Below, in pieces: positions 1 to 64,000 of a stretch of 64,000 bases of DNA. A program made the translations under genes and the position numbers. The stretch covers positions 13,741 through 77,740 of the forward strand of contig CAZHNI010000004.1 in the NCBI GenBank assembly GCA_964533715.1, read 5' to 3'. Numbering within the stretch: position 1 is the first letter of the stretch; the number at the start of each line of letters is the position of its first letter. The notes beneath the pieces are model-generated. The model searched no databases and was not told the origin of the DNA. It saw only the letters and a list, made by a program, of their open reading frames with translations. This DNA comes from an uncultured Gammaproteobacteria bacterium (GTDB lineage Bacteria > Patescibacteriota > Patescibacteriia > Magasanikbacterales > GWA2-37-8).

Positions 1-1
1 C

Positions 2-30
2 TTGACAACATAAATGAGCATTGGTATATT
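2..30 (+). promoter_or_regulatory. sigma70-like promoter (TTGACA 2-7, 17-nt spacer, TATATT 25-30)
   Basis: Near-consensus -35 and -10 hexamers with 17-nt spacing directly upstream of hrcA. The -10 overlaps the CIRCE left arm. Confidence 0.5.
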
Positions 31-55
31 ATCACTCAGAATGATAGAGTGATAA
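29..55 (+). promoter_or_regulatory. CIRCE-like HrcA operator variant TTATCACTC-N9-GAGTGATAA
   Basis: Perfect 9-bp inverted repeat with a 9-nt spacer. It differs from canonical CIRCE (TTAGCACTC-N9-GAGTGCTAA) at one position per arm and sits between the promoter and the hrcA start. Confidence 0.6.
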
Positions 56-75
56 ATTTAAAAATATCACAGCGT

Positions 76-762
76 ATGGAATCGCGCCAGGCACAATTAC
101 TTAATTTAGTTATAGAAAAATACGGAGCCACGGCCGAGCCGGTAGGGTCGCGTTTTTTGGTGGATTCGGAAGAGCTAGATTATAGTGAAGCAACCGTGCG
201 CAACGAACTGCGCGAACTTGAAGAACAAGGTTATTTAACTCATCCGCACACCTCAGCTGGGCGTATCCCGACTCTTAAGGGGTACCAACATTATTTAAAA
301 ACTATTAATTTTTCTGAACTTAAATTACCGGAATCTGAAGCTAAGATTCTTGAAAAATCGTTTAGTGTTGATGATGAATATGAACAAGCGCATAAAAATA
401 TTGCCAAAACGCTAGTTGATTTGTCCAATGAGACCGTAATAGTGGCTTTTTCTTCGGATTTTGTGTATTATACGGGCCTAGCGCGCTTATTTCAGAAGCC
501 TGATTTTATAGATAGAGAACTAATAGCTAATGTGTCAGAAGTGTTTGATAGATGTGAAGAAGTAATTCCTCGTTTTTTTGATGAAGTTTCGCGTGAACCT
601 AAGTTTTTTTTAGGGTCCGAACATCCATTTGGTGAGATGCTCTCTGTGATTTCTATGCGTTTTGGCAAGAACGGCGGATCCTTAATTGCGCTTCTTGGCC
701 CACAACGGATGGATTACAAACATAACTACGAATTGATGAGTAAGGCACGTGAGTTGATTTAA
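76..762 (+). CDS. hrcA: heat-inducible transcription repressor HrcA (short form)
   Basis: The N-terminal winged-helix region (QLLNLVIEKY...EPVGSRFL...SEATVRNELRELEEQGYL...SAGRIPTLKGYQHY) matches HrcA. The ATG at 76 is preferred over the GTG at 49 in the ORF track, which lies inside the CIRCE element. Confidence 0.8.
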   Translation: MESRQAQLLNLVIEKYGATAEPVGSRFLVDSEELDYSEATVRNELRELEEQGYLTHPHTSAGRIPTLKGYQHYLKTINFSELKLPESEAKILEKSFSVDDEYEQAHKNIAKTLVDLSNETVIVAFSSDFVYYTGLARLFQKPDFIDRELIANVSEVFDRCEEVIPRFFDEVSREPKFFLGSEHPFGEMLSVISMRFGKNGGSLIALLGPQRMDYKHNYELMSKARELI

Positions 763-767
763 TAAAA

Positions 768-834
768 TACACGATACATGGAAAACGATACACAACGAAA
801 ATGTATCGTAATATATGTATCGCGAATCGTGTAA
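768..834 (+). promoter_or_regulatory. nested inverted repeats between hrcA and grpE (TACACGATACAT ... ATGTATCGT ... ATCGTGTA)
   Basis: Outer arms are TACACGAT (768-775) and ATCGTGTA (827-834). Inner arms are ACGATACAT and ATGTATCGT. This could be a terminator/attenuator or an operator; its function is unknown. Confidence 0.3.
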
Positions 835-840
835 ATTGTT

Positions 841-1710
841 ATGCCAAGTGAAGATAAAAAATATCCCAAAGTTACCACCGGCACCGTTATTATCAACCGT
901 TTAGGTAAAGTTTTTTTAATGCGCAGTGAAACTCGTTTTCAAAAACAGTATCACATTCCTGGCGGTCATGTAGAGTGGGGCGAAACATTAGAGGATTGTC
1001 TTAAACGCGAAGTAAAAGAAGAGACCGGCCTAACAGTATATGCTCCGGAATTTATTCGCCCTGTTGAATTTGTTTTCTCGCCCTATTACGACGAGAATCG
1101 TCATATTATCCCTCTAGATTTTGCTGTAAGAACGGATGATGAAGAAACGGCTGTGCAATTGGATGACCGTGAGGGTGTGGCATATGCTTGGTTTACGGAA
1201 GACGAAATTAATAGCAGCAAAGAAATAGAAGCCACCACCAAAGAAACAATTTTAATGTACTTTGAGAGCAAGAAAAAAGATTCGCAATGCGCCGAATATA
1301 AAAGTGGCTGGCAACGGGCCGTGGCTGATTATCAAAATTTACAAAAGGAAGTCCGCGAACGTCGGCAAGAAATGGCACAAATGAGTGAACAGCAGATTTT
1401 GGAAGAGTTTATTCCGGTGTATGATAATTTGAAATTAGCAATTAACAACGAACAATTAACAAATAATAAAGATCCATGGCTCCAAGGTGTCAGGTATGTA
1501 GCCAAGCAATTTAGTGGCATATTAAAGGCGCATAACATTGAAGAGATAAAAACAGTTGGAGAAAAGTTGGATACTAAATTTCACGAAACAGTTGGTGAAG
1601 AAGAAAGCGACACTGAATCAGGAATAATTCTTAAGGAAGTTGACGGCGGGTATATAATGGGTGGGCGAGTTATAAAAGTTGCGAAAGTTATAATTTCTAA
1701 ACGTATTTAA
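841..1710 (+). CDS. grpE: NUDIX hydrolase domain fused to nucleotide exchange factor GrpE
   Basis: The N-terminal ~140 aa carry a Nudix box (GGHVEWGETLEDCLKREVKEETGL). The C-terminal ~135 aa are GrpE-like, with a long helix (QILEEFIPVYDNLKLAI) and a beta-domain tail (GYIMGGRVIKVAKVIISK). It is a single uninterrupted ORF. Confidence 0.7.
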   Translation: MPSEDKKYPKVTTGTVIINRLGKVFLMRSETRFQKQYHIPGGHVEWGETLEDCLKREVKEETGLTVYAPEFIRPVEFVFSPYYDENRHIIPLDFAVRTDDEETAVQLDDREGVAYAWFTEDEINSSKEIEATTKETILMYFESKKKDSQCAEYKSGWQRAVADYQNLQKEVRERRQEMAQMSEQQILEEFIPVYDNLKLAINNEQLTNNKDPWLQGVRYVAKQFSGILKAHNIEEIKTVGEKLDTKFHETVGEEESDTESGIILKEVDGGYIMGGRVIKVAKVIISKRI

Positions 1711-1716
1711 TTATTT

Positions 1717-2067
1717 ATGTCAGCAATGCGTGATAGGGCGCCCAGTGTGGCAGATCGCAAAAATATCTTAATAGATGAAATGAGAAAAGAAAATGTTGGG
1801 AAAATAGCCACGTACGATCCGTATATACAACAGGGGGCGAGTGTTGTCATTTTAGATGAAAATTTTTTAGGTTTTTTTGAATTAAGTTTTAGCGGTCGGT
1901 GCGAAGTAGGCAATTTTAGTTGGAGAGGAGGGGTTGCCGCTTGGGCCGATATTGTGTGTAATGGCAAGGTGATAGCTAAAAAAGTACCAATGACAAGCTT
2001 GCGCAAGTATTCTGAGTTTAAAAGTAAATTTATTGAAAAAGGCGGCGATTTATTGACTATAAATTAA
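1717..2067 (+). CDS. hypothetical protein
   Basis: ORF co-oriented with the chaperone genes, with no recognisable motif. The alternative antisense ORF 1707..2006 on the minus strand is considered less likely. Confidence 0.3.
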   Translation: MSAMRDRAPSVADRKNILIDEMRKENVGKIATYDPYIQQGASVVILDENFLGFFELSFSGRCEVGNFSWRGGVAAWADIVCNGKVIAKKVPMTSLRKYSEFKSKFIEKGGDLLTIN

Positions 2068-2120
2068 TTATTTAAATGCTCTGGCCACTGTTCGGTGGTT
2101 GGCGCTAAAAGGAGAAACAT

Positions 2121-2570
2121 ATGTCTCTCATTCGTTGGTCCCCCATGTTTGATCCTTTTTCAGACATGGACGAAGTGTTCAATAGGTTACCGGCAATGTC
2201 CAGTATGCAACAAATGAAATCGTTTGTGCCGGCAATTAATATGTATGAAACAGATGCGGCTGTGATGGTAGAAATTGCACTCGCCGGGGTAAAACCAGAA
2301 GATGTTGATATTAGTGTACAAAAAGGCGTTCTGGTTCTTAAAGGCCAAAGCAAAAAAGAACATGAAGTAGAGGAGAAGAATTTTTATCGTAAAGAAGTTC
2401 GGAGCGGATCATTTTATCGCGAAATTGCGCTCCCCACGCATGTACAGGAAGATAAAGTGACAGCCGAGTTTGAGGATGGCATGCTAAAAATTACTTGTCC
2501 CAAGGCCGAACCGGTTCAGGCAAAGAAGGTAAGTGTTAAGGTGGTAAAGAAAGAGAACGGGAAGAAGTAA
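2121..2570 (+). CDS. Hsp20/alpha-crystallin family small heat shock protein
   Basis: The alpha-crystallin domain pattern is present (AINMYETDAAVMVEIALAGVKPEDVDISV...FYREIALP...DGMLKITCPKAE). A GGAG ribosome-binding site lies upstream of the ATG. Confidence 0.85.
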   Translation: MSLIRWSPMFDPFSDMDEVFNRLPAMSSMQQMKSFVPAINMYETDAAVMVEIALAGVKPEDVDISVQKGVLVLKGQSKKEHEVEEKNFYRKEVRSGSFYREIALPTHVQEDKVTAEFEDGMLKITCPKAEPVQAKKVSVKVVKKENGKK

Positions 2571-2581
2571 ACACACATTTT

Positions 2582-2714
2582 TGTCATCCCGAGCGAGCGA
2601 AGCGACGAGCCTGCCTCCTGCATGCGCAGGCATGGCGCAGGCAGGGGATCTCTGTCCGTTTCGTCAACTAAACAATTGAGACAGAGATTCCTCCTTCGTC
2701 GTCGGAATGACAGT
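2582..2714. repeat. palindromic mini-element, long form (copy 1)
   Basis: It has TGTCATCCCGAGCG...CGTCGGAATGACAGT terminal inverted arms. The inner hairpin is GGATCTCTGTCCGTT...GAGACAGAGATTCC. The GC-rich core is the palindrome GCCTGCCTCCTGCATGCGCAGGCATGGCGCAGGCAGG. Confidence 0.85.
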
Positions 2715-2768
2715 TAATTTGTTCGCTCCATCCGGAGGTGACATGACGGATAGAGGTCTATAATTTTT

Positions 2769-3434
2769 ATGCCTAACTCAAAGTTTTATCAGTTTATATC
2801 CGCGTTGTTTGTCACCTGTTTAATTATTTCAAATATTATCGCCGTTAAAATTGGTGCGTTTGGCAGTTATTTTTTGCCAGTCGCCGTCATTTTATTCCCC
2901 ATTACATACATCATTGGTGATGTTTTAACAGAAGTCTATGGTTATGCCGCCGCCCGCCACGCCATTTGGATGGGGTTTTTCTGTAACTTGGTGGCAGTTG
3001 TTGCTATTTATATTGGTATCAAAATCACACCCGCGCCGTTTTTTCAAAATCAAGCGGCGTTTGAGCAAATCCTTGGTTTCACTCCACGCCTCCTTGTTGC
3101 CTCGTTTATTGCGTATTTGGTAGGGCAGTTTGTAAATTCTATGGTGCTGGCCAAAATGAAAATAGCCACGAATGGCAAACATTTGTGGATGCGCACGATT
3201 GGTTCCACCATTGTCGGCGAAGGTTTGGATTCCGCTCTTTTTATCTCAATCGCGTTTTGGGGCATAATGCCGCCATCGGTTATTGGTACCCTGATTGTAA
3301 CACAATGGATTTTCAAGACACTGTTTGAAACGGTTGCAACGCCGATAACGTACCTGGTAGTGGGCTATTTGAAGAAAAACGAGAAAATCGATGTGTATGA
3401 TAAGGACACTAATTTTAGTCCAGTCAAAATGTAA
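2769..3434 (+). CDS. queuosine precursor transporter, YhhQ/COG1738 family
   Basis: Polytopic membrane protein with the YhhQ-like motif PITYIIGDVLTEVYGY. It is adjacent to queF. Confidence 0.65.
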   Translation: MPNSKFYQFISALFVTCLIISNIIAVKIGAFGSYFLPVAVILFPITYIIGDVLTEVYGYAAARHAIWMGFFCNLVAVVAIYIGIKITPAPFFQNQAAFEQILGFTPRLLVASFIAYLVGQFVNSMVLAKMKIATNGKHLWMRTIGSTIVGEGLDSALFISIAFWGIMPPSVIGTLIVTQWIFKTLFETVATPITYLVVGYLKKNEKIDVYDKDTNFSPVKM

Positions 3435-3440
3435 TTTAGG

Positions 3441-3834
3441 CTGTCATTTCGAACGAATGTGAGAAATCTCTGTCCGTTATGTCACGCAATCACAATTACT
3501 ATGTTTATTTAATGGCAAGTGTGGCTTATGTGATATATATTGGAGTAACAAATGATCTAGTTCGGAGAGTCGAGGAACATAAGAACAAAATATCAGAAGG
3601 TTTTACTAAAAAATATAATTGTAATAAATTAGTTTACTACGAACATTTCGGCCATATTAATGACGCAATCTATCGAGAAACTGAAATAAAAAAATGGAGA
3701 CGAGAAAAGAAAGTTAAATTAATTGAGAGCGAGAATCCACGATGGAACGACCTGTATGACACCATTACGGACAGAGATTCCCCTAAGAGGGATCGCGAGA
3801 CCCCGTCGGCGCGAGCCTCGCTCGGAATGACAGT
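3441..3834. mobile_element. palindromic mini-element copy whose hairpin loop carries a GIY-YIG nuclease gene
   Basis: The left arm CTGTCATTTCGAACGAATGTGAGAAATCTCTGTCCGTT (3441-3478) is identical over 28 nt to the left arm of the copy at 63492. The right arm ACGGACAGAGATTCC...GCCTCGCTCGGAATGACAGT (3767-3834) matches the same copy's right arm. The GIY-YIG ORF sits exactly between the inner inverted repeats GAGAAATCTCTGTCCGTT and AACGGACAGAGATTCC. Confidence 0.75.
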
Positions 3835-3841
3835 AAAATAA
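3479..3841 (+). CDS. GIY-YIG nuclease family protein (UPF0213/YhbQ-like)
   Basis: The pattern YYVYLMAS...YIGVTNDLVRRVEEHK...KLVYYE matches GIY-YIG/YhbQ-type small nucleases. The C-terminal ~25 aa are encoded by the repeat right arm. Confidence 0.8.
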   Translation: MSRNHNYYVYLMASVAYVIYIGVTNDLVRRVEEHKNKISEGFTKKYNCNKLVYYEHFGHINDAIYRETEIKKWRREKKVKLIESENPRWNDLYDTITDRDSPKRDRETPSARASLGMTVK

Positions 3842-3842
3842 T

Positions 3843-4241
3843 ATGCCTACAAGTAAGAATGATTTAGCAAAACTCACCAAACTTGGTAAGGAAGCAAAAG
3901 CCTCTCGCACGCTGGAAGTGTTCCCAAATCATGCCCCTAAAGGTACCATTGAAGTTACTCTCCACTGCACCGAGTTCACCTGTCGTTGTCCCCTAACGAA
4001 CCAGCCAGATTACGCCGAAATACAAATTACCTACGTGCCGGATAAATTTGTGGTGGAATCAAAATCGTTCAAGTTGTATTTAGAAACGTACCGCGATGAG
4101 GGTGTATTCCACGAACATTTAGCGGTGGATATTGGCAAAGATTTTGTGAAGTTTGTAAAACCAAAAAGTTGTGAAGTGTTAGTTATGTTTAATACACGCG
4201 GAGGCATTGCGATTGACGCGAAGTGGAGTTATAAAAAATAG
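3843..4241 (+). CDS. queF: NADPH-dependent 7-cyano-7-deazaguanine reductase QueF (type I)
   Basis: EFTCRCPLTNQPDYAEI matches the QueF active-site motif (E-F-T-x-x-C-P-x-T-x-Q-P-D), and ~130 aa is typical of the YkvM type. Confidence 0.85.
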   Translation: MPTSKNDLAKLTKLGKEAKASRTLEVFPNHAPKGTIEVTLHCTEFTCRCPLTNQPDYAEIQITYVPDKFVVESKSFKLYLETYRDEGVFHEHLAVDIGKDFVKFVKPKSCEVLVMFNTRGGIAIDAKWSYKK

Positions 4242-4377
4242 TTTGTATGTCTAAAAAGCCTGAACTTAGCGGATTTTTTGGGAGTTTTGTAAAAAAGGCC
4301 AAGGGCGTGATTTTGGCCACGGAAATCGCGCATATTTTAGATGAGGGGGGAGTGGGAGGAAAGAAATAAAGAAAAAT

Positions 4378-4986
4378 ATGTTGTATTTTGTAGTTGGTTT
4401 AACAATTGTTTTGGCTCTCGTGTATATACTGTTGGCTAGTTATTTTAATAAAAAGAAATTTAATAATGATGATTGGCCAAGAGATTTTTTGGAAGACAAA
4501 TTTCTTCGTTTATTTGAATTAGTTGTTTTTGGCCTGGTTGTTACTGTCGCTGGAATTCTTGTGGCAAGATATTGGCAGGCAAGGGACGATAATGATTTGA
4601 AGAAGAGCAAGGTGGATTTGGCTGATGAAATGAATATTTCATCTATATGTAATTTTTCTAAAAATACAATGACAACTAGTACTAAAACCGGAACATACAT
4701 CATAGGGTTACCAAGTGATTCTTTCGAAATATCCATTTATTTTAGTAATGCTGATTATTTATCCAAATTACCCACTTCTACGTATAAAGATTATATTGAA
4801 TGGATTAGGATGTTGCGTGGGGCAAACACCATAGTCGGCGGACTCCCGTTTGTACCCGAAGGAACTGTCTATAAGTATAATACATTTTTGAACGCGATGA
4901 ATGCCGTCGTGTCTAAAATTCCAAAAGAAATTAAGAGCCAAGAATTTTATAAAAAATTAATTAACGAAAAAGGACAATGTTTATAG
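4378..4986 (+). CDS. hypothetical membrane protein (two N-terminal TM helices)
   Basis: Hydrophobic N-terminus and an AT-rich gene with no recognised motif. Confidence 0.35.
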   Translation: MLYFVVGLTIVLALVYILLASYFNKKKFNNDDWPRDFLEDKFLRLFELVVFGLVVTVAGILVARYWQARDDNDLKKSKVDLADEMNISSICNFSKNTMTTSTKTGTYIIGLPSDSFEISIYFSNADYLSKLPTSTYKDYIEWIRMLRGANTIVGGLPFVPEGTVYKYNTFLNAMNAVVSKIPKEIKSQEFYKKLINEKGQCL

Positions 4987-5136
4987 AAAAATCGAACGAT
5001 ATTTCAATAATTATTTAATAGGATTAATAATCTAATTTAATATGAGCAAAGTTTTAGGAACCCGCCTTCGCTACGCTACGGCGAGGCAAGCCGATCTCGT
5101 ATAGCAATTTTATAATCTTTTAATCTTATTTACACT

Positions 5137-7059
5137 ATGTCAAAGGTATTAGGTATAGACTTGGGTACAACTAACAGCTGTGTCGCCATTATTGAAGGCG
5201 GACAGCCAAAAGTATTAGAAAATAAAGAAGGGGCGCGAACAACCCCCAGTATTGTTGCTATTTCTAAATCGGGAGAACGATTGGTGGGGCAATTGGCTAA
5301 GCGTCAGGCGGTTACAAACCCGGAAAATACCCTGTTTTCCATCAAACGTCTTATTGGCCGCAAATGGGAAGATGCCGAAGTCCAGCGCGACCTTAAACTC
5401 ATGCCCTATAAAATTGTTAAGAGCGGCGAAGGTGTTAAAGTAACCATGCAGGGCAAAGATTATTCTCCACAAGAAATTTCGGCCATGGTATTACAAAAAA
5501 TAAAAGCTGATGCCGAAGAACGTTTGGGCGAAAAAGTAACTGAAGCGGTGATTACCGTGCCGGCCTATTTTGATGACGCCCAGCGCCAAGCCACGAAAGA
5601 CGCCGGTGAAATTGCTGGCCTTAAAGTGCTGCGTATTATTAACGAACCAACTGCCGCCGCCTTGGCCTATGGTTTTGATAAGAAAAAAGATGAAAAAATC
5701 GTTGTCTACGATTTGGGTGGTGGCACTTTTGATGTGTCTATTCTGGAAGTTAGTGCTGATTCCGTGCAAGTACTTTCTACAAACGGCGATACACACCTTG
5801 GCGGTGATGATTTTGATCAAGTTATTATTCGTTGGATTATTGATGAATTTAAACGTAGTGAAGGAATTGACTTGAGCAAAGACAATTTGGCGCTCCAACG
5901 TATTAAAGAAGCAGCGGAAAAAGCCAAAATTGAACTTTCAACCGCGCAAGAAAGTGAAATTAATCAACCATTTATTACCTCTGATGCCAATGGTCCAAAA
6001 CACTTGGTAATGAAGTTAACTCGAGCAAAACTAGAAGAACTAGTTGGCGAGTTGGTAGAAAAAACACTTGGTCCGGTGCGTCAGGCATTGTCGGATGCTA
6101 AACTATCGTCTAGCGATCTAAACGAGGTAGTAATGGTTGGCGGTATGACGCGTATGCCGCTTGTACTTCAAACCGTAGAAAAATTCTTTAACAAAAAACC
6201 AAACATTAGTGTAAATCCCGATGAAGTGGTGGCCGTTGGCGCGGCAGTACAAGGCGGTGTGCTCCGTGGTGATGTTAAAGACGTTTTGCTTCTTGATGTT
6301 ATTCCGCTTTCGTTTGGTATTGAAACCATGGGCAGTGTGATGACTAAGCTTATTGAACGTAACACCACCATTCCAACCTCCAAAACCCAAGTATTCTCCA
6401 CCGCGGCCGACAACCAACCGGGCGTGGAAATTCACGTACTCCAAGGCGAGCGACCAATGGCCGCGGACAATAAAACACTGGGACGTTTTATGCTCGACGG
6501 TATTCCACCGGCTCCACGTGGTGTACCGCAAATTGAAGTCAGTTTTGATATTGATGCAAACGGAATTCTTCACGTAAAAGCTAAAGATAAAGCGACCAAC
6601 AAAGAACAATCCATCCGCATCGAATCATCGTCTGGCCTTTCTAAAGAAGAAATTGAGAAAATGAAAAAAGATGCCGAAGCTCATGCCGATGAAGATAAAA
6701 AGAAGCAAGAGCTTATTGAAGCGCGCAACATTGCCGATACGATGGTGTATACCACCGAAAAAATGATGAAGGAAATTGAAGATAAAAAGGTCGCGAGCGT
6801 TACCGATGATGAGAAAAAAGCAGTGACTGAAGCGCTCGCTAAAGTAAAAGAAATAAAAGATAAGGATGATGTGGAAGCTATTAAAAAAGCGGCTGAGGAG
6901 TTATCTAAAGCAGCGCAGGCTGTTGGCACTAAAATGTACCAACAAGAACAGCAAAATAAAGGACCTTCCTCCGCTCCAGGAGGAGCTTCGGACGGCAAGG
7001 CCTCCGGTGAAGATGGCAAAGGGCCAATTGAGGGTGAAGTAGTTGATGATAAGAAGTAA
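5137..7059 (+). CDS. dnaK: molecular chaperone DnaK (Hsp70)
   Basis: Hsp70 signatures are present ([34 protein letters not shown]) and the length is 640 aa. Confidence 0.97.
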
Positions 7060-7084
7060 AAACGGTATAATTTTACCAAAGCGT

Positions 7085-7106
7085 GGGGCGAGAGTTTTCT
7101 CGCCCC
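7085..7106 (+). terminator. GC-rich hairpin after dnaK (GGGGCGAGA-GTTT-TCTCGCCCC) without a clear U-tract
   Basis: Perfect 9-bp stem 25 nt after the dnaK stop, with a weak or absent T-run. Confidence 0.35.
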
Positions 7107-7126
7107 AGCTATATTAAACAGAAAGT

Positions 7127-7639
7127 ATGTCCGAAGCAGGTATTGATTGGGGCAAAATTAAAGCTGATTGGAAGCAGCTGGATTTTAGCGAATCAAGAGT
7201 GGAACGCATAATTACCTGTGGACACAGTAATGGCGACACCGATCTTAAAGGAATTGTTTTGGAAAAAAGCACTATTCAGGACATCACTTCTTCATTAGAT
7301 TCTATCGAGTGTTGGTCATTATTTGTTGATTTTCAAAGAAAATTGGATGAAATATTTCAGTATAGAGAAAAAGATAAAGAAGCTATACCATGTATTACTG
7401 AAGCTTTGGAGCATGGACAAAAATTGACGGCATTAATACATGGTATTTTGGACAGAAAACCATCACCGCCAGCATCTGTTAAATCATTCCTTTCTTTTTT
7501 AGGTACAATAATTACTCCTATATATGGGGCTCTTCAATTAAATAGTTTGTTTGGAGGGGATGATTATAATTTTATGTGGTTGAAAAATCAACTAGCTGAT
7601 TTGAGAGGTAATCTTATCAAGAGAGGAATTGTATTTTAA
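7127..7639 (+). CDS. hypothetical protein
   Basis: ORF inserted between dnaK and dnaJ, with no recognisable domain. It overlaps the next ORF (ATGAATGA). Confidence 0.4.
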   Translation: MSEAGIDWGKIKADWKQLDFSESRVERIITCGHSNGDTDLKGIVLEKSTIQDITSSLDSIECWSLFVDFQRKLDEIFQYREKDKEAIPCITEALEHGQKLTALIHGILDRKPSPPASVKSFLSFLGTIITPIYGALQLNSLFGGDDYNFMWLKNQLADLRGNLIKRGIVF

Positions 7640-8078
7640 TTATTATATGAATGAAAGAGAAATAGGTAATCAGCTCCAGGCATTTAGAAGTGAAATTCAA
7701 TCTCACATTGAAAGACTCCGCGGCAAAGACGCAACGATTGTTTTAATTACTGATGTAAATGAACTCGATGAAGAAGATATGGAAAAATGGGATGTCCACA
7801 AAACAATTTTGCGTGGTATAAAGGATCTTGATATCGAAGCTGATCCAACGTATGTCCAGGAATATGTGGAACGACTTTTTATTTTGTCTAAAAGTTTATC
7901 TAAAAAAGTGAGTCAAGATCAAAAAAAATTAACCGCGGATTCCTCAAAATCTTGGTTTTTAAATTGGCTCAATAATCAAATTTGTTTCACTCATTTAGAA
8001 TCTGTTCATAAGAAACGTTCTACTGTCGTCAAGTTAAAAGAATTATTAAAAAATAAAATTGATGATTATCTTGTCTAG
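7629..8078 (+). CDS. hypothetical protein
   Basis: Translationally coupled to the previous ORF. It is AT-rich with no recognisable domain. Confidence 0.4.
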   Translation: MYFNYYMNEREIGNQLQAFRSEIQSHIERLRGKDATIVLITDVNELDEEDMEKWDVHKTILRGIKDLDIEADPTYVQEYVERLFILSKSLSKKVSQDQKKLTADSSKSWFLNWLNNQICFTHLESVHKKRSTVVKLKELLKNKIDDYLV

Positions 8079-8096
8079 TATTTCAGCTAATACCGT

Positions 8097-9200
8097 ATGT
8101 CAAAGGATTATTATAAAATTTTAGGCGTGGAGAAAAACGCTTCGACCGATGAGATAAAAAAAGCGTTCAAAAAATTGGCCATGCAACACCACCCCGATAG
8201 GCCAGGTGGCAATGAAGCGAAGTTTAAGGAAGTAAATGAGGCTTACCAGGTTTTGAGCGACCAAAGCAAACGTCAAAAATACGACCAATTTGGGTCCGAT
8301 TTTGAACAACAAGGTGGTTTTGGCGGCGGTGCCGGGTGGGAAGATTTTATGCGTGCCGCCCGCGGCCAAGGTGGGGGCGGTTTTGAATTTAATTTTGGCG
8401 GTGGTGATTTTGGCGATATTTTTGGAGACCTGTTTGGCGGAGGCGGCAGAGGGCGCCCTCGGCAGGGTGGGCAAACGCGCGGGCGAGATATTCAAGTGGA
8501 TGTAGAATTAGATTTTAAAGAAGCGGCCTTTGGCGTGGAACGCGTAATAAACCTACGCAAACAAAGCAAATGTGACGTATGTAATGGTTCTGGTGGTGAA
8601 CCTGGCAGTAAAATGGATTCGTGCGGCGAATGTAAGGGGCAGGGTCAAGTTGTACAAGTTCAACGTACTTTTTTAGGAGCTATGCAAACGGTTGTTACAT
8701 GTGCAACTTGCCATGGCCGCGGCCAAACACACAGTAAAAAATGCAAACATTGTAGTGGTCACGGAGTACTTGCGAAATCAACCACCAACAAAGTTAAAAT
8801 TCCGGCCGGTATCGATAATGGACAATCCATACGCGTCTCTGGGCACGGTGAGGCGGCCCCCCACGGCGGACAGAGTGGCGATTTGTATGTACAGGTTCAT
8901 GTAAAACCTTCCCAACAATTCGAGCGTGACGGATCTGATGTCTACACCACTGCGGAAATTAATTTTCCACAAGCCGTGCTTGGTGACCATATTGGGGTGG
9001 AGACAATTGATGGCACAGTAAAAGTAGTGGTTCCCGAAGGTACTGAATCCGGTCAGTTAATACGCCTACGCGGTAAAGGCATTCAACACCTTTCGGGCAG
9101 TGGTAGGGGAGACCATTACGTACGCGTTAAAATAAATGTCCCGCGTAAAGTTAATAAAAATGCTAAGAAACTTCTGGAAGATTTAAAAAAAGAGTTATAA
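8097..9200 (+). CDS. dnaJ: molecular chaperone DnaJ
   Basis: Has a J-domain (DYYKILGV...HPDR), a Gly-rich linker, four CxxCxGxG zinc-finger repeats and a C-terminal domain. Confidence 0.95.
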
Positions 9201-9208
9201 AGTAACTG

Positions 9209-9236
9209 TACACCTCCTACCAGGAGGTGTTTTGAT
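9209..9236 (+). terminator. intrinsic terminator CACCTCC-TACCA-GGAGGTG + TTTT
   Basis: Perfect 7-bp stem followed by a T-run, 10 nt after the dnaJ stop. Confidence 0.65.
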
Positions 9237-9301
9237 AAAAATTGCTTAGTGCGTTATACTAGAGACTGTACAATGAGCATGTTTTATTTTTATATTTCAA
9301 T

Positions 9302-10414
9302 ATGAAAAAGTCTAATGGAGGGCCAAAAATAGTAATAGCGGTGTGTTTGGTTATACTTATCACGCTTACAATTGTAGCCATGGTGGTTGCCTCAACTCAA
9401 AAAACTTCAGCCAAGTCTGTACTCGATTTAACGCTTAGTAGTTTAAAGCAACAACCAACCATACAAGTAAATGGTATATTAACGGTATTTGATGCGGCTA
9501 AAAAGCCTTTTATTCCCGCGGTATATTTTTCTGTTTCCACGTCTCCGGAAAAAGCCACTGCTCTATGGAAGCTTATTCCACAAAATAATCGTCCAGAAAA
9601 AATTAAGCTCAGTGGCCTTGAAGCTTTGCGTTGGAAAAATACTCTTTCGCTGAATAATTTAAATAGTATTCTCGCCACGTTGTGGCCGCTCTATAAAGGC
9701 AGCAGCTCAACTCCCGAACAAATTGCTTTTTTTAAACCGCCGCTCAAAAAATTAACCGGTATATATGTCCAGCCAGTCATTGGCAAAACAGATTATTTGC
9801 CGCGTCAAATTACACTCGGTTGGTTTGCTTTGCAGGGCAAAAAAACCTATTCAGTTAGAATTGCCTTGCAATTAAGCGGTTTTATTTCACCTCAAAAAAT
9901 AGCCCCAGACAAAAACGCCCAAACGGTAGTAAAATCAGTTACATCTTCACAAGAGCAAACCAGCCAACAAGATAATTTTTTAGCTCAAAACCAACCGGTC
10001 AATTCTCCATCTGCTCCAGGCAGAGCAGTTGATGTATTTGGAAATGGTGGAGTACAATCTAAAATGGTAGACAATCTGGGTGTGTCTGCAGGCCGAGACG
10101 CGCAGCGCCTTAACGATCTCAAAGCGTTGCAAACCGCGCTTGAGTTATATTTTTCTGACCAAGGAGCGTATCCGTCTGGCGTTGGTATTGCGCTTGGGGT
10201 ATCTGGCCACGATTGTTTAAATAGCGATGGTTGGGCTTCGAGTGCCGATTGCCCGTATCCGTATATGATGCGCGTGCCTAAAGACCCAGGGTCGGCTACG
10301 TATGTGTATACACAAACCAATTTATCTTATTATATTGATGCTCAATTGGAAGGCTCACAGAATAGTCTCAGTGAGTCAATTAGGCTAACTCCAGCAGGAA
10401 TTGCAAATCGATAG
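9302..10414 (+). CDS. membrane-anchored protein with a pseudopilin/type IV pilin-like C-terminal domain
   Basis: Has an N-terminal TM helix. The C-terminal segment RDAQRLNDLKALQTALELYFSDQGAYPSG resembles GspG/pilin globular-domain starts, but there is no prepilin leader. Confidence 0.4.
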   Translation: MKKSNGGPKIVIAVCLVILITLTIVAMVVASTQKTSAKSVLDLTLSSLKQQPTIQVNGILTVFDAAKKPFIPAVYFSVSTSPEKATALWKLIPQNNRPEKIKLSGLEALRWKNTLSLNNLNSILATLWPLYKGSSSTPEQIAFFKPPLKKLTGIYVQPVIGKTDYLPRQITLGWFALQGKKTYSVRIALQLSGFISPQKIAPDKNAQTVVKSVTSSQEQTSQQDNFLAQNQPVNSPSAPGRAVDVFGNGGVQSKMVDNLGVSAGRDAQRLNDLKALQTALELYFSDQGAYPSGVGIALGVSGHDCLNSDGWASSADCPYPYMMRVPKDPGSATYVYTQTNLSYYIDAQLEGSQNSLSESIRLTPAGIANR

Positions 10415-10419
10415 CTTGT

Positions 10420-10938
10420 ATGGTAAAAAACGGCAAGAGCGAATTTGAAAAATTTTATAATACCCATTTAGACAAAGTGTATCGCTTTGTTTTTTTTCGT
10501 AGTGGGGCAAATAAAGAATTGACCGAAGATTTGGTATCTGAAATTTTTATGAAAGCTTTGGAACACTTTGATAGCTACGACGAAACACTCAGTCAGAGTG
10601 CTTGGGTTATGACAATTGCCCGTAACCATCTTATTAACTATTGGCGAGACAATAAAAAAACCTATAGTTTGCCGGAGAGCCAGGAGCTTGAGGATGGGGA
10701 CTCGACAGTAGATGCATTTTGGCTAAAATCAGCTAAACATTTTTTTGATAAAGAGCAAAATAGGCGCGAAGTATATGAAGCTTTAGCCAAATTATCGCCC
10801 GAAGATGCTGAAATTGTAACCTTTCACTACCTTTTGGGGTATAGTTACTCAGAAATAGCCGCAATTAAACACACCTCGGAAGGAGCAATTAAAGTTGCTG
10901 CCCACCGGGCAATAAAAAAATTACGCATTGTTGTATGA
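10420..10938 (+). CDS. RNA polymerase sigma factor, sigma-70/ECF family
   Basis: Region 2 (DLVSEIFMKALEHFDSYD...AWVMTIARNHLINYWR) and region 4 (LSPEDAEIVTFHYLLGYSYSEIA) patterns are present. Confidence 0.8.
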   Translation: MVKNGKSEFEKFYNTHLDKVYRFVFFRSGANKELTEDLVSEIFMKALEHFDSYDETLSQSAWVMTIARNHLINYWRDNKKTYSLPESQELEDGDSTVDAFWLKSAKHFFDKEQNRREVYEALAKLSPEDAEIVTFHYLLGYSYSEIAAIKHTSEGAIKVAAHRAIKKLRIVV

Positions 10939-11816
10939 AATGGTTTCGCTACAACGCATGGAAAATCAAAAAGGATGTGAAACCAACAGCCAGGTTTCGA
11001 GCTGCACTTTCTAAAAAATTGTCAGCCGCGTGGCTGAATTCCTACCCCCGCCTTTCATGGTATAAGGTACATATTACCCAAATCATTAGTGCTAGTATTG
11101 CCGGAATAGTGCTCGCGGGGAGTGTTGGTACAGGCGCCTATGCTTATACTAGCCCGGATGTTACTGAAGGTCACCCACTTTACCCGCTGAAACAAACCAT
11201 AGAAAAAGTTGAAGAAAAAACACAAAGTTCGCCAGAAGCTAAGGCTCAATTTTATCTTAAACAATTAGCCAGGCGTGAAGCTGAAAAAAAGGTGCTCGAG
11301 CGAAAACAAAAACAAACGCAAAAATTGGAAGATCAGATGGATCGCGTTGAGAATAAATTAGAGACGGTTGAGCGACAAATAAATACCAGTACACTCGTTA
11401 CGAACACGGCCCTCCGAATCAAGATATACAACGCATTTCAAGAGCATCGCGAACGGCTGGAAAATAGAAAAAATATTTTAGCCAATCGTCTTCAAGAAAA
11501 AGATGGTGTTAAAGATACGACAAGCACAGAACCAAGCGACTTTGAAAATTTTTCAGATACTATTAAGATAGTACCAAATTATCAAGCCACAACAACGCAA
11601 GTCGAAGGGCAGCGCAAATATTTTTTCGACGCTCAAAAAAAACGGTTTGAACAAATTAACCAGCGCATTAAACGTATTAATGAAAAGCTCGACCGTTTAG
11701 AAAACGTTTCTTCTTCTGCTCAAGAAGAACCGAGTGGTGACCAGGAACTAAAGCGTGCCAAATCCGATAATGTAAAAATTGAACGCCAGGAACTAAAAGA
11801 CGAGAACCAAGAGTAA
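10935..11816 (+). CDS. putative anti-sigma factor-like membrane protein (single TM, coiled-coil)
   Basis: Its start overlaps the sigma-factor stop (ATGA). One TM helix (ISASIAGIVLAGSVGTGAYA) is followed by charged coiled-coil sequence. Confidence 0.4.
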   Translation: MKWFRYNAWKIKKDVKPTARFRAALSKKLSAAWLNSYPRLSWYKVHITQIISASIAGIVLAGSVGTGAYAYTSPDVTEGHPLYPLKQTIEKVEEKTQSSPEAKAQFYLKQLARREAEKKVLERKQKQTQKLEDQMDRVENKLETVERQINTSTLVTNTALRIKIYNAFQEHRERLENRKNILANRLQEKDGVKDTTSTEPSDFENFSDTIKIVPNYQATTTQVEGQRKYFFDAQKKRFEQINQRIKRINEKLDRLENVSSSAQEEPSGDQELKRAKSDNVKIERQELKDENQE

Positions 11817-11888
11817 CAAGATTAAATAGCACGATTTCGTATCGTCGAAACGAAATTATTAATTAATTTTTAAAAAAATGTATATTAT

Positions 11889-12812
11889 ATGAAAAAAATA
11901 TTTGCCACACTAACTATTTTAACTCTTGCTTTGGTGCAAACGGCCCCAGCGTTTGCCTCAGAAGCAACCAGCACATTGTCTACCGTTAAACGCGGAGAAG
12001 CAGTACGCGAATTACGTAAAGATATTAATGAACAGCGTAAAGAATTACAAGATAAGTTTAAAGATGAGCGCAAGACCGCCGAAAATAAGCTAAAGGAAGA
12101 AAAAAAAGATTTACAGAACAAGTTTAAAGATGAATTACAAAAGTTAAATGATTCCTTTAAACAAAAACGTGATGAATTGAGGAAAAAATTGTTTCGTCGG
12201 CAAGTAAATATTCGCGGAGAATTAACTACAATAAGCGGGGCTACTTTGCCAGCCACGCTAACGGTAAAAGTTAGTTCTATTTCACCAGATTTTCATGAGC
12301 AGTGGGCTACGGTTTCAAGTTCAACATTTCCAACTAAAGATTCAGTAGTTACAGTTAAAATCGACAATAAAGCAAGGTCAGTGCGCCGTTTTTGGGGCAA
12401 GAGTTCGCTAGATGAGTTTACCGCCGGCGACGCAATCCACGTGGTAGGCCGTTTAAACGCCGATGGCACCATCTCGGCATCGGTTGTACAAGATAATTCA
12501 ATTCAGGCGACTCACGCAGTGCGTGTCGGAACAATTGCTTCTCTGGATACCGCCGCCAAATCATTCACTTTAAATGCTGCTGGTTCATCGACATTAGCAT
12601 TCATCGTTAAAACCAGTAGTGCTACTCAGTTTAAGATTCCTGGATTAACCACCAGCACATTTTCCAACCTAAATGTAGGCGATAAAGTATGGGTTCGCGG
12701 TGTTGTAAACACGCGCACCAAAGTAATTAATGCCAGTGTTGTTAAGGTAATGAAGTCATTAGTCACTCCAACGTCACCAACGTCACCAACCTCAACTGCT
12801 TCATCGATCTAA
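11889..12812 (+). CDS. secreted coiled-coil/beta-repeat protein (DUF5666-like)
   Basis: Has a signal peptide (MKKIFATLTILTLALVQTAPAFA), a K/E-rich coiled coil, then repeated beta-rich modules and a PTSPTSPTS tail. Confidence 0.4.
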   Translation: MKKIFATLTILTLALVQTAPAFASEATSTLSTVKRGEAVRELRKDINEQRKELQDKFKDERKTAENKLKEEKKDLQNKFKDELQKLNDSFKQKRDELRKKLFRRQVNIRGELTTISGATLPATLTVKVSSISPDFHEQWATVSSSTFPTKDSVVTVKIDNKARSVRRFWGKSSLDEFTAGDAIHVVGRLNADGTISASVVQDNSIQATHAVRVGTIASLDTAAKSFTLNAAGSSTLAFIVKTSSATQFKIPGLTTSTFSNLNVGDKVWVRGVVNTRTKVINASVVKVMKSLVTPTSPTSPTSTASSI

Positions 12813-12823
12813 ATAGTATCACA

Positions 12824-12852
12824 AAAACAGACCCCAGAAGGGCCTGTTTTTT
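12824..12852. terminator. bidirectional intrinsic terminator between convergent genes
   Basis: Hairpin ACAGACC/GGCCTGT flanked by an A-run upstream and a T-run downstream. It lies between the stop of 11889..12812 (+) and the stop of rnhA (-). Confidence 0.5.
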
Positions 12853-13255
12853 ATTTCATTTTTTCATCCAGAACTTTATTTACCTCAGCGTCGGCTTCTT
12901 TATTCCCTGCTCGCAAAGTGTGCCGATATGTTACCTTTTTAAATTGGGCGGCTACATTGTATACTTGGATAAACAATTTTTGAAGTGTTGGTTCTTTAAC
13001 TTTATATTCTCGGCGCATCTGTTTTACAACAAGCTCGCTATCAAGCACACAATCTACCTCGGTAGCGCCAAGTTCTTTGGCTTTTTTAAGAGCCGAAAGG
13101 AGCGCAGAGTATTCGGCAAAGTTATTAGTTTGGTTACCAAGGTATTCTCCATAATGAGATAAAATTTCACCGGCCTCATTTTTGATAACAATGCCCGTCG
13201 CGGCCGGTCCAGGGTTACCGCGCGACCCGCCATCGGTGTGAGTAATTAACTTCAT
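12851..13255 (-). CDS. rnhA: ribonuclease HI
   Basis: THTDGGSRGNPGPAATGIVI...NFAEYSAL...GNKEAD matches RNase H catalytic motifs. Confidence 0.9.
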   Translation of the reverse strand: MKLITHTDGGSRGNPGPAATGIVIKNEAGEILSHYGEYLGNQTNNFAEYSALLSALKKAKELGATEVDCVLDSELVVKQMRREYKVKEPTLQKLFIQVYNVAAQFKKVTYRHTLRAGNKEADAEVNKVLDEKMK

Positions 13256-13259
13256 AAGA

Positions 13260-14591
13260 TTAATAGTTTAGTTTCCATAGTCCATGTGTATCTTGCAAAT
13301 AAAGCACTCGATTTGTTGTGTCGGCAGTTACATTTGTTATTCCAGATAGAGCAAATTCATCTTGTATAAGATAATTAGGAAACAGAATTGATAACCGACC
13401 ATCTCGGACGAGCGCCAGAGTATCATATTCATCAAGCGGAGTAACTGAGGATATTGACCCACCAAATCGATTAACTAATTTTGGGTCAGCTCCTTCCTGG
13501 TAATTCCACAACTCGGATGGTGTAGAAATAAACCAAGTATTAGTGAAAGCGGAACGTACTATAGAGCCATGCGGAAACATGAATTGAGTGCCTGGAGTAA
13601 GAAGAGCTGTATCATTAGTGATTTTATTTTTTAGAAAAATACTTTGTCCGGTGGCATAGATAAAACGCCACTGTGCAGAATTGTCCTGGAGAGTTATTTG
13701 TGGCCAACGATTTTTAAAACCAAGGGCATCTTTAGTTATATAAAGAGTAGTAGTTGTTTCCGGATCGAGAGTCCAAAGTTCACTCCCCTCCATAAACCAA
13801 CTTAATAGAGCCTGGGAATTAATAGTTATTTTTTGTTCAGTGCGTGGTAAAAAGCTGTACAGACCATTTGCGGTGCTATAGTAAAGTTCCGGTTCGGCGC
13901 TATTACGCCACTGCCAGTTGGTGATTTCAGTAGTATCTGGCGTAATAATTTTAAATTGTCGGTCAAAATGTTCAGCATCAAAAATTATTAAGTATGTGTA
14001 CGGTTCATTTGTTCCGCTCACCGCCACGTAATTAAATTTTGTTGACCAATGTAGTAATATATCTTGTGTTCCAGGTAAACGTGCCAGCTCACTAATTTTT
14101 TTGGTTGGCACGTTATAAAGCCAAAGGATAGTTGTGGTGGTATTTTTTTGAGGAAATATTACAAATTTACCGTCGAATGATATTTCAGGCTTCTCGAAAG
14201 TTCCAGACGCTATGAGTTCGGGTTTGGTATCGCGAATCAGGTGAAGATTATTTATATATAAAGTTTTACCGTTTTCAATGATAATTTCTTTTTCCCAACT
14301 ATGGTACCCAGGAGCGGTGAGACGCAGCTGATATTTTTGTGGCGAAATATTTGAGAGACGAATGGGAATAGTTTTGTCAAGAAGTAAGTTATTAAGGTAC
14401 GCGTTGGTTTGTTTGGGAACCACGTCTATACTGATGCTGCCAGTTTCTCGCCAAAAACCGTTGCGCGCATCATAACGAAATCCGGCAGTATAGAAAAGTA
14501 CCAAAGGCAGCGAAACACAAAAAATAATTAAAAAAATTATAAAAGTAAGCAGGCGCCAACGGTGTGTAAATATTGATCCTGGATATTCCAT
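13260..14591 (-). CDS. hypothetical membrane-anchored protein
   Basis: N-terminal TM helix with a large extracytoplasmic domain and no recognised motif. Confidence 0.4.
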   Translation of the reverse strand: MEYPGSIFTHRWRLLTFIIFLIIFCVSLPLVLFYTAGFRYDARNGFWRETGSISIDVVPKQTNAYLNNLLLDKTIPIRLSNISPQKYQLRLTAPGYHSWEKEIIIENGKTLYINNLHLIRDTKPELIASGTFEKPEISFDGKFVIFPQKNTTTTILWLYNVPTKKISELARLPGTQDILLHWSTKFNYVAVSGTNEPYTYLIIFDAEHFDRQFKIITPDTTEITNWQWRNSAEPELYYSTANGLYSFLPRTEQKITINSQALLSWFMEGSELWTLDPETTTTLYITKDALGFKNRWPQITLQDNSAQWRFIYATGQSIFLKNKITNDTALLTPGTQFMFPHGSIVRSAFTNTWFISTPSELWNYQEGADPKLVNRFGGSISSVTPLDEYDTLALVRDGRLSILFPNYLIQDEFALSGITNVTADTTNRVLYLQDTHGLWKLNY

Positions 14592-14608
14592 GGAAAAAGC
14601 ACTAAAAG

Positions 14609-15982
14609 TTGCTAAAATATACTCTGTACGGTATACTTAATAATACGCGAAAAATAACTATCAGTCAAAGCTATATGTCATATTTAACAATCAAAGGCGG
14701 GGGAAAATTACATGGTACAATTGAAAATCAAACTTCTAAAAATGCCGCTGAAGCAATTATTTGTGCAAGTGTGATGATTGGGGGCAAGACCACGCTTCGC
14801 GATGTCCCCAAGATCGAAAGCGTCAATCGTATTTTGGAACTTCTTGCAAGTATTGGCGTTCATATTGAGTGGACAAACGACGCGCGGTTAATACTGGACT
14901 CATCAGGGCCACTCGCGCTACAGTCTATGGACCGCCACGCCGCGGAAGTCGCTCGGACCTCGCTCCTACTCATGGGGGCCCTATCGTCTCGAACTAAACA
15001 ATATAAATTATATCGCTCTGGTGGTTGCCATTTGGGAGAGCGAACCGTAAGGCCTCATTTGTTCGCACTCAAAAAATTAGGTGTTCATGTTACCACACAT
15101 GACGGTTATTATAATATTAAAAATGATGCAGAACGGCGCGGCACCAAAGTAGTAATGTATGAATCTGGCGATACTACAACCGAAAATGCCATCATGGCGG
15201 CGGTATTAGCCAAAGGAACTACCATTATCAAAATGGCTTCGGCCAACTACATGGTGCAAGATTTGTGTTACTTTTTGGTGTCGGCTGGAGCGGATATTTC
15301 AGGAATTGGAACTACTACGCTTGTCATCAATGGCGTTAAAAAATTACACTCAGTAGACAATTATCCGGTTATGCCAGACCCGATTGCGGCCATGACTTTT
15401 GTTGCCGCCGCCATTGTTACCGGTTCCACGCTTACAGTGACAAATTGTCCGTTGGAATTTTTAGAATTAGAATTAGAAAAACTTTTGGTGATGGGCCAGA
15501 AGTTTGAAATTAAAAATCAACGCCAATCCAAAAATGGTTTTTTCGATATTGTAGATATCAAAATAATGCCAAGCCTGCTCAAGGCTTTGCCCGATAAAGT
15601 ATATGGCCGTCCGTTCCCTGGTTTAAATATTGATAATCTGCCATTTTTTATTCCTATTCTCACGCAGGCTACAGGCCGCTCGCTCGTGCATGATTGGGCT
15701 TATGAAAACCGTGCGGTGTATGCGTTAGAACTGCAAAAATTGGGCGCCGCTATCACATTGCTCGACCCGCACCGTTTGTGGGTTGAAGGGCCAACTATTT
15801 TTACTTCCAACGAAATTATTTGTCCACCAGCACTCCGACCAGCCGTTAATATTCTACTCTGTATGTTAGCCGCAAAAGGTACATCAGTTTTACGAAATAC
15901 CTACATAATAGATCGTGGCTATGAAAATTTATATGCTGTTTTAAACAAAGCCGGTGCGGACATCACAGTCCACAAGGAATAA
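14609..15982 (+). CDS. murA: UDP-N-acetylglucosamine 1-carboxyvinyltransferase MurA
   Basis: MurA/EPSP-fold motifs are present (LTIKGGGKLHGTI...KNAAEAIICASVMIGGKTTL). The true start is probably the internal ATG near 14672. Confidence 0.85.
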   Translation: MLKYTLYGILNNTRKITISQSYMSYLTIKGGGKLHGTIENQTSKNAAEAIICASVMIGGKTTLRDVPKIESVNRILELLASIGVHIEWTNDARLILDSSGPLALQSMDRHAAEVARTSLLLMGALSSRTKQYKLYRSGGCHLGERTVRPHLFALKKLGVHVTTHDGYYNIKNDAERRGTKVVMYESGDTTTENAIMAAVLAKGTTIIKMASANYMVQDLCYFLVSAGADISGIGTTTLVINGVKKLHSVDNYPVMPDPIAAMTFVAAAIVTGSTLTVTNCPLEFLELELEKLLVMGQKFEIKNQRQSKNGFFDIVDIKIMPSLLKALPDKVYGRPFPGLNIDNLPFFIPILTQATGRSLVHDWAYENRAVYALELQKLGAAITLLDPHRLWVEGPTIFTSNEIICPPALRPAVNILLCMLAAKGTSVLRNTYIIDRGYENLYAVLNKAGADITVHKE

Positions 15983-15994
15983 CTTCGTTATATT

Positions 15995-17266
15995 ATGGAT
16001 TCATCTTCATCTAACGGGCAACAAGTTGATAGCCGAGTTCGTTTTCACACATGGGTAATTTTTGTAGTGTTAGCGTTTGGTGTAGGTATTTTCGTTGGCC
16101 GAAAACAAATCGCAGGTTCGTCCCCATTGTCCGCTTCCAGTACCAGTGGAATAATTAATGTAGTTAACCAAGATCGTCTTGAGTCGCACGCCAAAAGTGT
16201 GGAGTTTAATCAATTTTGGCAAATTTGGGATCGTATTGAAAAAAAATTTGTTCACCAACCGGTTAAAGAGTCAGATATTTTTTATGGAGCCTTACAAGGC
16301 ATGGTAGCCGGTCTTGGTGATCCGTATTCAACATTTTTTCCTCCTAAAGCCGCCAGCGAATTTATAAAAAGTTTGTCTGGAGAGTTTAGCGGCATTGGTG
16401 CCGAAATTGGAATTAAAAATGGCGACTTAGTTGTAGTTGCCCCTCTGCCCAGTTCACCAGCCGAGCAAGCCGGGCTACGACCCGGGGACAAGATTGTGGC
16501 AATTGACGCGCTCCCGACGGCGGGGATGGATGTTAATACGGCGGTGATGCACATTCGTGGGCCGGCTGGGACTACCACCACTCTTTTTATTGCCCGTGAT
16601 GGTGTAAGTAAAGGCAAAGAATATATTATCAAACGGGCCAACATTAACGTACCGGCTATAATTATGAAAATACTGCCGGGGAATGTTGCTCATATTCGTA
16701 TTATGCAATTTAACGATCGTACCATGCCAGAGTTTTTAAATTCAATTAATGAAATAAAAAGAAAGCCTGTTGCCGGATTAATTATTGACTTGCGCAACAA
16801 TCCGGGTGGGCTCTTAGACAGCGCTGTTAGCATGGCCAGTCAATGGATAGAAAATGGGATTATAGTAAAAGAAAAACTATTCGATGGGAGCGAGCGTGTT
16901 CACGAAACAGAAGGCGATCATCCGCTCACCAAATACAAAACTGTTGTACTCATCAACGGCGGCTCAGCCTCAGCTTCAGAAATTGTAGCGGGGGCTCTTC
17001 ACGATCATAATAAAGCAACAATTATTGGTGAAAAATCATTTGGTAAAGGGTCGGTGCAAGATTTAGAAGAATTTTCGGACGGTTCTTCGCTCAAGCTCAC
17101 TATTGCCGAGTGGTTTACTCCTAACGGTGTTAATATTAATCAAAAGGGCATTGTGCCGGATATTGAAGTTAAAGAGGACTTTGAGAAAGAAAAAATTGGC
17201 GAAGATGTTATGATTAAAAAAGCCCTCGAATTATTAATTGGGGCTTCGACAACGGCCTCACTCTAA
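15995..17266 (+). CDS. ctpA: carboxyl-terminal processing protease (S41, PDZ-containing)
   Basis: Has a PDZ domain (GIGAEIGIKNGDLVVVAPLPSSPAEQAGLRPGDKI) and an S41 core (IIDLRNNPGGLLDSAV...GASASASEIVAGAL). Confidence 0.85.
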   Translation: MDSSSSNGQQVDSRVRFHTWVIFVVLAFGVGIFVGRKQIAGSSPLSASSTSGIINVVNQDRLESHAKSVEFNQFWQIWDRIEKKFVHQPVKESDIFYGALQGMVAGLGDPYSTFFPPKAASEFIKSLSGEFSGIGAEIGIKNGDLVVVAPLPSSPAEQAGLRPGDKIVAIDALPTAGMDVNTAVMHIRGPAGTTTTLFIARDGVSKGKEYIIKRANINVPAIIMKILPGNVAHIRIMQFNDRTMPEFLNSINEIKRKPVAGLIIDLRNNPGGLLDSAVSMASQWIENGIIVKEKLFDGSERVHETEGDHPLTKYKTVVLINGGSASASEIVAGALHDHNKATIIGEKSFGKGSVQDLEEFSDGSSLKLTIAEWFTPNGVNINQKGIVPDIEVKEDFEKEKIGEDVMIKKALELLIGASTTASL

Positions 17267-17290
17267 AGAAGTTATAAAAATATACTAAGG

Positions 17291-18160
17291 CTAAATGCGG
17301 TCCATCCAGTGTCGATCGGTTTCCACATTTAATTCAAGGTATATTTTTTTATTGGTGGCCTGCTCTAGCTCGCGTCGTGCGCCTTGACCAATTTCTTTAA
17401 TCGCTCGTCCGCCGGCGCCGATAATCATTTGTTTGTAGCGCTGATCAAACGTAAAAATCGTGGCCTTTATAACAATAATTTCTGGCTTTTCTTCCACTTC
17501 GGTAATTTCTACATGGGTAGAATAAGGAACTTCTTTGCGCAAGGCTAAAAATATTTTTTCTCGAATTAATTCCGCAATCCAAAAATTTTTGTCGATGTTA
17601 GTTAATTGTTCTGGCGGGTAGAAAGGTTCGCCTTCGGGAAGGAGTGTAAAAATTTTTTCAATTAACGGCTCGGTATGACGGTTGCGGAGGGCCGATAATT
17701 CAAACACGCTTTCAAATTCTGCGCTTAAAGCACGGTAATCTTCCAAAAATTCTTTTTGTTCTTTGGGGAGGTCGCTTTTATTTATAACTAATATTTTAGG
17801 AACATCAAGCGGGCGTAAGAGCGAGAGTGAAAAACGTTCTTCAGGACCAACTGGTTTTGTGGGGTCGACTACGTACAGAATTACATCAATATCACGAAGG
17901 GCATCTCGTACGCTCTCCAAAAGTTTACCGGCTAAACGGCTGCGTCCTTGTTTAAAAACACCAGGGGTGTCTACTAGCACAGCCTGTCCTTGGGGTCGGT
18001 TAATAACCCCATGAATAAGGTTACGAGTGGTTTGGGGCTTGTCGGTAACGGCTGCAATTTTAGTCCCAACCAGCGTATTCATAAGAGTGGATTTGCCAAC
18101 ATTGGAACGTCCAATTAGGCTTACCATGCCGCTTTTAAGTTGTTTTGTGCCAACTTCCAT
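17291..18160 (-). CDS. era: GTPase Era
   Basis: G1 (GRSNVGKSTL), G3 (DTPG), G4 (NKSD) and the C-terminal KH domain are present. Confidence 0.9.
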   Translation of the reverse strand: MEVGTKQLKSGMVSLIGRSNVGKSTLMNTLVGTKIAAVTDKPQTTRNLIHGVINRPQGQAVLVDTPGVFKQGRSRLAGKLLESVRDALRDIDVILYVVDPTKPVGPEERFSLSLLRPLDVPKILVINKSDLPKEQKEFLEDYRALSAEFESVFELSALRNRHTEPLIEKIFTLLPEGEPFYPPEQLTNIDKNFWIAELIREKIFLALRKEVPYSTHVEITEVEEKPEIIVIKATIFTFDQRYKQMIIGAGGRAIKEIGQGARRELEQATNKKIYLELNVETDRHWMDRI

Positions 18161-18279
18161 AGGCTAATTTGACAAGTAGGTAAATCAGTATTGCTCTCTT
18201 TTTTAAACTATTGTATAATACTAACAGAAATCTTGGTAAAAATCAAGATTAATTTATTGTTAAATTTAAATGAGTTATC

Positions 18280-18723
18280 ATGAAGGTAATTTTGCTACAA
18301 AAAGTCACTGGTCTCGGGAATGCCGATGAAGTAAAAGAAGTCGCCGAAGGGTATGCGCGTAATTTTTTATTTCCCAAGCATTTAGCTGTTCAGGCTTCCG
18401 GCCAAGCTATGCAAGAAAGGGATGCCCACCATCGCAAGCTCGCGAAAGAAGCTGAACAGGATTTAAAAATACAAGAATCGTTAGCCGAAAGATTAGATGG
18501 TCTTGAGATTGAGCTATTTGAAAAATGTAACGAAAATGGGTTGCTCTATGCGGCGGTAACACCTAAAAAGGTAAGCGAGGCACTCGCCAAAATGAATCTA
18601 GCTGTCGACGCTCAGCATATTCATATGCGGCCCATAAAAGAGCTGGGCAACGCAGAAGCAACCATTAAGTTGCAGCATGGTTTGGAGGCTACGGTTGCGC
18701 TGGTAGTGTCCCCAAAAAAATAG
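18280..18723 (+). CDS. rplI: 50S ribosomal protein L9
   Basis: MKVILLQKVTGLGNADEVKEVAEGYARNFLFPKHLAV matches the L9 N-terminal domain. Confidence 0.9.
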   Translation: MKVILLQKVTGLGNADEVKEVAEGYARNFLFPKHLAVQASGQAMQERDAHHRKLAKEAEQDLKIQESLAERLDGLEIELFEKCNENGLLYAAVTPKKVSEALAKMNLAVDAQHIHMRPIKELGNAEATIKLQHGLEATVALVVSPKK

Positions 18724-18734
18724 TTTACTTTTAC

Positions 18735-18756
18735 ATCAGCGGTCACGCTGATTTTA
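18735..18756 (+). terminator. intrinsic terminator ATCAGCG-GTCA-CGCTGAT + TTTT
   Basis: 7-bp perfect stem plus a T-run just after the rplI stop. Confidence 0.6.
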
Positions 18757-18777
18757 AATAATTCTCATTTGTGATGT

Positions 18778-20421
18778 ATGGCTAAGACGAAATATATCTT
18801 TGTGGTAGGGGGGGTAATGAGTAGCGTAGGTAAGGGAGTAGCCGCATCTTCGATTGGAGCAATTTTACAGGCGCGTGGTTTTAAAGTAACCAATGTTAAA
18901 TGTGACATGTACGTAAATTTGGACGCCGGCACCATACGGCCAACTGAACATGGTGAGGTTTTTGTTGGCGAAGATGGCATTGAAGCTGATCAGGATCTTG
19001 GCAACTACGAACGTTTTACCAGCAACCCCATGAGCTCCCTTAATTACGTAACGACTGGTCAAGTTTATCAAGAAGTTATTCGCCGTGAAAGAAATTTGGA
19101 ATATGGTGGGGAAGACGTTGAAGTGGTTCCCGATGTCCCTAACGAAATTATTAGACGTCTCAAGCTGGCCGCCAAAAAAGATGAAGCCGAAATTGTGGTG
19201 GTAGAATTCGGCGGAACAGTTGGCGAATATCAAGTGCTTCTTTTTTTGGAAGCGGCCCGCATTATGAAAGTAAAAAATCCTTCCGATGTTGCTTTTGTGT
19301 TAGTGAGCTATTTACCGCTTCCGCGCCATGTAGGTGAAATGAAAACCAAACCAACACAATATGCGGTGCGGACTTTAAATGCAGCCGGAATTATGGCTGA
19401 TTTTATTGTGGCACGCGGCGAACAAGCTTTAGACGCGCGCCGGAGACAAATTTTGGCTACAGTATGTAATTTGCATGATGGCATGGTTATAGCCGCACCA
19501 GATGTAGAATCGATTTATGATGTGCCAGTACAATTCCATAATCAAAATTTTGATGGTCGTTTACTGCGTTCACTTCATCTCCGGGCAAGAAAAAATGATT
19601 TTAAGGCGTGGAAAGATTTTTCTAAAAAAGTAAAAAAACTTAAAGGCACACTTAAAGTTGGTTTAGTAGGAAAATATTTTGCAACCGGTAATTTTACATT
19701 GGCCGACTCATATATTTCTGTTATTGAAGCAATTAAGCATGCCGCTTGGAGTGTGGGGGCCAAACCAGAATTGGTCTGGATAGATTCAGAAACATATGAG
19801 AAAGATCCTAAAAAAGTTAATGAGCTATCTCAGTTTGATGCTGTAATTGTTCCCGGTGGTTTTGGGACACGCGGTATCGAAGGCATTATTTCAGCAATTC
19901 GTTATGTTCGCGAACACGGTATTCCATACCTTGGTTTGTGCTATGGTATGCAACTTGCGGTTATAGAATTTGCTCGCAATGTGCTCGGTTTAGAAGGCGC
20001 CCACACGGTAGAATGCGCGCCAAATACCAAATTTCCCATCATTCATGTCAATTCTGTGCAGGCAAAAAATATTGCCGAGAATAATTATGGCGGCACCATG
20101 CGTCTTGGCAGTTATCGGTGTGCCTTAAAAAAAGGAACGCATTCCGAGCGTTTATATGGAGCTTCTGAAGTAAACGAGCGGCATCGACACCGTTATGAAT
20201 TTAACAACGAATTTCGTGCCAAAGTAGAAGCTGCTGGTCTTATAGTGGCCGGTGTTAACCCAGATAGAGATTTGGTAGAAATTATTGAACTTAAAAATCA
20301 TCCTTATTTTGTGGGTACTCAATTTCATCCGGAATTTAAATCAGGGCCACTGTCACCGCATCCATTATTTATTGGCTTAATGAAATCAGCCCTTGCCAAA
20401 CAGAAAAAGAGCCAAGTGTGA
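18778..20421 (+). CDS. pyrG: CTP synthase
   Basis: Has the synthetase domain (KYIFVVGGVMSSVGKGV) and the GATase domain (GLCYGMQLAVIEFARNVLG). Confidence 0.95.
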   Translation: MAKTKYIFVVGGVMSSVGKGVAASSIGAILQARGFKVTNVKCDMYVNLDAGTIRPTEHGEVFVGEDGIEADQDLGNYERFTSNPMSSLNYVTTGQVYQEVIRRERNLEYGGEDVEVVPDVPNEIIRRLKLAAKKDEAEIVVVEFGGTVGEYQVLLFLEAARIMKVKNPSDVAFVLVSYLPLPRHVGEMKTKPTQYAVRTLNAAGIMADFIVARGEQALDARRRQILATVCNLHDGMVIAAPDVESIYDVPVQFHNQNFDGRLLRSLHLRARKNDFKAWKDFSKKVKKLKGTLKVGLVGKYFATGNFTLADSYISVIEAIKHAAWSVGAKPELVWIDSETYEKDPKKVNELSQFDAVIVPGGFGTRGIEGIISAIRYVREHGIPYLGLCYGMQLAVIEFARNVLGLEGAHTVECAPNTKFPIIHVNSVQAKNIAENNYGGTMRLGSYRCALKKGTHSERLYGASEVNERHRHRYEFNNEFRAKVEAAGLIVAGVNPDRDLVEIIELKNHPYFVGTQFHPEFKSGPLSPHPLFIGLMKSALAKQKKSQV

Positions 20422-20448
20422 GGCTCTTTGCATAAAGTTATTGTTGTT

Positions 20449-21831
20449 TTAGCGTCCCGCCAAGGAACCAAGAATACCAATCGTCCTAAGGAGAATAATA
20501 CAATCGAGGATAAACCCTCGATTTTTTATGTAATATAAATCATATTCTAACTTTGCCAAATTTTCATCAATGGTTCCGTAATATGAACTGTGAAGCTGTG
20601 CCCAGCCAGTTATACCTGGTTTAATAAGATGTCGCAAAGCATAGGGTGGCATTCTGTCGGTAAGTTCTTTCACAAATTCTGGTCTCTCTGGCCGTGGGCC
20701 AACAATACCCATGTTGCCTTGCAGTATATTAATAAATTGGGGCACTTCATCCAGGCGTACGCGACGCAAAAATTTTCCAACCGCAGTTATACGGCTGTCG
20801 TTTATTTTGGCGAATTCCGGCCCGTCCACTTCAGCGCTGCCGTCTGCGGAAAGGGAATGCATGGTGCGAAATTTATAAATAGTAAAAGGCCGGCCAGCCC
20901 GCCCGATGCGTTTTTGTTTAAAAAATATCAGACCGGGTGAATTTATTTTAATAAGTAAAGCAACAAAAGGTAGTGTAATAAGGAAAAAAATTGCCATCAC
21001 AAGAGCCAGGGTGTAATCAAGCAAAATACGAATGCGATCGTAGATTTTTTTTTGGTGTTCACGTAAATTAGTTAAAAACCAAGCGTCGGCAAAAGTGAAT
21101 GGTGGAATTCTGCCTAGAATTTCTTCATAAAAATAAGCCAAATCAACCACCTCCACTTGTCGATATAAGTTAGCGTATAATTCTGCAAGTAATACATTAT
21201 TCTTAGTAAGTTCCGGGGCAATAACAATAAGTTGGACTTTTGAGACGTGTCTGTTGTTTTCCAGCTCTTTAAGGGTTGGAGCAATTGGCAAATCGGCGAG
21301 CGCAGGAGAAATATTTGGTATATCCCCAACATGAATAATTCCACTTACGGTAAACCCACGTTGTGATTCTTTGCGAAAAAGACGAACAAGCTCTTCGACT
21401 TCTGGGGTAACACCGGCAAAAACAACATTGCTGCGCAAAATAACTGCCGATACGAAACGATTGTGCAAGTAACGCCAGATGGCGACAAGACCAAAACCAG
21501 AAACGCTGGTTAGAAGTAAAATAGTTTTTGGTGTCAAAAAATTTGTCGGAAATAGATAAAAATAAATAATACCAACAACTATCCATAAAATAGCAACAAT
21601 CGCCAGTTTTTGGAAAAAAGTCCATGAGTTTTTGGCTCGGTTGACATCATATAAACCGGCGATAAATAAAAGCAACGCGGCTCCGAAGAACAAAATGATA
21701 AATGATGGGGTGAGTGTGACGAGACGATTGGTTGGAATTTCAAAATAACGAACGGCAAGCGCAGCGTAAAAACCAATAAAAAGTAAGATAATATCACCGG
21801 CAAACAGAATGAATTGTTTAAAACGATACAT
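20449..21831 (-). CDS. undecaprenyl-phosphate sugar-1-phosphate transferase (WbaP/CpsE bacterial sugar transferase family)
   Basis: N-terminal TM helices are present. The C-terminus KRIGRAGRPFTIYKFRTM...RVRLDEVPQFINILQGNMGIVGPRPE is the bac_transf signature. Confidence 0.85.
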   Translation of the reverse strand: MYRFKQFILFAGDIILLFIGFYAALAVRYFEIPTNRLVTLTPSFIILFFGAALLLFIAGLYDVNRAKNSWTFFQKLAIVAILWIVVGIIYFYLFPTNFLTPKTILLLTSVSGFGLVAIWRYLHNRFVSAVILRSNVVFAGVTPEVEELVRLFRKESQRGFTVSGIIHVGDIPNISPALADLPIAPTLKELENNRHVSKVQLIVIAPELTKNNVLLAELYANLYRQVEVVDLAYFYEEILGRIPPFTFADAWFLTNLREHQKKIYDRIRILLDYTLALVMAIFFLITLPFVALLIKINSPGLIFFKQKRIGRAGRPFTIYKFRTMHSLSADGSAEVDGPEFAKINDSRITAVGKFLRRVRLDEVPQFINILQGNMGIVGPRPERPEFVKELTDRMPPYALRHLIKPGITGWAQLHSSYYGTIDENLAKLEYDLYYIKNRGFILDCIILLRTIGILGSLAGR

Positions 21832-21899
21832 AGCGCTTACTAAACAAATAATTGTTAATATAAATAAAGTAAGGTATACTATAATAATAACCCTTAAAT

Positions 21900-23891
21900 T
21901 TGTATGGCATGTTTAAAGTATACCTCAAAACAGCAAAAAAATCAATATTAATTGGGTTTATCGCTACTTTTTGTTTAGTCAATAACCCGGTAAGTGCACG
22001 AACTCCGTTCGATCCAGAATATCCAACTCAGGAAGTCTTGTGGCAGCAAATCGGGGCCGAGAACGCTTGGAAATATACCACCGGGTCTCGTGATGTCACA
22101 GTGGCAGTTATTGACACCGGAATTGATACCTGGCACGACGATCTTCGGGACAATATTTGGACAAACCCCTACGAAATTCCTGGCAATGGTATTGACGATG
22201 ATCATAATGGGTATATCGATGATATAAATGGATGGAATTTTGTAGAAAATAATAATGACGTACGGACGTCGGTGATAGGAACGAGTAACGATCCAGAGGC
22301 AGTTCGACATGGTACCGTTATCGCTGGTCTCATTGGGGCAGTAGGAGATAATGGCAAAAATGGCACTGGTCTTAATTGGCATGTTAAAATAATGCCAATC
22401 AGAGCGATATTAAGTACCGGCGAGGGTGATTACAGTACGGTAATTCAAGCTATAGATTATGCCGTAAATAATGGCGCCGATATTATTAGCCTTAGTTTTG
22501 TAGGCAACGAAAACGATTCAGCTCTACGCGATCGTTTGCGGACTGCTTATGATAAAGGAATATTAGTTGTTGCTGCAGCTGGTAACCATACGCATGATAT
22601 AGTAGGCGATTTTGACAGTCGCCCAGTTTTTCCAGCTTGTTATGATAGTGGTGATACTGTTAACTGGATGTTAACCGTTGGTTCGGTAAATTCGTTTGGC
22701 CAGCTTAGCTCTTTTAGTAATTTTGGAAGTTGTGTTGATATAGTCGCTCCGGGAGAAAATATTTTTAGCACCGAACGATATGCTCCCCAGTATGGGTATT
22801 CGCGGGAGTTTGGTGGTCCCTGGAAGGGAACATCTTTTGCGGCACCGCTCGTAGCCGGCGCAGCCGCTTTGGTTAAATCACTCCAACCGGAATGGAGGGC
22901 AAAAGAGCTTATTGAGGTTTTAGATAATGCAGCTGACCCGATAGATTCGGTTAATTTGGCCTATCAGGGTAAGTTGGGCCACGGGCGTTTAAATGTCGCT
23001 AAGGCTGTCGATATTGCACTTAAATTAAAACCAAGTGGCCCAGTTGGCGGGTTCTATTATTATTTTTCATCCTCAACAATTTCTCGACTTAATTTCACTA
23101 CACGTAAAACAGAAACCGTTCAATCCCTCGGTGGCGACACAATTCAGAGCGTGGCTCTGTACAATCCAAACGTTGGACTCAAGGCACAAATAGCAGCTTT
23201 GGTTGCGAGGCGGTCATTTTATTATGTGCGCTTATTAAAAGATACGGGAGAGCCGCTGAGTGAATTTTCTTTAGAAATTCCAATTAACAGACAAACGGTA
23301 GTTAAAAAATTAAAGACAACTCCTCTGGCTTCTTCTCCTGGCAGATTTGTCGTTGAAGTATATTATCCACAGAAAAATAAAACAATATTTAAGGTATTCA
23401 ATGATCGTGGTGAGATAGTTAAAGAAATTCCATTTTTTGGATCAGTTGAAGCGTGGACACTCGGCCGTTTTGAACCAGTAATTTTTGTGGGTGCAAAAAC
23501 TAGCCGCAACCTTGTTTTTAGCCGCCTGCCGCTTGATGGATCGGTTGGTTCATCATACTCAATACCTCAAGCCGGTGCCGTTAAAATTGACGCTTTGCGT
23601 AGTGGTCACCTCAATCAAGGTGAAGGTGAAGAGATTGTTTTTTTAGCCCACCGTTCTAATAAAATTGAAAATATGATAGTAAATTTTGAAAAAAAGACCG
23701 CCACCACTACCTTGGTGAGCGAAACGCGCGATAAGGCGCCATGGCGTTTGCTGCTAGCCGACTCCACCGCTAGCGAGGAGGCTCTACTCTTTCCGTTTGC
23801 GGTAAATGGAGGTATTTTCCGTTTAGTAACCACGGATGGCAGTCCGGTAGCGGAAATTAAATTGCCTGTGCTAATTGGAACAACAGAATAG
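21900..23891 (+). CDS. secreted S8 subtilisin-like serine protease
   Basis: Has a signal peptide and the catalytic triad motifs VAVIDTGID, HGTVIAGLIG and GTSFAAPLVAGAAAL. Confidence 0.85.
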   Translation: MYGMFKVYLKTAKKSILIGFIATFCLVNNPVSARTPFDPEYPTQEVLWQQIGAENAWKYTTGSRDVTVAVIDTGIDTWHDDLRDNIWTNPYEIPGNGIDDDHNGYIDDINGWNFVENNNDVRTSVIGTSNDPEAVRHGTVIAGLIGAVGDNGKNGTGLNWHVKIMPIRAILSTGEGDYSTVIQAIDYAVNNGADIISLSFVGNENDSALRDRLRTAYDKGILVVAAAGNHTHDIVGDFDSRPVFPACYDSGDTVNWMLTVGSVNSFGQLSSFSNFGSCVDIVAPGENIFSTERYAPQYGYSREFGGPWKGTSFAAPLVAGAAALVKSLQPEWRAKELIEVLDNAADPIDSVNLAYQGKLGHGRLNVAKAVDIALKLKPSGPVGGFYYYFSSSTISRLNFTTRKTETVQSLGGDTIQSVALYNPNVGLKAQIAALVARRSFYYVRLLKDTGEPLSEFSLEIPINRQTVVKKLKTTPLASSPGRFVVEVYYPQKNKTIFKVFNDRGEIVKEIPFFGSVEAWTLGRFEPVIFVGAKTSRNLVFSRLPLDGSVGSSYSIPQAGAVKIDALRSGHLNQGEGEEIVFLAHRSNKIENMIVNFEKKTATTTLVSETRDKAPWRLLLADSTASEEALLFPFAVNGGIFRLVTTDGSPVAEIKLPVLIGTTE

Positions 23892-23987
23892 GTTATTGCT
23901 ATTATTGTCAAATAACAACAAAACTGATATAGTAACTTGTGTGGCAAAGTGCTAAAAATTATACAAATGCGTTATTTCTAGAGTTGT

Positions 23988-25022
23988 ATGGATAATCCTA
24001 TTTTTGAAAAAAAGAATGTCTTAGTCATCGGCGGGGCCGGGTTTATTGGTTCACATTTATGTGAACGAATCCTCAAAGAAGCAAATGTTATCTGTGTTGA
24101 TAATTTTTCCAATTCCCGTCCCGAAAATATTAGCCACCTTTTACAGTATTCGGACTTTGAATTTATTAATCACGACATTAACCAGCCGCTCAATTTAGAA
24201 GCGTTTGATGAGCTTGATAAATTTAAAGTTAAATTTCAAGGTGTTCAGGAAATTTATAACCTAGCCTGCCCCACCAGTCCGAAAAATTTTGAAAAACAAA
24301 AAATCCCAACGCTTTTTACCAATTCTATAGGAATGATTAACACACTCGAGCTCGCCGTTAAACACCGCGCCAAATATTTGTTTACTTCAAGTGCTGTAAT
24401 TTATGGTGACCAGGCCGATACCACTAAATACCTTAAAGAAAATGACCCAGGGTATGTTAATCAGCTTTCACCGCGTGCTTGCTTTGATGAAGGAAAGCGT
24501 TTTGCGGAAACCTGTGTGGCAACATATGGTCAGGTATACGGAATTGATACTAAAATTGCGCGTGTGTTTACCACCTATGGCCCACACATGCGTTTGTTTG
24601 AACAACAACTTATTCCCGATTTTATTATTAACGCGCTTGAAGGTAAAGATTTAGTATTGTATGGCGATGAAAATTTTTCTACCTCGCTTTGTTATGTAAC
24701 CGATATGGTGGATGGGCTAGTGCGTGTTATGGGGAGTAACCCGGAAGTAAAAGTAGTTAATATTGGCGGCGATCGCGCCATAAAATATCGTGAAGTAGCA
24801 CAAATGATTTTAAACATTACTGGCTCAAGTTCTAAAATTAGATTCGAACCGCCACTTCTCTTCTTAAGCAAGAAAGGCGCTCCGGATTTAAGTTTTATTA
24901 AAGAATCCTTGGGGTGGCTTCCGCTCGTTCGTTTAGAAGATGGTTTGCGCAAGACAGTAGACTATGTTATTTCGCATAAAGAAGTGTTAGTATTCGATGA
25001 TATGGGGCGTGCTGAAAAATAA
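23988..25022 (+). CDS. NAD-dependent epimerase/dehydratase (UDP-glucuronate decarboxylase-like)
   Basis: Rossmann motif VLVIGGAGFIGSHL and the SDR catalytic YGDQ/K region are present, and the layout is UXS/ArnA-like. Confidence 0.75.
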   Translation: MDNPIFEKKNVLVIGGAGFIGSHLCERILKEANVICVDNFSNSRPENISHLLQYSDFEFINHDINQPLNLEAFDELDKFKVKFQGVQEIYNLACPTSPKNFEKQKIPTLFTNSIGMINTLELAVKHRAKYLFTSSAVIYGDQADTTKYLKENDPGYVNQLSPRACFDEGKRFAETCVATYGQVYGIDTKIARVFTTYGPHMRLFEQQLIPDFIINALEGKDLVLYGDENFSTSLCYVTDMVDGLVRVMGSNPEVKVVNIGGDRAIKYREVAQMILNITGSSSKIRFEPPLLFLSKKGAPDLSFIKESLGWLPLVRLEDGLRKTVDYVISHKEVLVFDDMGRAEK

Positions 25023-25025
25023 TGT

Positions 25026-25688
25026 ATGGACGCGCTTGTATTAATTCCAGCATTCAATGAAGGAAAAATAATTGGTCGCGTTATTCGCGGCCTTTTTGAA
25101 CATGGGTGGAAGCAGGTTGTGGTGATTGATGATGGCTCGAACGACGACACGGCGGAAGAAGCGCAGAAGGCCGGGGCCTTGGTTCTTTGCCACAAAATAA
25201 ATAGGGGGCAAGGCGCGGCTTTAGAAACCGGTAACGAATACGCACGGCGCTTTGGCGCAAATTTTGTGGTTCATTTTGATGGAGACAATCAAATGAATGC
25301 GGAAGACATTGCTGGAGCTTTGCGGCGAGTAGAAAGTGGAGAAACCGACATAGTGCTAGGGTCCCGTTTTTTAGATAATCGTTCACGATTACCGTGGTCA
25401 AAAAAATACGTTATTTTACCATTAAGTCGCTGGGTAAATTTTGTGTTTACGGGCGTAAAGCTCACTGATGCTCACAATGGTTTTAGAATTTTTAACCGCC
25501 GGGCGCTTAATGCTATTACTATCACTCAAGACGGAATGGCTCACAATACCGAAATTCCTAGGCAAATTAAAAAATATAATTTAAAATTTGTAGAATATCC
25601 GGTTGAGATTGTGTATCATGAATATGGACAGGGGATGGGCGGCGGGCTGCGTGTGGTAATAGATTTAATCAAAGCTTTGTTTGTGTAA
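25026..25688 (+). CDS. glycosyltransferase family 2 (polyprenyl-phosphate sugar transferase-like)
   Basis: GT-A motifs are present: LIPAFNEGKII, VVVIDDGSNDDT and the DXD-like FDGDNQM. Confidence 0.8.
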   Translation: MDALVLIPAFNEGKIIGRVIRGLFEHGWKQVVVIDDGSNDDTAEEAQKAGALVLCHKINRGQGAALETGNEYARRFGANFVVHFDGDNQMNAEDIAGALRRVESGETDIVLGSRFLDNRSRLPWSKKYVILPLSRWVNFVFTGVKLTDAHNGFRIFNRRALNAITITQDGMAHNTEIPRQIKKYNLKFVEYPVEIVYHEYGQGMGGGLRVVIDLIKALFV

Positions 25689-25695
25689 AAACAAT

Positions 25696-25793
25696 TGTCA
25701 TTCTGAGGGAGTGAAACGACCGAAGAATCTCTGTCCGTTGATGATTGAGACAGAGATCCTTCCCCTCGACTTTACTCGGGGTCAGGATGACAT
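25696..25793. repeat. palindromic mini-element, medium form (copy 3)
   Basis: TTGTCATTCTGAGGGAGTGAAACGACCGAAGAATCTCTGTCCGTT...GAGACAGAGATCC...GGTCAGGATGACATT. It is about 85 percent identical to the copy inside rsmH. The right arm supplies the ATG (25787) of the downstream gene. Confidence 0.85.
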
Positions 25794-26137
25794 TAAAATA
25801 TTTTTTTATGTACCTAATCCAAATTCTTTTACCTCTCTTTTTTATCTTCGCTGCCATTAAGGCAATTGGCAAATATAAAAAAGGTGATATTACCCTTGGT
25901 ATGATGTTTATCTGGCTTCTGGTTTGGATAGTGGGTGTTGTGGTAGTTTTAACACCAAACAGCACATTTTATGCCGCTCGTTTTCTCGGTGTGACCCGTG
26001 GGGCCGATGCTGTTGTCTATAGCGCTCTAGCGGTATTATTTTTTGTTGTTTTTCGCATGCTTGTTTCTGTAGAGAAATTAAAGAGAGAAGTGACAAAGCT
26101 GACGAGAGAGCTTGCACTCAGGGATAAGAAAGAATAG
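25787..26137 (+). CDS. DUF2304-like small membrane protein (GT2-associated)
   Basis: Has two or three TM helices and a charged C-terminal coiled tail, and sits immediately after a GT2 gene as is typical for DUF2304. The ORF track starts at 25745, inside the repeat. Confidence 0.5.
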   Translation: MTLKYFFMYLIQILLPLFFIFAAIKAIGKYKKGDITLGMMFIWLLVWIVGVVVVLTPNSTFYAARFLGVTRGADAVVYSALAVLFFVVFRMLVSVEKLKREVTKLTRELALRDKKE

Positions 26138-26139
26138 TT

Positions 26140-27246
26140 ATGAAAATTGCCCATGTTGTTTCCACATTTTATCCGCACCACGGGGGGATGGGTGCAGTGG
26201 TTTATGATGAAGCTGGTGCTTTGGCTCGCCGTGGACACCAGGTAACTGTTCTTACCATGCGCTATCCGGGCGATGTAGAGGTAGAGGAGCGTGATGGTTT
26301 TTTTATTAAGCAATTAAGTCCAATTTTTCGTTTGGGAGATGGGGGAGTAGTAAGTTGGAAAGACCAACTGAGTAATTTTGATGTAATTCACCTACATGTG
26401 CCGTGGTATGGTGCTATAAGTGGTGCAATAGCGGAATGTGTGCGAATTCAAAAGCCTTTTGTTGTTACCATCCATATGGTGGGCAAACCGCGGGGCATAG
26501 TAAAAAATGTATTTAAATTTGTTGATGAGATTAAAACAAATAAAAAATTATTCAAATACGCTAAAAAGATATTTGTTGTTAATAAAAATTATTTTTTAAA
26601 TTCATATAAAGGCGCCGACCAAGCTATTGAATTACCAAATCTGATTGATACTAATATTTTTTCTCCGGGCGAGGCACAGCGAAATATTTTTGGTGAGTTA
26701 AACAAACCAGACACAAAAATAATTTTATTTGTTGGTAATTTGTTGCCCCTTAAGCGTTTGGATTTACTTCTTAAGGCTGTGGCGAACGGTGAAAAAAATT
26801 GGCGGCTGGCCGTGGTAGGAGGCGGCTACGCCGAAGCAGAGTATAAAAAATTAGCTGAAAAATTAGGAATTTCTAACAGGGTTACATTTTTTGGATCGGT
26901 CGAACGTCAAAAACTTCCTCTGTTTTACCGTAGCGCCGATGTTGTGGTGGTGCCATCGGATACAGAATCTTTTTCACTGGTTGCGGCAGAGGCTTTGGCC
27001 TGCGGAACGCCCGTGGTGGCGAGTGATAATGCCGGGCTAGTAGGGGCTTTGAAAAATATTAGTAATATCACTTTTTTTTCAGCCGGCAATTCTGTGGCAT
27101 TAACCGACGCTGTGAGGCAGGTATTTATGTGTGGCAATGATGAAGCTCGCCAACTATCCATTCGCGGTAAAAATGACGTAAATGAGCGTTATACAATTGA
27201 TAATCACCTAAATGTTTTAGAAAGTGTATATAAGACTTTGCTATGA
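26140..27246 (+). CDS. glycosyltransferase family 1/GT4
   Basis: The C-terminal GT-B motif ESFSLVAAEALACGTPVVASDNAG is present. Confidence 0.8.
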   Translation: MKIAHVVSTFYPHHGGMGAVVYDEAGALARRGHQVTVLTMRYPGDVEVEERDGFFIKQLSPIFRLGDGGVVSWKDQLSNFDVIHLHVPWYGAISGAIAECVRIQKPFVVTIHMVGKPRGIVKNVFKFVDEIKTNKKLFKYAKKIFVVNKNYFLNSYKGADQAIELPNLIDTNIFSPGEAQRNIFGELNKPDTKIILFVGNLLPLKRLDLLLKAVANGEKNWRLAVVGGGYAEAEYKKLAEKLGISNRVTFFGSVERQKLPLFYRSADVVVVPSDTESFSLVAAEALACGTPVVASDNAGLVGALKNISNITFFSAGNSVALTDAVRQVFMCGNDEARQLSIRGKNDVNERYTIDNHLNVLESVYKTLL

Positions 27247-27995
27247 AATTAATCTCCTTAAATATTTGGGGAGGGCGCGCGGGTTTTGGCAGATTGTTAA
27301 AATTTTTTTCGGATAATAAGGATGCTGATATTTTTTGTTTACAAGAAGTTTGGAATGGAGGGGAGGAAATTATGATTAAGCGTGTTGACCGTGGAAATGA
27401 CGCTTTTATTGTCCCAAGAAATTTGATAAGCATTGCAAGTATTCTCTCCGATTTTAATTATTATTTTCACCCACAAGTGAAAAATTATTATGGCTTAACA
27501 GTTTTTGTCAAAAAGACACTTGCCATAAAACAGATTGGAGAATTATTTGTGCATAAAGATAGAGAACTTGTGGGACCAAGATTTGGTGCTCACGGACGAA
27601 ATATTCAATATATTGTTATTGAAACAAACAATAGATTGCGAACCATAATAAATTTTCATGGTCTATGGACTGGTGACGGGAAAGATGATAATAACGACAG
27701 GTTGGTGCAGTCGAATAATATTATAAATTTTTTAAAGACCCAAAGCAACCCAATTGTTTTAGTGGGTGATTTTAATCTTTTACCAGAAACTGAAAGTATT
27801 AAAAAATTTGAAATTTTCGGAATGAGAAATTTAATTCGTGAAGGAGGATTTGTTTCCACCAGAACAAAATTGTATACCAAAGAGCATCGTTTTGCCGACT
27901 ATGCTTTTGTCACAAAAGATATAACAATAAAAAATTTTACTGTTATGCCAGACGAGGTTTCCGATCACAGTCCACTTTATTTAGAATTTGAATAG
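27243..27995 (+). CDS. endonuclease/exonuclease/phosphatase (EEP) family protein
   Basis: LVGDFNLLPETES and the C-terminal SDHSPLYLEF match EEP catalytic motifs. Confidence 0.7.
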   Translation: MKLISLNIWGGRAGFGRLLKFFSDNKDADIFCLQEVWNGGEEIMIKRVDRGNDAFIVPRNLISIASILSDFNYYFHPQVKNYYGLTVFVKKTLAIKQIGELFVHKDRELVGPRFGAHGRNIQYIVIETNNRLRTIINFHGLWTGDGKDDNNDRLVQSNNIINFLKTQSNPIVLVGDFNLLPETESIKKFEIFGMRNLIREGGFVSTRTKLYTKEHRFADYAFVTKDITIKNFTVMPDEVSDHSPLYLEFE

Positions 27996-28809
27996 AATGA
28001 CTTTTAATTACGAACAATCAATTTGGGGGAGAGGTGAAGCTAGTCTTAGGTGGAAAGACCCCACAGCCGTGCGGCTTAAGGAATCTCTACGGTCGCTAGG
28101 CCCTCTTGCCACAGGCGCAAAAGTGTTAGAAGTTGGCACGGGAGCCGGGCAGTTTATTCGTGCCATTAAACGCTTAAGAAGTGAGCTGGACTGTTTTGGT
28201 TGTGATATAAGTTCGGAAGCGATTCGGATTGCACGCGCCAAAAATGATGGTGTTGCCTATGAAGTAAGCCAAGACTACCATTTTCCGTATGCGGACAACT
28301 CGATGGATGCCGTGGTAATTTTTGATGTTCTTGAACATGTTGCAGACCCTAAAAAATTATTGGCAGAAGTGAATCGTGTGCTTAAAACTAGCGGCATTTT
28401 TTACGCCTTTGTTCCGTGTGAGAATGACGTTTCATCTTTGTGGCATTTGCTTAATTTTTTACATCTCAAGCGCAATCTCACACAAAAATATGCCGGGCAT
28501 ATCCAGTTTTTTAAAAGAAAGGAACTCCTTAAATTATTTCAAGAGGTCAACTTTACCATCACACGTCTGCGCTACAGCGAGCACTTTGTGGGGCAATGTC
28601 TTGGAGTCTTGGCCTTTTTATTAATGCATAGAGCCTCGCAGCGTTTAAGCGGCCAACAAATTAATAATGAAGCATATTTTACTCGTGCAAACGGTAATAC
28701 ATTTATTAGCGCTATCAAAAATTTTGTTAATCGTATCGTGTACCTAGAGTCCTCAATCTTATCTTTTTTGCCTTCACCTAATGTGCATGTAACTGTTTTT
28801 AAAAAGTAA
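27988..28809 (+). CDS. class I SAM-dependent methyltransferase
   Basis: Motif I (VLEVGTGAGQF) and the post-I acidic motif (FDVLEHV) are present. Confidence 0.75.
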   Translation: MNRMTFNYEQSIWGRGEASLRWKDPTAVRLKESLRSLGPLATGAKVLEVGTGAGQFIRAIKRLRSELDCFGCDISSEAIRIARAKNDGVAYEVSQDYHFPYADNSMDAVVIFDVLEHVADPKKLLAEVNRVLKTSGIFYAFVPCENDVSSLWHLLNFLHLKRNLTQKYAGHIQFFKRKELLKLFQEVNFTITRLRYSEHFVGQCLGVLAFLLMHRASQRLSGQQINNEAYFTRANGNTFISAIKNFVNRIVYLESSILSFLPSPNVHVTVFKK

Positions 28810-28839
28810 ATTATAGTGCAAAATGGCTAGGTATATAAT

Positions 28840-28953
28840 TGTCATTCCGACCGAAGTGGAGGAATCCCTTGATCCGTGAGTCACAACGGTCAAGCGATTT
28901 CTCGACTCGGCTTTCGCCTCGCCTGTCTGCGCAGGCAGGCTCGAAATGACAGT
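28840..28953. repeat. palindromic mini-element (copy 4)
   Basis: TTGTCATTCCGACCGAAGTGGAGGAATCCC...CTCGACTCGGCTTTCGCCTCGCCTGTCTGCGCAGGCAGGCTCGAAATGACAGT. It has the same terminal arms and a related GC-rich palindromic core. Confidence 0.8.
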
Positions 28954-29006
28954 CAGAGCAATTCGCGAATTATTCACCAAGCTCTGTAAAACATTTATAT
29001 TCATTT

Positions 29007-29633
29007 ATGACTCGCGTCGCCCATGTTATTCCTGCGGCCTTTAATTATTTTGACGATATTCAATCGGAAGCTTTTTCTTTAGTAGAAGGTCTAGGCGAAT
29101 TGGGCATAGACAATGAAGCGTTCACTATTGAGTTTGGTGGATCAGTTTCAAAATCAAAACACGAACGGGTGGAGCGAGTGGCACCTTCTCGTTCTTTTGG
29201 TGGTCTTTCTCCTTTTGCGGACGTAGTCGATTCTTTTGATCAATTTGATATTCTGCATGTCCATTGCCCGCTTTTTGGTGCGGCCGGGAAAATAATAAAA
29301 TGGAAAAAAGCTCACCCACACATTCCGTTTCTGGTAACGTATTATCATCCAATGGCTATGCCGGATTTTTTTAGCCTCATTATTATTGGATACAATGTGT
29401 TGTATCTTCCCAAATTGTTTATTTTGGCTGATGCCGTGGCATCTCCCGAACCGCATGGTATCCCAACAGGCTTGGTTGCTAAAAACAAGCGTATCCTAGA
29501 GGTAAATAGCGTGGTAAATTTTTCAAAAAGCGAATTAACCATAATTCCGGAAGGGGAGCGCCTTGCCCGAAATTATGCCATGTTGTATACTACCCTAGCC
29601 AATTGGATCGACCACTCGAATCCACTAATTTAA
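29007..29633 (+). CDS. hypothetical protein (possibly a glycosyltransferase N-domain-like remnant)
   Basis: There is weak resemblance to GT4 N-terminal domains (ILHVHCPLFGAAGKII...FLVTYYHP) but no C-terminal GT-B domain. Confidence 0.3.
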   Translation: MTRVAHVIPAAFNYFDDIQSEAFSLVEGLGELGIDNEAFTIEFGGSVSKSKHERVERVAPSRSFGGLSPFADVVDSFDQFDILHVHCPLFGAAGKIIKWKKAHPHIPFLVTYYHPMAMPDFFSLIIIGYNVLYLPKLFILADAVASPEPHGIPTGLVAKNKRILEVNSVVNFSKSELTIIPEGERLARNYAMLYTTLANWIDHSNPLI

Positions 29634-29643
29634 AAAAATATAT

Positions 29644-30510
29644 ATGAATGATAAAAAATCATTTTTTGAACTGCTAGATGCAAAGGGGGCTCTTTTGGTT
29701 GGGGTTGTAGGCGGTATTCTTACTCTTGGTACAATCGGTTTTATTATTTTAGGAATTTTAGCCATTCAGGGTAAGATAGGGCTGTCGCTCGGTAGCAGTA
29801 GCGGTTCCGTGGCTGTTTTGCCAACCCAAATTCCAGGAACCAACCAACAGCAGGGTAATACACCACCCGTGCCTTCTGTGCCAAAAGCCAATCGACCAAA
29901 AGTTGAATTATTTGTAATGTCGTATTGTCCATATGGATTGCAAATGGAAAAAGCGTATATTCCGGCTTGGCAGCTGCTCAAAGATAAAGCTGATATTGAC
30001 ATTAAGTTTGTTTCATACGCCATGCATGGGCATAAAGAAGTAGAAGAAAATACCCGACAATATTGTGTTCAGAAAGGACAAAAAGATAAATTCGTTTCAT
30101 ATCTCTCCTGTTTTATTGCTAGCGGAGACAGCGCTTCGTGTTTGTCAAAGACAGGTGTTAACGAAAATAAATTAGCTAGTTGCATGTCTCAAACCGATAA
30201 ACAGTTCGGCATTTCGGCAGAAGAGAAAGATCAAAGTAAATGGTTGTCGGGTCAATTTCCCATATTTCCAATCCACAAGGGTTTAAACGATACTTATGGT
30301 GTTCAGGGTTCGCCAACTCTAATCATTAACGGCTTAAAAGCAGAAGTTGCTCGCACTCCAGAATCTGTTAAACAAGTAATCTGCGCCGCTTTTAAAAATC
30401 CTCCAGCCGAATGTGGGCAGGCCTTAAGCACACTTGCTTTTCAACCCGGGTTTGGGTCCGAAACCTCTGCCGTTGGCGGTGGGTCCGCTACACCAGGGTG
30501 TGGAACATAA
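29644..30510 (+). CDS. membrane-anchored thioredoxin-fold protein (monothiol CPYG motif)
   Basis: Has an N-terminal TM helix and a Gln/Pro-rich linker. The Trx/Grx-like core (VELFVMSYCPYG) has only the first Cys of a CPYC motif. Confidence 0.4.
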   Translation: MNDKKSFFELLDAKGALLVGVVGGILTLGTIGFIILGILAIQGKIGLSLGSSSGSVAVLPTQIPGTNQQQGNTPPVPSVPKANRPKVELFVMSYCPYGLQMEKAYIPAWQLLKDKADIDIKFVSYAMHGHKEVEENTRQYCVQKGQKDKFVSYLSCFIASGDSASCLSKTGVNENKLASCMSQTDKQFGISAEEKDQSKWLSGQFPIFPIHKGLNDTYGVQGSPTLIINGLKAEVARTPESVKQVICAAFKNPPAECGQALSTLAFQPGFGSETSAVGGGSATPGCGT

Positions 30511-30534
30511 TTTAGGTATTTAATAACTACTCGT

Positions 30535-30837
30535 ATGGGAAGATTTAAAAAAGGGTTATTTCTTGGTGGTTTACTTGGCGCCGGGCTCATGTGGCTTAAC
30601 GCAACCCCTAAGGGTAAAGAACTGCGCTCAAAACTCGCTGCTCACTTAGAACCACTCTATAGTGAACTTAAGGTAAGCCTTAAGCAGCTTGATGGCCCGA
30701 CCAGAGAAATGTATGATGCCTTGGTGGAGCGAGCCGTAGAAGAATACTCAGCAAAAAAACAGCTAGCTCTAGAAATGAAAGATATTCTCGTTCGCGAGTT
30801 AAAGAAGAAATGGAAGGATCTTGAAAAAGAATTATAA
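30535..30837 (+). CDS. hypothetical small protein (N-terminal hydrophobic segment)
   Basis: ORF only. Confidence 0.35.
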   Translation: MGRFKKGLFLGGLLGAGLMWLNATPKGKELRSKLAAHLEPLYSELKVSLKQLDGPTREMYDALVERAVEEYSAKKQLALEMKDILVRELKKKWKDLEKEL

Positions 30838-30849
30838 AATATTTAAAAA

Positions 30850-30877
30850 ATCCCCCAAACTAAGGGGGATTTTTTTG
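30850..30877. terminator. bidirectional terminator ATCCCCC-AAACTAA-GGGGGAT + T7, overlapping the recJ stop
   Basis: Perfect 7-bp stem with T-runs on both strands. Confidence 0.6.
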
Positions 30878-32641
30878 TATGTCTTCTACTACGAGTTGGA
30901 GCTCTCGATTGCCGTTCCATTCATTAACGCCAATTGTAAAGGCCATATCAATGGTATCACCTGATTTTAAATTAACTTTCCAATCGGCAGGATGTTTTTC
31001 TGGATTACCAAATCCAAAGGCAATTGTTTTGCGTACCAGATGTGATTTGTGTTTAACCATAAGTCGTAAATGTTTTCCATCTTGTCCAACCGGCTCAACG
31101 CCCATTACCGTTAGACCTTTGGCGGCGTACACCGGCTCTTCGTTGGCTTGGCCAAAAGGTTCAAATTTTGAGAGTAGGTCGTATAATTTCCAATTTACCT
31201 CATCCAAATCAACCTCAGCATCAATGTGAATTTGAGGGGTAAGGTCAAGTTCAGCCGTGCCAATTTTGGCTTTTTCAAGCATCGCCTTTTTAAACTCTTC
31301 AAGCAGACTAATGTCCTTAAGAGAAAAACCACAGGCTTGGGGGTGGCCGCCAAATTTATGAAAGAATTCGGGGACAGTTTTGAGTGCTTCAATTAAATTA
31401 AAACCAGGGACACTACGACCAGAGCCGGTTACAACACCATTGTTAAGACCCATAACAAGAGTTGGTTTATAAAACTCTTCTTTAATTCGGCTCGCAATGA
31501 GACCGAGTATACCTGTGCTCCAGCCTTCGCCAACTACAAAAATTATTGGGTTATTTTCTTGTTCAGTTTTTACAATTTGGTAACGAGCCTCAGTTACTAA
31601 ATGCTCGGTAAGTTTTTGCCGGTCAGTATTATTTTTATTAAGTTGTTCGGCTAGCCGCTCGGCTTCTTCAAGAGTCTCGGCCATAAGTAAGGCAAAGGCT
31701 ACATTGGCATGGTCCATTCGGCCGGCAGCGTTAATGCGTGGTGCAATTTGAAACCCAATGGTATGAGTGTCAAAGGTGCGCTTGGCGTTGCCCTTTTCAT
31801 CCATGAGCCCAGCGTTTGTAAGCAGGCTCTTGAGCCCGATATTGCGTGTTTTAGTTAGTACCATTAGTCCATACCGAACGAGGGTACGCGATTCACCAAG
31901 TAGTGGCACCATATCGCCGACGGTGGAAATTGAAACCAAATCAAGGAGCCACTTTTCAAAGGCCTCGTGAGTTTGACCGTCAGAAAGAAAAGGATTTTTT
32001 TTATTATCTTCAATTAATAACGCTTGAGCCAGTTTAAAAGCCACCCCACCCCCAGCCAGCGTTTTGTCTGGGTATTTTTCTCCGGGAACCAGTGGGTGAA
32101 TAATGGCATCTGCTGGTGGAAAAATTTTTGGCATGGCGTGATGGTCGGTAACAACCACCTTCATATCAAGCTCTTTGGCGAGCACAATTTCTTCGTTGTT
32201 ACTAATTCCACAATCGCAGGTAATAATTAGCTTGGTATCTTGTTCGTGGAGCAATTTTACGGTGCGTGGGTTCATGCCATAGCCGTCGGTTTCGCGGTGT
32301 GGTAAAAAAATGCCGGTATTAGTGGCTCCTAATTTTTTGAGGGTTTTTAAAATAACCGCGGCGGCGCACACTCCGTCAGCGTCATAATCACCGTGCACGA
32401 CGATTCTTTTGTTTTCGGTAATAGAATCAAAAATGAGTTTAACGGCTGCTTCCATGTCATTAAAAAGAAATGGATCGTGTAGGTCGGTTGAATAGTCCGG
32501 ATTCAAAAATTCATCAATTTTTTCTTGCGTTTTAAGGCCGCGGTTCCACAAAAGGCGGGCCACAATTGGTGGCAGCTCTGGGTGCTCATTAATAAATTCT
32601 TGCGGGGGTACCCCATTAATAATCCATTTTTTTTCGGACAC
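30860..32641 (-). CDS. recJ: single-stranded-DNA-specific exonuclease RecJ
   Basis: DHH motifs (VVHGDYDADGVCAA, DHH) plus DHHA1 and OB-fold C-terminus; 593 aa. Confidence 0.9.
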   Translation of the reverse strand: MSEKKWIINGVPPQEFINEHPELPPIVARLLWNRGLKTQEKIDEFLNPDYSTDLHDPFLFNDMEAAVKLIFDSITENKRIVVHGDYDADGVCAAAVILKTLKKLGATNTGIFLPHRETDGYGMNPRTVKLLHEQDTKLIITCDCGISNNEEIVLAKELDMKVVVTDHHAMPKIFPPADAIIHPLVPGEKYPDKTLAGGGVAFKLAQALLIEDNKKNPFLSDGQTHEAFEKWLLDLVSISTVGDMVPLLGESRTLVRYGLMVLTKTRNIGLKSLLTNAGLMDEKGNAKRTFDTHTIGFQIAPRINAAGRMDHANVAFALLMAETLEEAERLAEQLNKNNTDRQKLTEHLVTEARYQIVKTEQENNPIIFVVGEGWSTGILGLIASRIKEEFYKPTLVMGLNNGVVTGSGRSVPGFNLIEALKTVPEFFHKFGGHPQACGFSLKDISLLEEFKKAMLEKAKIGTAELDLTPQIHIDAEVDLDEVNWKLYDLLSKFEPFGQANEEPVYAAKGLTVMGVEPVGQDGKHLRLMVKHKSHLVRKTIAFGFGNPEKHPADWKVNLKSGDTIDMAFTIGVNEWNGNRELQLVVEDIQKNPP

Positions 32642-32672
32642 ACTTTGTTAAATTAAATATAAGTAAAGATTG

Positions 32673-33071
32673 CTAATTTTTTTTGGAAAAAATTCCGCGA
32701 AAAGTTAAATTTCGAAAGTCCCAATACGAATCCGCCAAAAAAATAGTAAATAAAATAAACATAATTTCCAAAGACCAATAATCCAAAACAGATAGGGGGG
32801 TATCGTAACTTGCAAATAAAACAACACCAAGCGCAAGCCAGTATGCGAGACTTCGGCCGGTAAGTGCGCGGTGTTCTTGGTGTTTAATGCGCTTTCTAAT
32901 TTTTAAGAGCATTACAATGTAAAAAATTAATGCCGGCAGCGCAACATACCACTCAAATTTGTGTGCGTCTAAGCCTTGTAAATTTAGTAGTGAGAGCACC
33001 GACCATAAAATACCGGTCAAACCAAAAAAAAGAAATACAATTTCAAGTTGATATTTACGGAGGAGTACCAT
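32673..33071 (-). CDS. hypothetical membrane protein (4 TM)
   Basis: ORF with hydrophobic segments. Confidence 0.4.
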   Translation of the reverse strand: MVLLRKYQLEIVFLFFGLTGILWSVLSLLNLQGLDAHKFEWYVALPALIFYIVMLLKIRKRIKHQEHRALTGRSLAYWLALGVVLFASYDTPLSVLDYWSLEIMFILFTIFLADSYWDFRNLTFRGIFSKKN

Positions 33072-33077
33072 ATAAAT

Positions 33078-33173
33078 TTATTGGAATGCCGGTGCTATAG
33101 TAAAAAAAAGCATCGCGAAGATGCCAAGAATCGCAACGATGGTCCAAATTTTTTTAATAGTTTTTGATTTCAT
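33078..33173 (-). CDS. small hydrophobic peptide (31 aa, MKSKTIKKIWTIVAILGIFAMLFFTIAPAFQ)
   Basis: Its ATG is one nucleotide after the lepA stop. It has a single TM helix and is below the ORF-track size cutoff. Confidence 0.25.
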   Translation of the reverse strand: MKSKTIKKIWTIVAILGIFAMLFFTIAPAFQ

Positions 33174-33174
33174 A

Positions 33175-34983
33175 TTATCTTTTGAGTACGGCTAGGTAGG
33201 TTTCGCTTGGAATGTCTACTTTACCATGGGCTTTCATGCGCTCCTTGCCTTTTTTCTGTTTTTTAAGGAGTTTCATTTTGCGCGTCACATCACCACCGCT
33301 CATTTTGGCAAGCACATCTTTGCGCAGGGCCGAGAGTCGTTCCGCCGCAATTATTTTACCACCAATGGCCGCTTGAATTTTGAGCTCAAATTGTTGTTTG
33401 GGTAAAGATTCTTTGAGTGATTCAACAATTTTTTTGCCTGTTTTGTAAGCTTCATCACGCCACACCAAGGTTGCCAAGGCTTCAACGGCATCTTCCGCTA
33501 CTAAAATATCGAGTTTTACCACGTCAGTTTTTTCGTATCCTTTATATTCGTAGTTCATGGACGCGTAGCCCGAAGTGACTGTTTTAAGTTTATCATAAAA
33601 ATCAGTTACCAGCGAGGCGAGGGGAACTTCATAGTGGAGTAGCGCTCGTTGGTCGCTTCCGGTACTAAGATATTCGGTATTAATGTAGCGGCCCCTGCGC
33701 TCGGAAATAAGCGCCATTACATTTCCTACATAGTCTTTTGGCGTTATGATGTCGAGCGTCATCCAGGGTTCTTCTACCGAGGAAATATAATTTTGGTCGG
33801 GCATCTCTTGTGGACTTTTTATTGTTAATTCTTCGCCGTTCATTTTTTTAATATGATACGCCACGCTCGGCACCGTAATAATAATTTCTACGCCGTGTTC
33901 GCGTTTAACTCGTTCCTGAAAAATATCCAGGTGGAGCATGCCTAAAAATCCGCAACGAAAACCAAAGCCCAAGGCTGTAGAGTGTTCCGGTTCGTAAATA
34001 AGCGCGGAGTCGCTCAGCTTTAGTTTATCAATAGCATCGCGCAATTCTTGGTAGTTGTCACCTTCTTTTGGAAAAATACCAGCGAATACCATTGGTTTTA
34101 CTTCTTTATAGCCAGGGAGTGATTCTTTGGCGGTTGGGGAGCCTTCTTCATCAAGTGTGGTAATGGTGTCACCAACCCGACAGTCGCGCACATCCTTAAG
34201 GCCGGTTACCACATAGCCAATTTCACCGTTTAAAAGTTCGGTGGCCGGTTTAAATTTTGGTGTGTAATAACCAATTTCCAAAATTTCGGCCTGCGCATGG
34301 GTTGAAGTGAGGTAAATTTTGTTGCCCTTAGTAAGCGTTCCATCCACCACCCGCACCGATGTTACCACACCTTTGTACTCGTTAAATTGAGAATCAAAAA
34401 TAAGAGCGCGCGGCGGCTTATTCGAAAGATCGTGTGGCGGTGGAACACGTTCCACTATCGCGGTCAACACTTCGGTTACACCCTGGCCGGTTTTACCGGA
34501 AGCCAACAGTATTTCATCTTCGCGGCAACCAAGTAGGTGAATAATTTCTGCCTTGGTTTTTGCCACGTTGGCAATAGGCATGTCAATTTTGTTGATGACC
34601 GGGATGATGGTGAGATTTTGTTCCAGTGCCAAATAGAGATTGCCAATAGTTTGGGCTTGTACACCCTGCGTTGCGTCCACTAGAAGAATTGCTCCTTCAA
34701 CGGCTGCCAGCGAGCGTGAAACTTCATAATTAAAGTCAACGTGGCCGGGGGTGTCGATGAGGTTGAGAATGTAGGAAGTAGTTTGTAGCTGGTAGGACAT
34801 GCGAACGGGAGTTAGTTTTATAGTAATACCGCGTTCGCGCTCTAAATCCATGCTATCCAAAAGTTGGCTCTTCATGTCGCGTTTCGAAACTGTTCCGGTC
34901 AATTCTAAAAAACGATCGGCCAGGGTGCTTTTTCCGTGGTCGATATGAGCAATAATGCAGAAGTTGCGAATTAGTTTGTTCAT
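33175..34983 (-). CDS. lepA: elongation factor 4 (LepA)
   Basis: NFCIIAHIDHGKSTLADR, DTPGHVDF and the LepA-specific C-terminus are present. Confidence 0.95.
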   Translation of the reverse strand: MNKLIRNFCIIAHIDHGKSTLADRFLELTGTVSKRDMKSQLLDSMDLERERGITIKLTPVRMSYQLQTTSYILNLIDTPGHVDFNYEVSRSLAAVEGAILLVDATQGVQAQTIGNLYLALEQNLTIIPVINKIDMPIANVAKTKAEIIHLLGCREDEILLASGKTGQGVTEVLTAIVERVPPPHDLSNKPPRALIFDSQFNEYKGVVTSVRVVDGTLTKGNKIYLTSTHAQAEILEIGYYTPKFKPATELLNGEIGYVVTGLKDVRDCRVGDTITTLDEEGSPTAKESLPGYKEVKPMVFAGIFPKEGDNYQELRDAIDKLKLSDSALIYEPEHSTALGFGFRCGFLGMLHLDIFQERVKREHGVEIIITVPSVAYHIKKMNGEELTIKSPQEMPDQNYISSVEEPWMTLDIITPKDYVGNVMALISERRGRYINTEYLSTGSDQRALLHYEVPLASLVTDFYDKLKTVTSGYASMNYEYKGYEKTDVVKLDILVAEDAVEALATLVWRDEAYKTGKKIVESLKESLPKQQFELKIQAAIGGKIIAAERLSALRKDVLAKMSGGDVTRKMKLLKKQKKGKERMKAHGKVDIPSETYLAVLKR

Positions 34984-36602
34984 AGTCGTTTGGCTTCATC
35001 AATTCCGGAGGGCACATTCCACAGCCGGAGCCAGCGTTTTTTGAAGCTATTATGCAAATGAATCATTTCTTCCACCCTCAATATGTGACAAATAACCCCA
35101 TACACGAATAGTCCAAGACTACCAGAAATAAAGCCTTGAAGCAATACTCCCCAAAAATGAGTGAGGTCAAAAATTTTCGATAAAGGATATTTTAAAAATT
35201 GAATACTCAAACCCATGGCTAAGGCGGCTACCGCAATACGCAAAAGAAGAGAAACGATTTTTCCCTCTTCAAGGTTGCCGCTTTGGAGGCGCAAGGCAAT
35301 AACCAGCATGGTAATGTTAACAATGGCACCAATGGAACTAGCCAAAGCTAAACCGGCCACTCCGAGTGGTTTCATAAAAATAAGGGCAGCAATTATACTA
35401 ATAAGTTCTGCAATTACGCCAATAGTGAAGGGTGTTTTAGTGTTGGATAAAGCATAAAAGGCGCGTGCATAGAGGGGGATAAGCGATTGTGCAAATAAAC
35501 CTAAGGCGAAAAAAGCCAAGGCATCGGCTGTGTTGATAGTGGCAATCCAATCAAATTTTCCACTTCCAAGAACTACACGTACTATTTGTGCACGCAGAAG
35601 TAGAATACCAATTGAAGATGGTATGATTAAAAAAAGCACTTGGCGCATAGTGGCGCTGAGGTTTTTTATAAAAGCCGGCCCATTGTCTTCTGCCACCGCC
35701 TTAGAAAGTACCGGAAATACAGCTAAAGCAAATGGGACGCCAATAATGCCGGTAGGAACACTTTGCAAATTGTTAGCAAAACTAAAAACGGCAACACTCC
35801 CAGCCGGCAAGAGCGACGCTAACATAGTTATAATAACCGTGTTTAGTTGTGTAATTGCTACCCCCATTGTTCGTGGAATCATCAGTTTGCCAATGAGCCT
35901 TGTTTCCTTGTCTTTTAAATCAAAATGCCATCTCCAGCGCCAACCGGCTTGGTAGGCTCCGTACACTTGGATACCGGCGTGGAGTGAAGCGCCAAGCACT
36001 ACTCCAACTCCAAGGCCTAAGGTGCCAAGCGTGGAATGTGTTAGGACGGTTGCGCCGAAAATAATGCCAAGGTTGTAAAAAATAGGTGCAATCGAATATA
36101 AAACAAACTGTTTTAGGGATTGCAAAATTCCTCCAACTACCATGGAGACCCCCAAAATTAAAGGTGACAAAAGCATGATGCGGGTAAATTGTGTTGCTAA
36201 AGCCAGACTGTCACCCGTAAACCCGGGGGCAATAATTTTTACAAAAATGGGTGCAAAAATTAGGCCAAGCCCGCAGAGTATAATTAGAGAAACGGCCAAT
36301 ATGGTAATAATGTTATTGGCCAATCGCCACGCCGGAGCTCTATCGTCGGAACGATAAAAGAGCTTGGTAAAAGTAGGAATAAAACCAGCAGTGAGAGCCC
36401 CGACAATTAAAAGATTATAAATGAGGTCAGGGATTTTAAATGCTGCATAGTAAGCGTCCAAAATTTGTCCCGCACCAAAATAGTGGGCCAAAATTCGATC
36501 CCGTACCACACCAACAACATCACTTATTAATCCAGCCGCGCCAATTACAATAGCCGCGCCGGTTACGGATTTTGATTCGGAACTAAGCAGACGCTTTATC
36601 AT
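34980..36602 (-). CDS. murJ: lipid II flippase MurJ (MviN)
   Basis: 540-aa polytopic MOP-family protein with a MurJ-like N-terminus (ILAHYFGAGQILDAYYAAFKIP). Confidence 0.85.
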   Translation of the reverse strand: MIKRLLSSESKSVTGAAIVIGAAGLISDVVGVVRDRILAHYFGAGQILDAYYAAFKIPDLIYNLLIVGALTAGFIPTFTKLFYRSDDRAPAWRLANNIITILAVSLIILCGLGLIFAPIFVKIIAPGFTGDSLALATQFTRIMLLSPLILGVSMVVGGILQSLKQFVLYSIAPIFYNLGIIFGATVLTHSTLGTLGLGVGVVLGASLHAGIQVYGAYQAGWRWRWHFDLKDKETRLIGKLMIPRTMGVAITQLNTVIITMLASLLPAGSVAVFSFANNLQSVPTGIIGVPFALAVFPVLSKAVAEDNGPAFIKNLSATMRQVLFLIIPSSIGILLLRAQIVRVVLGSGKFDWIATINTADALAFFALGLFAQSLIPLYARAFYALSNTKTPFTIGVIAELISIIAALIFMKPLGVAGLALASSIGAIVNITMLVIALRLQSGNLEEGKIVSLLLRIAVAALAMGLSIQFLKYPLSKIFDLTHFWGVLLQGFISGSLGLFVYGVICHILRVEEMIHLHNSFKKRWLRLWNVPSGIDEAKRL

Positions 36603-36608
36603 AAAAAA

Positions 36609-37277
36609 TCACGGTAAATTTACCGTCATCACCACATAATCAGTCCCTGGACGACTTTCTTCATCTCCGGTAACGGCAATAATTCCGTCAATGGAATCTT
36701 TGTGGAACAAAACTCGTTTTGTACCCTGGTTTTCTTGATCAATTGTATAACCGGACTTACGAAGTTCTTTTTTATAATATGAAATAATAAAGCTTGGTTC
36801 GGCGTCTAATTTTTGCCATTCAATTTGCACACTGTCTCGCTTATCTGGTGCCGGCGACACTAATAATTGCCAAACTCTTTTTAAATACTCCCAACGAGTA
36901 GTAGGGGTGGCGGCAGTTTCAGCCCCTTCATCAATTCCTACATTGCCTCTAACCAACAGGGGGGAGAGTATTATTTTTGGAAAAAATCCGGCAATAGCTA
37001 CTCCACGGCTTCGATATCTTCCGGATATTATTGTTATTTGTTCAATGTTATCACGATCATAAATAGGGACGTCGGTTGGAAAATTTGCAGGAGTAGTTTT
37101 TACTGTCTTAGGCCCGGGCCCAATAATAAACCAAAGACCAACGATTATAAAAATTAAAAAAAATACTACACAGCCACAACCGGTGAGGCAAGTACGACGA
37201 AAACTCGATCGGTTTTTACTAAGTTCTTGAATAGGCGGTTCAACGATTTCAATCTTTTCAAAATTTGGTCGAGCCAT
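36609..37277 (-). CDS. hypothetical membrane-anchored protein
   Basis: Has an N-terminal TM helix and is arranged as an operon with murJ. Confidence 0.4.
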   Translation of the reverse strand: MARPNFEKIEIVEPPIQELSKNRSSFRRTCLTGCGCVVFFLIFIIVGLWFIIGPGPKTVKTTPANFPTDVPIYDRDNIEQITIISGRYRSRGVAIAGFFPKIILSPLLVRGNVGIDEGAETAATPTTRWEYLKRVWQLLVSPAPDKRDSVQIEWQKLDAEPSFIISYYKKELRKSGYTIDQENQGTKRVLFHKDSIDGIIAVTGDEESRPGTDYVVMTVNLP

Positions 37278-37390
37278 AGGGCGCCTTTATATGAGGGCAA
37301 ATAACAAAAAACTATCCACAAAATAATTTTAGAGAACAGACATAGTATACCAAAGATTACGTTCTTTGCCTAGCAAAACTAATTTGCTCT

Positions 37391-38827
37391 TTGTTTGCCA
37401 TATTGGTATACTTAAGTAATTCAACTATGAAAGTATCTTTTTTTGGTGCCGCCGGCGAAGTTACCGGTTCTTGTAGTCTAATAGAAACAGGGCAAAATAG
37501 CATTCTCATCGATTGCGGAATGTTTCAGGGCAGTGATTTTAACGATGCCAAAAATCATAAACCGCTGCCGTTTGATCCTAAAACGCTCACACATGTTTTT
37601 ATTACTCACGCCCACCTCGATCATACCGGGCGTTTGCCGCTTTTGGTTAAACAAGGTTATAGCGGGTATTTTTATGCTACCGCCCCAACACTCGAGTTGG
37701 CCGAATTGGTTATGAAAGATGCGCACAATATAATGGTCTACGATAATAAAAAATTTGGTCGGACCATTTTATATAGTGAAGAAGATATTGCAGGGGTGAT
37801 GGGAAGAACTAAGGCTGTAAAATACGGAGAGGAGTTGAAATTTGGTGGTATTGTTGGTGAAAGGGATTCTTCGGCTACGCTCCGCTCCGCTCAGAATGAC
37901 AATCTGGTGGTGAGATTTCACGACGTCGGCCACATTTTTGGTTCTGCTTTTATCGAAATTAACGCCGAGGGTAAGAAAATTGTATTCTCCGGAGATGTTG
38001 GTAATGTTCATGTACCTATTTTACGCGATACCGAAGCTTTGCCGAGCAATCTTGACCTTTTAGTTTGTGAGTCAACCTACGGCGACCGCCTGCACGAAGT
38101 TCGCGCCACACGAGAAGAAATGATTGAAGAGGCGATACTCGATGGTGTTGGTAGGGGAGGAGTTCTCATGATTCCTTCGTTTGCTTTGGAGCGCACGCAA
38201 GAATTAATGTATGAACTTAATAAACTCATTGACCACAAACACAAGCTCGGTGGCATTCCCATTTTTTTAGATAGCCCACTCGCTATTGACGCAATTAAAG
38301 TGTATCGCAAATACCCCGAATATTACGACGAAAAAGCCAATGAATATTTTAAAGATGGTGATGATATTTTTGATTTTAAGAACTTAATTACTACATATTC
38401 GCGCGAAGAATCCATGAAAATAAATCATACCCTTGGGCCTAAAGTTATTATTGCCGGTGCCGGCATGATGAACGGGGGTAGAATTTTGCACCACGCTCTT
38501 CGTTATTTATCGGATGCGCGTAACACAATTTTGTTTATTGGTTACCAATCTCCCGGGACGCTGGGCAGACAAATTCAAGACGGTCATTCAACCGTAGAGG
38601 TATTGGGCGAGCGCGTGCAAGTAAAATGCAAAATAAATAATATTAGTGCGCTGTCAGCTCATGGTGATCAAAATAAGCTCGTCAGTTGGATTGGGGCGGC
38701 TAAACCAAAACGTGTTTATTTTAACCACGGGGAAGATAGTGCCGCTCAGGCAATTAGTAGTAAATTATCTAAAGAATTTAATGTGGAAGCAGTTATAGCT
38801 AAACCAAAATTAACTATTCAAGTATAA
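37391..38827 (+). CDS. MBL-fold beta-CASP ribonuclease (RNA-metabolising metallo-beta-lactamase)
   Basis: HxHxDH motif (THAHLDHTGRLP) plus beta-CASP motifs. Confidence 0.8.
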   Translation: MFAILVYLSNSTMKVSFFGAAGEVTGSCSLIETGQNSILIDCGMFQGSDFNDAKNHKPLPFDPKTLTHVFITHAHLDHTGRLPLLVKQGYSGYFYATAPTLELAELVMKDAHNIMVYDNKKFGRTILYSEEDIAGVMGRTKAVKYGEELKFGGIVGERDSSATLRSAQNDNLVVRFHDVGHIFGSAFIEINAEGKKIVFSGDVGNVHVPILRDTEALPSNLDLLVCESTYGDRLHEVRATREEMIEEAILDGVGRGGVLMIPSFALERTQELMYELNKLIDHKHKLGGIPIFLDSPLAIDAIKVYRKYPEYYDEKANEYFKDGDDIFDFKNLITTYSREESMKINHTLGPKVIIAGAGMMNGGRILHHALRYLSDARNTILFIGYQSPGTLGRQIQDGHSTVEVLGERVQVKCKINNISALSAHGDQNKLVSWIGAAKPKRVYFNHGEDSAAQAISSKLSKEFNVEAVIAKPKLTIQV

Positions 38828-38856
38828 ATTTTTAGAATAAAAAATAACTTATCCAC

Positions 38857-38884
38857 AATCCCGAGTAACTCGGGATTTTTTGTT
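38857..38884 (+). terminator. intrinsic terminator AATCCCGAG-TAA-CTCGGGATT + T-run
   Basis: Perfect 9-bp stem followed by TTTTTTGTTTT. Confidence 0.7.
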
Positions 38885-38927
38885 TTAGATTAGCCAAAAA
38901 ATAAGGGTATTTTTATGGGGCAGTGTG

Positions 38928-38956
38928 TTGACGGGTGTTTCTAAGTGGTGTAAAAT
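38928..38956 (+). promoter_or_regulatory. sigma70-like promoter (TTGACG, 17-nt spacer, TAAAAT), candidate dcw/Pmra promoter
   Basis: Hexamers at 38928-38933 and 38951-38956. Confidence 0.45.
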
Positions 38957-38960
38957 GGAA

Positions 38961-38990
38961 GCAGGTGGGGAAAAGTGGTGAAACCACGGA
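38961..38990 (+). promoter_or_regulatory. candidate MraZ operator: GTGG repeats at 10-bp spacing (GTGGGGAAAA GTGGTGAAAC CACGG)
   Basis: Direct GTGG repeats with about 10-bp periodicity just downstream of the -10, resembling MraZ-box arrays. Confidence 0.35.
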
Positions 38991-39433
38991 TTTTTTCCAC
39001 GGATATTCACGGATTTTGTATGAGCGAAGAAGGGCTTGTTTTTAAAGAGATAACTCATGAGCTTATCGGTTGCGCCTACACTGTATTTAATGAGCTAAAG
39101 TTTGGCTACAGCGAAAAATATTATCAACGCGCTTACGCTCTTGAACTCCAGAAAAAAGCCCGTTCTTTTGTACGAGAGTTTCCAGTTCCTATTGCGTATC
39201 AAGGATGTTCGATCGGAAGATATATGCTTGATTTTCTGATTGATAACAAGATTATTGTTGAGTTTAAAGTTGGAAATGATTTTTCTCTGCAACATGTAGC
39301 GCAAGTTCTTGGATATCTCAAGGCTCTTAACAAAAAATTGGCGTTGATTATTCTGTTTTCTCCACACGGTGTAAAAGTTAAACGAATAATCAATTGATCG
39401 AATCCGTGTAAATCAGTGTAAAAGATCCGTGGT
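38981..39433. repeat. inverted-repeat-bounded cassette carrying a GxxExxY gene
   Basis: The left arm is CCACGGATTTTTTCCACGGATATTCACGGATT (38984-39016). The right arm is AATCCGTGTAAATCAGTGTAAAAGATCCGTGG (39401-39432), the imperfect reverse complement. The cassette lies between the promoter/MraZ boxes and the mraZ ATG. Confidence 0.5.
39020..39397 (+). CDS. GxxExxY protein (PD-(D/E)XK nuclease-like fold family)
   Basis: HELIGCAYTVFNELKFGYSEKYYQRAYALEL...FLIDNKIIVEFK matches the GxxExxY family. The ORF track starts at a GTG at 38975; an ATG at 39020 is also possible. Confidence 0.75.
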   Translation: MSEEGLVFKEITHELIGCAYTVFNELKFGYSEKYYQRAYALELQKKARSFVREFPVPIAYQGCSIGRYMLDFLIDNKIIVEFKVGNDFSLQHVAQVLGYLKALNKKLALIILFSPHGVKVKRIIN

Positions 39434-39435
39434 CT

Positions 39436-39867
39436 ATGTTTATTGGCGAATATTCTCACAATCTTGATGACAAAGGTCGGCTGGCAATTCCGGCCAAGTT
39501 TCGCGCCGCGCTCAAAAAAGGCGCAGTAGTCACTCGCGGTCTTGATAGTTGTTTGTTTTTGTACACCAAAGCTGAGTGGGAAAAACTCGCCGAAAAATTG
39601 GCCTCGCTCCCCATTAGCCAAGCCAACAGTCGAGCATTTGCTCGTCTTATGCTGGCTGGTGCTATGGATGTGGAAATGGATAAACAGGGGCGAGCAATTC
39701 TCCCTGAGTATCTCCGAAAATTTGCGAATCTCACTAAGTCCGTTGTGGTTGCCGGTCTTTACAATCGATTAGAAATCTGGGATTCAGAAAAATGGAACGT
39801 GTATAAAAGCCAAACCGAAAGTGAGAGCGGCGCCATTGCCGAACGTATGGCAGAACTTGGAGTGTAG
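39436..39867 (+). CDS. mraZ: transcriptional regulator MraZ
   Basis: MFIGEYSHNLDDKGRLAIPAKFR with duplicated SpoVT/AbrB-like halves. Confidence 0.9.
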   Translation: MFIGEYSHNLDDKGRLAIPAKFRAALKKGAVVTRGLDSCLFLYTKAEWEKLAEKLASLPISQANSRAFARLMLAGAMDVEMDKQGRAILPEYLRKFANLTKSVVVAGLYNRLEIWDSEKWNVYKSQTESESGAIAERMAELGV

Positions 39868-39942
39868 TTCATTAAAACACAAGAACACAAGAACATTAAA
39901 ACAATTGTTTTTTATGTTTTTATGTTTTAGTGTTTTTATGAT

Positions 39943-40956
39943 ATGCGCCACGTTCCAGTTCTACTTAATGAAGTAATTGCTGCCTTAGAGCCAAAATCTG
40001 GGATGAATTTTGTTGATTGTACTCTAGGCGATGGCGGTCATGCTGAAGCTATTTTGGAAAAAATAGCCCCGAGTGGAAAGTTGCTTGGAATCGACGCCGA
40101 TCCAGAATCACTCCTTCGCGCTAAACAATATTTGTACCGTTTTGGAGAGCGTGCTATGTATGTCCGCGATAATTTCGTACACATGAAAAAAATTGTTGCT
40201 GAAAACAATTTTGGTCATGTTGACGGAATACTTATGGATTTAGGTTGGTCAAGTCCGCAGTTTGCGGAACGGGGGAGAGGGTTTAGTTTCGAGAAGGATG
40301 AAAAATTAGACATGCGGTACGACCCCAACTGTCATTCTGAGGGAGGAACGACCGAAGAATCTCTGGCTCATTTGGAGAACGGGCAGAGATCCTTAATTCC
40401 GCTCAGGATGACATGTGAAACAGCTGCGGAGATAGTGAACGGTTATTCTGAAACAGAACTAAATCACATTTTTAAAACGTACGGTGAAGAAAAATTGTAC
40501 AAAGAAATTGCCGAAGCGATTGTTGCTACAAGGAACAAGGAACAAGGAACAAATAACAAAATCGAAACGACAAAACAATTAGTGGATATTATTTTGGAAG
40601 TTTACCGTAACAAATTAAATAGCACTAAAGAAATTCCCTGGATTGGTGGAATTCACCCGGCCACCAAGGTGTTTCAAGCTCTCCGCATTGAGGTTAACCA
40701 GGAATTAGCTGTTTTAAAAGAAGTTTTACCGCAATTAGTTGAAATTCTTTCTCCCGGTGGCCGTTTAGCAGTTATAACTTTCCACTCGTTGGAAGACAGA
40801 ACAGTAAAACAGTTTTTTCAAACAATAGCACATAAACAAATAAAATTAATTAATAAAAAACCGCTCACCGCAAGCGCAAAAGAATTAGCGGACAATTCAC
40901 GATCGAGAAGCGCAAAATTGCGAGTAGTGGAAAAAATAAATGAAAATAAAAATTAA
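39943..40956 (+). CDS. rsmH: 16S rRNA (cytosine1402-N4)-methyltransferase RsmH, with an in-frame ~29-aa palindromic-element insertion
   Basis: VPVLLNEV, DCTLGDGGHA, the FSF...LDMRYDP motif and TFHSLEDR are present. Residues ~129-158 (NCHSEGGTTEESLAHLENGQRSLIPLRMTC) are encoded by a repeat copy. Confidence 0.9.
   Translation: MRHVPVLLNEVIAALEPKSGMNFVDCTLGDGGHAEAILEKIAPSGKLLGIDADPESLLRAKQYLYRFGERAMYVRDNFVHMKKIVAENNFGHVDGILMDLGWSSPQFAERGRGFSFEKDEKLDMRYDPNCHSEGGTTEESLAHLENGQRSLIPLRMTCETAAEIVNGYSETELNHIFKTYGEEKLYKEIAEAIVATRNKEQGTNNKIETTKQLVDIILEVYRNKLNSTKEIPWIGGIHPATKVFQALRIEVNQELAVLKEVLPQLVEILSPGGRLAVITFHSLEDRTVKQFFQTIAHKQIKLINKKPLTASAKELADNSRSRSAKLRVVEKINENKN
40329..40414. repeat. palindromic mini-element (copy 5) inserted in-frame within rsmH
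   Basis: ACTGTCATTCTGAGGGAGGAACGACCGAAGAATCTCTGGC...GGGCAGAGATCC...GCTCAGGATGACATGT, about 85 percent identical to the copy at 25696. There is no stop codon in the rsmH frame. Confidence 0.85.
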
Positions 40957-41329
40957 TAATACAAACCATATGTTGCTCGTGAGAAATATCAAAAATAAAG
41001 TACGCTCAATTTCGACCAAAGTTTCATCTTTCGAACTTCCCGATTTTCTTACGGGGATTGTAGCTCGCGTTGTTCTCTCGGCATTTTTTCTTATTCTCGC
41101 GGGAGCATATATAATTGGCACCAATAATCTTTCTACCAGTGGATACGAAATTCACACCCTCGAACAACAAGTGGCGTCCTTAAATACAGAGGTTGAGCGA
41201 CTCAGCACCTCTTTGGCTGGTGCACAATCTATGGCCAGTATCCAAAAACGTTTGCCCGAAACAAAAATGGTAGCTGTTGCCAATGCCAAGTATATAAAAA
41301 TTGTACCAGTAGTTGTGGCGGAACGCTAA
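40940..41329 (+). CDS. ftsL: FtsL-like cell division protein (single TM + coiled coil)
   Basis: Its position after rsmH, its TM helix (VVLSAFFLILAGAYIIG) and a periplasmic coiled coil fit FtsL. Confidence 0.5.
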   Translation: MKIKINNTNHMLLVRNIKNKVRSISTKVSSFELPDFLTGIVARVVLSAFFLILAGAYIIGTNNLSTSGYEIHTLEQQVASLNTEVERLSTSLAGAQSMASIQKRLPETKMVAVANAKYIKIVPVVVAER

Positions 41330-41395
41330 AAATTAATAAAATTTTAGGTGCAACACCTTAATTTAGTATTTTACCGTATTATTAATTATAAAATT

Positions 41396-41421
41396 GGCTA
41401 TAACTAGCCTTTTTTTAATTA
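41396..41421 (+). terminator. intrinsic terminator GGCTA-TAACT-TAGCC + T7
   Basis: Hairpin plus T-run after ftsL, ending the short dcw head. Confidence 0.55.
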
Positions 41422-41459
41422 TTTTATGAAGAGACAAAGCTGCGCTTGATTGATTTTTA

Positions 41460-41921
41460 TTAATGAATTGAGGAGAGAATTGTTTGTTCTAATTTATTTG
41501 GTTCATCTGTGCCTATTCGGTGCGTTGTGCCATTTTTTAGTTTTATTTCCACCGCCTCAAAACCAGAGACATTGTAAATCCAGCGTTTGGGCCAGAGAGA
41601 CAATCGTACGCCCCAACCGCAGTACCAATGATTTTTTACGCTTTTCGCTGTGGTGATTTCGGTTAAAGGAAATTTTTTACGAAAAATGCCATAGCCAAAT
41701 TTGATACGTAAGTATTTTTCATCAATAGTTACTTGAAGTGATACAAACGAAGCCAGAACGAAGACTATTAATGTCATTATGGTAGTAATGGCAAAATTTG
41801 TGCCGGAGTTTGGCGAGGGTGGCTCCATTCTGGCGGTAATTTGTAGCCAAGCAAAAAGTGCCAGTACAGCCAGCGTAATAACTATCATTAGGTAGCCAAT
41901 TTGTGTGTGTTTGTAATTCAT
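41460..41921 (-). CDS. membrane protein with bacterial PH-like domain (2 TM + soluble domain)
   Basis: Topology only. Confidence 0.35.
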   Translation of the reverse strand: MNYKHTQIGYLMIVITLAVLALFAWLQITARMEPPSPNSGTNFAITTIMTLIVFVLASFVSLQVTIDEKYLRIKFGYGIFRKKFPLTEITTAKSVKNHWYCGWGVRLSLWPKRWIYNVSGFEAVEIKLKNGTTHRIGTDEPNKLEQTILSSIH

Positions 41922-42027
41922 ACAATTGTAGTTTCCTAGTTATCGTGTTTTTTTCGGTTCCTTCTCTCTTTGAGCAGAGGCCTAATTTTGGTAAACCGAA
42001 CCCTTATTTCAAGAATAGTCAACTTTT

Positions 42028-43353
42028 TTATTTTTCTTTTAAATATTGATATAAAGCTATGGCCAATTCACTCCGAGTGAGTTTTTTGGCTGGCTGAAGA
42101 GAGATGGTGTCTCGCCCCGGGAATAAGAGATATTTTTCTACAATTCCGGCGTAGTTGGACATTGCAGAATTAGCCGGAATGTCGGTATAGTTGTATGAAA
42201 GTTTATTTGGTAAATTTTCCACTTTAGCTAACATTACCAAAAAATCGATTGTGTTAATTTGATCGTTCGGACGTGGTGCTAATCCTAATCCCGCGCCCTT
42301 TATGTGAAGTGATAGCAAGTTAGAAGCTTTAACGTTCTTTATTGTGCTCACAGAAATACCATTGTGTAAAGTTATGAGCATGCTAGCAAGCTCTTCGCGT
42401 GTCACTTTTTCTGATCCTTTAAATTCGCCATTTGGTTTAGCGGTTATCACACCACGACGAAATAATTCAGCGGCGGCTTTGCCTTCATTTGTCTGTAGAT
42501 CGATATCCGGAAATGGAGACACAAATTTGCTAAAATCGGAAAGCACGGTTTCGCCTTGGGTGGCAGTTGGCAAAACACTCAAAGTTTTCGATAGAAACTC
42601 TCTTTCTGCGGCATATATGCGCGCTTCGAGTGGTGCAAAATAAGTATCGTAATAATATTGTATCTGCTGTTTTTTGGTGGCTTTATTTAATCCCAGCTTC
42701 AGCGCGCCATTTAAGGTTTTGGCAATAATATTTTTATAAGAGAAAATGCAAGTGACAAATCGATACTGATTATAGGCGTTGCCATCGCCGCATATCAAAA
42801 TTTTATTTGGCGTTTTTATTTGAATATATGGAATTTCTGGGGCATTTGCCATATAATTTGGCGATTCTGGGTCTAACATGTCCTGGGCGCTTTGGATGGA
42901 ATTGATTTTTGAAACAGCATAATTAGTAACAGTATTTAACCAATATTTTTTTTCTTTGGCTATTGGATTTTTGTTATATTTTGGACAAGGGTGTCCATAA
43001 CCATCTGGTCCAGCAGCCGAGTAGGAGTTTTGTATATAACTTTCAATGCTAGTAATACCGTCAATCCGTTCCGACTCTGGCTTTAAGAGGGCATTATAAT
43101 AAAAATTGAGTTCGTCAAAAAGAATTTTTTCCGTACCTATAAAAGTACAGGCGGGGAAAGCAACGGTTTTGATGTCAATATTTATGGAGCCGTCATCAGC
43201 CACAGTAAGTGAGTCTGCTTTGGCTGTCTTGGAACCAAAAATCACAGTTAGTGATATTGTGGTTATTAAAGTTATCAATAAATATTTTTTCATATTAGAC
43301 TGCATATAATTAGTTATCGGAAGTAAATAATTGTTTTTTTGTTTTTTCGCCAA
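42028..43353 (-). CDS. secreted protein with C-terminal SLH-like repeats
   Basis: Has a signal peptide. VTREELASMLITL and LTRSELAIALYQYL resemble S-layer homology motifs. Confidence 0.4.
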   Translation of the reverse strand: MAKKQKNNYLLPITNYMQSNMKKYLLITLITTISLTVIFGSKTAKADSLTVADDGSINIDIKTVAFPACTFIGTEKILFDELNFYYNALLKPESERIDGITSIESYIQNSYSAAGPDGYGHPCPKYNKNPIAKEKKYWLNTVTNYAVSKINSIQSAQDMLDPESPNYMANAPEIPYIQIKTPNKILICGDGNAYNQYRFVTCIFSYKNIIAKTLNGALKLGLNKATKKQQIQYYYDTYFAPLEARIYAAEREFLSKTLSVLPTATQGETVLSDFSKFVSPFPDIDLQTNEGKAAAELFRRGVITAKPNGEFKGSEKVTREELASMLITLHNGISVSTIKNVKASNLLSLHIKGAGLGLAPRPNDQINTIDFLVMLAKVENLPNKLSYNYTDIPANSAMSNYAGIVEKYLLFPGRDTISLQPAKKLTRSELAIALYQYLKEK

Positions 43354-43372
43354 TCAATATGTATGTATCTAT

Positions 43373-44131
43373 TTAAGCATTTTTACACCATGCACAATCT
43401 TGCTTGTGTAATAAATTTTCAACGTAATCTGTCTTCCTTTTTTCTTCATCATCTTCATGTTCAATCAGCCTTTTGATCGTATCAATAATCCGTTTTCCAA
43501 CTATTGGTGCGTTTTTTAGTAAATTTGTATAAGAATATCTGCTTGATAGCAGGTGATGTATTAAATGATTTCTGTATTTATAAAATTTTTGAATTTCTTT
43601 CGGTAAATCATAGGCAGTCCATAAATTTTTATCTGTATGTTTTAAAATTGCATCAGCGACACTTCCGAGCGTCATTCCACTCACATCAAATAAGAAATAT
43701 GGATTAAAAATTACATCTTCCTTTTTCTGTATCTTATCTGAAATTTTTTTACGTTCATTAAATTTGTTATTTAGATATTTTTTTGCTTTTTTAATTTTCC
43801 AATTATTATATCTACAAACGTTATCTAAAATCCCATCCATTATTTTTTCAGTATCCATTTTATTTTTTTTGTACAAAACACTCAAAAGGTGGCATGTAAG
43901 TTGCTCAATTAATAGACTTTCATTAAATATTTGATATTCCAGCCAAAAATTCCTCATCATTTTATTTACTACCTTTTTATCAGAATGCTGTTTTAGTCTG
44001 TATTCCAAATCAATAAAGCCCGCTGCCTCCAAAATGTTTTGGGCGTTGAAATATCTGGTAAAACCAAGACAAAATTTATTGTCACTGTGTTTGCCGCCAA
44101 TTTTTTTAACTCTGAGCACAAGATTCCACAC
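43373..44131 (-). CDS. hypothetical protein with a HEPN-like R-N-x3-H motif (KYRNHLIHH), in an AT-rich islet
   Basis: Very AT-rich, K-rich protein with a C-terminal RNHLIH motif typical of HEPN RNase or Abi-type proteins. Family assignment is uncertain. Confidence 0.3.
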   Translation of the reverse strand: MWNLVLRVKKIGGKHSDNKFCLGFTRYFNAQNILEAAGFIDLEYRLKQHSDKKVVNKMMRNFWLEYQIFNESLLIEQLTCHLLSVLYKKNKMDTEKIMDGILDNVCRYNNWKIKKAKKYLNNKFNERKKISDKIQKKEDVIFNPYFLFDVSGMTLGSVADAILKHTDKNLWTAYDLPKEIQKFYKYRNHLIHHLLSSRYSYTNLLKNAPIVGKRIIDTIKRLIEHEDDEEKRKTDYVENLLHKQDCAWCKNA

Positions 44132-44296
44132 TATAATTAAGTAAAATTTGTCACATTGTAATCACCGATCACAAAAACAATTATTTATTTCAGCTACTTA
44201 TATCCCAACTAGTGTTTAAATTAGCTAAAATATAATAAAATTTTTTTATAAATGGGGTTATAGCCATTGGGTGGGGTATAACCGTCGTTGTGGATT

Positions 44297-44319
44297 CCCG
44301 TTTTCACGGGAATGACAGT
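44297..44319. repeat. terminal fragment of the palindromic element (CCCGTTTTCACGGGAATGACAGT)
   Basis: Matches the right-arm consensus (GGAATGACAGT) with a short hairpin and has no left arm. Confidence 0.5.
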
Positions 44320-44397
44320 TTTATAGTAGCAAAGAATATACAGCGAGGTAATACATGTTGTTGACACGCTCTGTTCCGGTAGTATAATATAATCATT

Positions 44398-44712
44398 ATG
44401 GATGAAATCATAAAAAAACTCAAGGAGCAAGACAGTAGGTTTGACCAGCTTGATAAGCAGGTTGATTTGCTTGCTCGTACTGCTGTTGCTCACACGGAGC
44501 GGCTGGATCGGATTGAGGACAAGCTCGACGGTATGGTGACTAAAGGGGATAACCAGAAAGTAATGAATACCTTGGATGAGATTTTGAAATTGGCAAAGAA
44601 AAAGGATGAAGAGTTAACAGTACTAGTACATAATTTGAAACGAATGGATGATAAGGTTGAAAAACATGATAAAGATATAAAACAAATGAAACCTGCCCTT
44701 GGGTTAAGTTAA
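44398..44712 (+). CDS. hypothetical coiled-coil protein
   Basis: A strong TTGACA/TATAAT promoter lies at ~44355-44388. The protein is charged and helical. Confidence 0.4.
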   Translation: MDEIIKKLKEQDSRFDQLDKQVDLLARTAVAHTERLDRIEDKLDGMVTKGDNQKVMNTLDEILKLAKKKDEELTVLVHNLKRMDDKVEKHDKDIKQMKPALGLS

Positions 44713-44811
44713 TTTTTTCAAAAAACAAGCCGCTCCGTGTGGGTGGTTTTTTGTTTGGTTTAAAATATGGTATAATATTTACACACCTTTATTTGTAAGG
44801 AGTAAATTTGT

Positions 44812-45165
44812 ATGTTGGTTTTGCAGAGGATATTGTGGGAAGCGTTAATTGACATTTTCTATTTTCCGCTTTGGTGGTACGCCGGCGGTGCCAAGCACGC
44901 TTTGTTTTGGTGTGCAGGGTTATTTAAGCGCGGCAACCAGGCTTTGGGCCCTGGGCTTTGGCTTAAAAATATTTTTGTCCCCATGTACGGGCAATTTGAC
45001 TGGCAAGGGAGGCTAATTAGTTTTTTTATACGCCTCGTCAATGTTTTGGGGCGGTATTTTGCGCTTGTGGTATGGTTTGCCGTTGTCGGTTTTATTTTTT
45101 TATTGTGGCTTATTTTCCCGGGAATCGTTTGTTACGGGCTCATTAGATCTTTTACCAAAATATAA
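44812..45165 (+). CDS. hypothetical membrane protein
   Basis: Has 3 TM helices and ends 4 nt before the Clp-like ATPase gene. Confidence 0.4.
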   Translation: MLVLQRILWEALIDIFYFPLWWYAGGAKHALFWCAGLFKRGNQALGPGLWLKNIFVPMYGQFDWQGRLISFFIRLVNVLGRYFALVVWFAVVGFIFLLWLIFPGIVCYGLIRSFTKI

Positions 45166-45168
45166 TTT

Positions 45169-47931
45169 ATGCTTTTTGAACCAAGCAAGCCAATTCCGCT
45201 TCTTGTGTGTGAACACTGCCACGGCAGTGGTGTGTTGCTCTGGGGCCGATGCGGAGAATGCGGCGGCATGGCCATGGGGTATGGTAAGCGCAATCATTGG
45301 ATTTTTTGGCAGTATCCTCTTACACGCTCTCATCTTGCCCTGGAGCGAGGCAGGCGAATATTTAATCGTGTTCGTAGAATTACCACAGGCCTCCTGGGGC
45401 TCAATTTTTGGGTCTGGGCGCTTTGGTTTGGGTACCAGGGCGGGCTTCACCGCGATGCTCTAGTTTTGGTTAATGGACGTCTGCCCGCGCCCAGTGAAAA
45501 AAGTCTCTACCAGGCGCTTTTGTTATTTTTGCTTGGGGTAGTTTGTTTTTCGTATTTATTATATCGAAAAATAACAGAAAAACGCTCTCTTGCCGCGGTT
45601 GAGCATCATGATTACAAAGAAACCGGAGCAAGCGGAGTAATTGTTCCCGCAAATTGGGCGGAAGCAAAACGAACTCAAAGACGTCTGCGAAAAAATATTG
45701 CTGCCTCTTTTACCGATGAGGCTTTAAAAGTTTTTGACACCGCGTATCGAATTGGCGAGAAAGAAAATCTCCGCACGGTTACGCCCCTTCTTATATTTCG
45801 TAGTCTTTTAAAATCAGATCACATTGCCGGCATATTTATTCGTTTCGGCATCCCGCTTTCAATTGTTGAGAAAAAAATTGCTCCGCTTGCTCAGAGTACC
45901 AGTGTCAAAGATAGTGAGCTCGAAGTGCAAAACGATGTTCAACAAATACTTTTTCAATCATATGAAGAAGCGTACGATTCTCATCAGGAATATGTAAGTG
46001 TAACCGAAATACTGTTGGCCGTTGTACGGCAGTCGCCCGCCCTCCAGGATGTTTTGTATGATTTTGGTATCGATAAACAAAAATTAACCAACGTGGTTGA
46101 ATGGGTTCGTATTCGCGAACGGTTGTATCGACAATATGTACAATTCCGCCATGCGGCCAGTCACCGTTCCAAATATGGCATGGATAAAGCCATGACCGCT
46201 GTAGCCACTCCGTATCTTAATAAATTTAGTGATGATGTTACCATGCTCGCACAATTTGGCCACACCAGTCCAGCGGTGGCTCGCGATAAAGAGCTAGCCG
46301 AAATATTCCGCGTAGTCGAAGGTGGCCAAAACAATGTTATTTTGGTTGGTGATTATGGTGTTGGTAAAAAAAGTATTGTAGAAGGCATTGCCGAGCGCAT
46401 GGTAGAAGATGACGTTCCCGATAGACTTAAAGATAAAAGATTAGTTAGGCTCAGCGTACCTTCTCTTTTGGCTGGCACTACCCCCTCGGGAGCGGTGGAG
46501 AGGCTTATTACTATCATGAATGAAATTGCTCATGCCAGAAATATTATTTTATTAATCCACAATATTCAGGAGCTCATTGGTGTGTCGGCCGGCGCGCAAG
46601 GCGACAGTTTGGACGTGGCTGGAACGCTTGCCGACTTTCTTTCCGGCGGTCGGTTTATGACTATTGCCACGACCACGGTAGAGGCTCACACGCACTATAT
46701 TGCCAATTCTAAATTAAGCGCTGTTTTTAGCAAGGTAGAAATTGCCGAAATGTCCGAAGACCAAGCTATCCAGGTGGTAGAATCAAAAATTGGGTATATC
46801 GAATATAAACACAAGGTATTTTTTTCGTATGATGCCATTGCTAAAGCGGTAAAATTATCTAAGCAATTTATTCATGAGACGGTGCTTCCAGGCAGCGCAC
46901 TTGAAATAGTAAGCGAAGCCGCCAGTTTTACCTATAATAAAAAAGGTAAAAATTCGCTCGTCGGCTCCGATGAAGTAGCGGCGGTAGTGGCCGAAAAAAC
47001 AAAAATTCCTGTTACCACTGTTTCCGCCGATGAAACCACCAAACTCCTGCATCTTGAAGAAGCTATGCATCAGCGTGTTATTGGTCAAGATGAAGCGGTA
47101 AGCTTGGTGGCTAATTCACTGCGCCGGGCCCGCGCGCAAATTCGTTCCACCACCAAACCAATTGCCAATTTTCTATTTTTGGGTCCAACTGGTGTGGGTA
47201 AAACCGAACTTACCAAAACTATTGCCGAAGTCTATTTTGGCGGCGAAGAGCGCATGATCCGCCTTGATATGAGTGAATATCAAGATAAATCAAGTATACA
47301 CCGCCTCATTGGGTCTCCGGGCGAAAAGGGGAGTGGTGTTTTAACCGAAGCTGTCCGCCGCAGTCCATTTGCACTGGTGCTCTTAGATGAAATTGAAAAA
47401 GCCGATAAAGACATTCTTAATTTATTTTTGCAGGTAATGGACGATGGTCGTTTGTCCGACAGCACTGGCCGCGTGGTAGATTTTACCAATATTATTCTTA
47501 TTGCTACCTCAAATGCCGGCACTGCCTACGTTGGAGAGCAAATTAAAAACGGTCTTTCTTCCGATATTATTAAAGATCGTTTGCTCCACGGAGAGTTAAA
47601 AGATTATTTCCGCCCGGAATTTTTAAACCGGTTTGATGGTATCGTTCTGTTTAAACCACTCAGCCAAGCCGACATAAAACAAGTCGCTGGCCTTCTTTTA
47701 AAACGTGTCGCACGTGATTTGGAACAAAAAGGCATTGGGCTAGAAGTAACCGACGCCGCGCTGGAGTATTTTGCCGGCATTGGGTTTGACCCGGAATTCG
47801 GGGCCCGTCCTATGCGGCGTGTTATTCAGGAACGAGTGGAAAACGAGCTTGCTGAACTTCTGTTAGCGCAAAAATTACAACGTCGCAGCACGGTGGTTAT
47901 AGGTAAGGAGGGTAAGCTGGATGTCAAATAA
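45169..47931 (+). CDS. membrane-anchored Hsp100/Clp-family AAA+ ATPase with N-terminal zinc ribbon and degenerate D1
   Basis: Has an N-terminal CxxC...CxxC ribbon (CEHCHGSG...CGECGG), 2 TM helices and Clp_N-like repeats. D1 is GDYGVGKKS/ILLIHNIQ, where canonical is GEPGVGKTA/ILFIDELH. D2 is canonical (FLFLGPTGVGKTELTK, LLDEIEKA). Confidence 0.75.
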   Translation: MLFEPSKPIPLLVCEHCHGSGVLLWGRCGECGGMAMGYGKRNHWIFWQYPLTRSHLALERGRRIFNRVRRITTGLLGLNFWVWALWFGYQGGLHRDALVLVNGRLPAPSEKSLYQALLLFLLGVVCFSYLLYRKITEKRSLAAVEHHDYKETGASGVIVPANWAEAKRTQRRLRKNIAASFTDEALKVFDTAYRIGEKENLRTVTPLLIFRSLLKSDHIAGIFIRFGIPLSIVEKKIAPLAQSTSVKDSELEVQNDVQQILFQSYEEAYDSHQEYVSVTEILLAVVRQSPALQDVLYDFGIDKQKLTNVVEWVRIRERLYRQYVQFRHAASHRSKYGMDKAMTAVATPYLNKFSDDVTMLAQFGHTSPAVARDKELAEIFRVVEGGQNNVILVGDYGVGKKSIVEGIAERMVEDDVPDRLKDKRLVRLSVPSLLAGTTPSGAVERLITIMNEIAHARNIILLIHNIQELIGVSAGAQGDSLDVAGTLADFLSGGRFMTIATTTVEAHTHYIANSKLSAVFSKVEIAEMSEDQAIQVVESKIGYIEYKHKVFFSYDAIAKAVKLSKQFIHETVLPGSALEIVSEAASFTYNKKGKNSLVGSDEVAAVVAEKTKIPVTTVSADETTKLLHLEEAMHQRVIGQDEAVSLVANSLRRARAQIRSTTKPIANFLFLGPTGVGKTELTKTIAEVYFGGEERMIRLDMSEYQDKSSIHRLIGSPGEKGSGVLTEAVRRSPFALVLLDEIEKADKDILNLFLQVMDDGRLSDSTGRVVDFTNIILIATSNAGTAYVGEQIKNGLSSDIIKDRLLHGELKDYFRPEFLNRFDGIVLFKPLSQADIKQVAGLLLKRVARDLEQKGIGLEVTDAALEYFAGIGFDPEFGARPMRRVIQERVENELAELLLAQKLQRRSTVVIGKEGKLDVK

Positions 47932-48964
47932 GGTTTTTATGCTCATATATTTTTTTTGCTCCCTCGCTCTCGCATCCGTAACCACGGTTTTGGTCCGCAA
48001 AATTGCCAACCGGTTCAAGGTTGTTGATGTCCCAAATCAAGATCGTAAAACACACTCAGGTCCAGTAGCTCTTCTTGGCGGCGTTGGTATCTTTTTTTCT
48101 TTTTGGGGAATTATTTTTTTTATTTTGCGGTGGCACCAAATCAACGGCATTGAACTTTTATTTCCAAAATTAGAAGCGGCCTTTTTGGGTAGTTTTATTT
48201 TACTCTTAATTGGTATTGCGGATGATATTCGCCCTTTTTCCGCCCGGGCACGGTTAACTATTGTGTCGGTTGCTGTTTTAATTACCGTGCTCTCTGGCGG
48301 CGGACTCGAAAGAATTACTAATCCATTTGGTGGATTTATAAATCTTGGTTTATTTGTTGGGTATTTTTTTGTTTTTGCTTGGCTCATGGGCATGACCTAC
48401 ACCACCAAAATTTTGGATGGGCTCGACGGCCTAGCGAGCGGTGTTGTTTTAATTGGGTCACTTCTTATTTATGCGGTTACGGCTACGCGTCAATTTTATC
48501 AGCCCAATGTAGGTCTTGTGGCTATTATTTTTGCCGGTGTGTGCGCCGGATTTTTAATTTTTAATTTTTCACCAGCGTCAATTTTTTTAGGTGAATCGGG
48601 TAGCCTGTTTATTGGGTTTATGCTGGGGGTGCTTGCGGTAATTGGCGGAGGTAAACTCGCCACGGCGCTACTCGTTATGGCGGTACCTATTTTTGATTTG
48701 GCCCGGGTTATGTATGTTCGCTTAAGGCGAGGCAAGCCCCTTTTTGAGGGGGACCGAGAGCATCTGCATTTTCAGCTTCGTGATTTGGGTTGGTCGGAGC
48801 GTCAAGTGGTTTTTTCTTATTATGCCATTGCTACTCTGTTTGGTTTAACTACCTTGTTTTTACAAAGTTATCAAAAAATTGTAGCACTCATTGTTTTATT
48901 GGTAGTCATGGTCGGTTTTGGTTGGTATGTTGGGTCGCGCAAGTATAGTAACAAAAAACAATAA
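47921..48964 (+). CDS. polyprenyl-phosphate N-acetylhexosamine-1-phosphate transferase (WecA/TagO-MraY superfamily, GT4)
   Basis: 10 to 11 TM helices. The N-terminus RKIANRFKVVDVPNQDRKTHSGPVALLGG is WecA-like, and the DGLDGLA motif is present. Confidence 0.7.
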   Translation: MSNKVFMLIYFFCSLALASVTTVLVRKIANRFKVVDVPNQDRKTHSGPVALLGGVGIFFSFWGIIFFILRWHQINGIELLFPKLEAAFLGSFILLLIGIADDIRPFSARARLTIVSVAVLITVLSGGGLERITNPFGGFINLGLFVGYFFVFAWLMGMTYTTKILDGLDGLASGVVLIGSLLIYAVTATRQFYQPNVGLVAIIFAGVCAGFLIFNFSPASIFLGESGSLFIGFMLGVLAVIGGGKLATALLVMAVPIFDLARVMYVRLRRGKPLFEGDREHLHFQLRDLGWSERQVVFSYYAIATLFGLTTLFLQSYQKIVALIVLLVVMVGFGWYVGSRKYSNKKQ

Positions 48965-49445
48965 TATGTTGTTTAAAAAAAATAAAAATTTGGAATTAAA
49001 AAAATGGCATGTGTATTTTTTAGGCTTACTGATTATTTTTGCTATCGGTTATAAAATTTCGCAAAATGTGTGGGCCAAGGGGTTTGTAAATATTCGTGGG
49101 CAAACCATTCGCGTTCTTGTTGCTAATAATTTTATGCATCGCTACAAGGGTTGGAGTAATCGTGACTCTATGGGTAACTACGGCGGGATGCTTTTTGTTT
49201 TTCCTACACGTGAACAACATACTATGGTTATGCGTCATATGCGATTCCCCCTGGATATTATTTGGATAGATAATGGGGTTATAATAGATATTGCCCCAAA
49301 TTTACCTCCAGATTTAGCAAAAAATGAAACTGATTTGAAACAATATTCGGCTCGGTTGCCATCCTCAGCGGTTTTGGAAGTTCCGGCTGGTTTTGTGGCG
49401 AAGTATGGGCTTAAAATTGGGGATGCTATTAAAATGAGTGACTAG
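48918..49445 (+). CDS. DUF192 domain protein
   Basis: MRFPLDIIWIDNGVIIDI...VLEVPAGF matches DUF192. Confidence 0.7.
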   Translation: MVGMLGRASIVTKNNNMLFKKNKNLELKKWHVYFLGLLIIFAIGYKISQNVWAKGFVNIRGQTIRVLVANNFMHRYKGWSNRDSMGNYGGMLFVFPTREQHTMVMRHMRFPLDIIWIDNGVIIDIAPNLPPDLAKNETDLKQYSARLPSSAVLEVPAGFVAKYGLKIGDAIKMSD

Positions 49446-49484
49446 CAAGGTTTAACCTTGACGTTTTTTTAATGGTGGTGTATA

Positions 49485-49826
49485 ATGGGCACACTTATTA
49501 CTAATCTTCGGATTTTCTATATGTTGGCAGTAATTGCTACCGGCGGCAAGCAATATCTTGTTAAAACCGGTGATACTCTCAAAATCGAAAAAATTGTCGG
49601 CAATGCAGGCGATAAAATTACTTTTGATCAGGTGTTTTTAACTGCAGAAGATGATGGTTCAAATATAAAAGTTGGCACACCAACGGTTGTGGGCGTAAAA
49701 GTTTTGGCCACAATTGTAAAACAAGGCAGATACAAAACAGTGCGTGCCGAAAAGTTTAAGCGCAAAGTTCGTTACCACAAAGTAACCGGCCTACGCCAAC
49801 CATTTACGGAAGTAAAAATTGACTAA
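49485..49826 (+). CDS. rplU: 50S ribosomal protein L21
   Basis: MLAVIATGGKQYLVKTGDTLKIEKI matches the L21 N-terminus. Confidence 0.9.
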   Translation: MGTLITNLRIFYMLAVIATGGKQYLVKTGDTLKIEKIVGNAGDKITFDQVFLTAEDDGSNIKVGTPTVVGVKVLATIVKQGRYKTVRAEKFKRKVRYHKVTGLRQPFTEVKID

Positions 49827-49834
49827 AATTTTAC

Positions 49835-49870
49835 AAAAAAATCCGGTGCCCTAAGGCCCGGATTTTTTTT
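49835..49870. terminator. bidirectional terminator (A6-ATCCGGTGCC-CTAA-GGCCCGGAT-T8) between rplU and recR
   Basis: Strong hairpin with an A-run upstream and a T-run downstream. It overlaps the recR stop. Confidence 0.65.
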
Positions 49871-50462
49871 GTAAACGATTTTGAATTGCGCTCGCAAGTG
49901 TTATTTCGTCGGCGTAGCGCAAGTCGCTCCCCATGGGTAGGCCCCGCGCGAGGCGGGAAATAGCGAGTCTGGGATTAAGAGCGCGCAATTCTTTCTCCAA
50001 AAAAAGTGCGGTGGTCTCTCCGGCAACGTCCGGGCTAAACGCCAAAATTATTTCGTGTACACCATTTTTTACAGCTCGTTGTTTTAGTTCGCGTATTTTT
50101 AGTCTGTGAATATGCTCTATGTCGGTCGCATCAAGCAAACCGCGCAGCACATGGTACATTCCTTTGTATTCATGAGTTCGTTCAATGGCTGCCACGTCCT
50201 GTGAATCGGCTACAACACAAATAGTGGTATGATCTCGTTTGGGGTCACTACAAATAACGCATGGATTTTTGTCACTAAAATCCCAGCACTCTTCACAACT
50301 TTTTACATTTTCAAGCAGTTCATCAAGCGCCTCAATCATTTCGGAGACTTCTTTTTTGCCCGATTTTAATAAATAAAAAACAAACCGTTCGGCAGTACGA
50401 GTACCAACTGTTGGCAGTTTTTTAAAGGCATTAATTAGTTTAGTTATCGGTGGAGAATACAT
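49851..50462 (-). CDS. recR: recombination protein RecR
   Basis: Has an HhH region, a C4 zinc finger (CEECWDFSDKNPCVICSD) and a Toprim domain. Confidence 0.9.
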   Translation of the reverse strand: MYSPPITKLINAFKKLPTVGTRTAERFVFYLLKSGKKEVSEMIEALDELLENVKSCEECWDFSDKNPCVICSDPKRDHTTICVVADSQDVAAIERTHEYKGMYHVLRGLLDATDIEHIHRLKIRELKQRAVKNGVHEIILAFSPDVAGETTALFLEKELRALNPRLAISRLARGLPMGSDLRYADEITLASAIQNRLQKKSGP

Positions 50463-50547
50463 ACCAGTACTAAGCCGGTAAGTGTTAAGAACGTTTTCAG
50501 GGTATCTTAGGTAGTGTCTTAAATTTGGGGCTTACCTGGCTTGGCTT

Positions 50548-50874
50548 CTACCCAATACTTGGCATGCCTGGCATGCCGCCCATTTCTTGCATCTTGGCTG
50601 CAATAATTCGTTGCATTTTTTTCAACGCGTCGCCGTGAGCTTCTTTAATGGCGGCTTCTAGTTTGGTTTTAAACCCAGGAGATAATACTTCAGGATCAAT
50701 AACAAGGCCGGTAATTTGTAAATTACCATCCATAGTTAAAAGAACTTTATCGCCCATTGTTCGTACTGTTACTGTTTCACCAGCCAATGCGCCTTGGAGT
50801 TTCTTGCCCTGTTCACGTAAATCTTTGAACTGTTTGAGTTTTGAAAATACGGACATATGAATTTCCTTTCGCAA
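50548..50874 (-). CDS. ybaB: nucleoid-associated protein YbaB/EbfC
   Basis: ~100 aa with the YbaB pattern and a Gly/Met-rich C-terminal tail. Pairs with recR as is common. Confidence 0.8.
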   Translation of the reverse strand: MRKEIHMSVFSKLKQFKDLREQGKKLQGALAGETVTVRTMGDKVLLTMDGNLQITGLVIDPEVLSPGFKTKLEAAIKEAHGDALKKMQRIIAAKMQEMGGMPGMPSIG

Positions 50875-50983
50875 GCGAATTTATCTCGCAATAAATTCGG
50901 TCCAGAGCGAATCGCAATGAGCGATGAACATCCTCATGAACCGGAAATAACGGAGAAGATTCCTTGGAATAATAATTAATAAA

Positions 50984-52435
50984 TTAAAATTGTGGAATTG
51001 GTGGGGGAGAAGATTCAACTGGTTTAGCAAAAGCGGATTTTGGTTTTAAAGCTCCCGAGCTCTGGTCGTTATAGTGTGTTTCTAAATTCCTAAACGAAGC
51101 TAGAGTTTCGTTAAAAGCAACTTTAACGAGTCCGGTAGGACCATTGCGATGCTTGGCGATATGAATTTCTGCCAGATTTCTTTCATCCGGCGGTATGTCT
51201 TCCATTCGGTAGTTACGATCGGCTGATTTGCGATAAATAAAAATGACGACGTCAGCATCCTGTTCAATGGAACCAGATTCGCGCAGGTGTGAAAGTTTTG
51301 GAATAGCTGGTTTACTTTGTTCCACCACGCGTGAAAGCTGAGAGAGCGCCAGAACCGGAATGTTAAGCTCACGCGCAATACCTTTAAGGCCACGAGTAAT
51401 TTCGGCAATTTCTTGGGTACGGTTATCGTTAGAGGAATGCGATTCCATAAGCTGTAAATAGTCTACCACAATAAGACCAAGTCCATGCTCTGCCTGGAGA
51501 CGTCGCGCTTTTGTTCTAATTTGCATTATATTTACATTGGGGGCGTCATCAATAAAAATAGGCGATTCGGATAAAACACCAATTGCGTGTCCAATGCGCG
51601 GGAAATCATCATCTTCTGGTCGGTCAGAAAGCCTGCCGGTGCGCATTTTCCACAAATCAACGCCAGCTTCGGAGCAAAGCATTCTATCAACTAGTTGTTC
51701 TTTGCTCATTTCAAGAGAGAACAGCCCAACCGGCACTTTTTGTTTGGTGGCAACATTGCGTACAATATCGAGGGCAAATGAAGTTTTTCCAACACTCGGG
51801 CGGGCGGCCAAAATAACCAAATCAGATTTTTGAAGGCCGGCTAATAAATTATCGAGCTGTTTAAAACCGGTTGGTACGCCGCGCAGTTGCCCTTTATTTT
51901 TGTGCAATTCGTCAATGCGGTCAAAAGCATCCGCAAGCACCCCGCGAATGGGGGTAAAAGCCTGTTTAAAATAAATATTGGAAACTCCAAATAAATGACG
52001 TTGGGCCTCGTCAAGCAATTCTTCAATGTTATCTTGTTCTTCGAGGTAGGCTAAGCGGGAAATTTCGTATGACGAAGTTAACAGCCGTCGCCGAGTAGCT
52101 TTGCGATGAATAATATGGCCATAATTTACCACGTTTGAGGCTGTTGGCACGGCGTTGGTGAGGGCAGCGAGGTATGCTCTGCCACCAATCATCTCTAAAT
52201 GCCCTTTTTCTTCCAACCGAGTTGAGAGAGTCAAAAGATCAATGGGGTCATTTTTGCCGTAAAGTTCTAAAATACATTCAAAAATTTTAACATGAGCATT
52301 TTTATAAAAATCTTCCGGCGTTACGATATCAGCCACCTTAAGAATTGCTTCTTTATCAATTAAAAGCGAGCCTAAAAAAGACATTTCGGCTTCCAAACTT
52401 TGCGGCGGAATTTTTTCAATTTCATCTGTGGGCAT
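50984..52435 (-). CDS. dnaB: replicative DNA helicase DnaB
   Basis: Has the N-terminal domain (SLEAEMSFLGSLLID), Walker A (ARPSVGKTSFALDI) and the RecA-like C-terminus. Confidence 0.9.
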   Translation of the reverse strand: MPTDEIEKIPPQSLEAEMSFLGSLLIDKEAILKVADIVTPEDFYKNAHVKIFECILELYGKNDPIDLLTLSTRLEEKGHLEMIGGRAYLAALTNAVPTASNVVNYGHIIHRKATRRRLLTSSYEISRLAYLEEQDNIEELLDEAQRHLFGVSNIYFKQAFTPIRGVLADAFDRIDELHKNKGQLRGVPTGFKQLDNLLAGLQKSDLVILAARPSVGKTSFALDIVRNVATKQKVPVGLFSLEMSKEQLVDRMLCSEAGVDLWKMRTGRLSDRPEDDDFPRIGHAIGVLSESPIFIDDAPNVNIMQIRTKARRLQAEHGLGLIVVDYLQLMESHSSNDNRTQEIAEITRGLKGIARELNIPVLALSQLSRVVEQSKPAIPKLSHLRESGSIEQDADVVIFIYRKSADRNYRMEDIPPDERNLAEIHIAKHRNGPTGLVKVAFNETLASFRNLETHYNDQSSGALKPKSAFAKPVESSPPPIPQF

Positions 52436-52590
52436 ACTTTAGCAGTTAGTTGTGGTATGGTAGCCGAAGTACAGTCTTTCGGCAAGGGCAAACGTGTGTA
52501 TTAATTGGGGGTATTTTGTGCAAAAAAGAACGCCCCCCTCCTTCTTTTTTTAAGATTTGCTTGGTATACTGTGAGTACCCGCGTTATTAT

Positions 52591-54378
52591 ATGATTATTC
52601 GAAAAAGCAGTATCGGTATTTTTTTGACTACCTATATAGCGTCAGTCGCATATGGGTTTTATCTTTTGTTCGCTGCTCGTACCGGGGGAGCAATTACTTC
52701 TCCTTGGCAAACCATTGCCCCGCGGTATGTTGTGGTATTTTTTTTAGCGACAGCAATTTTGGGAAGTCTAATTTTTTTACGTTTAAAAACAAGTATCATT
52801 TTATTTTTTTTAATTCTTCACTCACTGCTGTTGCACAGTTATTTGCCGTTAACTCATCAGCTTCTCTACGGTGCCGACCAATGGCGTCACATGGCAGTTG
52901 AGACGCGAATAGCGTCCGGTCTTCCTTTTTTAACCCCAACTTTGGCGAATGGGCAAACCGGTAGTTTTATAAACAATTTTGTTGGTCGTGTGGGCTATAG
53001 TAATTTATGGTACCTCAGTGCCGGGCTCTCTTTTTTTAAATTAAGTTTACTCGATATTAACAAATGGTTGGTACCAATTTTGTGGTCAATTTTTTTCCCG
53101 CTTCTTTTTTACACACTGCTCAAACAAACCGGCTGGTTTGAAAAAAGAACCGCTCTTGTTATTGTTTGGCTTTCGGCTTTGCCATTTACCTGGCAGGTAA
53201 ATGGCTCCTTAACACTTCCGGTGAGTTTAGGATTTTTATTTTTTCTTGGCGCACTCATTTTATTGATCGTACACTTCCAAACCAACTCAAAAATACATTT
53301 GGTTTGGATTGCGCTGGCCGAAATTATTTTATTGTTTAATTACCCACTGTACGCGGTGCTATTTTTTATTTTTTGGCTCAGCGGTGAATTATTGTTCTAT
53401 CGTAAAGTGATTATAAGCGCTGGCGTTAAAAAAGTTGTTACCGGTTTGATATGGCTTTTCGTTGCGCTCAGCATACCAACTGTAGAATTGGTTGCCGGTT
53501 ACAGCACTTTAAAACAACCAATGTCTTTTTTAAAATCCACCGTTCATGTCATTAGTACCTTTTTAGCTCTGCCACTCGCCAAGGGCCCTCCGCCAAACGA
53601 CACGCTGGAAGGCAATATTATTTTTAATCAAATTCCGCGAGTGGCTTTCGTGCCAAACATATTTACCAATTGGCGCTCCTGGATTCCGGTTTTTTTATTA
53701 GCATTTTGGCTCGCAGTTTTTTATGGAGGAAAAAAATTAATTAAAACGGGTTGGCTCGGCTCCTGGTGGGTGCTTTGTGGAAGTGCCGGTTTATTCGGGT
53801 ATATTCTTAGTCGTTATTTTTTGGTAGGGGAGCAGGTGTTGTCGCGGCGTCTGGATTCTACAATTGCGCTGTTTGCTATTGTGCTTTGTGGCAAAGCATT
53901 GGCCGATTGGCTAAATTCACAAAAAATGAACGTTCCCATTATAAAAGTTTTAATTGTAGGTATTTTTTCAATTGCCATTGCCGCTTCATATTCGTTGGGG
54001 CCAGACACAAACGCGGTAAGCCTTGATGAATACCACGCCATGCAATATGTTTGGCAGCAAGAAAAAAACGAAACAAAACATTGTGTCATTGCAGATACGT
54101 ACCCGCTTCTTGCCCTGGAAGCAATTTCGGCTCGGCAAATTATTGGTGGTGGTTTTCCAATTAATTCTACTTTTGCGCAGCCAGAGCGTTCAGCCTTGTT
54201 TAGTTGGGCTTTGGGCAACAATATCGATTGGCTGTCTGCGCACAGTTTAACGGGCGCTCAAAATTGTTGGCTCGTGGTAGGGAATAAAAAACAGTATATA
54301 AATAATAATGAACAGCCGTGCGGTTTATTTAAAAATTTTGGTGGCACAATAGTTTGGCGTGAAGGTTCTTGTAAATAG
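52591..54378 (+). CDS. large polytopic membrane protein (possible GT-C-like glycosyltransferase or polymerase)
   Basis: Has at least 12 TM helices. The ORF track starts at 52450, but the first 47 codons look like non-coding leader and an ATG at 52591 is preferred. Confidence 0.4.
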   Translation: MIIRKSSIGIFLTTYIASVAYGFYLLFAARTGGAITSPWQTIAPRYVVVFFLATAILGSLIFLRLKTSIILFFLILHSLLLHSYLPLTHQLLYGADQWRHMAVETRIASGLPFLTPTLANGQTGSFINNFVGRVGYSNLWYLSAGLSFFKLSLLDINKWLVPILWSIFFPLLFYTLLKQTGWFEKRTALVIVWLSALPFTWQVNGSLTLPVSLGFLFFLGALILLIVHFQTNSKIHLVWIALAEIILLFNYPLYAVLFFIFWLSGELLFYRKVIISAGVKKVVTGLIWLFVALSIPTVELVAGYSTLKQPMSFLKSTVHVISTFLALPLAKGPPPNDTLEGNIIFNQIPRVAFVPNIFTNWRSWIPVFLLAFWLAVFYGGKKLIKTGWLGSWWVLCGSAGLFGYILSRYFLVGEQVLSRRLDSTIALFAIVLCGKALADWLNSQKMNVPIIKVLIVGIFSIAIAASYSLGPDTNAVSLDEYHAMQYVWQQEKNETKHCVIADTYPLLALEAISARQIIGGGFPINSTFAQPERSALFSWALGNNIDWLSAHSLTGAQNCWLVVGNKKQYINNNEQPCGLFKNFGGTIVWREGSCK

Positions 54379-54814
54379 ACTATTAACATGTTATCTTTTT
54401 ATGCATATGAATGAGTGTTTGTTTTGTAAAATTGTTGTTGGTACTATTCCAAATTACACTGTTTATGAAGATGAAAACGTGTTGGCATTTTTAGATATTC
54501 ATCCGTGCAGCAAAGGTCATACCGTAGTTATTCCTAAAAAACATTTTAACAACGTACAAGAAATGAGTTCCGGAGAGTGGCTGAGTTTAATGACGGGAGT
54601 CCGGTTAGCTATGGAAAAAGTCCAAAATACTTTGAATCCAGGTGGCCTGAATATGGGTATTAACGATCGACCAGTAGCCGGGCAAGCGGTGGGCCATGTG
54701 CATTGGCATATTATTCCGCGTTACGTCGGTGATGGCGGTGGCTCAATGCACTCAATAGTTCGGAGCAAAAAGAGCGAGGCGGTAGAAGAGGTGGCCAAGT
54801 TATTTTTTAGATAG
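54359..54814 (+). CDS. HIT family hydrolase
   Basis: Histidine triad GHVHWHIIPR. The likely start is the internal ATG near 54398. Confidence 0.8.
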   Translation: MKVLVNRLLTCYLFMHMNECLFCKIVVGTIPNYTVYEDENVLAFLDIHPCSKGHTVVIPKKHFNNVQEMSSGEWLSLMTGVRLAMEKVQNTLNPGGLNMGINDRPVAGQAVGHVHWHIIPRYVGDGGGSMHSIVRSKKSEAVEEVAKLFFR

Positions 54815-54820
54815 TTTAAC

Positions 54821-55360
54821 ATGACGCAACCTTATAAAAAAATCTCAACCGAAGTTATTCATCATAATCCGTGGTGGAAGTATTGTCACGATCGGTATGT
54901 ATTGCCTGGAAATGGTGAAGGTGATTATTTTTATGGAGAAAAAGTTGGCGGAGTTATTATTATTCCTGTTCTCGATGATGGCAAGCTTCTTTTGGTTCGC
55001 CAGTATCGTTATTTACAAGAAAAGTTTTCGCTTGAATTTCCGCGTGGCGGTATTGAAACAGATGAAACACCGCTCGTTGCAGCCCAGCGCGAATTTTTGG
55101 AAGAGACGGGGCAATCAGCCAGTAGCTACATTCATATTGGTACGTTTGAGCCTTCGTGTGGGTTATTTAAGGAACCAATGCACGTATTTATAGCTAGTGG
55201 TATAGCGCCTTCTGTGGCAGAATCTGAAGACCAGACCGAAGCTATTGAAACACTTTCACGCCGAGTTGATGAGCTGGAAGATATTATTAAGCGTGGTGAA
55301 ATTTGGGATGGAGAAACTTTAGCGGCGTGGGGGTTAGCACGTTTTAATTTTGTACATTAA
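54821..55360 (+). CDS. NUDIX hydrolase
   Basis: Nudix box GGIETDETPLVAAQREFLEETG. Confidence 0.8.
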   Translation: MTQPYKKISTEVIHHNPWWKYCHDRYVLPGNGEGDYFYGEKVGGVIIIPVLDDGKLLLVRQYRYLQEKFSLEFPRGGIETDETPLVAAQREFLEETGQSASSYIHIGTFEPSCGLFKEPMHVFIASGIAPSVAESEDQTEAIETLSRRVDELEDIIKRGEIWDGETLAAWGLARFNFVH

Positions 55361-56600
55361 TTATATGGGAGAAGGAAATCGCCCTGGTATGGAATTCATG
55401 ATGCCAAAACGTCATATTCCCGACATAGCGAAAGCTACTCTTTTGGCAACAACGCTCGCCGTAGGGGCAGATTGTGGTCCAACTGATGAAAAAAGAGAAG
55501 AAAGCCATTCCGGCGCTCATGAAAAAAAGACACGCCCCACAGAAAAGAAAAAGCCTGATGTCCCTGTAGAGAAAAAACCAGAAAAAAAAGATTCATCCAA
55601 GTCTCTCGAGAAAAAAGAAAAAAAATCAGAAAAATTGCCTGCCATTGAGTTGGGTGGAACAATATTGGGGAAAGAATTTTCCCACTCATTAGAACATATT
55701 TCAGAAACGCAAAATCTCACGACCGCTGATAAAAAAAGAGCGATCGCGCGCTGGAATGGAATTGTGGGTGAGGTAAGAACTAAATTACTGCATGATAAAT
55801 ATCATGCTAAAAGTTTTAAAGACAAAACCCCCAAAGAATTTTTTGATAAATGGCTCTCTTCAGAAATTGGCAAAGAAACTATTCGTCTATTAACAAAATA
55901 TTGCGATGGCCAAGACGGTCGCCCTGGTCCAGAATATCGCAACATGTTTTTGGCGTTAATTATTATTGAGAGTGATGGCAACCCCAATTTGGTGCAGCCT
56001 GGTTCGGGAGCAATTGGGTTGTCTCAGGCAATGCCAGAAGTGGCGGTGGATATTGGAATTATTCCAAGCCAAGGAGATAAAGATAAACTAAAAGATCCGG
56101 AAACCAATATCAAATATCTTATTAAATTATGGTGGAAAATGTACCATGAAGATGAACATCGTGGTTTTGGGTATGCCACTTCAATTGCCTATAATGAAGG
56201 TGAGGGTAATTTTAAGCATCAATTACGGGTAATTGGCGAGGATATTTTAAAAATAGGGCGTATTAATGACGATTCGGTGGTAAAAAAAGTTTTAGGAAGA
56301 ATGACACCTGCGCGATTATATCACATTTTTAAGACCCATAAATTTAGAAGCATGGTGCACCCGGAGAATGGCCCACGCAGTTATCTAGATAGTGCGCGGT
56401 ATGCAGTAAATATAGCAGTCATAGAGAGGCATCTTTCTCAGCGTCTCGCTCCCAAACCGGCTAAAAAGAAAAGTATTGCCCTACCCAAAAGTACGCCGAA
56501 AAAAATAATCCCTCATGAAGCTGCGCAAAATAAATTTACAAAACCAAATCCTGGCACTCGTCGCTCCGTTAAACCGGTTAATCGTTCGCGAGGTCGTTAG
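55350..56600 (+). CDS. lytic transglycosylase (SLT domain) with K/E-rich N-terminal region
   Basis: IIIESDGNPNLVQPGSGAIGLSQAMPE matches the SLT catalytic motif (ES...GLMQ). Confidence 0.7.
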   Translation: MYINYMGEGNRPGMEFMMPKRHIPDIAKATLLATTLAVGADCGPTDEKREESHSGAHEKKTRPTEKKKPDVPVEKKPEKKDSSKSLEKKEKKSEKLPAIELGGTILGKEFSHSLEHISETQNLTTADKKRAIARWNGIVGEVRTKLLHDKYHAKSFKDKTPKEFFDKWLSSEIGKETIRLLTKYCDGQDGRPGPEYRNMFLALIIIESDGNPNLVQPGSGAIGLSQAMPEVAVDIGIIPSQGDKDKLKDPETNIKYLIKLWWKMYHEDEHRGFGYATSIAYNEGEGNFKHQLRVIGEDILKIGRINDDSVVKKVLGRMTPARLYHIFKTHKFRSMVHPENGPRSYLDSARYAVNIAVIERHLSQRLAPKPAKKKSIALPKSTPKKIIPHEAAQNKFTKPNPGTRRSVKPVNRSRGR

Positions 56601-56609
56601 TAGCATTAT

Positions 56610-57185
56610 ATGAAACAGATTGGTATTGGTTTAAGTGTTTTACTGTTTGTAGTTCTATCGGTCTGGGCTAGCCAAAATTTTTCTCCTCAGAAACAAAATT
56701 CTGGTACAAAATTTTCTGATAATATAACTACGACACCACGACAGATAGCACGGCGTTTAACCAAAACTAATACCATAACCATGCCAGCAGACAGTGTTTT
56801 GGTAAAAAGAGTTGTTGACGGCGACACTATTGAACTTGAGAGTGGAGAGAAAGTTCGCTATATTGGTATTAATACTCCGGAGACAGTCGATGCGCGCAAA
56901 CCAGTACAATGTTTTGGCAAAGAGGCCTCGGAATATAATAAAAATTTGGTAGAAGGGGAAGCAGTCAATTTAGTAAAAGATATTTCTAATGTCGATCGGT
57001 ATGGTCGTTTGCTCCGCTACGTGTATTTGAAGAATGGTATATTTGTAAATCTCAAATTGGTGCAGGAAGGATATGCGTATGCCGCAACTTTTCCTCCCGA
57101 TGTGCGCTATAGTCAATTATTTAAAAACGCTGCTGCGGAAGCAGAGAGCAACAAGCGCGGCCTCTGGGCAGCTTGTAAAAATTAA
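56610..57185 (+). CDS. secreted thermonuclease (SNase-like)
   Basis: Signal peptide, plus the SNase motif VVDGDTIELESGEKVRYIGINTPE...RYGRLL. Confidence 0.8.
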   Translation: MKQIGIGLSVLLFVVLSVWASQNFSPQKQNSGTKFSDNITTTPRQIARRLTKTNTITMPADSVLVKRVVDGDTIELESGEKVRYIGINTPETVDARKPVQCFGKEASEYNKNLVEGEAVNLVKDISNVDRYGRLLRYVYLKNGIFVNLKLVQEGYAYAATFPPDVRYSQLFKNAAAEAESNKRGLWAACKN

Positions 57186-57193
57186 TTATAATT

Positions 57194-57685
57194 ATGAAAA
57201 TTAATAAAACCAAAAAATACACTGCACTTCTAAAAACTTTGGCTGGGGATATTGTAATTGAACTTTCCGCCAGCAAGACCCCAATTACGGTAAATAATTT
57301 TGTGGAGTTGGCTCAGAAAAATTTTTATGATGACACTATTTTCCACCGTGTTATTAAGGGGTTCATGATTCAGGGCGGTGACCCACTTGGTAATGGCACG
57401 GGTGGACCTGGGTATCGCTTTGACGACGAGCCGTTTGATGGCGAATACACGCGCGGTACCTTGGCTATGGCCAATGCTGGCCCCAATACCAATGGAAGCC
57501 AATTTTTTATCATGCACGCAGATGTTGCGCTTCCAAAAAATTATGTTATTTTTGGTAAAGTGGTTAAAGGGCTTGAGGTAGTAGACGCAATTGCTAATGC
57601 ACCAGTTATGTACGGTGCGAGTGGCGAAGCCTCGCAGCCGGTGAGTCCGGTAACAGTACAGACAGTAGAAATAATTGAAGAATAA
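57194..57685 (+). CDS. peptidyl-prolyl cis-trans isomerase, cyclophilin type
   Basis: FHRVIKGFMIQGGDP...GTGGPGY...GTLAMANAGPNTNGSQFFI. Confidence 0.9.
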   Translation: MKINKTKKYTALLKTLAGDIVIELSASKTPITVNNFVELAQKNFYDDTIFHRVIKGFMIQGGDPLGNGTGGPGYRFDDEPFDGEYTRGTLAMANAGPNTNGSQFFIMHADVALPKNYVIFGKVVKGLEVVDAIANAPVMYGASGEASQPVSPVTVQTVEIIEE

Positions 57686-57693
57686 TTTGTTAA

Positions 57694-57731
57694 CTGTCAT
57701 TTCACTGCGCTACGCTCCAGTCGGAATGACA
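57694..57731. repeat. palindromic mini-element, minimal form (copy 6; ACTGTCATTTCACTGCGCTACGCTCCAGTCGGAATGACAAT)
   Basis: Only the terminal arms plus a short core. The right arm contains an in-frame ATG for the downstream gene. Confidence 0.7.
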
Positions 57732-57746
57732 ATTAAAGTAATTTGT

Positions 57747-58457
57747 ATGGCTACTCTCGTTTTTGATATTGAAACAGTTGGTGAGGATTTTGATGCGCTT
57801 GATGCTACCACACAAAAAATGCTTACGCGTTGGCTTAAGCGCGAATCATATGATGATGAAGAGTATCAAACCGCTCTTCTTGATATAAAAAATGGTTTAG
57901 GTTTTTCTCCGCTTACCGGCGAAATTGTAGCCATTGGGGTGCTTGATGTCGAAAAAAATAAGGGGGCAGTATATTATCAAGCACCCGGGCAAACCAATCG
58001 GGATGAAGAAATTGATGGTGTTAGTTTTAAACAAAAAACCGAAAGTGAAATGCTTCAGAGTTTTTGGGAGGGGGCGAAGCAATATCAACATTTTGTAAGT
58101 TTTAACGGTCGTCAGTTTGATGTTCCATATTTAATGGTTCGTTCCGCCATTCACAAAATAAAACCAACTAAAAATTTGCTAGCAAATCGGTATCTTAATT
58201 ATCAGCGCGATGATGCCAAGCATATTGATTTACTCGATCAACTTAGTTTTTACGGTACGGTTAAACGAAAGGGGAGTCTCCATTTGTGGAGCAGGGCATT
58301 TAACATTAAAAGCCCCAAAGCGGATGGGGTAGACGGTGATGATGTGGCCGGGCTATTTAAAGCCAAAAAGTTTTTAGACATTGCCAAATATAATGTGGGG
58401 GATTTACGCGCCACGAAAGAACTTTTTGAATGTTGGAAAGAATATTTTGATATTTAA
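57747..58457 (+). CDS. RNase H-like 3'-5' exonuclease domain protein
   Basis: LVFDIETVG is a DEDD-type Exo I motif, and FNGRQFDVPYL is also present. The alternative start is the ATG at 57726 inside the repeat arm; the ORF track starts at 57675. Confidence 0.6.
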   Translation: MATLVFDIETVGEDFDALDATTQKMLTRWLKRESYDDEEYQTALLDIKNGLGFSPLTGEIVAIGVLDVEKNKGAVYYQAPGQTNRDEEIDGVSFKQKTESEMLQSFWEGAKQYQHFVSFNGRQFDVPYLMVRSAIHKIKPTKNLLANRYLNYQRDDAKHIDLLDQLSFYGTVKRKGSLHLWSRAFNIKSPKADGVDGDDVAGLFKAKKFLDIAKYNVGDLRATKELFECWKEYFDI

Positions 58458-58459
58458 TC

Positions 58460-59029
58460 ATGTTTAATACAAGCGACACAAAAATGTTGTTGGCATTGGC
58501 TCGTCAATCCATTGAGCATTTTTTGACAACCGGTACAAAATTGAGTGTAAATGCAAAATCAATTCCAAAAAATTTGCTAGAGAAACGCGCTTCTTTTGTT
58601 ACTCTTACCAAAGATTTTGAATTGCGCGGTTGTGTTGGTCATCTTACAGCAATACAGCCTTTGTATTTAGATATTACGGAGAACGCCTACTCGGCGGCCT
58701 TTGAAGATGATCGGTTTTTGCCGCTCACCAAAGAAGAATTACCTCAGGTAGTTATTGAAATTTCAATTTTAACTCCGCCTCGGCCGCTTGCGTTTTTATC
58801 TTCTCAAGAATTACTTAATAAATTAACTATTGGTGTGGATGGAGTAATTATTTCGCGAGGAGGAAAAAGTGCCACATATTTACCACAAGTATGGGATGAG
58901 ATTTTAGATAAAAAAGATTTTCTCTCATCGCTCTGCCTTAAGGCTGGCTTACCACCCAATGATTGGCAAAAACCAGGAATCAAAATCAGCACATATCAAG
59001 TAGAAATTATTCAAGAAACGACAATATAG
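58460..59029 (+). CDS. AMMECR1 domain protein
   Basis: LRGCVGHL matches the AMMECR1 signature. Confidence 0.75.
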   Translation: MFNTSDTKMLLALARQSIEHFLTTGTKLSVNAKSIPKNLLEKRASFVTLTKDFELRGCVGHLTAIQPLYLDITENAYSAAFEDDRFLPLTKEELPQVVIEISILTPPRPLAFLSSQELLNKLTIGVDGVIISRGGKSATYLPQVWDEILDKKDFLSSLCLKAGLPPNDWQKPGIKISTYQVEIIQETTI

Positions 59030-59041
59030 CAACTTAACAAA

Positions 59042-61207
59042 ATGCAGTCATTCCGTTGTGTTGAACTACATCACCATGTATTGTATACTATAGGTATGGA
59101 AGAACCAGCCAAACCAATTCAAGCACCAGAAATAAGAGTTGACCCTGATATCAACTTTTTTGGCGTTACCAACTATCGTAATCAAAACCGTAAATTTGGC
59201 ATTAAAATTGATGATCGTCGTCGGCACATGTATGTGGTAGGTAAAACCGGCATGGGCAAAACCACTATTTTGGAAAATATGGTGCTTAATGATATTTATG
59301 CCGGCCACGGTGTTGGTGTAGTTGACCCTCATGGTGATTTTGCCGAAAAAATTATTAACTATATACCATCTAATCGTATAAATGACGTGGTGTATTTTAA
59401 CCCATCCGATTTGGACTACCCAATTGGGTTCAATATTTTAGAGACAATTCGTCCAGAGCAAAAACATTTGGTAGCCTCTGGCCTTATGAACGTCTTTAAA
59501 AAAATCTGGCCCGATGTGTGGAGCGCACGCATGGAGTATATTTTAAACAATACCATTTTGGCACTGTTGGATTTTCCAGGTACAACGCTCCTGGGTATCA
59601 ATCGCATGTTGGCCGATGAAGAATATCGTAAACGCGTAGTTAATAATACGCAAGATCCAGTAGTTAAAGCCTATTGGCAAACAGAATTTGCCAATTATAG
59701 TGATAAATTTCGTTCCGAAGCAGTCTCTCCAATTCAAAATAAAATTGGTCAATTTTTATCAGCTTCAGTTATTCGTAATATTGTGGCGCAAGTTAAATCG
59801 CGAATTAACATTCGCGAAATAATGGATCAAAAGAAAATTTTTGTAATGAATTTGTCAAAAGGTAGAATCGGTGAGGATAACTCTCGTCTTTTGGGTGGTA
59901 TGCTGGTAACAAAAATTCAACTCTCAGCTATGGAGCGGGTAGATATTCCCGAATCGACTCGTAAAGATTTTTTCTTGTATGTTGATGAGTTTCAAAATTT
60001 CGCTACTGAAAGTTTTGCCAATATTTTGTCCGAAGCGCGCAAATATCGCCTCGATTTAATTATGGCTCACCAGTACATGGAACAATTGGACGAAACCGTA
60101 CTGGCCGCTGTTATTGGTAACGTGGGTACTATGGTAACTTTTCGGGTTGGTTCAACCGATGCCGAAATTTTGGCCAAAGAATTTGCCCCCACTTTTGTAG
60201 AAGAAGACCTGGTTAATTTGCCCAAATACCACACCTATCTTAAACTCATGATTGACGGTGTAGCGTCACGCCCTTTTAGCGCATTGACGTTGCCACCAAT
60301 TGGGTCGCCAACCAGTAGCGCCGAAAAGGTAATTCGTGTTTCACGTGAGCGATACGCTGTACCGCGCGATAAAATTGAAGATAAAATTGCTCGCTGGAGT
60401 GGAATGGTAATAATGACCGATGAACAATCGGCTATGCTTGATGTAGATGAAGAAGAAGCAGCGTTTAAAAATGCTATGCCTTCAATTTCTGGGGCACCTA
60501 AAAAATCAGAACCACCTGCCGCAGCGTCCCTTCAACCGGTGGTTCGTCGCTCCGAAACGCAGCCATCACCAAAGACTGCACTACCACGCGAATCTCCTCG
60601 ACAAAATCCACCACAAAATAATAGCCAACCACCGACAGTGCGGCCAGCAAGTCCTTCTGTTTCGCCAGCTTCACGCCCTCAGTCTTCGCCAGTACAAATG
60701 CAACGACAACCGCAAACAATGGGTAGCTGGTCGTCATCGAGTAACCAACAAAATCCAGATGGGCCACGCAAAAGAAAACGAAAACGCGGTGGTAAAAATC
60801 GAGGTTCTAGCGGTCAGCCTGGCCAGGAAGGTCAAGAAGTTCTTTTGGTTGATCCAACACAGCGCGGCATTTCGTTGAATTCCATGCTTAATAGTAGAGA
60901 ACAAAGTCAAAGACAACCTTCAGAAAACAAACCGCAAGAATCTCGCCAATCAGAGTCTGCGCAGTTCATGCCCCAAGAATCTTCTTTAAAACAACCTGAG
61001 CCTCCGCCGCTTGATCTTGGTTTTTTGCCTATTGATATTCCTACACCACCTCCGCCGCCTCAAAGCCCAGCGAAGAATGAGCCACAACAGTCTGTATCAC
61101 CGCCACGGGTACAAGCCGAACCAGTACCTGCCCCAGCCCCACAGCCAAATTCACCAACTCCTCTTAAAATAGTTGAACCAGGAAAAATTGTTAAAATTGA
61201 TGATTAA
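59042..61207 (+). CDS. VirD4/TraG/TraD-like type IV coupling-protein-family ATPase with long Pro/Gln-rich C-terminal tail
   Basis: Walker A (VVGKTGMGKTT), Walker B (FFLYVDEFQNF) and an LIMAHQYMEQL motif matching the VirD4/TrwB HQ signature. There is no N-terminal TM helix, and the last ~250 aa are low-complexity P/Q/S-rich. The probable start is near 59096. Confidence 0.6.
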   Translation: MQSFRCVELHHHVLYTIGMEEPAKPIQAPEIRVDPDINFFGVTNYRNQNRKFGIKIDDRRRHMYVVGKTGMGKTTILENMVLNDIYAGHGVGVVDPHGDFAEKIINYIPSNRINDVVYFNPSDLDYPIGFNILETIRPEQKHLVASGLMNVFKKIWPDVWSARMEYILNNTILALLDFPGTTLLGINRMLADEEYRKRVVNNTQDPVVKAYWQTEFANYSDKFRSEAVSPIQNKIGQFLSASVIRNIVAQVKSRINIREIMDQKKIFVMNLSKGRIGEDNSRLLGGMLVTKIQLSAMERVDIPESTRKDFFLYVDEFQNFATESFANILSEARKYRLDLIMAHQYMEQLDETVLAAVIGNVGTMVTFRVGSTDAEILAKEFAPTFVEEDLVNLPKYHTYLKLMIDGVASRPFSALTLPPIGSPTSSAEKVIRVSRERYAVPRDKIEDKIARWSGMVIMTDEQSAMLDVDEEEAAFKNAMPSISGAPKKSEPPAAASLQPVVRRSETQPSPKTALPRESPRQNPPQNNSQPPTVRPASPSVSPASRPQSSPVQMQRQPQTMGSWSSSSNQQNPDGPRKRKRKRGGKNRGSSGQPGQEGQEVLLVDPTQRGISLNSMLNSREQSQRQPSENKPQESRQSESAQFMPQESSLKQPEPPPLDLGFLPIDIPTPPPPPQSPAKNEPQQSVSPPRVQAEPVPAPAPQPNSPTPLKIVEPGKIVKIDD

Positions 61208-61332
61208 AATTGTTAAAGTTAGATTGAAAAAGGTAGCATTGTAAATGTTGTCTTTCCAGTCTACTAGCTTAATTGACGTAGTGAGTTGGATCACACGAAA
61301 AGTGTAAAAAATTTTCCGACAGGTTGTAAATT

Positions 61333-62403
61333 ATGGAAAAAATTCAAATAATTTTCACTCGTGACTTTGATCAATGGATACAAGAAATGATTCGTAATTC
61401 TCTTGTTGTTGGGGTCAAGACAATTTGGGGAATTAGTTTTTCTGATCAGATTGTTCATTTTAATGGTAAAACTTTTACTTGGTACCGTTATGATGATGAT
61501 ATGCTCAGAGTTAAAAATTTTTTAATCAGCCATCCGCTAGATGAATATATTTTTAGTGAACAAAGTCAGAAAATATTTTTAGAACGAGTTGCTGAATTAA
61601 GAACAATGAGTAGCGTGCCTCCTCGTAGCATTCTTAATAATTCCGAATATTTACAAAAAATTACAGACCTTTTCGTTAAAATGTACCCATACTATCCATT
61701 GGGTATTTTTATTCCAGGCCATTGGCGACAAGAATTTTTGCAGCTTCATGGTAAGGATGGAGAAAAAATACTGAAGAGACTTTATAATAGCCGTACACGC
61801 AGCGAGGGACTCCTTAAAGAAGTTGGAAATTTTTTAAGAGCCTGGCTTTCACCTGCCTTAGAACAGCATAGTTATTTAACTGAATATGTTAGACTCCTGA
61901 CCGTGGGAGAAATTAAAAATTTAGTAGAAAATAATTTGTTACCAGAACGAAACGTTTTAGAAGAAAGAGGCAAAGGTTACGTTTATTTTGATAATGAAAT
62001 TTTTCCAATAACTAACTTTGAAGAATTTTTAGAACAGCACAATTTGTTTTTACCCAACAATTTATCTAGTGATGAGAGTGGTTTTTGTAAAGGCACGGTG
62101 GCCTACCCTTTTTCTGGTCTACTGGAAGGCAAGGTGCAACTCATGTATAATTCTTACGATGTTAACGGTTTTAAACCAGGCTCTATATTAGTGACTCCAA
62201 TGACATCGCCTGAATATTTACCAGCCATGAAAAAAGCTAAAGCTATTATTACCGATGAAGGAGGTCTAACCTGCCATGCCGCTATTGTGTCGCGAGAATT
62301 GGGCGTTCCCTGTATTATTGGCACCAAGATTGCCACACAGGTTTTAAAAGACGGTGATATGGTAGAAGTTGATGCAGAGAAGGGGATAGTAAGAAAAATT
62401 TAA
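61333..62403 (+). CDS. protein with C-terminal PEP-utilising-enzyme mobile (phosphohistidine swivel) domain and unknown N-terminal domain
   Basis: The C-terminal ITDEGGLTCHAAIVSRELGVPCIIGT matches PF00391. The N-terminal ~270 aa are uncharacterised. Confidence 0.7.
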   Translation: MEKIQIIFTRDFDQWIQEMIRNSLVVGVKTIWGISFSDQIVHFNGKTFTWYRYDDDMLRVKNFLISHPLDEYIFSEQSQKIFLERVAELRTMSSVPPRSILNNSEYLQKITDLFVKMYPYYPLGIFIPGHWRQEFLQLHGKDGEKILKRLYNSRTRSEGLLKEVGNFLRAWLSPALEQHSYLTEYVRLLTVGEIKNLVENNLLPERNVLEERGKGYVYFDNEIFPITNFEEFLEQHNLFLPNNLSSDESGFCKGTVAYPFSGLLEGKVQLMYNSYDVNGFKPGSILVTPMTSPEYLPAMKKAKAIITDEGGLTCHAAIVSRELGVPCIIGTKIATQVLKDGDMVEVDAEKGIVRKI

Positions 62404-62404
62404 T

Positions 62405-63490
62405 ATGTCACACCTCAAATTTTTTAAAGATATTACCAAATCAAGTGTCGCCGAAGCCGGAGGTAAAGGTGCCTCACTTGGTGAAATGACTAACGCCGGC
62501 ATCCCAGTGCCGCCTGGTTTTGTAGTTGTAGCCAACGCCTTTGATAGATTTGTGGAAGAGACACTGCTTAAGGAAGAAATTGCGGCACGGCTTAAAGAAG
62601 TAAATCCCGCCGATATCAATACCGTAGATCGCGCCAGCAATGTTATTCGCGATTCTATTAATGACCGCCCCATGCCCAAGGATTTAGAAGATGAAATTCT
62701 TAAGGCGTTTGATGAGTTGCAAGACCTCTCCCTACCCGCTCCTTTGCAAAGGAGAGGGGGCGGCGGCGATTCTTTCTCGCCTCCGCAGAGGAGAGAACGG
62801 GAAGAGAGGTCTGGAAATTTTTTTGTAGCCGTCCGCTCCAGTGCCACTGCGGAAGATTCGTCCGTTGCCAGTTGGGCAGGGGAGTTAGAAACGTACCTTA
62901 ACACCACGCGCGAAAATGTGCTTGAGCGTGTTAAAAAGTGTTGGTCATCTTTATTTACGCCGCGTGCTATTTTTTATCGTCATGAAAAAAATTTAGCTAA
63001 TACGCACGTTTCGGTTGCAGTAGTTATTCAAAAAATGGTACAATCAGAAATCTCGGGCATTGCATTTACCGTCCACCCCGTTACCGAAGATTATGACCAA
63101 ATGATTATTGAGGCTGGCCTCGGCCTTGGTGAAGCAATTGTAAGTGGCCAGGTTACGCCCGATAGTTATGTGGTAAGTAAAAAAGAAATGAGCATACTTG
63201 ATATAAGCGTAAACATACAAACCAAGATGTTGGTTAAGTCAAAAAAGCAACATACCAGTGGAGTAATAAAACAAGTGGTGGCTGAAGACGGTATATCAAA
63301 TGAATGGATTGAATTAAGTGAGACTGAAGGGGGTAAACAAAAACTCACCGGCAAACAAATTATTGAAGCCGCCCAAATTTTTTTGCATATTGAAAAACAT
63401 TATGGTTTTCCGTGCGATATTGAATGGGCATTTGCGGATGGAAAATTTTATATTACGCAGAGCAGGCCGATAACGACACTTAAAAAATAA
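62405..63490 (+). CDS. PEP/pyruvate-binding (ATP-grasp, PPDK_N) domain protein
   Basis: GGKGASLGEMTNAGIPVPPGFVV, VAVRSSATAED and SGIAFTVHP are PEP synthase/PPDK N-terminal motifs. Its start is 2 nt after the previous stop. Confidence 0.75.
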   Translation: MSHLKFFKDITKSSVAEAGGKGASLGEMTNAGIPVPPGFVVVANAFDRFVEETLLKEEIAARLKEVNPADINTVDRASNVIRDSINDRPMPKDLEDEILKAFDELQDLSLPAPLQRRGGGGDSFSPPQRREREERSGNFFVAVRSSATAEDSSVASWAGELETYLNTTRENVLERVKKCWSSLFTPRAIFYRHEKNLANTHVSVAVVIQKMVQSEISGIAFTVHPVTEDYDQMIIEAGLGLGEAIVSGQVTPDSYVVSKKEMSILDISVNIQTKMLVKSKKQHTSGVIKQVVAEDGISNEWIELSETEGGKQKLTGKQIIEAAQIFLHIEKHYGFPCDIEWAFADGKFYITQSRPITTLKK

Positions 63491-63491
63491 T

Positions 63492-63634
63492 TGTCATTTC
63501 GAACGAATGTGAGAAATCCCTGTCTGCGCCATGCCTGCGCATGCAGGAGGCAGGTCTGTTTCACTCAACGGACACTCATCACTATTGTGACAGAGATTCC
63601 TCGTCGGCTGCCAAGCCTCGCTCGGAATGACAGT
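63492..63634. repeat. palindromic mini-element, long form (copy 7, inverted relative to copy 1)
   Basis: TTGTCATTTCGAACGAATGTGAGAAATCCCTGTC...GACAGAGATTCC...GCCTCGCTCGGAATGACAGT. Its core CTGCGCCATGCCTGCGCATGCAGGAGGCAGG is the exact reverse complement of the copy-1 core. Confidence 0.85.
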
Positions 63635-63644
63635 ATGTGAGACT

Positions 63645-64000
63645 ATGAATCCAGTATTAGCATTAATTCTCGCCAACAGTATTTGGGGTGCCGGGCCACC
63701 AATTTTTAAATTAGCCCTAACTAACATTCCACCCTTTACGTTGGCGTTTATTCGGTTTTTTTTAGCCGCAATTATTTTTTTACCTATTGCCTTGCGCCAA
63801 CCGCTTCGAGCGCTTAATTTTAAAGATTGGGCGGCCATTGTAGTAGGTTCATTTTTTGGTGTCACTGTTAATATTGGTGCTTATTTTTTGGGGCTTGAGC
63901 GCGCTGAAAGTATCAATGCTTCGGTTATTGCATCAAGTGCGCCAGTATTTGTTTTCTTTTTATCCATTCTTTTTTTACACGAAAAAGCACGTCTGCGCAC
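63645..64000 (+). CDS. EamA/DMT-family transporter (5' partial, runs off window)
   Basis: IWGAGPPIFKLALTNIPPFTLAFIRFFLAAI is EamA-like. It is not in the ORF track because it has no stop within the window. Confidence 0.6.
   Translation, partial: MNPVLALILANSIWGAGPPIFKLALTNIPPFTLAFIRFFLAAIIFLPIALRQPLRALNFKDWAAIVVGSFFGVTVNIGAYFLGLERAESINASVIASSAPVFVFFLSILFLHEKARLR

Follow-up and report, generated by a model that had tools for sequence, protein, structure and literature searches.

A GIY-YIG nuclease gene and TGTC-tagged hairpin repeats in a Candidatus Magasanikbacteria genome

Repeat units and an enclosed nuclease gene

The window, a stretch of 64,000 nucleotides, comes from the metagenome-assembled genome of a member of Candidatus Magasanikbacteria (Patescibacteria). 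A first-pass annotation had described a family of GC-rich palindromic mini-elements in it, and all copies then listed are indeed present, far above chance expectation. A structural definition (GTC and ATxyz, followed within 70 nt by the exact complement and C) gave 15 matches in the window compared to 0.49 in shuffled sequences; the match at 52247 is AT-rich and probably due to chance, and the genuine units number 14. Likewise, TGTCATTCCGA with at most one mismatch occurs 13 times, compared to 0.83 expected, and none of 100 shuffles reached this number. A covariance model, trained on short units from the window and from related genomes, recovered 10 window units with E-values from 2e-10 to 6e-5 and revealed no hidden extra copies in the window. 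A single family, as had been proposed, is supported; the original listing had left out the unit at 37861-37900. The GC content of the elements is 0.49-0.63, in a window of about 0.41; only the left end of the ssn cassette (38 nt) is lower, at 0.42. The features are as follows.

2583-2654, plus strand: unit with ATCCC/GGGAT stem; left half of dimer 1 (2582-2714), at the HSP20-Vut_1 junction
About 2610-2645: nested 36-nt GC palindrome in the long loop of the preceding unit
2682-2711, minus strand: unit with ATTCC/GGAAT stem; right half of dimer 1; covariance model E 1.9e-8
3443-3472, plus strand: unit with ATTTC/GAAAT stem; left end of the ssn cassette (3441-3834); structural and covariance model match
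3479-3841, plus strand: ssn homolog encoding a 120-aa single-domain GIY-YIG nuclease, inside the ssn cassette
3772-3831, minus strand: long-looped unit with ATTCC/GGAAT stem, closing the ssn cassette on the right; read as the C-terminal tail of Ssn
25697-25733, plus strand: unit with ATTCT/AGAAT stem; left half of dimer 3 (25696-25793); covariance model E 2.8e-10
25751-25791, minus strand: unit with ATCCT/AGGAT stem; right half of dimer 3; structural and covariance model match
28841-28870, plus strand: unit with ATTCC/GGAAT stem; left half of dimer 4 (28840-28953); structural and covariance model match
28892-28950, minus strand: unit with ATTTC/GAAAT stem; right half of dimer 4; loop with 18-nt GC palindrome (28922-28939)
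37861-37900, minus strand: solo unit with ATTCT/AGAAT stem, in frame in a beta-CASP metallo-beta-lactamase gene (37391-38827); structural and covariance model match
40331-40365, plus strand: unit, left half of dimer 5 (40329-40412), inside rsmH (39943-40956); structural and covariance model match
40384-40412, minus strand: unit with ATCCT/AGGAT stem; right half of intragenic dimer 5; covariance model E 1.9e-10
44289-44316, minus strand: solo unit of a second subtype, GTCATTCCCGTGAAAACGGGAATCCAC; 8-bp stem, 4-nt loop, fold z -3.9
57695-57731, no strand assigned: minimal copy with tagged ends TGTCATTTC and GGAATGACA around a 19-nt core; internal unit stems absent
63493-63522, plus strand: unit with ATTTC/GAAAT stem; left half of dimer 7 (63492-63634); structural and covariance model match
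About 63519-63554: inverted 36-nt GC palindrome after the preceding unit
63591-63631, minus strand: unit with ATTCC/GGAAT stem; right half of dimer 7; covariance model E 9.4e-9

The copy at 3441-3834, earlier recorded as a "split" element, is in fact a dimer that encloses the overlooked GIY-YIG gene. Its start codon lies within the CCGTTATG/CATTACGG stem, and the product consists of a core of about 96 residues and a C-terminal tail of about 24 residues that results from read-through of the right-hand unit; in many homologs such tails (e.g. TDRDPSSARASLGMT) are translated units. PF01541 is its sole Pfam domain (residues 6-78, E 3.7e-13), and all 21 invariant residues are kept. The protein aligns with 89 of the 94 residues of the gonococcal ortholog of SsnA, at 45% identity (E 2e-25); this ortholog, the only homolog in that organism, is encoded amid 16 NTS in 3.3 kb. 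With this ortholog as a proxy for meningococcal SsnA, the match lies within the limits published for the Ssn family, namely a blastp match to the SsnA of N. meningitidis with E < 1e-10 and a cover of 75% or more (PMC11893778). We found more than 8000 homologs, of which the nearest named ones belong to Patescibacteria. An NCBIfam search with the protein returned no match, and its best relative in the PDB, UPF0213 BH0048, is weak (E 4e-4). The arrangement unit(+), CTCTGTCCGT, ssn, GACAGAGATCC, unit(-) recurs in five other Patescibacteria assemblies.

Architecture of the repeat units

Each unit reads, in order, TGTC, AT-xyz, GA, a variable loop, GA, z'y'x'-AT, C and YCTG, and what had been regarded as one mini-element consists of two separate hairpin units in inverted, head-to-head orientation, with the TGTC tags pointing outward and the tails facing each other. 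There are 6 such pairs and 2 solo units in the window. The previously described "terminal inverted arms" are made up of the tags and half-stems that belong to two independent units, and the "inner hairpin" corresponds to their facing 3' tails (CTCTGTC/GACAGAG). The two partners differ in stem variant within every head-to-head pair of the window, which indicates that the local stems are themselves under selection, and not the large palindrome alone. Of the 49 places where the 5' motif occurs, 45 are followed within 75 nt by their own exact 5-nt complement and C, compared to non-matching stem variants in only 14 of 343 opportunities. The inner stem pairs, which were not used for detection, vary in a compensatory manner (GC 9, AT 4, GT 1; CG 10, TA 2), the AT/AT stem pairs are invariant among aligned units, and 98% of the cells are paired, compared to 17-45% after sliding of the partner. 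The TGTC tag is carried by the short units from the window and related genomes that were used for the model (alignment columns 4-7 invariant). The stem of the minimal class comprises 5 bp, GA/GA and 2 bp (9 positions, 7 of them Watson-Crick, with a 3-nt loop), and many units have far longer loops. It is followed by a short unpaired 3' tail (C and YCTG/CCTT).

The local stems of the main subtype are short, and a solo unit folds no better than shuffles (z +0.8, standard DNA parameters). Composite copies fold stably (z -2.5 to -4.9), and their minimum free energy favors a whole-element hairpin over the local unit stems. The size differences had been attributed to nested hairpins that can be trimmed; they derive instead from indel-prone loops, nested GC palindromes and the content of the spacer between two discrete units. 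That copies 1 and 7 share a core in opposite orientation was borne out by 31 identical bases. The presumed fragment at 44297-44319 is a complete unit of the second subtype (44289-44316), nearly identical to the Neisseria NTS, and its stem and loop exactly fit the description of CGTC-REPs. It is also the only one of the 14 genuine units (matched at 44290-44317) that matches the published search pattern for Ssn-related motifs; the oriented tagged hairpins abutting both ends of ssn (3443-3472 and 3772-3831) fall outside this degenerate pattern. Since the pattern misses the dominant Patescibacteria subtype, surveys that use it undercount these lineages.

The repeats are probably CGTC/TGTC-tagged REPs (Di Nocera 2013, PMC3733652), alias Ssn-related motifs (Chenal 2025, PMC11893778), a connection absent from the first-pass annotation. 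We consider it likely that the window carries an Ssn system, in which one gene for a small GIY-YIG nuclease, predicted to act on single-stranded DNA, is accompanied by its cognate tagged hairpin repeat in 14 copies plus a minimal remnant. The element type itself is not new; the Patescibacteria lineage is a new host for a known repeat/Ssn system, with a 5-bp stem, conserved GA/GA and indel-prone loops as local variations.

Gain, loss and possible propagation

As had been suggested earlier, orthologous loci were compared for the presence or absence of copies, and the Vut_1|QueF junction was found in three states: empty in L097 and L098 (TAA-aat-ATG, a 3-nt spacer), with an 85-nt gene-less dimer in L003, and with the ssn cassette in the window and in L099. 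The HSP20|Vut_1 spacer measures 5 nt in L097, versus dimer 1 in the window. Dimer 5 (84 nt, 28 codons) is in frame with rsmH and missing from all five aligned orthologs, both Magasanikbacteria relatives included, and an in-frame lepA insert was found only in the sister genome L005. Orthologous sites thus show both gain and loss of the repeats, coding loops accommodate them in frame, and the loops of the repeats are indel-prone. Placement at gene boundaries, once noted for most copies, is not supported as a special property: any intergenic insert in such a compact genome abuts genes, the ancestral spacers are 3-5 nt, and three window units (dimer 5 in rsmH and the solo unit in the beta-CASP gene) lie in frame within coding sequences.

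All six intergenic copies sit between co-directional genes and would be transcribed, which, together with the stable composite folds and the argument that many REPs function as RNA elements (Di Nocera 2013, PMC3733652), raises the question of whether the hairpins act primarily as terminators, mRNA stabilizers, processing sites or sRNAs, the nuclease gene being incidental. We regard this as improbable: a consistent T-run downstream of the elements was not found, a search of Rfam gave no matches, three units are embedded in the reading frames of essential genes, in which a terminator would be lethal, the gene-repeat linkage is tight across phyla, and the characterized Ssn acts on single-stranded DNA beside hairpins and not on RNA (PMC11893778). 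An RNA effect could nevertheless be a side consequence of the repeats.

The inverted ends, the multicopy occurrence, the sizes of 38-143 nt and the presence of a gene in one longer copy are also features of classical MITEs, i.e. internally deleted IS copies moved in trans by a DDE-type transposase that recognizes terminal inverted repeats. Such an origin is very unlikely, because the enclosed gene encodes a 120-aa GIY-YIG nuclease and no transposase, the subset of window ORFs that was scanned contains no transposase either, the supposed terminal repeats are parts of separate hairpin units with their own covarying stems, and solo units exist (37861-37900 and 44289-44316). Furthermore, no target-site duplications were found between filled and empty sites, and the comparisons at rsmH, Vut_1|QueF, HSP20|Vut_1 and lepA yielded no defined cleavage junction. 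When the spacers of gene-less dimers were compared with the ssn gene, no significant similarity emerged (p 0.15-0.7), and an origin of these dimers by deletion is therefore unproven. Even less probable are GTAG-type REP/REPIN elements mobilized by RAYT, an IS200/IS605-like Y1 transposase: the organization is similar, with short tagged hairpins and head-to-head dimers, foldable into a larger hairpin, downstream of genes, but a TGTC tag followed by AT is characteristic of the CGTC superfamily and not of GTAG, the gene found with the repeats encodes a GIY-YIG rather than an HUH/Y1 enzyme, and CGTC repeats were explicitly reported as unlinked to RAYT genes (PMC3733652). Chimeric joins, binning errors or vector-derived sequence, conceivable in a metagenome-assembled genome, can be practically dismissed, since the family occurs in independent NCBI, ENA and Logan assemblies of other Patescibacteria and, in NTS form, in Neisseria, the flanking gene order is syntenic with sister genomes, and the elements are shorter than one sequencing read.

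By homology with the characterized SsnA enzymes, the window Ssn would bind the local hairpin of each unit solely in single-stranded DNA, such as arises in replication, repair or DNA uptake, and would nick a few nucleotides 5' of the tag. A head-to-head dimer would accordingly be nicked once on each strand, at its two outer boundaries. Such nicks may lead, through host repair or recombination, to copying, loss or exclusion of repeat-bearing DNA, and the gene-less dimers would rely on Ssn acting in trans. GIY-YIG enzymes are hydrolytic, and transposase-like strand transfer is therefore not expected. A further reading, which we put forward tentatively and consider rather doubtful, is that in Patescibacteria the ssn-enclosing dimer is an autonomous selfish element with the gene-less dimers as non-autonomous passengers, where nicks at the outward tags, one per strand, start copying to new sites, including in-frame loops of essential proteins. 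If true, Ssn would be the long-missing mobilizing enzyme of CGTC-tagged REPs, and a hydrolytic GIY-YIG nuclease would drive a process akin to transposition.

In Neisseria, Ssn modulates transformation in the context of DNA uptake, on which Patescibacteria probably depend to a large extent. The literature poses two questions, namely what propagates CGTC-tagged REPs (2013, PMC3733652) and what role Ssn nucleases have outside Neisseria (2025, PMC11893778). The locus provides natural material for both: a minimal genome with one junction in three states, and units that have inserted without a frameshift into rsmH and a beta-CASP ribonuclease-like gene, as well as into lepA of a sister genome.

Comparison with known systems

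One close counterpart is the Ssn/NTS system (PMC11893778), with which the window shares a GIY-YIG protein that has a single domain, a core of about 95 residues and clear homology to gonococcal SsnA, oriented hairpins on both sides of ssn that start with (C/T)GTCAT and end with ATC-YNG, and repeats that are multicopy in the genome. Unlike the published Ssn-related motif, the main subtype combines an AT-xyz stem of 5 bp with conserved GA...GA and with loops that measure 8-50 nt. About 20% of the window units are intragenic, compared to 2% reported for N. meningitidis, and the main text of that study does not mention Patescibacteria. Here ssn lies inside one head-to-head pair, as in the enclosed layout on N. 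aromaticivorans pNL2, whereas N. gonorrhoeae and A. lipoferum have the gene between two pairs.

With the CGTC-tagged REPs, a superfamily that includes Neisseria dRS3 and Rickettsia RPE-4/RPE-6 (PMC3733652), the units share an unpaired tag at one end only (CGTC or the listed variant TGTC; CCTC is also listed), AT at the stem start, a short unpaired tail, the predominance of head-to-head dimers with outside tags, heterodimers with different stems, spacers of 20-100 nt and intragenic dimers encoding 20-30 residues. The published families are described with stems of 8-9 bp and loops of 4-5 nt, whereas the window stems are G/A-interrupted with highly variable loops, and the 3' tail differs from the quoted CCA consensus. 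Patescibacteria are absent among the phyla listed in 2013, and CGTC-tagged REPs were then said to "lack a dedicated transposase", no dedicated enzyme having been found.

The Rickettsia palindromic elements (Ogata et al.; PMC10969869), likened to the window units by description, are likewise palindromic repeats in loops of housekeeping proteins with the reading frame kept; RPE-1 is longer (about 150 bp) with an unrelated consensus, and only RPE-4/-6 are reported as CGTC-type. Finally, the REP/REPIN-RAYT and IS200/IS605 systems resemble the window in single-stranded hairpin recognition, in head-to-head dimers and in the REPtron-like placement of a small nuclease gene between copies of its own repeats, but their tag is GTAG instead of TGTC, their HUH Y1 enzyme forms a covalent intermediate where the window has a hydrolytic GIY-YIG nuclease, and IS200/IS605-type elements are cut twice on one strand, in contrast to the one cut per strand predicted here.

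Repeat units and their local stems

In the window of 64 kb, 13 occurrences of the motif TGTCATTCCGA were counted at up to 1 mismatch, compared to 0.83 expected. Reading every copy confirmed the observation and the mini-element coordinates of the first-pass annotation, whose interpretation was right only in part. The mini-elements are inverted pairs of units with the tags outside and the tails facing each other. Their presumed "arms" are each one end of a discrete unit, and the presumed "inner hairpin" GAATCTCTGTC...GACAGAGATTC is merely formed by the facing tails of two units. Each unit opens with a TGTC tag and a half-stem of five bases, AT-xyz. GA on either side then brackets a variable loop rich in GC, and the unit closes with the exact complement z'y'x'-AT, C, and a tail YCTG that is frequently extended to CTCTGTCCGT. 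The published degenerate pattern of the Ssn-related motif (SRM) has its sole match at the unit of the second subtype (44290-44317) and misses the main subtype, and we therefore defined the units by structure, with shuffles, covariation at pairs outside the detection pattern and a covariance model as checks. The structural search gave 15 matches in the window versus 0.49 in shuffles; the match at 52247 is AT-rich and probably a chance hit.

Repeat units found by the structural search, followed by a minimal copy
2583-2654, plus strand, unit
2682-2711, minus strand, unit
3443-3472, plus strand, unit
3772-3831, minus strand, unit
25697-25733, plus strand, unit
25751-25791, minus strand, unit
28841-28870, plus strand, unit
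28892-28950, minus strand, unit
37861-37900, minus strand, unit overlooked in the first-pass annotation
40331-40365, plus strand, unit
40384-40412, minus strand, unit
44289-44316, minus strand, unit of the second subtype
63493-63522, plus strand, unit
63591-63631, minus strand, unit
57695-57731, minimal copy with two tagged ends only

A covariance model, one of the checks that had been proposed at the outset, was built from 14 short units (1 from the window, the others from related genomes). Run unfiltered over the window, it recovered 10 units (E 2e-10 to 6e-5) and found no additional copies there. No Rfam family matches the window at gathering thresholds, and no tRNA genes were found in it.

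In six Patescibacteria loci, the 5' motif GTC-AT[YYY]-GA was followed within 75 nt by its own exact complement plus C in 45 of 49 cases, while the complements of seven other stem variants appeared at only 14 of 343 opportunities in the same test. Judged from these sequences, the local stem of each unit is under its own constraint. Five stem variants were found (ATTCC, ATTTC, ATTCT, ATCCT and ATCCC), and they differ between both units of every pair, so that the large dimer palindrome is imperfect exactly where the small stems are perfect. Among units of the minimal class (25 nt), compensatory changes are seen at two more pairs past GA/GA that lie outside the detection pattern (GC 9, AT 4, GT 1; CG 10, TA 2), and 98% of the cells are paired compared to 17-45% with slid partners. 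Whole-element hairpins are predicted for the composite copies as single strands (z −2.5 to −4.9). For a main-subtype unit standing alone, no stability is predicted (z +0.8), and a stable fold is predicted for the second-subtype unit at 44289-44316 (z −3.9). The conserved GA...GA, together with loops like GCGAAGC, suggests from general nucleic-acid chemistry that the units may contain sheared G·A pairs and GNA mini-hairpins, structures that are undervalued by standard energy parameters.

Loops and spacers account for the size differences among the elements. One GC palindrome of 36 nt (CCTGCCTCCTGCATGCGCAGGCATGGCGCAGGCAGG), located at 2610-2645 within the loop of unit 2583-2654, recurs inverted with 31 identical bases at 63519-63554, outside the stem of unit 63493-63522, which bears out the opposite orientation reported for the core shared by the first and seventh copies. 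An 18-nt relative is located at 28922-28939 in unit 28892-28950. Both sequences were found only nested inside elements, and orientation and position differ in the two large copies; the 36-nt sequence may be a separate nested mini-palindrome.

The enclosed GIY-YIG gene

The copy that had been described as split (3441-3834) encloses an ORF at 3479-3841, which encodes a protein of 120 aa with GIY-YIG as its sole domain (PF01541, E 3.7e-13). The start codon of this gene, ssn, falls within the stem CCGTTATG/CATTACGG, and the last ~24 residues of the product are the translated right-hand unit. It is the only GIY-YIG gene of such kind in the window. Ssn has more than 8000 homologs, most of 95-99 aa, and the closest named ones belong to Patescibacteria. 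In NCBI, the window proteins are located on a MAG contig of 85,956 bp, whose DnaK falls into a cluster with Candidatus Magasanikbacteria at 90% or more. Tails such as TDRDPSSARASLGMT in many of the homologs represent the same translated unit. NCBIfam and PDB sequence searches with Ssn yielded no informative family name.

When PLSDB was searched by tblastn, the window Ssn matched a single place in each of two Neisseria gonorrhoeae chromosomes, where a 94-aa ORF is found amid 16 copies of the Neisseria form of the repeat (NTS) in 3.3 kb. The two proteins are 45% identical over 89 residues (E 2e-25), and all 21 columns that are invariant across 22 family members, the gonococcal protein included, are kept in the window Ssn. 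The source records of this SsnA ortholog and its NTS array, NZ_CP119140.1 and NZ_CP119142.1, are 2.17-Mb chromosomes filed as plasmids. Further matches were obtained in Sinorhizobium, Azospirillum, Novosphingobium and Sphingobium. In Azospirillum lipoferum AZO_p3 (280-786 of the retrieved locus), the ssn homolog is inserted between sufB and sufC and is flanked on both sides by a head-head dimer of CGTCATCCCCGCGAAGGCGGGGATCCAG.

In two related loci, a second, UPF0213-like GIY-YIG gene directly follows ssn (L084, 10321-10665; L086, 9620-9862), between an RF-1-domain gene and a PIF1 helicase gene. Neisseria-NTS-like units (GTCATTCCCGCCGGAGCGGGAATCCAG) form a head-head dimer immediately after it in L086 (9867-9936), and a similar dimer is located ~2.2 kb beyond it in L084 (12868-12933), which suggests a second enzyme-repeat pairing. 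The window also contains, between a GTGG-repeat region and mraZ, a PD-(D/E)XK nuclease ORF (38975-39433, probable start 39021; PDDEXK_3, E 6e-29) bracketed by a 33-nt inverted repeat of three CCACGGAT (38983-39015 and 39401-39433). The 224-nt spacer between the beta-CASP gene and mraZ in the relative L004 is without this ORF, which looks like a second small nuclease gene inside its own palindrome. Finally, a low-GC block (0.34) at 41460-44131 holds three genes on the minus strand, of which one has an SLH domain. The block is absent in L004 from the interval bounded by the orthologs of 40940 and 44812; the Neisseria-like unit 44289-44316 lies at its edge.

Occupancy of orthologous sites

Syntenic loci of relatives were obtained via DnaK, RsmH and Vut_1 homologs. 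The comparison of orthologous loci for presence or absence, as had been suggested, revealed empty, dimer and dimer-plus-gene states between Vut_1 and QueF.

States of the Vut_1|QueF spacer
L097 and L098: TAA-aat-ATG, 3-nt spacer
One further contig: 3-nt spacer, from gene coordinates only
L003: gene-less dimer, 85 nt
L095 and L096: unrelated palindrome, 121 nt
Window and L099: ssn cassette

Between L099 and the window, Vut_1 and Ssn are each 82% identical; the cassette ends share their stem variants, with loop differences of 12 and 19 nt. The 121-nt palindrome (L095, 6279-6399; L096, 6667-6787) consists of three ATCCGAAT facing three ATTCGGAT and is unrelated to the TGTC units, which means that the palindromic family found in this spacer differs from genome to genome. 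The HSP20|Vut_1 spacer is 5 nt in L097 versus dimer 1 in the window.

Coding sequences are also affected. The window RsmH has 28 extra codons (TGT CAT ... ATG ACA) in a variable loop, which are absent from both Magasanikbacteria relatives and more distant orthologs. In the beta-CASP protein of the window, a solo unit occupies a loop where L004 has nothing. Since another GC-rich palindrome (CCCCTCCT..AGGAGGGG twice, within CCACCCC/GGGGGTGG) occupies the same loop in frame in L005 (4400-4500), this loop is an insertion hot spot. The lepA gene of L005 contains an in-frame 79-nt dimer that the window and L004 lack. Unit density varies widely: no units were found in 22 kb of L002 and 21 kb of L004, the window has 2.3 per 10 kb, L084-L086 have 5-7 per 10 kb, and L087, a 1.8-kb contig with two units only, has 11 per 10 kb. 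On sequence comparison, these patterns agree with gain and loss of the elements. No target-site duplications or exact junctions were derived, the spacers of the relatives having diverged too far and the coding loops being variable in themselves. Alignment of the spacers of gene-less dimers with the gene interior was not significant (p 0.15-0.7), and their origin by internal deletion from the ssn cassette is therefore kept only as a possibility.

After binding the hairpin, characterised Ssn introduces a nick into single-stranded DNA, a few nucleotides to the 5' side of the tag (PMC11893778). The window Ssn would bind and nick likewise, which for a head-head dimer predicts one nick per strand, at the two outer boundaries. 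GIY-YIG enzymes are hydrolytic, so that any copying of the repeats would rely on host repair, replication or recombination, not on transposase chemistry. By analogy with Neisseria, restriction of incoming repeat-bearing single strands by the window Ssn would fit the data equally well. An RNA-level role of the repeats may exist as a side effect; such a role is weakened by the in-frame intragenic copies, the absence of T-runs at the elements and the specificity of characterised Ssn for DNA. A phage origin is unlikely since only 7 of 2.9 million viral contigs in IMG/VR contain the type-A unit pattern. Derivation from insertion sequences as MITEs fails, as the defining features are missing and no target-site duplications were found, and GTAG-REP/RAYT elements likewise fail on their defining features. 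The occurrence of the repeats in independent assemblies and the conserved synteny exclude an assembly artefact, a concern of the first-pass annotation.

Comparison with known systems

The feature in Candidatus Magasanikbacteria belongs to the known Ssn/CGTC-tagged REP system, with a hairpin that diverges locally. It is of value because sites that are empty, filled by a dimer or filled by a dimer plus gene form a natural series, and because coding sequences have taken up insertions in frame; both make the spread of such repeats more testable. CGTC-tagged REPs have short tails and occur mainly as head-head dimers with the tags outside, frequently heterodimers, with spacers of 20-100 bp; intragenic dimers encode 20-30 residues (Di Nocera et al. 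2013, PMC3733652). From the genera with further matches to the window Ssn, the carriers named are S. meliloti, A. lipoferum and N. aromaticivorans, with a Sphingobium species also on the list, and Neisseria dRS3 was equated with CGTC-1 and Rickettsia RPE-6/RPE-4 with CGTC-1/-4 (PMC3733652). All features noted in the first-pass annotation had thus been described before. They were concluded to "lack a dedicated transposase" (PMC3733652), and the link to an enzyme came in 2025 (PMC11893778). The SsnA protein of N. meningitidis has 94 aa and GIY-YIG as its single domain (CDD cd10448); it binds NTS (CGTCATTCCCGCGMAVGCGGGAATCYRG) as single-stranded DNA only and cuts just upstream of it, without cleavage of the reverse strand, double-stranded DNA or RNA; Ssn-related motifs were found near 71% of Ssn homologs (Chenal et al. 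2025, PMC11893778). The main text of PMC11893778 makes no mention of Patescibacteria, and they are missing from the phyla of PMC3733652.

Compared to the published SRM, the Watson-Crick stem of the main subtype is shorter, and this subtype carries GA/GA and loops of 8-50 nt. Each of the six Patescibacteria cassettes seen (window, L084, L085, L086, L087 and L099) has ssn inside one head-head pair, whereas two pairs flank the gene in N. gonorrhoeae and A. lipoferum. We dropped the idea that the enclosed layout is specific to Patescibacteria, since ssn of N. aromaticivorans pNL2 is likewise enclosed in one pair.

Follow-up and report, generated by a model that had tools for sequence, protein, structure and literature searches.

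A GIY-YIG nuclease gene between inverted hairpin arms in a Patescibacteria genome: a probable Ssn/SRM locus with comparative hints of movement

A 391-bp unit, in which a single-domain GIY-YIG nuclease gene is enclosed by two inverted hairpin arms, lies between a queuosine precursor transporter gene (Vut_1) and queF in the window, by which we mean the whole 64-kb stretch of DNA that was analysed. In all likelihood the locus is a Patescibacteria (CPR) member of the Ssn/SRM system; at the level of the motif it belongs there by shared architecture and not by the published definition. The arrangement of gene plus repeat was already published in 2025, and what is new is the lineage and the repeat variant, together with comparative hints of movement. 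The novelty thus comprises the Patescibacteria host, the long-looped arms that fall outside the published pattern, and the empty Vut_1-queF site in a close relative. It also includes copies lying in frame in rsmH and in a beta-CASP RNase gene, and an rsmH loop that holds different hairpin classes in other genomes.

The gene-bearing unit and its nuclease

The unit, read from the sequence, starts with TGTCAT and ends with ATGACA. Its parts and its two neighbours are the following:

2769-3434, plus strand: Vut_1, queuosine precursor transporter, the upstream neighbour (stop codon 3432-3434)
3442-3832, unstranded: whole unit, two inverted hairpin arms and the nuclease gene, between Vut_1 and queF
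3443-3468, plus strand: left SRM-like arm, with a GTC head, a 5-bp stem ATTTC/GAAAT, a 12-nt loop and a C tail; equal to 63493-63518 exactly
3467-3478, plus strand: left half of the inner inverted repeat (TCTCTGTCCGTT), adjoining the ATG of the ORF
3479-3841, plus strand: ssn-like ORF of 120 aa, with the GIY-YIG core (97 aa; Pfam PF01541) at 3479-3769
3767-3781, plus strand: right half of the inner inverted repeat (ACGGACAGAGATTCC)
3776-3831, minus strand: right SRM-like arm, with a GTC head, stem ATTCC/GGAAT, a 42-nt loop and a C tail
3843-4241, plus strand: QueF (preQ1 synthase), the downstream neighbour (ATG at 3843)

The heads of the two arms point outward, the left arm reading forward on the plus strand and the right arm on the minus strand. 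The left arm TGTCATTTCGAACGAATGTGAGAAATC occurs exactly at 3442-3468 and again at 63492-63518, a run of 27 nt (32/33 with the next bases) of which none is expected by chance, and the right-arm end AGCCTCGCTCGGAATGACAGTA is exact at both 3814-3835 and 63614-63635. A first-pass annotation of this DNA had proposed that the gene-bearing unit and the gene-free copies share their arms, and these matches to the copy at 63492 establish the point, although the left-arm identity it gave as 28 nt comes to 27 nt. The inner repeat GACAGAGATTYC or its complement is found 7 times in the 64-kb window, against 0.29 expected.

When the whole unit is folded as single-stranded DNA, an outer stem (CTGTCATTTCGAA / TCGGAATGACAG) and an inner stem (AAATCTCTGTCCG / CGGACAGAGATT) close a loop of ~290 nt that holds the ORF; the MFE and centroid structures agree, and the fold is better than that of shuffled sequence (z = -2.9), so the earlier placement of the gene in a hairpin loop is upheld. 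The unit's two arms, folded singly, are no better than shuffled sequence (z = 0.2 and -0.5). In this lineage, pairing between the arms is more convincing than the hairpin of each arm on its own. From the stop codon upstream to the start of the ORF, a promoter scan detected nothing promoter-like, and no Rfam family reached the gathering threshold in the window, with noise only around the unit at E <= 10.

The ORF starts directly after ...GAAATCTCTGTCCGTT, that is, right behind the inner repeat as had been noticed at first; it had also been said to end inside the partner repeat, but it runs through the entire right arm to a stop codon at 3839-3841, 7 nt past ATGACA. Its last 23 residues (98-120, encoded at 3770-3838) are therefore translated right arm (..DRDSPKRDRETPSARASLGMTVK). 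The product matches the GIY-YIG family PF01541 at 3.7e-13 over residues 6-78 and has >8000 protein homologues, typically 95-99 aa long. The AlphaFold model (pLDDT 90.7) gives the 97-aa core a confidently predicted GIY-YIG fold with no additional domain, and the model's fold matches are UPF0213 (1zg2), Slx1 and UvrC-N; the match of 1zg2 to the window protein has E = 3e-4. In an alignment of 20 sequences, Y20, R30, H34 and E67 are invariant and Y10 is nearly so, which fits the catalytic set GIY...YIG...R...E, and the catalytic residues of the window nuclease are intact. NCBIfam holds no match for the protein, and no Ssn structure was found in the PDB copy searched, either by sequence or by fold. 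The nuclease gene is single, with no second GIY-YIG paralogue within the 64-kb window; few of the homologue loci have a second gene copy within 20 kb.

Gene-free copies, homologous loci and orthologous sites

The arms of the unit recur in at least eight gene-free copies across the 64 kb:

2582-2712, unstranded: E1, gene-free doublet, 11 nt past the Hsp20 stop codon, with a nested 37-nt palindrome at 2610-2646 (z = -4.95)
25696-25792, unstranded: E3, gene-free doublet with a 13-nt spacer, 7 nt past a stop codon
28840-28951, unstranded: E4, gene-free doublet (fold z = -4.5)
37865-37901, minus strand: E5, single arm, in frame within the beta-CASP RNase gene
40330-40413, unstranded: E6, doublet of 84 nt (28 codons), in frame within rsmH (CHSEGG...IPLRMT)
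44290-44317, minus strand: E7, solo canonical hairpin TGTCATTCCCGTGAAAACGGGAATCCAC, which fits both the published SRM pattern and the dRS3 pattern ATTCCC-N8-GGGAAT
57695-57731, unstranded: E8, minimal copy of 37 nt made of two termini only, 9 nt past a stop codon
63492-63632, unstranded: E9, gene-free doublet starting 1 nt past a stop codon, with the nested 37-nt palindrome, inverted, at 63518-63554

A relaxed structural scan of the 64 kb returned 14 hits, where shuffled sequence would give 3.05; 13 of them belong to recognised copies, and the remaining hit (52247) appears spurious. When folded, the gene-free copies each form one long hairpin (z = -2.5 to -5), and the arms of E9 are the nearest to those of the gene-bearing unit. 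All of the intergenic doublets and minimal copies (6/6) lie 0-29 nt past the stop codons of co-directional genes, and two of the nine elements in the window (3/13 arms) are intragenic. E5 falls in an 18-residue insert, VGERDSSATLRSAQNDNL, of the beta-CASP RNase that is without a counterpart in TTHA0252; likewise, residues ~127-158 of RsmH have no counterpart in 1wg8 or 1m6y. The spacers of the gene-free copies have no significant similarity to the ORF (p = 0.19-0.56), and the suggestion that these copies are deletion or excision derivatives of a nuclease-bearing copy finds no ORF remnant in its favour. No clear target-site duplication was seen, and none is evident at copies other than the one at the Vut_1-queF site.

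Beyond the window, we compared 74 homologous loci, which span Acidobacteriota, Bacteroidota, Chloroflexota, Proteobacteria, Patescibacteria, Verrucomicrobiota, Firmicutes and Actinobacteria. The upstream flank scored against the reverse-complemented downstream flank with a median of 38, versus 16 for controls, and this inverted-repeat score exceeded all 60 controls in 45/74 loci. Clear inverted arms are present in 47/74. In the aligned termini, T-GTC-A-T is kept in 33-36 of 36 left ends and in 30-34 of 34 right ends, with the conservation ending at the T. The closest homologues with recoverable context all have arms (4/4; L086-L089), and at L044, L049, L061 and L069, whose proteins are 49-55% identical to the window protein, the flanking hairpins fit the published pattern. 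That pattern is present near the gene in 8/73 homologue loci and absent in 65/73. The close homologues occupy unrelated gene neighbourhoods. Bracketing of the gene by arms is a rule for this protein family across phyla, not chance.

Orthologous sites add a comparative dimension to this picture. Tightly paired Vut_1 and queF, 1-47 nt apart, are widespread, and in the close relative L085 the orthologous site is empty, reading Vut_1 TAA-t-ATG queF; the same site is occupied in L086 and L132. Vut_1 and queF were ancestrally a tight pair, and the whole unit was inserted between them, just as had been proposed when it was first seen to split the queuosine transporter from queF. The first 103 queF codons give the topology (((L132 occupied, L085 empty), window occupied), L086 occupied), and this topology together with the occupancy means either precise loss or repeated insertion. 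The right flanks of the occupied sites (AGTAAAATAAT, AGTGT, AGTAAT) weakly resemble AGTGTAAT of the empty site. Between the window and L086, the nuclease is 80% identical in amino acids and the neighbours 82-86%, a similar divergence that fits long vertical residence. Across different genomes, the doublets in the rsmH loop fall into at least four hairpin classes, and the insert is absent in six orthologues. The unit and its gene-free relatives have been gained or lost at orthologous sites, coding sequences included.

Relation to Ssn nucleases and to other repeat systems

The Ssn enzymes are GIY-YIG proteins of ~94 aa with a single domain, which bind a GTC-headed hairpin as single-stranded DNA only (Chenal et al., Nat Commun 2025, PMC11893778). 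Four of them were tested biochemically: cleavage falls just 5' of the hairpin motif, double-stranded DNA is not cut, the GTC triplet is important for cutting, as is the C behind the palindrome for binding, and the catalytic residues of SsnA are Y6, Y17 and E64 (PMC11893778). The NTS motif CGTCATTCCCGCGMAVGCGGGAATCYRG flanks 42% of the Ssn homologues on both sides, the SRM pattern is HGTCWYN(0-2)YYVSBRHN(0-5)WNVSBRGN(0-2)RNCYNB, and Rickettsia is among the SRM-rich genera (PMC11893778). The first-pass view of small GIY-YIG ORFs as unexplained is therefore outdated, the family and its flanking hairpins having been characterised in that paper.

The window protein resembles these enzymes in being a single domain, with a core of 97 aa against the published ~94 aa, and in having the Tyr of GIY, the Tyr of YIG and the Glu of the catalytic set. 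Inverted hairpins, GTC at the head and C at the tail, stand on both sides of its gene, and the motif is repeated in the genome, including one canonical NTS/dRS3-type hairpin in the window (44290-44317). There are also clear differences. Going by the names of the best hits, the host belongs to Patescibacteria, a group that PMC11893778 leaves unmentioned, and the arms have 5-bp stems and loops of 12-42 nt, outside the published pattern. The only match to the SRM pattern in the window is 44290-44317; the flanking arms keep its GTC head, stem and C tail but fail it because their loops are too long. In addition, an extra inner inverted repeat (GAATCTCTGTC / GACAGAGATTC) makes each window doublet one long hairpin, the ORF continues through the right arm, and the intragenic share in the window (2/9 elements, 3/13 arms) stands against 2% in N. 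meningitidis (PMC11893778).

On this basis we propose a working scheme. The ORF product would be a bare single-domain GIY-YIG nuclease of the family of Chenal et al. 2025, and the two arms would be its cognate hairpin motifs, in which a short AT(Y)YC stem, a loop and the complementary stem stand between a GTC head and a C tail. If it behaves like the four enzymes studied in PMC11893778, the protein is predicted to bind these hairpins only in single-stranded DNA, such as at replication forks, during repair or in incoming transforming DNA, with cleavage a few nucleotides away from the GTC head on its 5' side. As both heads point outward, the two predicted cuts would fall just outside the unit on opposite strands, and the gene-free doublets have the same geometry. 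Single-strand-specific cleavage by the window protein and the cut positions are inferred, as is any role of the nuclease in the spread of the repeats.

Several other systems share parts of this architecture, among them those captured by the REPIN concept. Judged from the abstracts PMC2817692 and PMC3333891, REP/BIME and RAYT elements are alike in having a single, apparently domesticated nuclease gene between inverted copies of the palindrome that the nuclease recognises, and in having repeats that form hairpin doublets at gene 3' ends with a short conserved head. They differ in the head (TGTCAT in the window versus GTAG or CGTC) and in the enzyme, the RAYT being a Y1 HUH protein; a GIY-YIG enzyme, not being of the HUH type, would have no covalent 5'-phosphotyrosine intermediate able to rejoin DNA. 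The Neisseria dRS3/NIME elements have the core palindrome type ATTCCC-N8-GGGAAT, exactly fitted by 44290-44317, and are likewise mosaic elements with nested insertions, whereas most window copies have ATTYC stems and long loops, in a different host phylum. The Rickettsia palindromic elements (RPE) were reportedly described by Ogata et al. in 2000 as lying in frame in conserved protein-coding genes, where they are said to be tolerated as surface loops; by that description, they resemble the window's in-frame palindromic repeats, which form extra loops in conserved proteins. Classical IS elements and their MITEs share terminal inverted repeats common to gene-bearing and gene-free copies, but the window spacers have no similarity to the ORF, and there is one gene in 64 kb instead of several near-identical parents. 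The catalytic fold is that of GIY-YIG homing endonucleases (I-TevI type) and also of YhbQ, UPF0213 and Slx1. Unlike the homing enzymes, the window protein lacks a DNA-binding domain, and its gene lies in a chromosomal operon with no intron, intein or phage context. The first label, "YhbQ-like", proved loose: the window protein shares 21% identity with E. coli YhbQ, whose gene carries no arms of this kind, and it is not closely similar to YhbQ or BH0048. Our literature searches linking GIY-YIG to MITE, RAYT, REP, COG2827/YhbQ or the motif sequence found nothing relevant, and the 2006 GIY-YIG phylogenomics paper makes no mention of repeats around standalone Slx1-like proteins.

Possible origins and what the locus may mean

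How the unit and its relatives came to be where they are admits several readings. It is quite conceivable, if short of an even chance, that the nuclease belongs to a domesticated host system, acting in trans on single-stranded hairpins to restrict or shape the recombination of incoming DNA; its arms would then be relic or regulatory, and the repeats would have spread by other means (recombination, replication slippage) and been kept as RNA or DNA structures at 3' ends. Indeed, SsnA lowers transformation by NTS-bearing DNA ~5-fold in N. meningitidis (PMC11893778). The window gene is apparently single-copy and possibly long resident at its site, the position of all six intergenic copies just past co-directional stop codons recalls REP/BIME, and the absence of a promoter-like site upstream is compatible with co-transcription with the neighbours. 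Alone, however, domestication leaves unaccounted for the bracketing of the gene in most lineages, the in-frame entry into coding loops and the variety of hairpin classes in rsmH. Of similar plausibility is an active autonomous element with MITE-like dependants, in which the nuclease excises and inserts itself and the doublets through single-stranded hairpin intermediates, as in RAYT/REPINs and TnpA/IS200/IS605. The IS-like build, with outward heads whose predicted cuts bracket the unit, the presence/absence polymorphism at one orthologous site (L132, L085, window, L086), the in-frame copies in rsmH and the beta-CASP RNase gene, the rsmH loop with at least four hairpin classes that is empty in six orthologues, and the close homologues in unrelated neighbourhoods all speak for it; an IS-like or domesticated REP-RAYT-like analogy was raised in PMC11893778 as well. 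Against it stand the single gene in 64 kb, with few loci holding a second within 20 kb and no recent bursts evident, the spacers free of ORF remnants, a target-site duplication that is faint at best, and a nuclease divergence from L086 close to that of the neighbours. To our knowledge, GIY-YIG enzymes are hydrolytic nucleases with no strand-transfer or ligation activity, and "autonomous transposon" must accordingly be read as a hypothesis. We put forward only tentatively that the unit and the doublets form a still-active mobile family, mediated by single strands and driven by the GIY-YIG enzyme, with precise excision (L085), repeated entry into, or overwriting of, the same permissive coding loops (rsmH), the copies of each genome tracking the specificity of its own nuclease. 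Of the original autonomous-parent, MITE-like reading, the shared arms and the insertion of the unit survive; the derivation of the gene-free copies from it is not supported.

Two further readings fare worse. The gene might be of the homing type, its product cutting empty doublets so that repair from the gene-bearing copy drives the ORF into other loops; the ORF does sit exactly at the spacer position of the doublets, and GIY-YIG is a classical homing-endonuclease fold. Yet the window has a single such gene and its five other doublets are empty, the bare 97-aa core carries no DNA-binding extension, and the characterised family members cut single-stranded DNA and leave double-stranded DNA uncut (PMC11893778), making the homing-type gene aimed at the hairpin, an option raised at the outset, improbable. 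That an ordinary YhbQ-like repair gene came to lie beside REP-like terminator hairpins by chance would suit the frequent position of the hairpin copies at gene ends; it is contradicted by the inverted flanks across the 74 homologue loci, where genes of many phyla are bracketed in this way and the TGTCAT termini are conserved, and by the distant, armless yhbQ of E. coli, and we regard it as scarcely credible.

The Ssn paper (PMC11893778) set out the enzymology and one function, in Neisseria, and left the roles elsewhere and the mobility of NTS-ssn-NTS as questions. The window locus extends the Ssn system into the streamlined genomes of the CPR, and it makes clear that a large part of the family's hairpins escapes the published motif pattern. 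It also supplies concrete cases of gain or loss, namely an orthologous site that is empty, copies lying in frame within essential genes, and a hotspot in a coding loop where different hairpin classes are found. If the nuclease is not the driver of these events, the locus is one more Ssn/SRM pair. If it is, this would mean new transposition chemistry, a new class of prokaryotic transposition or a "peel-and-paste-like" system, which might also account for in-frame palindromic elements such as those of Rickettsia.

The gene-bearing unit and its copies in the window

A catalytically intact nuclease gene of the Ssn type, the GIY-YIG family that acts on single-stranded DNA (ssDNA), lies between two outward-facing hairpin modules of the cognate type, and the same modules are scattered in the genome. 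Here an arm is one module (GTC head, stem, loop, stem and C tail), and a doublet is two inverted arms without a gene. A stretch of 408 nt separates the Vut_1 stop codon from the queF start codon; the core of the unit (3442-3832) starts with TGTCAT and ends with ATGACA. Eight further copies of the repeat are found in the 64-kb window.

Features of the gene-bearing unit and further copies of the repeat
2769-3434: Vut_1-type queuosine-precursor transporter, upstream neighbour of the unit
3443-3468: left arm, GTC, 5-bp stem ATTTC, 12-nt loop, GAAAT, C
3479-3841: nuclease ORF, 120 aa, Pfam GIY-YIG match (3.7e-13)
3776-3831, opposite strand: right arm, same module type as the left, 42-nt loop
3843: start codon of queF, downstream neighbour
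2582-2712: gene-free doublet
25696-25792: gene-free doublet
28840-28951: gene-free doublet
40330-40413: gene-free doublet, in frame within rsmH
63492-63632: gene-free doublet
37865-37901: single arm, in frame within a beta-CASP RNase gene
44290-44317, minus strand: solo short-loop hairpin, TGTCATTCCCGTGAAAACGGGAATCCAC
57695-57731: minimal copy, termini only

The left arm is followed by TCTCTGTCCGTT and then, without a gap, by the ATG of the nuclease ORF; ACGGACAGAGATT, complementary to the inner segment on the left, precedes the right arm. The first-pass annotation rightly had the ORF start directly after the inner repeat, but its end does not fall within the right arm: the ORF reads through the whole arm, which is translated as the last 23 residues, and stops 7 nt past ATGACA. 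The conserved core is 97 aa, and homologues are typically 95-99 aa. Catalytic residues are conserved in the alignment with homologues, and the predicted structure is a confident GIY-YIG fold. When the whole unit is folded as ssDNA, the outer and inner segments of both arms base-pair, which leaves the ORF in a loop of ~290 nt, in the MFE and centroid structures alike (z = -2.9), and an additional inner repeat, GAATCTCTGTC / GACAGAGATTC, links both arms into one long hairpin. Each arm of this unit folded alone is no better than shuffled sequence. Thus coordinates, repeats and fold agree with the earlier claim that the gene sits in the loop between inverted arms also found in gene-free copies; the left arm does match the 63492 copy exactly, over 27 nt rather than 28.

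A structural scan of the window (GTC; 5 bp or more of stem, with A as first base and T or C as second; no more than 50 nt of loop; the complementary stem; C) gave 14 hits against 3.05 in shuffles, 13 of them in recognised copies and one apparently spurious. Each gene-free doublet folds into one long hairpin (z = -2.5 to -5). All six intergenic doublets and minimal copies (2582, 3442, 25696, 28840, 57695 and 63492) lie between co-directional genes and start 0-29 nt past the stop codon of the one before them, a placement that resembles REP/BIME; the solo hairpin at 44290 is an exception to this placement. Two doublets contain a nested palindrome of 37 nt, CCTGCCTCCTGCATGCGCAGGCATGGCGCAGGCAGGG, in opposite orientations (2610-2646 and, inverted, 63518-63554), and a third holds the related, partial CCTGTCTGCGCAGGCAGG (28923-28940). 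This palindrome resembles a second small mobile element, or else a module that copies have swapped.

Homologous nucleases and the Ssn/SRM system

The flanks of homologous genes were examined at 80 loci from many phyla, one genome per species, with nucleases 49-66% identical to that of the window. For the 74 loci with enough flank, the 150 nt upstream were locally aligned to the 200 nt downstream in reverse complement, with 60 random windows of the same locus as controls. The median score was 38, against 16 for the random windows; 45 of the 74 loci outscored all of their own controls, and clear inverted arms are present at 47. In the end-aligned arms, T-GTC-A-T is seen at 33-36 of the 36 left termini and 30-34 of the 34 right termini, followed by positions rich in Y-C-C, and conservation ends abruptly outside the T. 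The inner parts are lineage-specific (ATTCCTGCGCAGGCAGGAAT in Flavobacteria, ...CCCGGCTTGACCGGGCGATCCAGTA in alphaproteobacteria). The four closest homologues with recoverable context all have arms, one at the Vut_1-queF site and three in unrelated neighbourhoods, and at half of the loci the locus's own arm recurs one or more times within 20 kb, with no such copy in shuffles. At four loci (L024, L006, L080 and L066) the inverted repeat runs 10-15 nt beyond TGTCA into the expected flank; a longer element, a palindromic target and a footprint of the insertion mechanism are possibilities. Some nuclease genes have hairpin heads or incomplete modules arrayed in tandem beside them, such as CTGTCATCCCGAGCGAGGCCGTAGCCAGA four times over (L088 3300-3520; flanks of L064, L057 and L013).

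Rfam has no family for the element. The arm-gene-arm arrangement has been described by Chenal et al. 2025 (PMC11893778). SsnA of Neisseria meningitidis, a 94-aa single-domain GIY-YIG protein (CDD cd10448), binds the NTS hairpin repeat (CGTCATTCCCGCGMAVGCGGGAATCYRG, an oriented superset of dRS3) solely as ssDNA and cleaves a few nt 5' of it, in the variable flank; GTC, the three bases before the palindrome, is most important for cutting, and the C after the palindrome for binding. Related motifs (SRM) stand on both sides of 42% of Ssn homologues, and cleavage of the respective motif was demonstrated for four homologues (PMC11893778).

By analogy, the unit is probably a member of the Ssn/SRM system that acts on ssDNA hairpins. 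The window nuclease shares with Ssn its size, domain content, GIY-YIG fold and conserved catalytic residues, and is 49-55% identical to proteins of four loci (L044, L049, L061 and L069) where the sequence beside the gene conforms to the published SRM pattern. Its label as YhbQ-like holds only loosely: E. coli YhbQ is 21% identical, and yhbQ has no arms. The published pattern has no match in the arms around the window gene; its sole match in the window is the solo hairpin, which also fits the Neisseria dRS3 pattern ATTCCC-N8-GGGAAT, in a genome where the remaining copies belong to a long-loop class. The window arms differ from published SRM in their 5-bp stems, 12-42-nt loops and added inner repeat. 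Since the pattern is found near 8 of 73 homologous genes, against arms at 47 of 74 by the inverted-repeat test, the motif as published is defined too narrowly, and the hairpins of the family are more diverse than it captures. The host also differs, as Patescibacteria are not mentioned in PMC11893778, and 2% of NTS lie inside genes (PMC11893778), against two of nine elements in frame in coding sequence here.

Occupancy between Vut_1 and queF and within genes

Vut_1 and queF are widely adjacent, with 1-47 nt between them; the unit thus separates a known pair, as the first-pass annotation had it. The site is not uniformly filled among the relatives with the most similar QueF: it is empty in L085 (TAA-t-ATG) and holds a full arm-gene-arm unit in L086 (nuclease 80% identical to the window's). 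In L132, queF directly follows at least a right arm, inside which the contig begins. When the first 103 queF codons are compared, L132 is nearest to L085 (96% aa, 87% nt), followed by the window (92-93% aa), with L086 most distant (85-86% aa). By this one short gene, the empty site is therefore nested among occupied ones, which implies either that the unit was lost precisely or that it was inserted there more than once. A more distant relative has a different 121-nt spacer at this junction (L083 3880-4000; L084 478-598), with many inverted motifs of the type ATCCGAAT / ATTCGGAT but without TGTCAT heads, which may be another palindromic element at this site. Two metagenomic queF genes (L121 1424-1540; L122) carry an insert of ~115 nt past residue 102, out of frame, with stop codons and unrelated to the TGTCAT elements.

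The 84-nt doublet in rsmH adds 28 codons (CHSEGG...IPLRMT) at a site with no counterpart in the T. thermophilus or T. maritima enzymes. Orthologues in other Patescibacteria (L129 10001-10999; L130 9410-10387; L131 116-1129) have in-frame inserts at the same surface loop, after DMRYDxx, that start with Cys-His (TGTCAT) and belong to other hairpin classes. At least four classes occur there, one fully canonical (8-bp stem, 4-nt loop), and six orthologues lack the insert. The loop may attract insertions as a hotspot, or it may hold an old insert that the repeat class of each genome has overwritten again and again; L129 has a doublet of the class of its rsmH insert just upstream of rsmH. The single arm at 37865-37901 lies within an 18-residue insert (VGERDSSATLRSAQNDNL) of a TTHA0252-like beta-CASP RNase, a gene that may also vary in inserts, as orthologues are 450 aa (L130), 532 aa (L129) and 478 aa (window) long. 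A doublet of the genome's own class within the called lepA range of L130 (3891-3971) is another candidate in-frame insertion. Together, the patterns at Vut_1-queF and in rsmH argue that, in the course of evolution, doublets have been acquired, lost or overwritten, and are silent on what catalyses the change.

Mechanism and mobility

From the characterised homologues, we propose that the nuclease would bind the hairpin module when the DNA is single-stranded and nick a few nt 5' of the GTC head. The predicted nicks would fall just outside both ends of the unit, one at ~3433-3440 (top strand) and the other at ~3835-3842 (bottom strand). They may mainly process incoming or replicating ssDNA, a host function; in Neisseria, the enzyme reduces transformation by NTS-bearing DNA (PMC11893778). 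They may instead liberate and spread the elements, a selfish function; active transposition driven by the nuclease is possible but rather unlikely. NTS-ssnA-NTS has been likened by its authors, who suggested domestication, to an insertion sequence and to REP/RAYT (PMC11893778).

The first-pass annotation suggested an autonomous parent of a MITE-like family. Several findings count against a simple version of this, in which the gene-free copies arose from the parent by deletion: there is one nuclease gene in 64 kb, the gene-free spacers do not resemble the ORF, the search for a target-site duplication gave nothing convincing, and the nuclease of the window has diverged from that of L086 about as much as the neighbouring genes, which fits long residence. 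GIY-YIG nucleases are not known to have a joining chemistry. Classical homing, raised as the other option, is unlikely, and so is a chance juxtaposition of gene and arms. The earlier interpretation is thus partly supported, and largely anticipated by PMC11893778.

As the arrangement itself was already known (PMC11893778), what is new here is a probable Ssn/SRM system in a CPR host, with a motif variant. The value of the locus lies in this host, in the too-narrow published motif definition, and in specific cases of gain or loss and of in-frame insertion, which make the question of mobility testable.

Follow-up and report, generated by a model that had tools for sequence, protein, structure and literature searches.

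A GxxExxY gene between mirrored heptamer arrays in the mraZ leader

The mraZ leader and the gene within it

The stretch of DNA analysed, 64 kb long and referred to below as the window, carries the genes mraZ and rsmH downstream of a β-CASP RNase gene, with a further gene lying between the mraZ promoter and mraZ itself (Table 1). The mraZ promoter region begins at the terminator-like hairpin at 38857-38877. The near-consensus promoter that an earlier note on this DNA had described, TTGACG-17-TAAAAT, is present; it matches the consensus at 10 of 12 positions and is the strongest promoter-like site in the region. Present too are the GTGG repeats at 10-bp spacing that the note had reported, one member of the series reading ATGG. 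Published MraZ binding repeats are GTGG with a 10-bp period (bioRxiv 10.1101/2022.02.09.479790), the same pattern as the boxes seen here. The series belongs to the mraZ operator and is left unaltered by the insertion described below, and alignment of the 80 closest mraZ loci, all from Magasanikbacteria-type (Candidate Phyla Radiation) metagenome-assembled genomes, the type to which the window too belongs, shows the arrangement of promoter and MraZ boxes to be recurrent.

Table 1. Features around mraZ in the window, and repeats associated with related genes or found as arrays at other sites.
Feature	Position or site	Strand	Details
β-CASP RNase gene	37391-38827		upstream of mraZ promoter region
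Intrinsic-terminator-like hairpin and T-run	38857-38877	+	closes upstream β-CASP RNase gene
mraZ (dcw) promoter	38928-38956	+	TTGACG 38928-38933, 17-nt spacer, TAAAAT 38951-38956
MraZ-box series, 10-bp period	38945-38978	+	GTGG 38945, ATGG 38955, GTGG 38965, GTGG 38975
Left arm	38983-39015	+	33 nt; direct CACGGAT heptamers at 38985, 38998, 39008; spacing 13 and 10 nt
GxxExxY/PDDEXK_3 gene	39020-39397	+	125 aa; lies where mraZ would be expected
Right arm	39401-39433	+	33 nt; ATCCGTG 39402, ATCAGTG 39412, ATCCGTGG 39425; spacing 10 and 13 nt
mraZ	39436-39867	+	143 aa; start codon 2-3 nt 3' of right arm
rsmH	39943-40956		downstream of mraZ
Cassette L086	ftsE/ftsX		left CACTAAT x3; right ATTAGTG x3
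Cassette L087	lepA/recJ		left CACAGAT x2 and CACTGAT; right ATCTGTG x2
Cassette L091	after Mur ligase gene		left CACAAAT, CACAGAT, CGCAGAT; right ATCTGTG x3
Cassette L092	frr/rseP		left CACCAAT, CACTAAT, CACCTAT; right ATTAGTG, ATGGGTG
Cassette L093	lemA/htpX		left CGCAGAT x3; right ATCTGTG, ATCTGCG x2
L137			looser variant; ACGAAT units
L138	cysD/cysN		looser variant; ACGAAA in tandem modules; fails inverted-repeat test
L139	pilM/pilN		duplicated left array, degraded right arm; fails inverted-repeat test
L141	Fusobacteria plasmid		ATCNGTG arrays, direct orientation
L107	IMG/VR contig		tandem gene-less modules of left and right arrays

What follows the boxes is not mraZ: the 126-aa GxxExxY gene announced by the note is there, in the family and position stated, though it encodes 125 aa. 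Its product matches TIGR04256 over the entire profile (positions 1-116 of 116; E 3e-30, 104.8 bits against a cut-off of 35) and PF13366 almost as strongly (E 4e-29, 101.8 bits; cut-off 22), and by these matches it is a bona fide, full-length member of the GxxExxY/PDDEXK_3 family. The source annotation (P0001) gives a product of 140 aa whose GTG start, at 38975, falls within the third MraZ box and whose frame runs through the left arm, and an exact look-up of the 125-aa sequence accordingly found nothing; the family alignment supports ATG 39020 as the start instead. The family is a large one, with 6,757 clusters at 50% identity (E <= 1e-3), some of them tandem fusions of 250-277 aa. The note's remark that GxxExxY proteins have no established function holds, the family being listed as 'Unknown' (PMC3424549). 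Literature searched under the family's names (GxxExxY, PDDEXK_3, PF13366, TIGR04256) yielded no account of flanking arrays or of placement at operon junctions.

The protein is predicted to be a minimal nuclease of the RecB/Cas4-like PD-(D/E)xK type, its catalytic residues intact. The eponymous residues G29, E32 and Y35 are present, and E32, D71, E81, K83, Q95 and Y99, invariant among 36 aligned family members, are all retained; the D...ExK core together with the QxxxY motif (Q95, Y99) is typical of RecB-family nucleases. An AlphaFold2 model of the 125 residues (pLDDT 94, pTM 0.87) has a PD-(D/E)xK core, and its top Foldseek matches are Cas4 SSO0001 (E 1e-4), the λ-exonuclease-like LHK-Exo, the nuclease domain of AdnAB, and MGME1, with E-values from 1e-4 to 1e-2 and TM-scores of only about 0.5. 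A PDB sequence search with the protein gave no meaningful match. Neither an extra domain nor an Fe-S cysteine cluster was found in the 125 residues, which include just two cysteines, neither conserved. Cas4 proper was rejected as an identity: the four-cysteine Fe-S cluster is missing and there is no cas linkage, the neighbours being the β-CASP RNase gene and mraZ. Also rejected was a second, degenerate GxxExxY gene near 23.5 kb, suggested by a weak tblastn match and a copy of CCACGGAT at 23830; the motif there sits in an unrelated coding region.

Heptamer arrays in the window and at other operon junctions

The gene is bracketed by two 33-nt arms, complementary at 28 of 33 positions (85%), which correspond to the imperfect inverted repeats of the earlier note; mraZ begins at 39436, 2-3 nt beyond the right arm, in line with the 3 nt it had given. 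In addition to what was described there, both arms prove to be built of heptamers, three in each: the first two on the left, at 38985 and 38998, read CCACGGAT, the copy at 39425 on the right contains an ATCCGTG heptamer, and the spacing on the right mirrors that on the left. The arms adjoin the start codon of the nuclease gene on one side and that of the downstream gene on the other. A chance origin is ruled out: the ungapped inverted-repeat score of the arms is 18, while 2000 random 378-bp intervals from the same 64-kb window gave a mean of 5.9 and a maximum of 12, none reaching 18. CACGGAT/ATCCGTG occurs nine times in the 64 kb; five of these lie inside the cassette, and the rest are what chance would provide.

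Gene and arms recur together. Nine non-redundant cassettes share a plan with heptamers of CACNRAT type, or CGCAGAT in L093, before the gene and their reverse complement after it (the window, L081, L041, L090, L091, L086, L087, L092 and L093), and they are found at six sites: the mraZ leader, ftsE/ftsX, lepA/recJ, frr/rseP, lemA/htpX, and downstream of a Mur ligase gene. Seven of the nine have the full mirrored layout of three heptamers plus three, with an outer gap of 13-15 nt and an inner gap of 9-11 nt repeated in mirror image on the other side; L087 and L092 have two recognisable right-hand copies. Heptamer pairs are infrequent as background (34 in 473 kb), and in 9 of the 13 cassettes scored the inverted-repeat score was equalled by at most 3% of 3000 control intervals. 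Every one of the 10 distinct insertion contexts is co-directional with both neighbours, the arms taking up the space between the stop codon (or operator) that precedes the cassette and the start codon of the next gene. The GxxExxY gene and its repeat arms behave as a single unit, and on the evidence of these layouts the arms are a geometrically fixed feature throughout one GxxExxY subfamily.

Beyond the 80 mraZ loci, the sampling of cassettes rested on exact-protein look-ups (n=11). Looser repeat plans were seen at three further junctions, L137, L138 and L139, and looser forms occur in other phyla. The plasmid collection gave three distant matches, two of which were inspected: the Fusobacteria plasmid of Table 1, and a Persicobacter plasmid whose relative of the gene has different repeats, of AATCC type. 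One homologue with a cultured host is NRK67_16655, on plasmid pZRK30-1 of Fusobacteria ZRK30. A metagenome scan with one protein query returned one partial relative only. Distant relatives in IMG/VR, at about 30% identity, are mostly without arrays; not all of PDDEXK_3, therefore, shares this architecture.

Comparison of the window with L081, whose nucleases are 72% identical, indicates which feature of the arms is maintained. All 42 heptamer positions are identical in the two, against 7 of 18 spacer positions (Fisher p 9e-8), and the odd middle copy, ATCAGTG, which breaks the pairing of the arms with a G-A mismatch, is kept in both; in L081, as in L086 (where one spacer pair reads ACAACG versus TTTAAA), the spacers are non-complementary. 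The heptamers and their geometry are therefore conserved and the complementarity of the arms is not, a pattern that suggests a multimeric protein recognising the heptamers more than it does a simple stem in RNA.

The RNA alternative deserves to be set out. Intervening sequences of rRNA can carry small ORFs within a stem formed by flanking inverted repeats and are excised by RNase III; similarly, the arms could pair in the operon transcript, sealing off the nuclease ORF with a long stem, so that RNase III processing, or folding alone, would insulate the host mRNA and bring its 5' end close to the mraZ start codon, the repeats being structural. We think this unlikely. Pairing of the arms is indeed predicted in both the minimum-free-energy and the centroid folds of 38963-39470 (z-score -2.9; 0 of 100 shuffles as good), enclosing the ORF as in an intervening sequence and leaving room for a role in RNA; the abutment of the arms on the start codons of the nuclease gene and the downstream gene, the co-directionality of every cassette with its host operon, and the fact that the native leader displaced at mraZ is a hairpin as well would all suit such a role. 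But what a stem requires is complementarity; it has no need of a heptamer repeated three times at a set, mirrored spacing, and the non-complementary spacers of L086 and L081 and the G-A mismatch of ATCAGTG, conserved between window and L081 and not compensated, are what it would not predict. Nor would it predict the direct orientation of the arrays in L141 or the gene-less arrays of L107. The cassette differs from rRNA intervening sequences, moreover, in its host, which is an mRNA leader or operon junction, and in a pairing that lacks compensatory change.

Occupied and empty alleles of the mraZ site

By tblastn and the family HMM the GxxExxY gene is absent from 79 of the 80 related mraZ loci, L041 being the only carrier. 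Two further occupied alleles came to light through protein homologues: L081 (P0002, with the same CACGGAT arrays) and L090 (P0003). Together with the window these make up the four known occupied mraZ alleles, and the nucleases of the other three are 72% (L081), 61% (L090) and 53% identical to that of the window. All three have arms, so that in the relatives compared the gene is never seen at mraZ without repeats. Four empty alleles have 85-95 nt between promoter and ATG, while the four occupied alleles have 508-575 nt (508 nt in the window). Detailed inspection of empty alleles shows a short native leader after the last box, and then mraZ. This leader forms a conserved hairpin, which the cassette has replaced in the window, and in 45 of the 80 loci it carries the motif (A/G)TGCTTGTCT. 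Since the motif is missing from all four occupied alleles, some 29 nt of leader have been replaced, rather than a cassette simply inserted. The left junction comes directly after box 3, GTGGTGAAA/CCAC, and the right junction 2-3 nt before the ATG, the flanks in the window being GTGAAA/.../TCTATG (slashes mark the junctions). That the cassette of the window is an insertion relative to the ancestral state, placed between the dcw promoter and MraZ boxes and mraZ as the note had proposed, is well supported by this comparison of alleles. In L041 the promoter agrees with that of the sister genomes as far as the -10 element, beyond which the sequences part, a segment too short to serve as evidence of co-conversion.

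Three mraZ loci carry gene-less arrays that resemble remnants: in L073 the leader ends ATTAGTttATTAGTGttaagATTCGTGttcct/ATG, in L054 CACCGATcatCCACGAT follows box 3, and in L046 CCACCGAT and ATCCGTGGct/ATG stand at the base of the leader hairpin. A CACTAAT heptamer makes up the 3' arm of the hairpin in the native leaders of L001, L006, L009 and L014. Its presence could lie behind the recurrent use of the mraZ site, and we offer it as a lead.

These loci also bear on the reading of the CACGGAT repeats as extra or variant MraZ boxes of the dcw operator, with the nuclease gene caught between the two halves of that operator. The resemblance is real as far as it goes: the outermost copies read CCAC/GTGG, the core of the MraZ box; the repeats are spaced at roughly one turn of the helix; box 3 and the left end together give GTGGTgaaACCAC; and the gene-less leader of L046 is flanked by CCACCGAT and ATCCGTGG. 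But the arrays are absent from gene-less relatives save the remnant-like L073, L054 and L046, they flank GxxExxY genes at ftsE/ftsX, lepA/recJ, frr/rseP and lemA/htpX, and the CGCAGAT of L093 is without a GTG core. Absence from gene-less loci and presence at unrelated junctions refute this reading on comparative grounds, and we regard it as scarcely credible.

A neighbour-joining tree places the four mraZ-linked nucleases in a single clade. In a host tree built from MraZ and RsmH, by contrast, occupied L041 falls inside the empty L044/L051 (bootstraps of 100 and 99), occupied L081 clusters with the empty L001/L005 (bootstrap 92) and not with the window (1), and the grouping of occupied genomes together has a bootstrap of 0. 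Because the host tree does not unite the occupied genomes in a monophyletic group, gain or loss has happened repeatedly at this locus. One possibility is that the mraZ site received related cassettes on several occasions, another that empty alleles repeatedly replaced a single old insertion; deletion alone is insufficient, because the empty sister genomes retain a leader hairpin that deletion of the cassette could not rebuild. Under either history the comparison of alleles depicts a dynamic mraZ locus, and the gene-less remnants L073, L054 and L046 support this.

The same data can be read more conservatively, the gene encoding a small repair or recombination nuclease, useful to the host, of long residence and co-regulated with cell division. 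Its arrays would be the operator of a regulator, either its own or one of the host, and it would have descended vertically at mraZ, with losses in many lineages. The divergence of the mraZ-linked nucleases (72, 61 and 53%) roughly tracks that of their hosts, making long vertical residence with losses possible; the four proteins are a single clade, their catalytic residues are conserved, the composition of the cassette equals that of the host, and there is no sign of recent movement. Even so, we rate this account as quite improbable, given that one of the 80 scanned genomes (L041) is occupied and that four occupied alleles are known in all, that empty sisters keep an ancestral leader hairpin beyond what deletion of a cassette could recreate, and that the unit of gene plus arms stands at many unrelated junctions and in other phyla.

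A putative nuclease cassette and its analogues

The reading we prefer, though we put its chances at no better than even, is that the segment from 38983 to 39433 represents a copy of a compact selfish element, a cassette made up of a nuclease gene and its cognate arrays, read through from the MraZ-controlled promoter, and spreading or persisting by nuclease-stimulated recombination. The cassette consists of the gene for the 125-aa RecB/Cas4-like PD-(D/E)xK nuclease and two mirror-image arrays of three heptamers each (consensus CACNRAT), the arrays serving as putative sites at which a multimer of the cassette's own nuclease binds or cleaves. Cassettes of this kind occupy junctions between co-directional genes and apparently rely on read-through from host promoters, here the MraZ-repressed dcw promoter, making the nuclease the first gene of the dcw operon. 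Spread and retention would proceed by homing-like allele replacement, stimulated by the nuclease, and not by classical transposition, and the CACTAAT-type heptamer already present in several native leaders may favour repeated use of the mraZ leader. Expression of the nuclease from the mraZ promoter is suggested because no convincing promoter or terminator could be ascribed to the cassette itself, none having been found between it and mraZ. The earlier note, which had likewise seen a small mobile cassette hijacking the leader, was essentially right about the locus: the cassette stands as a unit, recurring at six sites, and its mobility and its expression from the host promoter are what we infer from these comparisons.

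Among known systems the best functional analogy is with the Ssn nucleases of the GIY-YIG superfamily, whose gene is flanked on both sides by short NTS/SRM repeats recognised by the protein (PMC11893778). The cassette resembles them as a small nuclease gene between short repeats; it differs in nuclease superfamily, in that Ssn repeats are hairpins present in hundreds of dispersed copies while the heptamers occur only as two triple arrays beside the gene, and in that recognition by the protein is here putative. Free-standing homing endonuclease genes, which include PD-(D/E)xK types such as I-Ssp6803I, offer another parallel, namely presence/absence polymorphism, a short stretch of target replaced, and no target-site duplication; occupied and empty alleles of the mraZ site do occur among the relatives, in a pattern that does not follow host phylogeny (bootstraps 100, 99 and 92). 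We know of no homing endonuclease genes with triple-repeat inverted arms, however, and the modelled fold of the cassette protein is nearer to RecB, Cas4 and λ exonuclease than to restriction-type homing enzymes.

Two further comparisons concern the repeats. RAYTs are HUH/Y1 enzymes and REPs are dispersed palindromes; as with the cassette, a single-copy nuclease-type gene is bracketed by inverted repeats, cognate ones in the case of RAYT and REP, but the cassette's heptamers are not dispersed in the 64-kb window. Tn7 and Mu have inverted ends, each with about three spaced short sites for transposase, and in this the arms resemble them; the cassette, in contrast, encodes no recombinase of the DDE, HUH, serine or tyrosine kind, is without target-site duplication and shows no multicopy spread in the 64-kb window. 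A classical inverted-repeat transposon or IS was rejected for similar reasons: inverted arms of 33 nt are present, but there is no duplication and the sole ORF matches PDDEXK_3 alone.

Several results count against the selfish-cassette reading. CACGGAT showed no dispersal in the 64-kb window, which holds a single copy of the cassette; no target-site duplication was found at the junctions of the window, L081, L086 and L091; no near-identical cassettes were seen at two different loci among those compared; the cassette does not differ in composition from its host; and the distant IMG/VR relatives mostly lack arrays. Binding of the heptamers by the nuclease meets a difficulty of its own, in that the 125-aa protein is without a separate DNA-binding domain. 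RecB/Cas4-like nucleases are usually end-processing enzymes and not sequence-specific binders, and to our knowledge the class is not known to drive mobility.

A wider proposal is that GxxExxY cassettes form an unrecognised class of minimal mobile element, whose sole protein, the 125-aa nuclease, would assemble on the mirrored arrays and home into operon junctions, the mraZ leader being recaptured by way of the matching heptamer in its hairpin; this we advance tentatively, as it seems to us rather doubtful. The link of at least one GxxExxY subfamily to a conserved motif in fixed geometry gives the family its first concrete candidate DNA ligand and, with it, an assay. If nuclease and arrays do act together they would constitute a very small self-contained element, and the nuclease, compact and directed by sequence, could also be of practical interest. 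In the host, the division operon now opens with a foreign nuclease gene, presumably controlled by MraZ, and, since the conserved leader hairpin has been displaced, expression of mraZ and of the dcw genes should be altered in the lineage of the window.

A hairpin in the mraZ leader and its displacement by the cassette

Among the 80 related Magasanikbacteria-type mraZ loci (L001-L080), the leader running from the last MraZ box to mraZ holds a conserved hairpin, found in 45 of them, whose loop is (A/G)TGCTTGTCT and whose short forms use MraZ box 3 itself as the 5' arm. The stem covaries: across 22 sequences, all nine predicted pairs (9/9) show compensatory changes. No Rfam family matches this hairpin, a putative cis-regulatory RNA of the dcw operon. 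It is missing from the window at 38979-39435, where it is displaced by the cassette, the GxxExxY nuclease gene with its two mirrored heptamer arrays.

Further upstream, a DnaA-box-like motif, TTATCCAC(A) or its complement GTGGATAA, precedes the mraZ promoter in 70/80 of the same loci (searched up to 350 nt upstream of mraZ), against a background rate of 0.077 per 350 nt; the window carries it too.

Coordinates of features in the window and in other mraZ and cassette loci
Locus	Position	Feature
Window	38849-38857	DnaA-box-like motif, immediately 5' of terminator hairpin
Window	38975-38996	GTGGTgaaACCAC, MraZ box 3 plus cassette left end; GGATTTTTTC next
L036	1577-1628	mraZ-leader hairpin, example
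L060	2941-2992	mraZ-leader hairpin, example
L046	2910-3000	gene-less leader; its hairpin closed by CCACCGAT/ATCCGTGG
L054	about 2790-2860	gene-less leader; two left-type heptamers downstream of box 3
L073	2960-3000	gene-less leader; solo right-type triple array abutting mraZ ATG
L090	840-948	mraZ-linked cassette with two right arrays
L107 (IMG/VR contig)	1240-1989	single GxxExxY gene flanked by tandem gene-less modules
L139 (cassette between pilM and pilN)	750-950	tandem duplication: ~35-nt 3' end of upstream pilM-like gene, including stop codon, plus cassette left array

Cassette ends and array fragments in mraZ leaders

Right where the window transcript begins, box 3 and the left end of the cassette together form a weak terminator-like hairpin, which might attenuate transcription; the same hairpin occurs in L081, another mraZ locus with a cassette. 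The terminal octamers of the window cassette are those that close the leader hairpin of L046, and this locus, together with the array-bearing leaders of L054 and L073, may preserve footprints of lost cassettes or else hint at the origin of the cassette arms.

Short direct repeats, acacaagaac twice and tgtttttatg three times, also lie in the window's mraZ-rsmH spacer (39880-39940), as detected from the sequence itself and by a scan for triple 7-mers.

Unusual array arrangements in other cassettes

The inner right array of L090 consists of three copies of ATTAGTG and the outer of one ATTAGTG followed by two of ATTCGTG, and between them lies a fragment, TTAAAATGG, similar to the -10 region of the mraZ promoter; this arrangement suggests nested or successive insertions. 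Each gene-less module of L107 comprises a CGCAGAT-type left array, a spacer of about 15 nt and an ATCAGCG-type right array, and these modules look like non-autonomous miniature derivatives.
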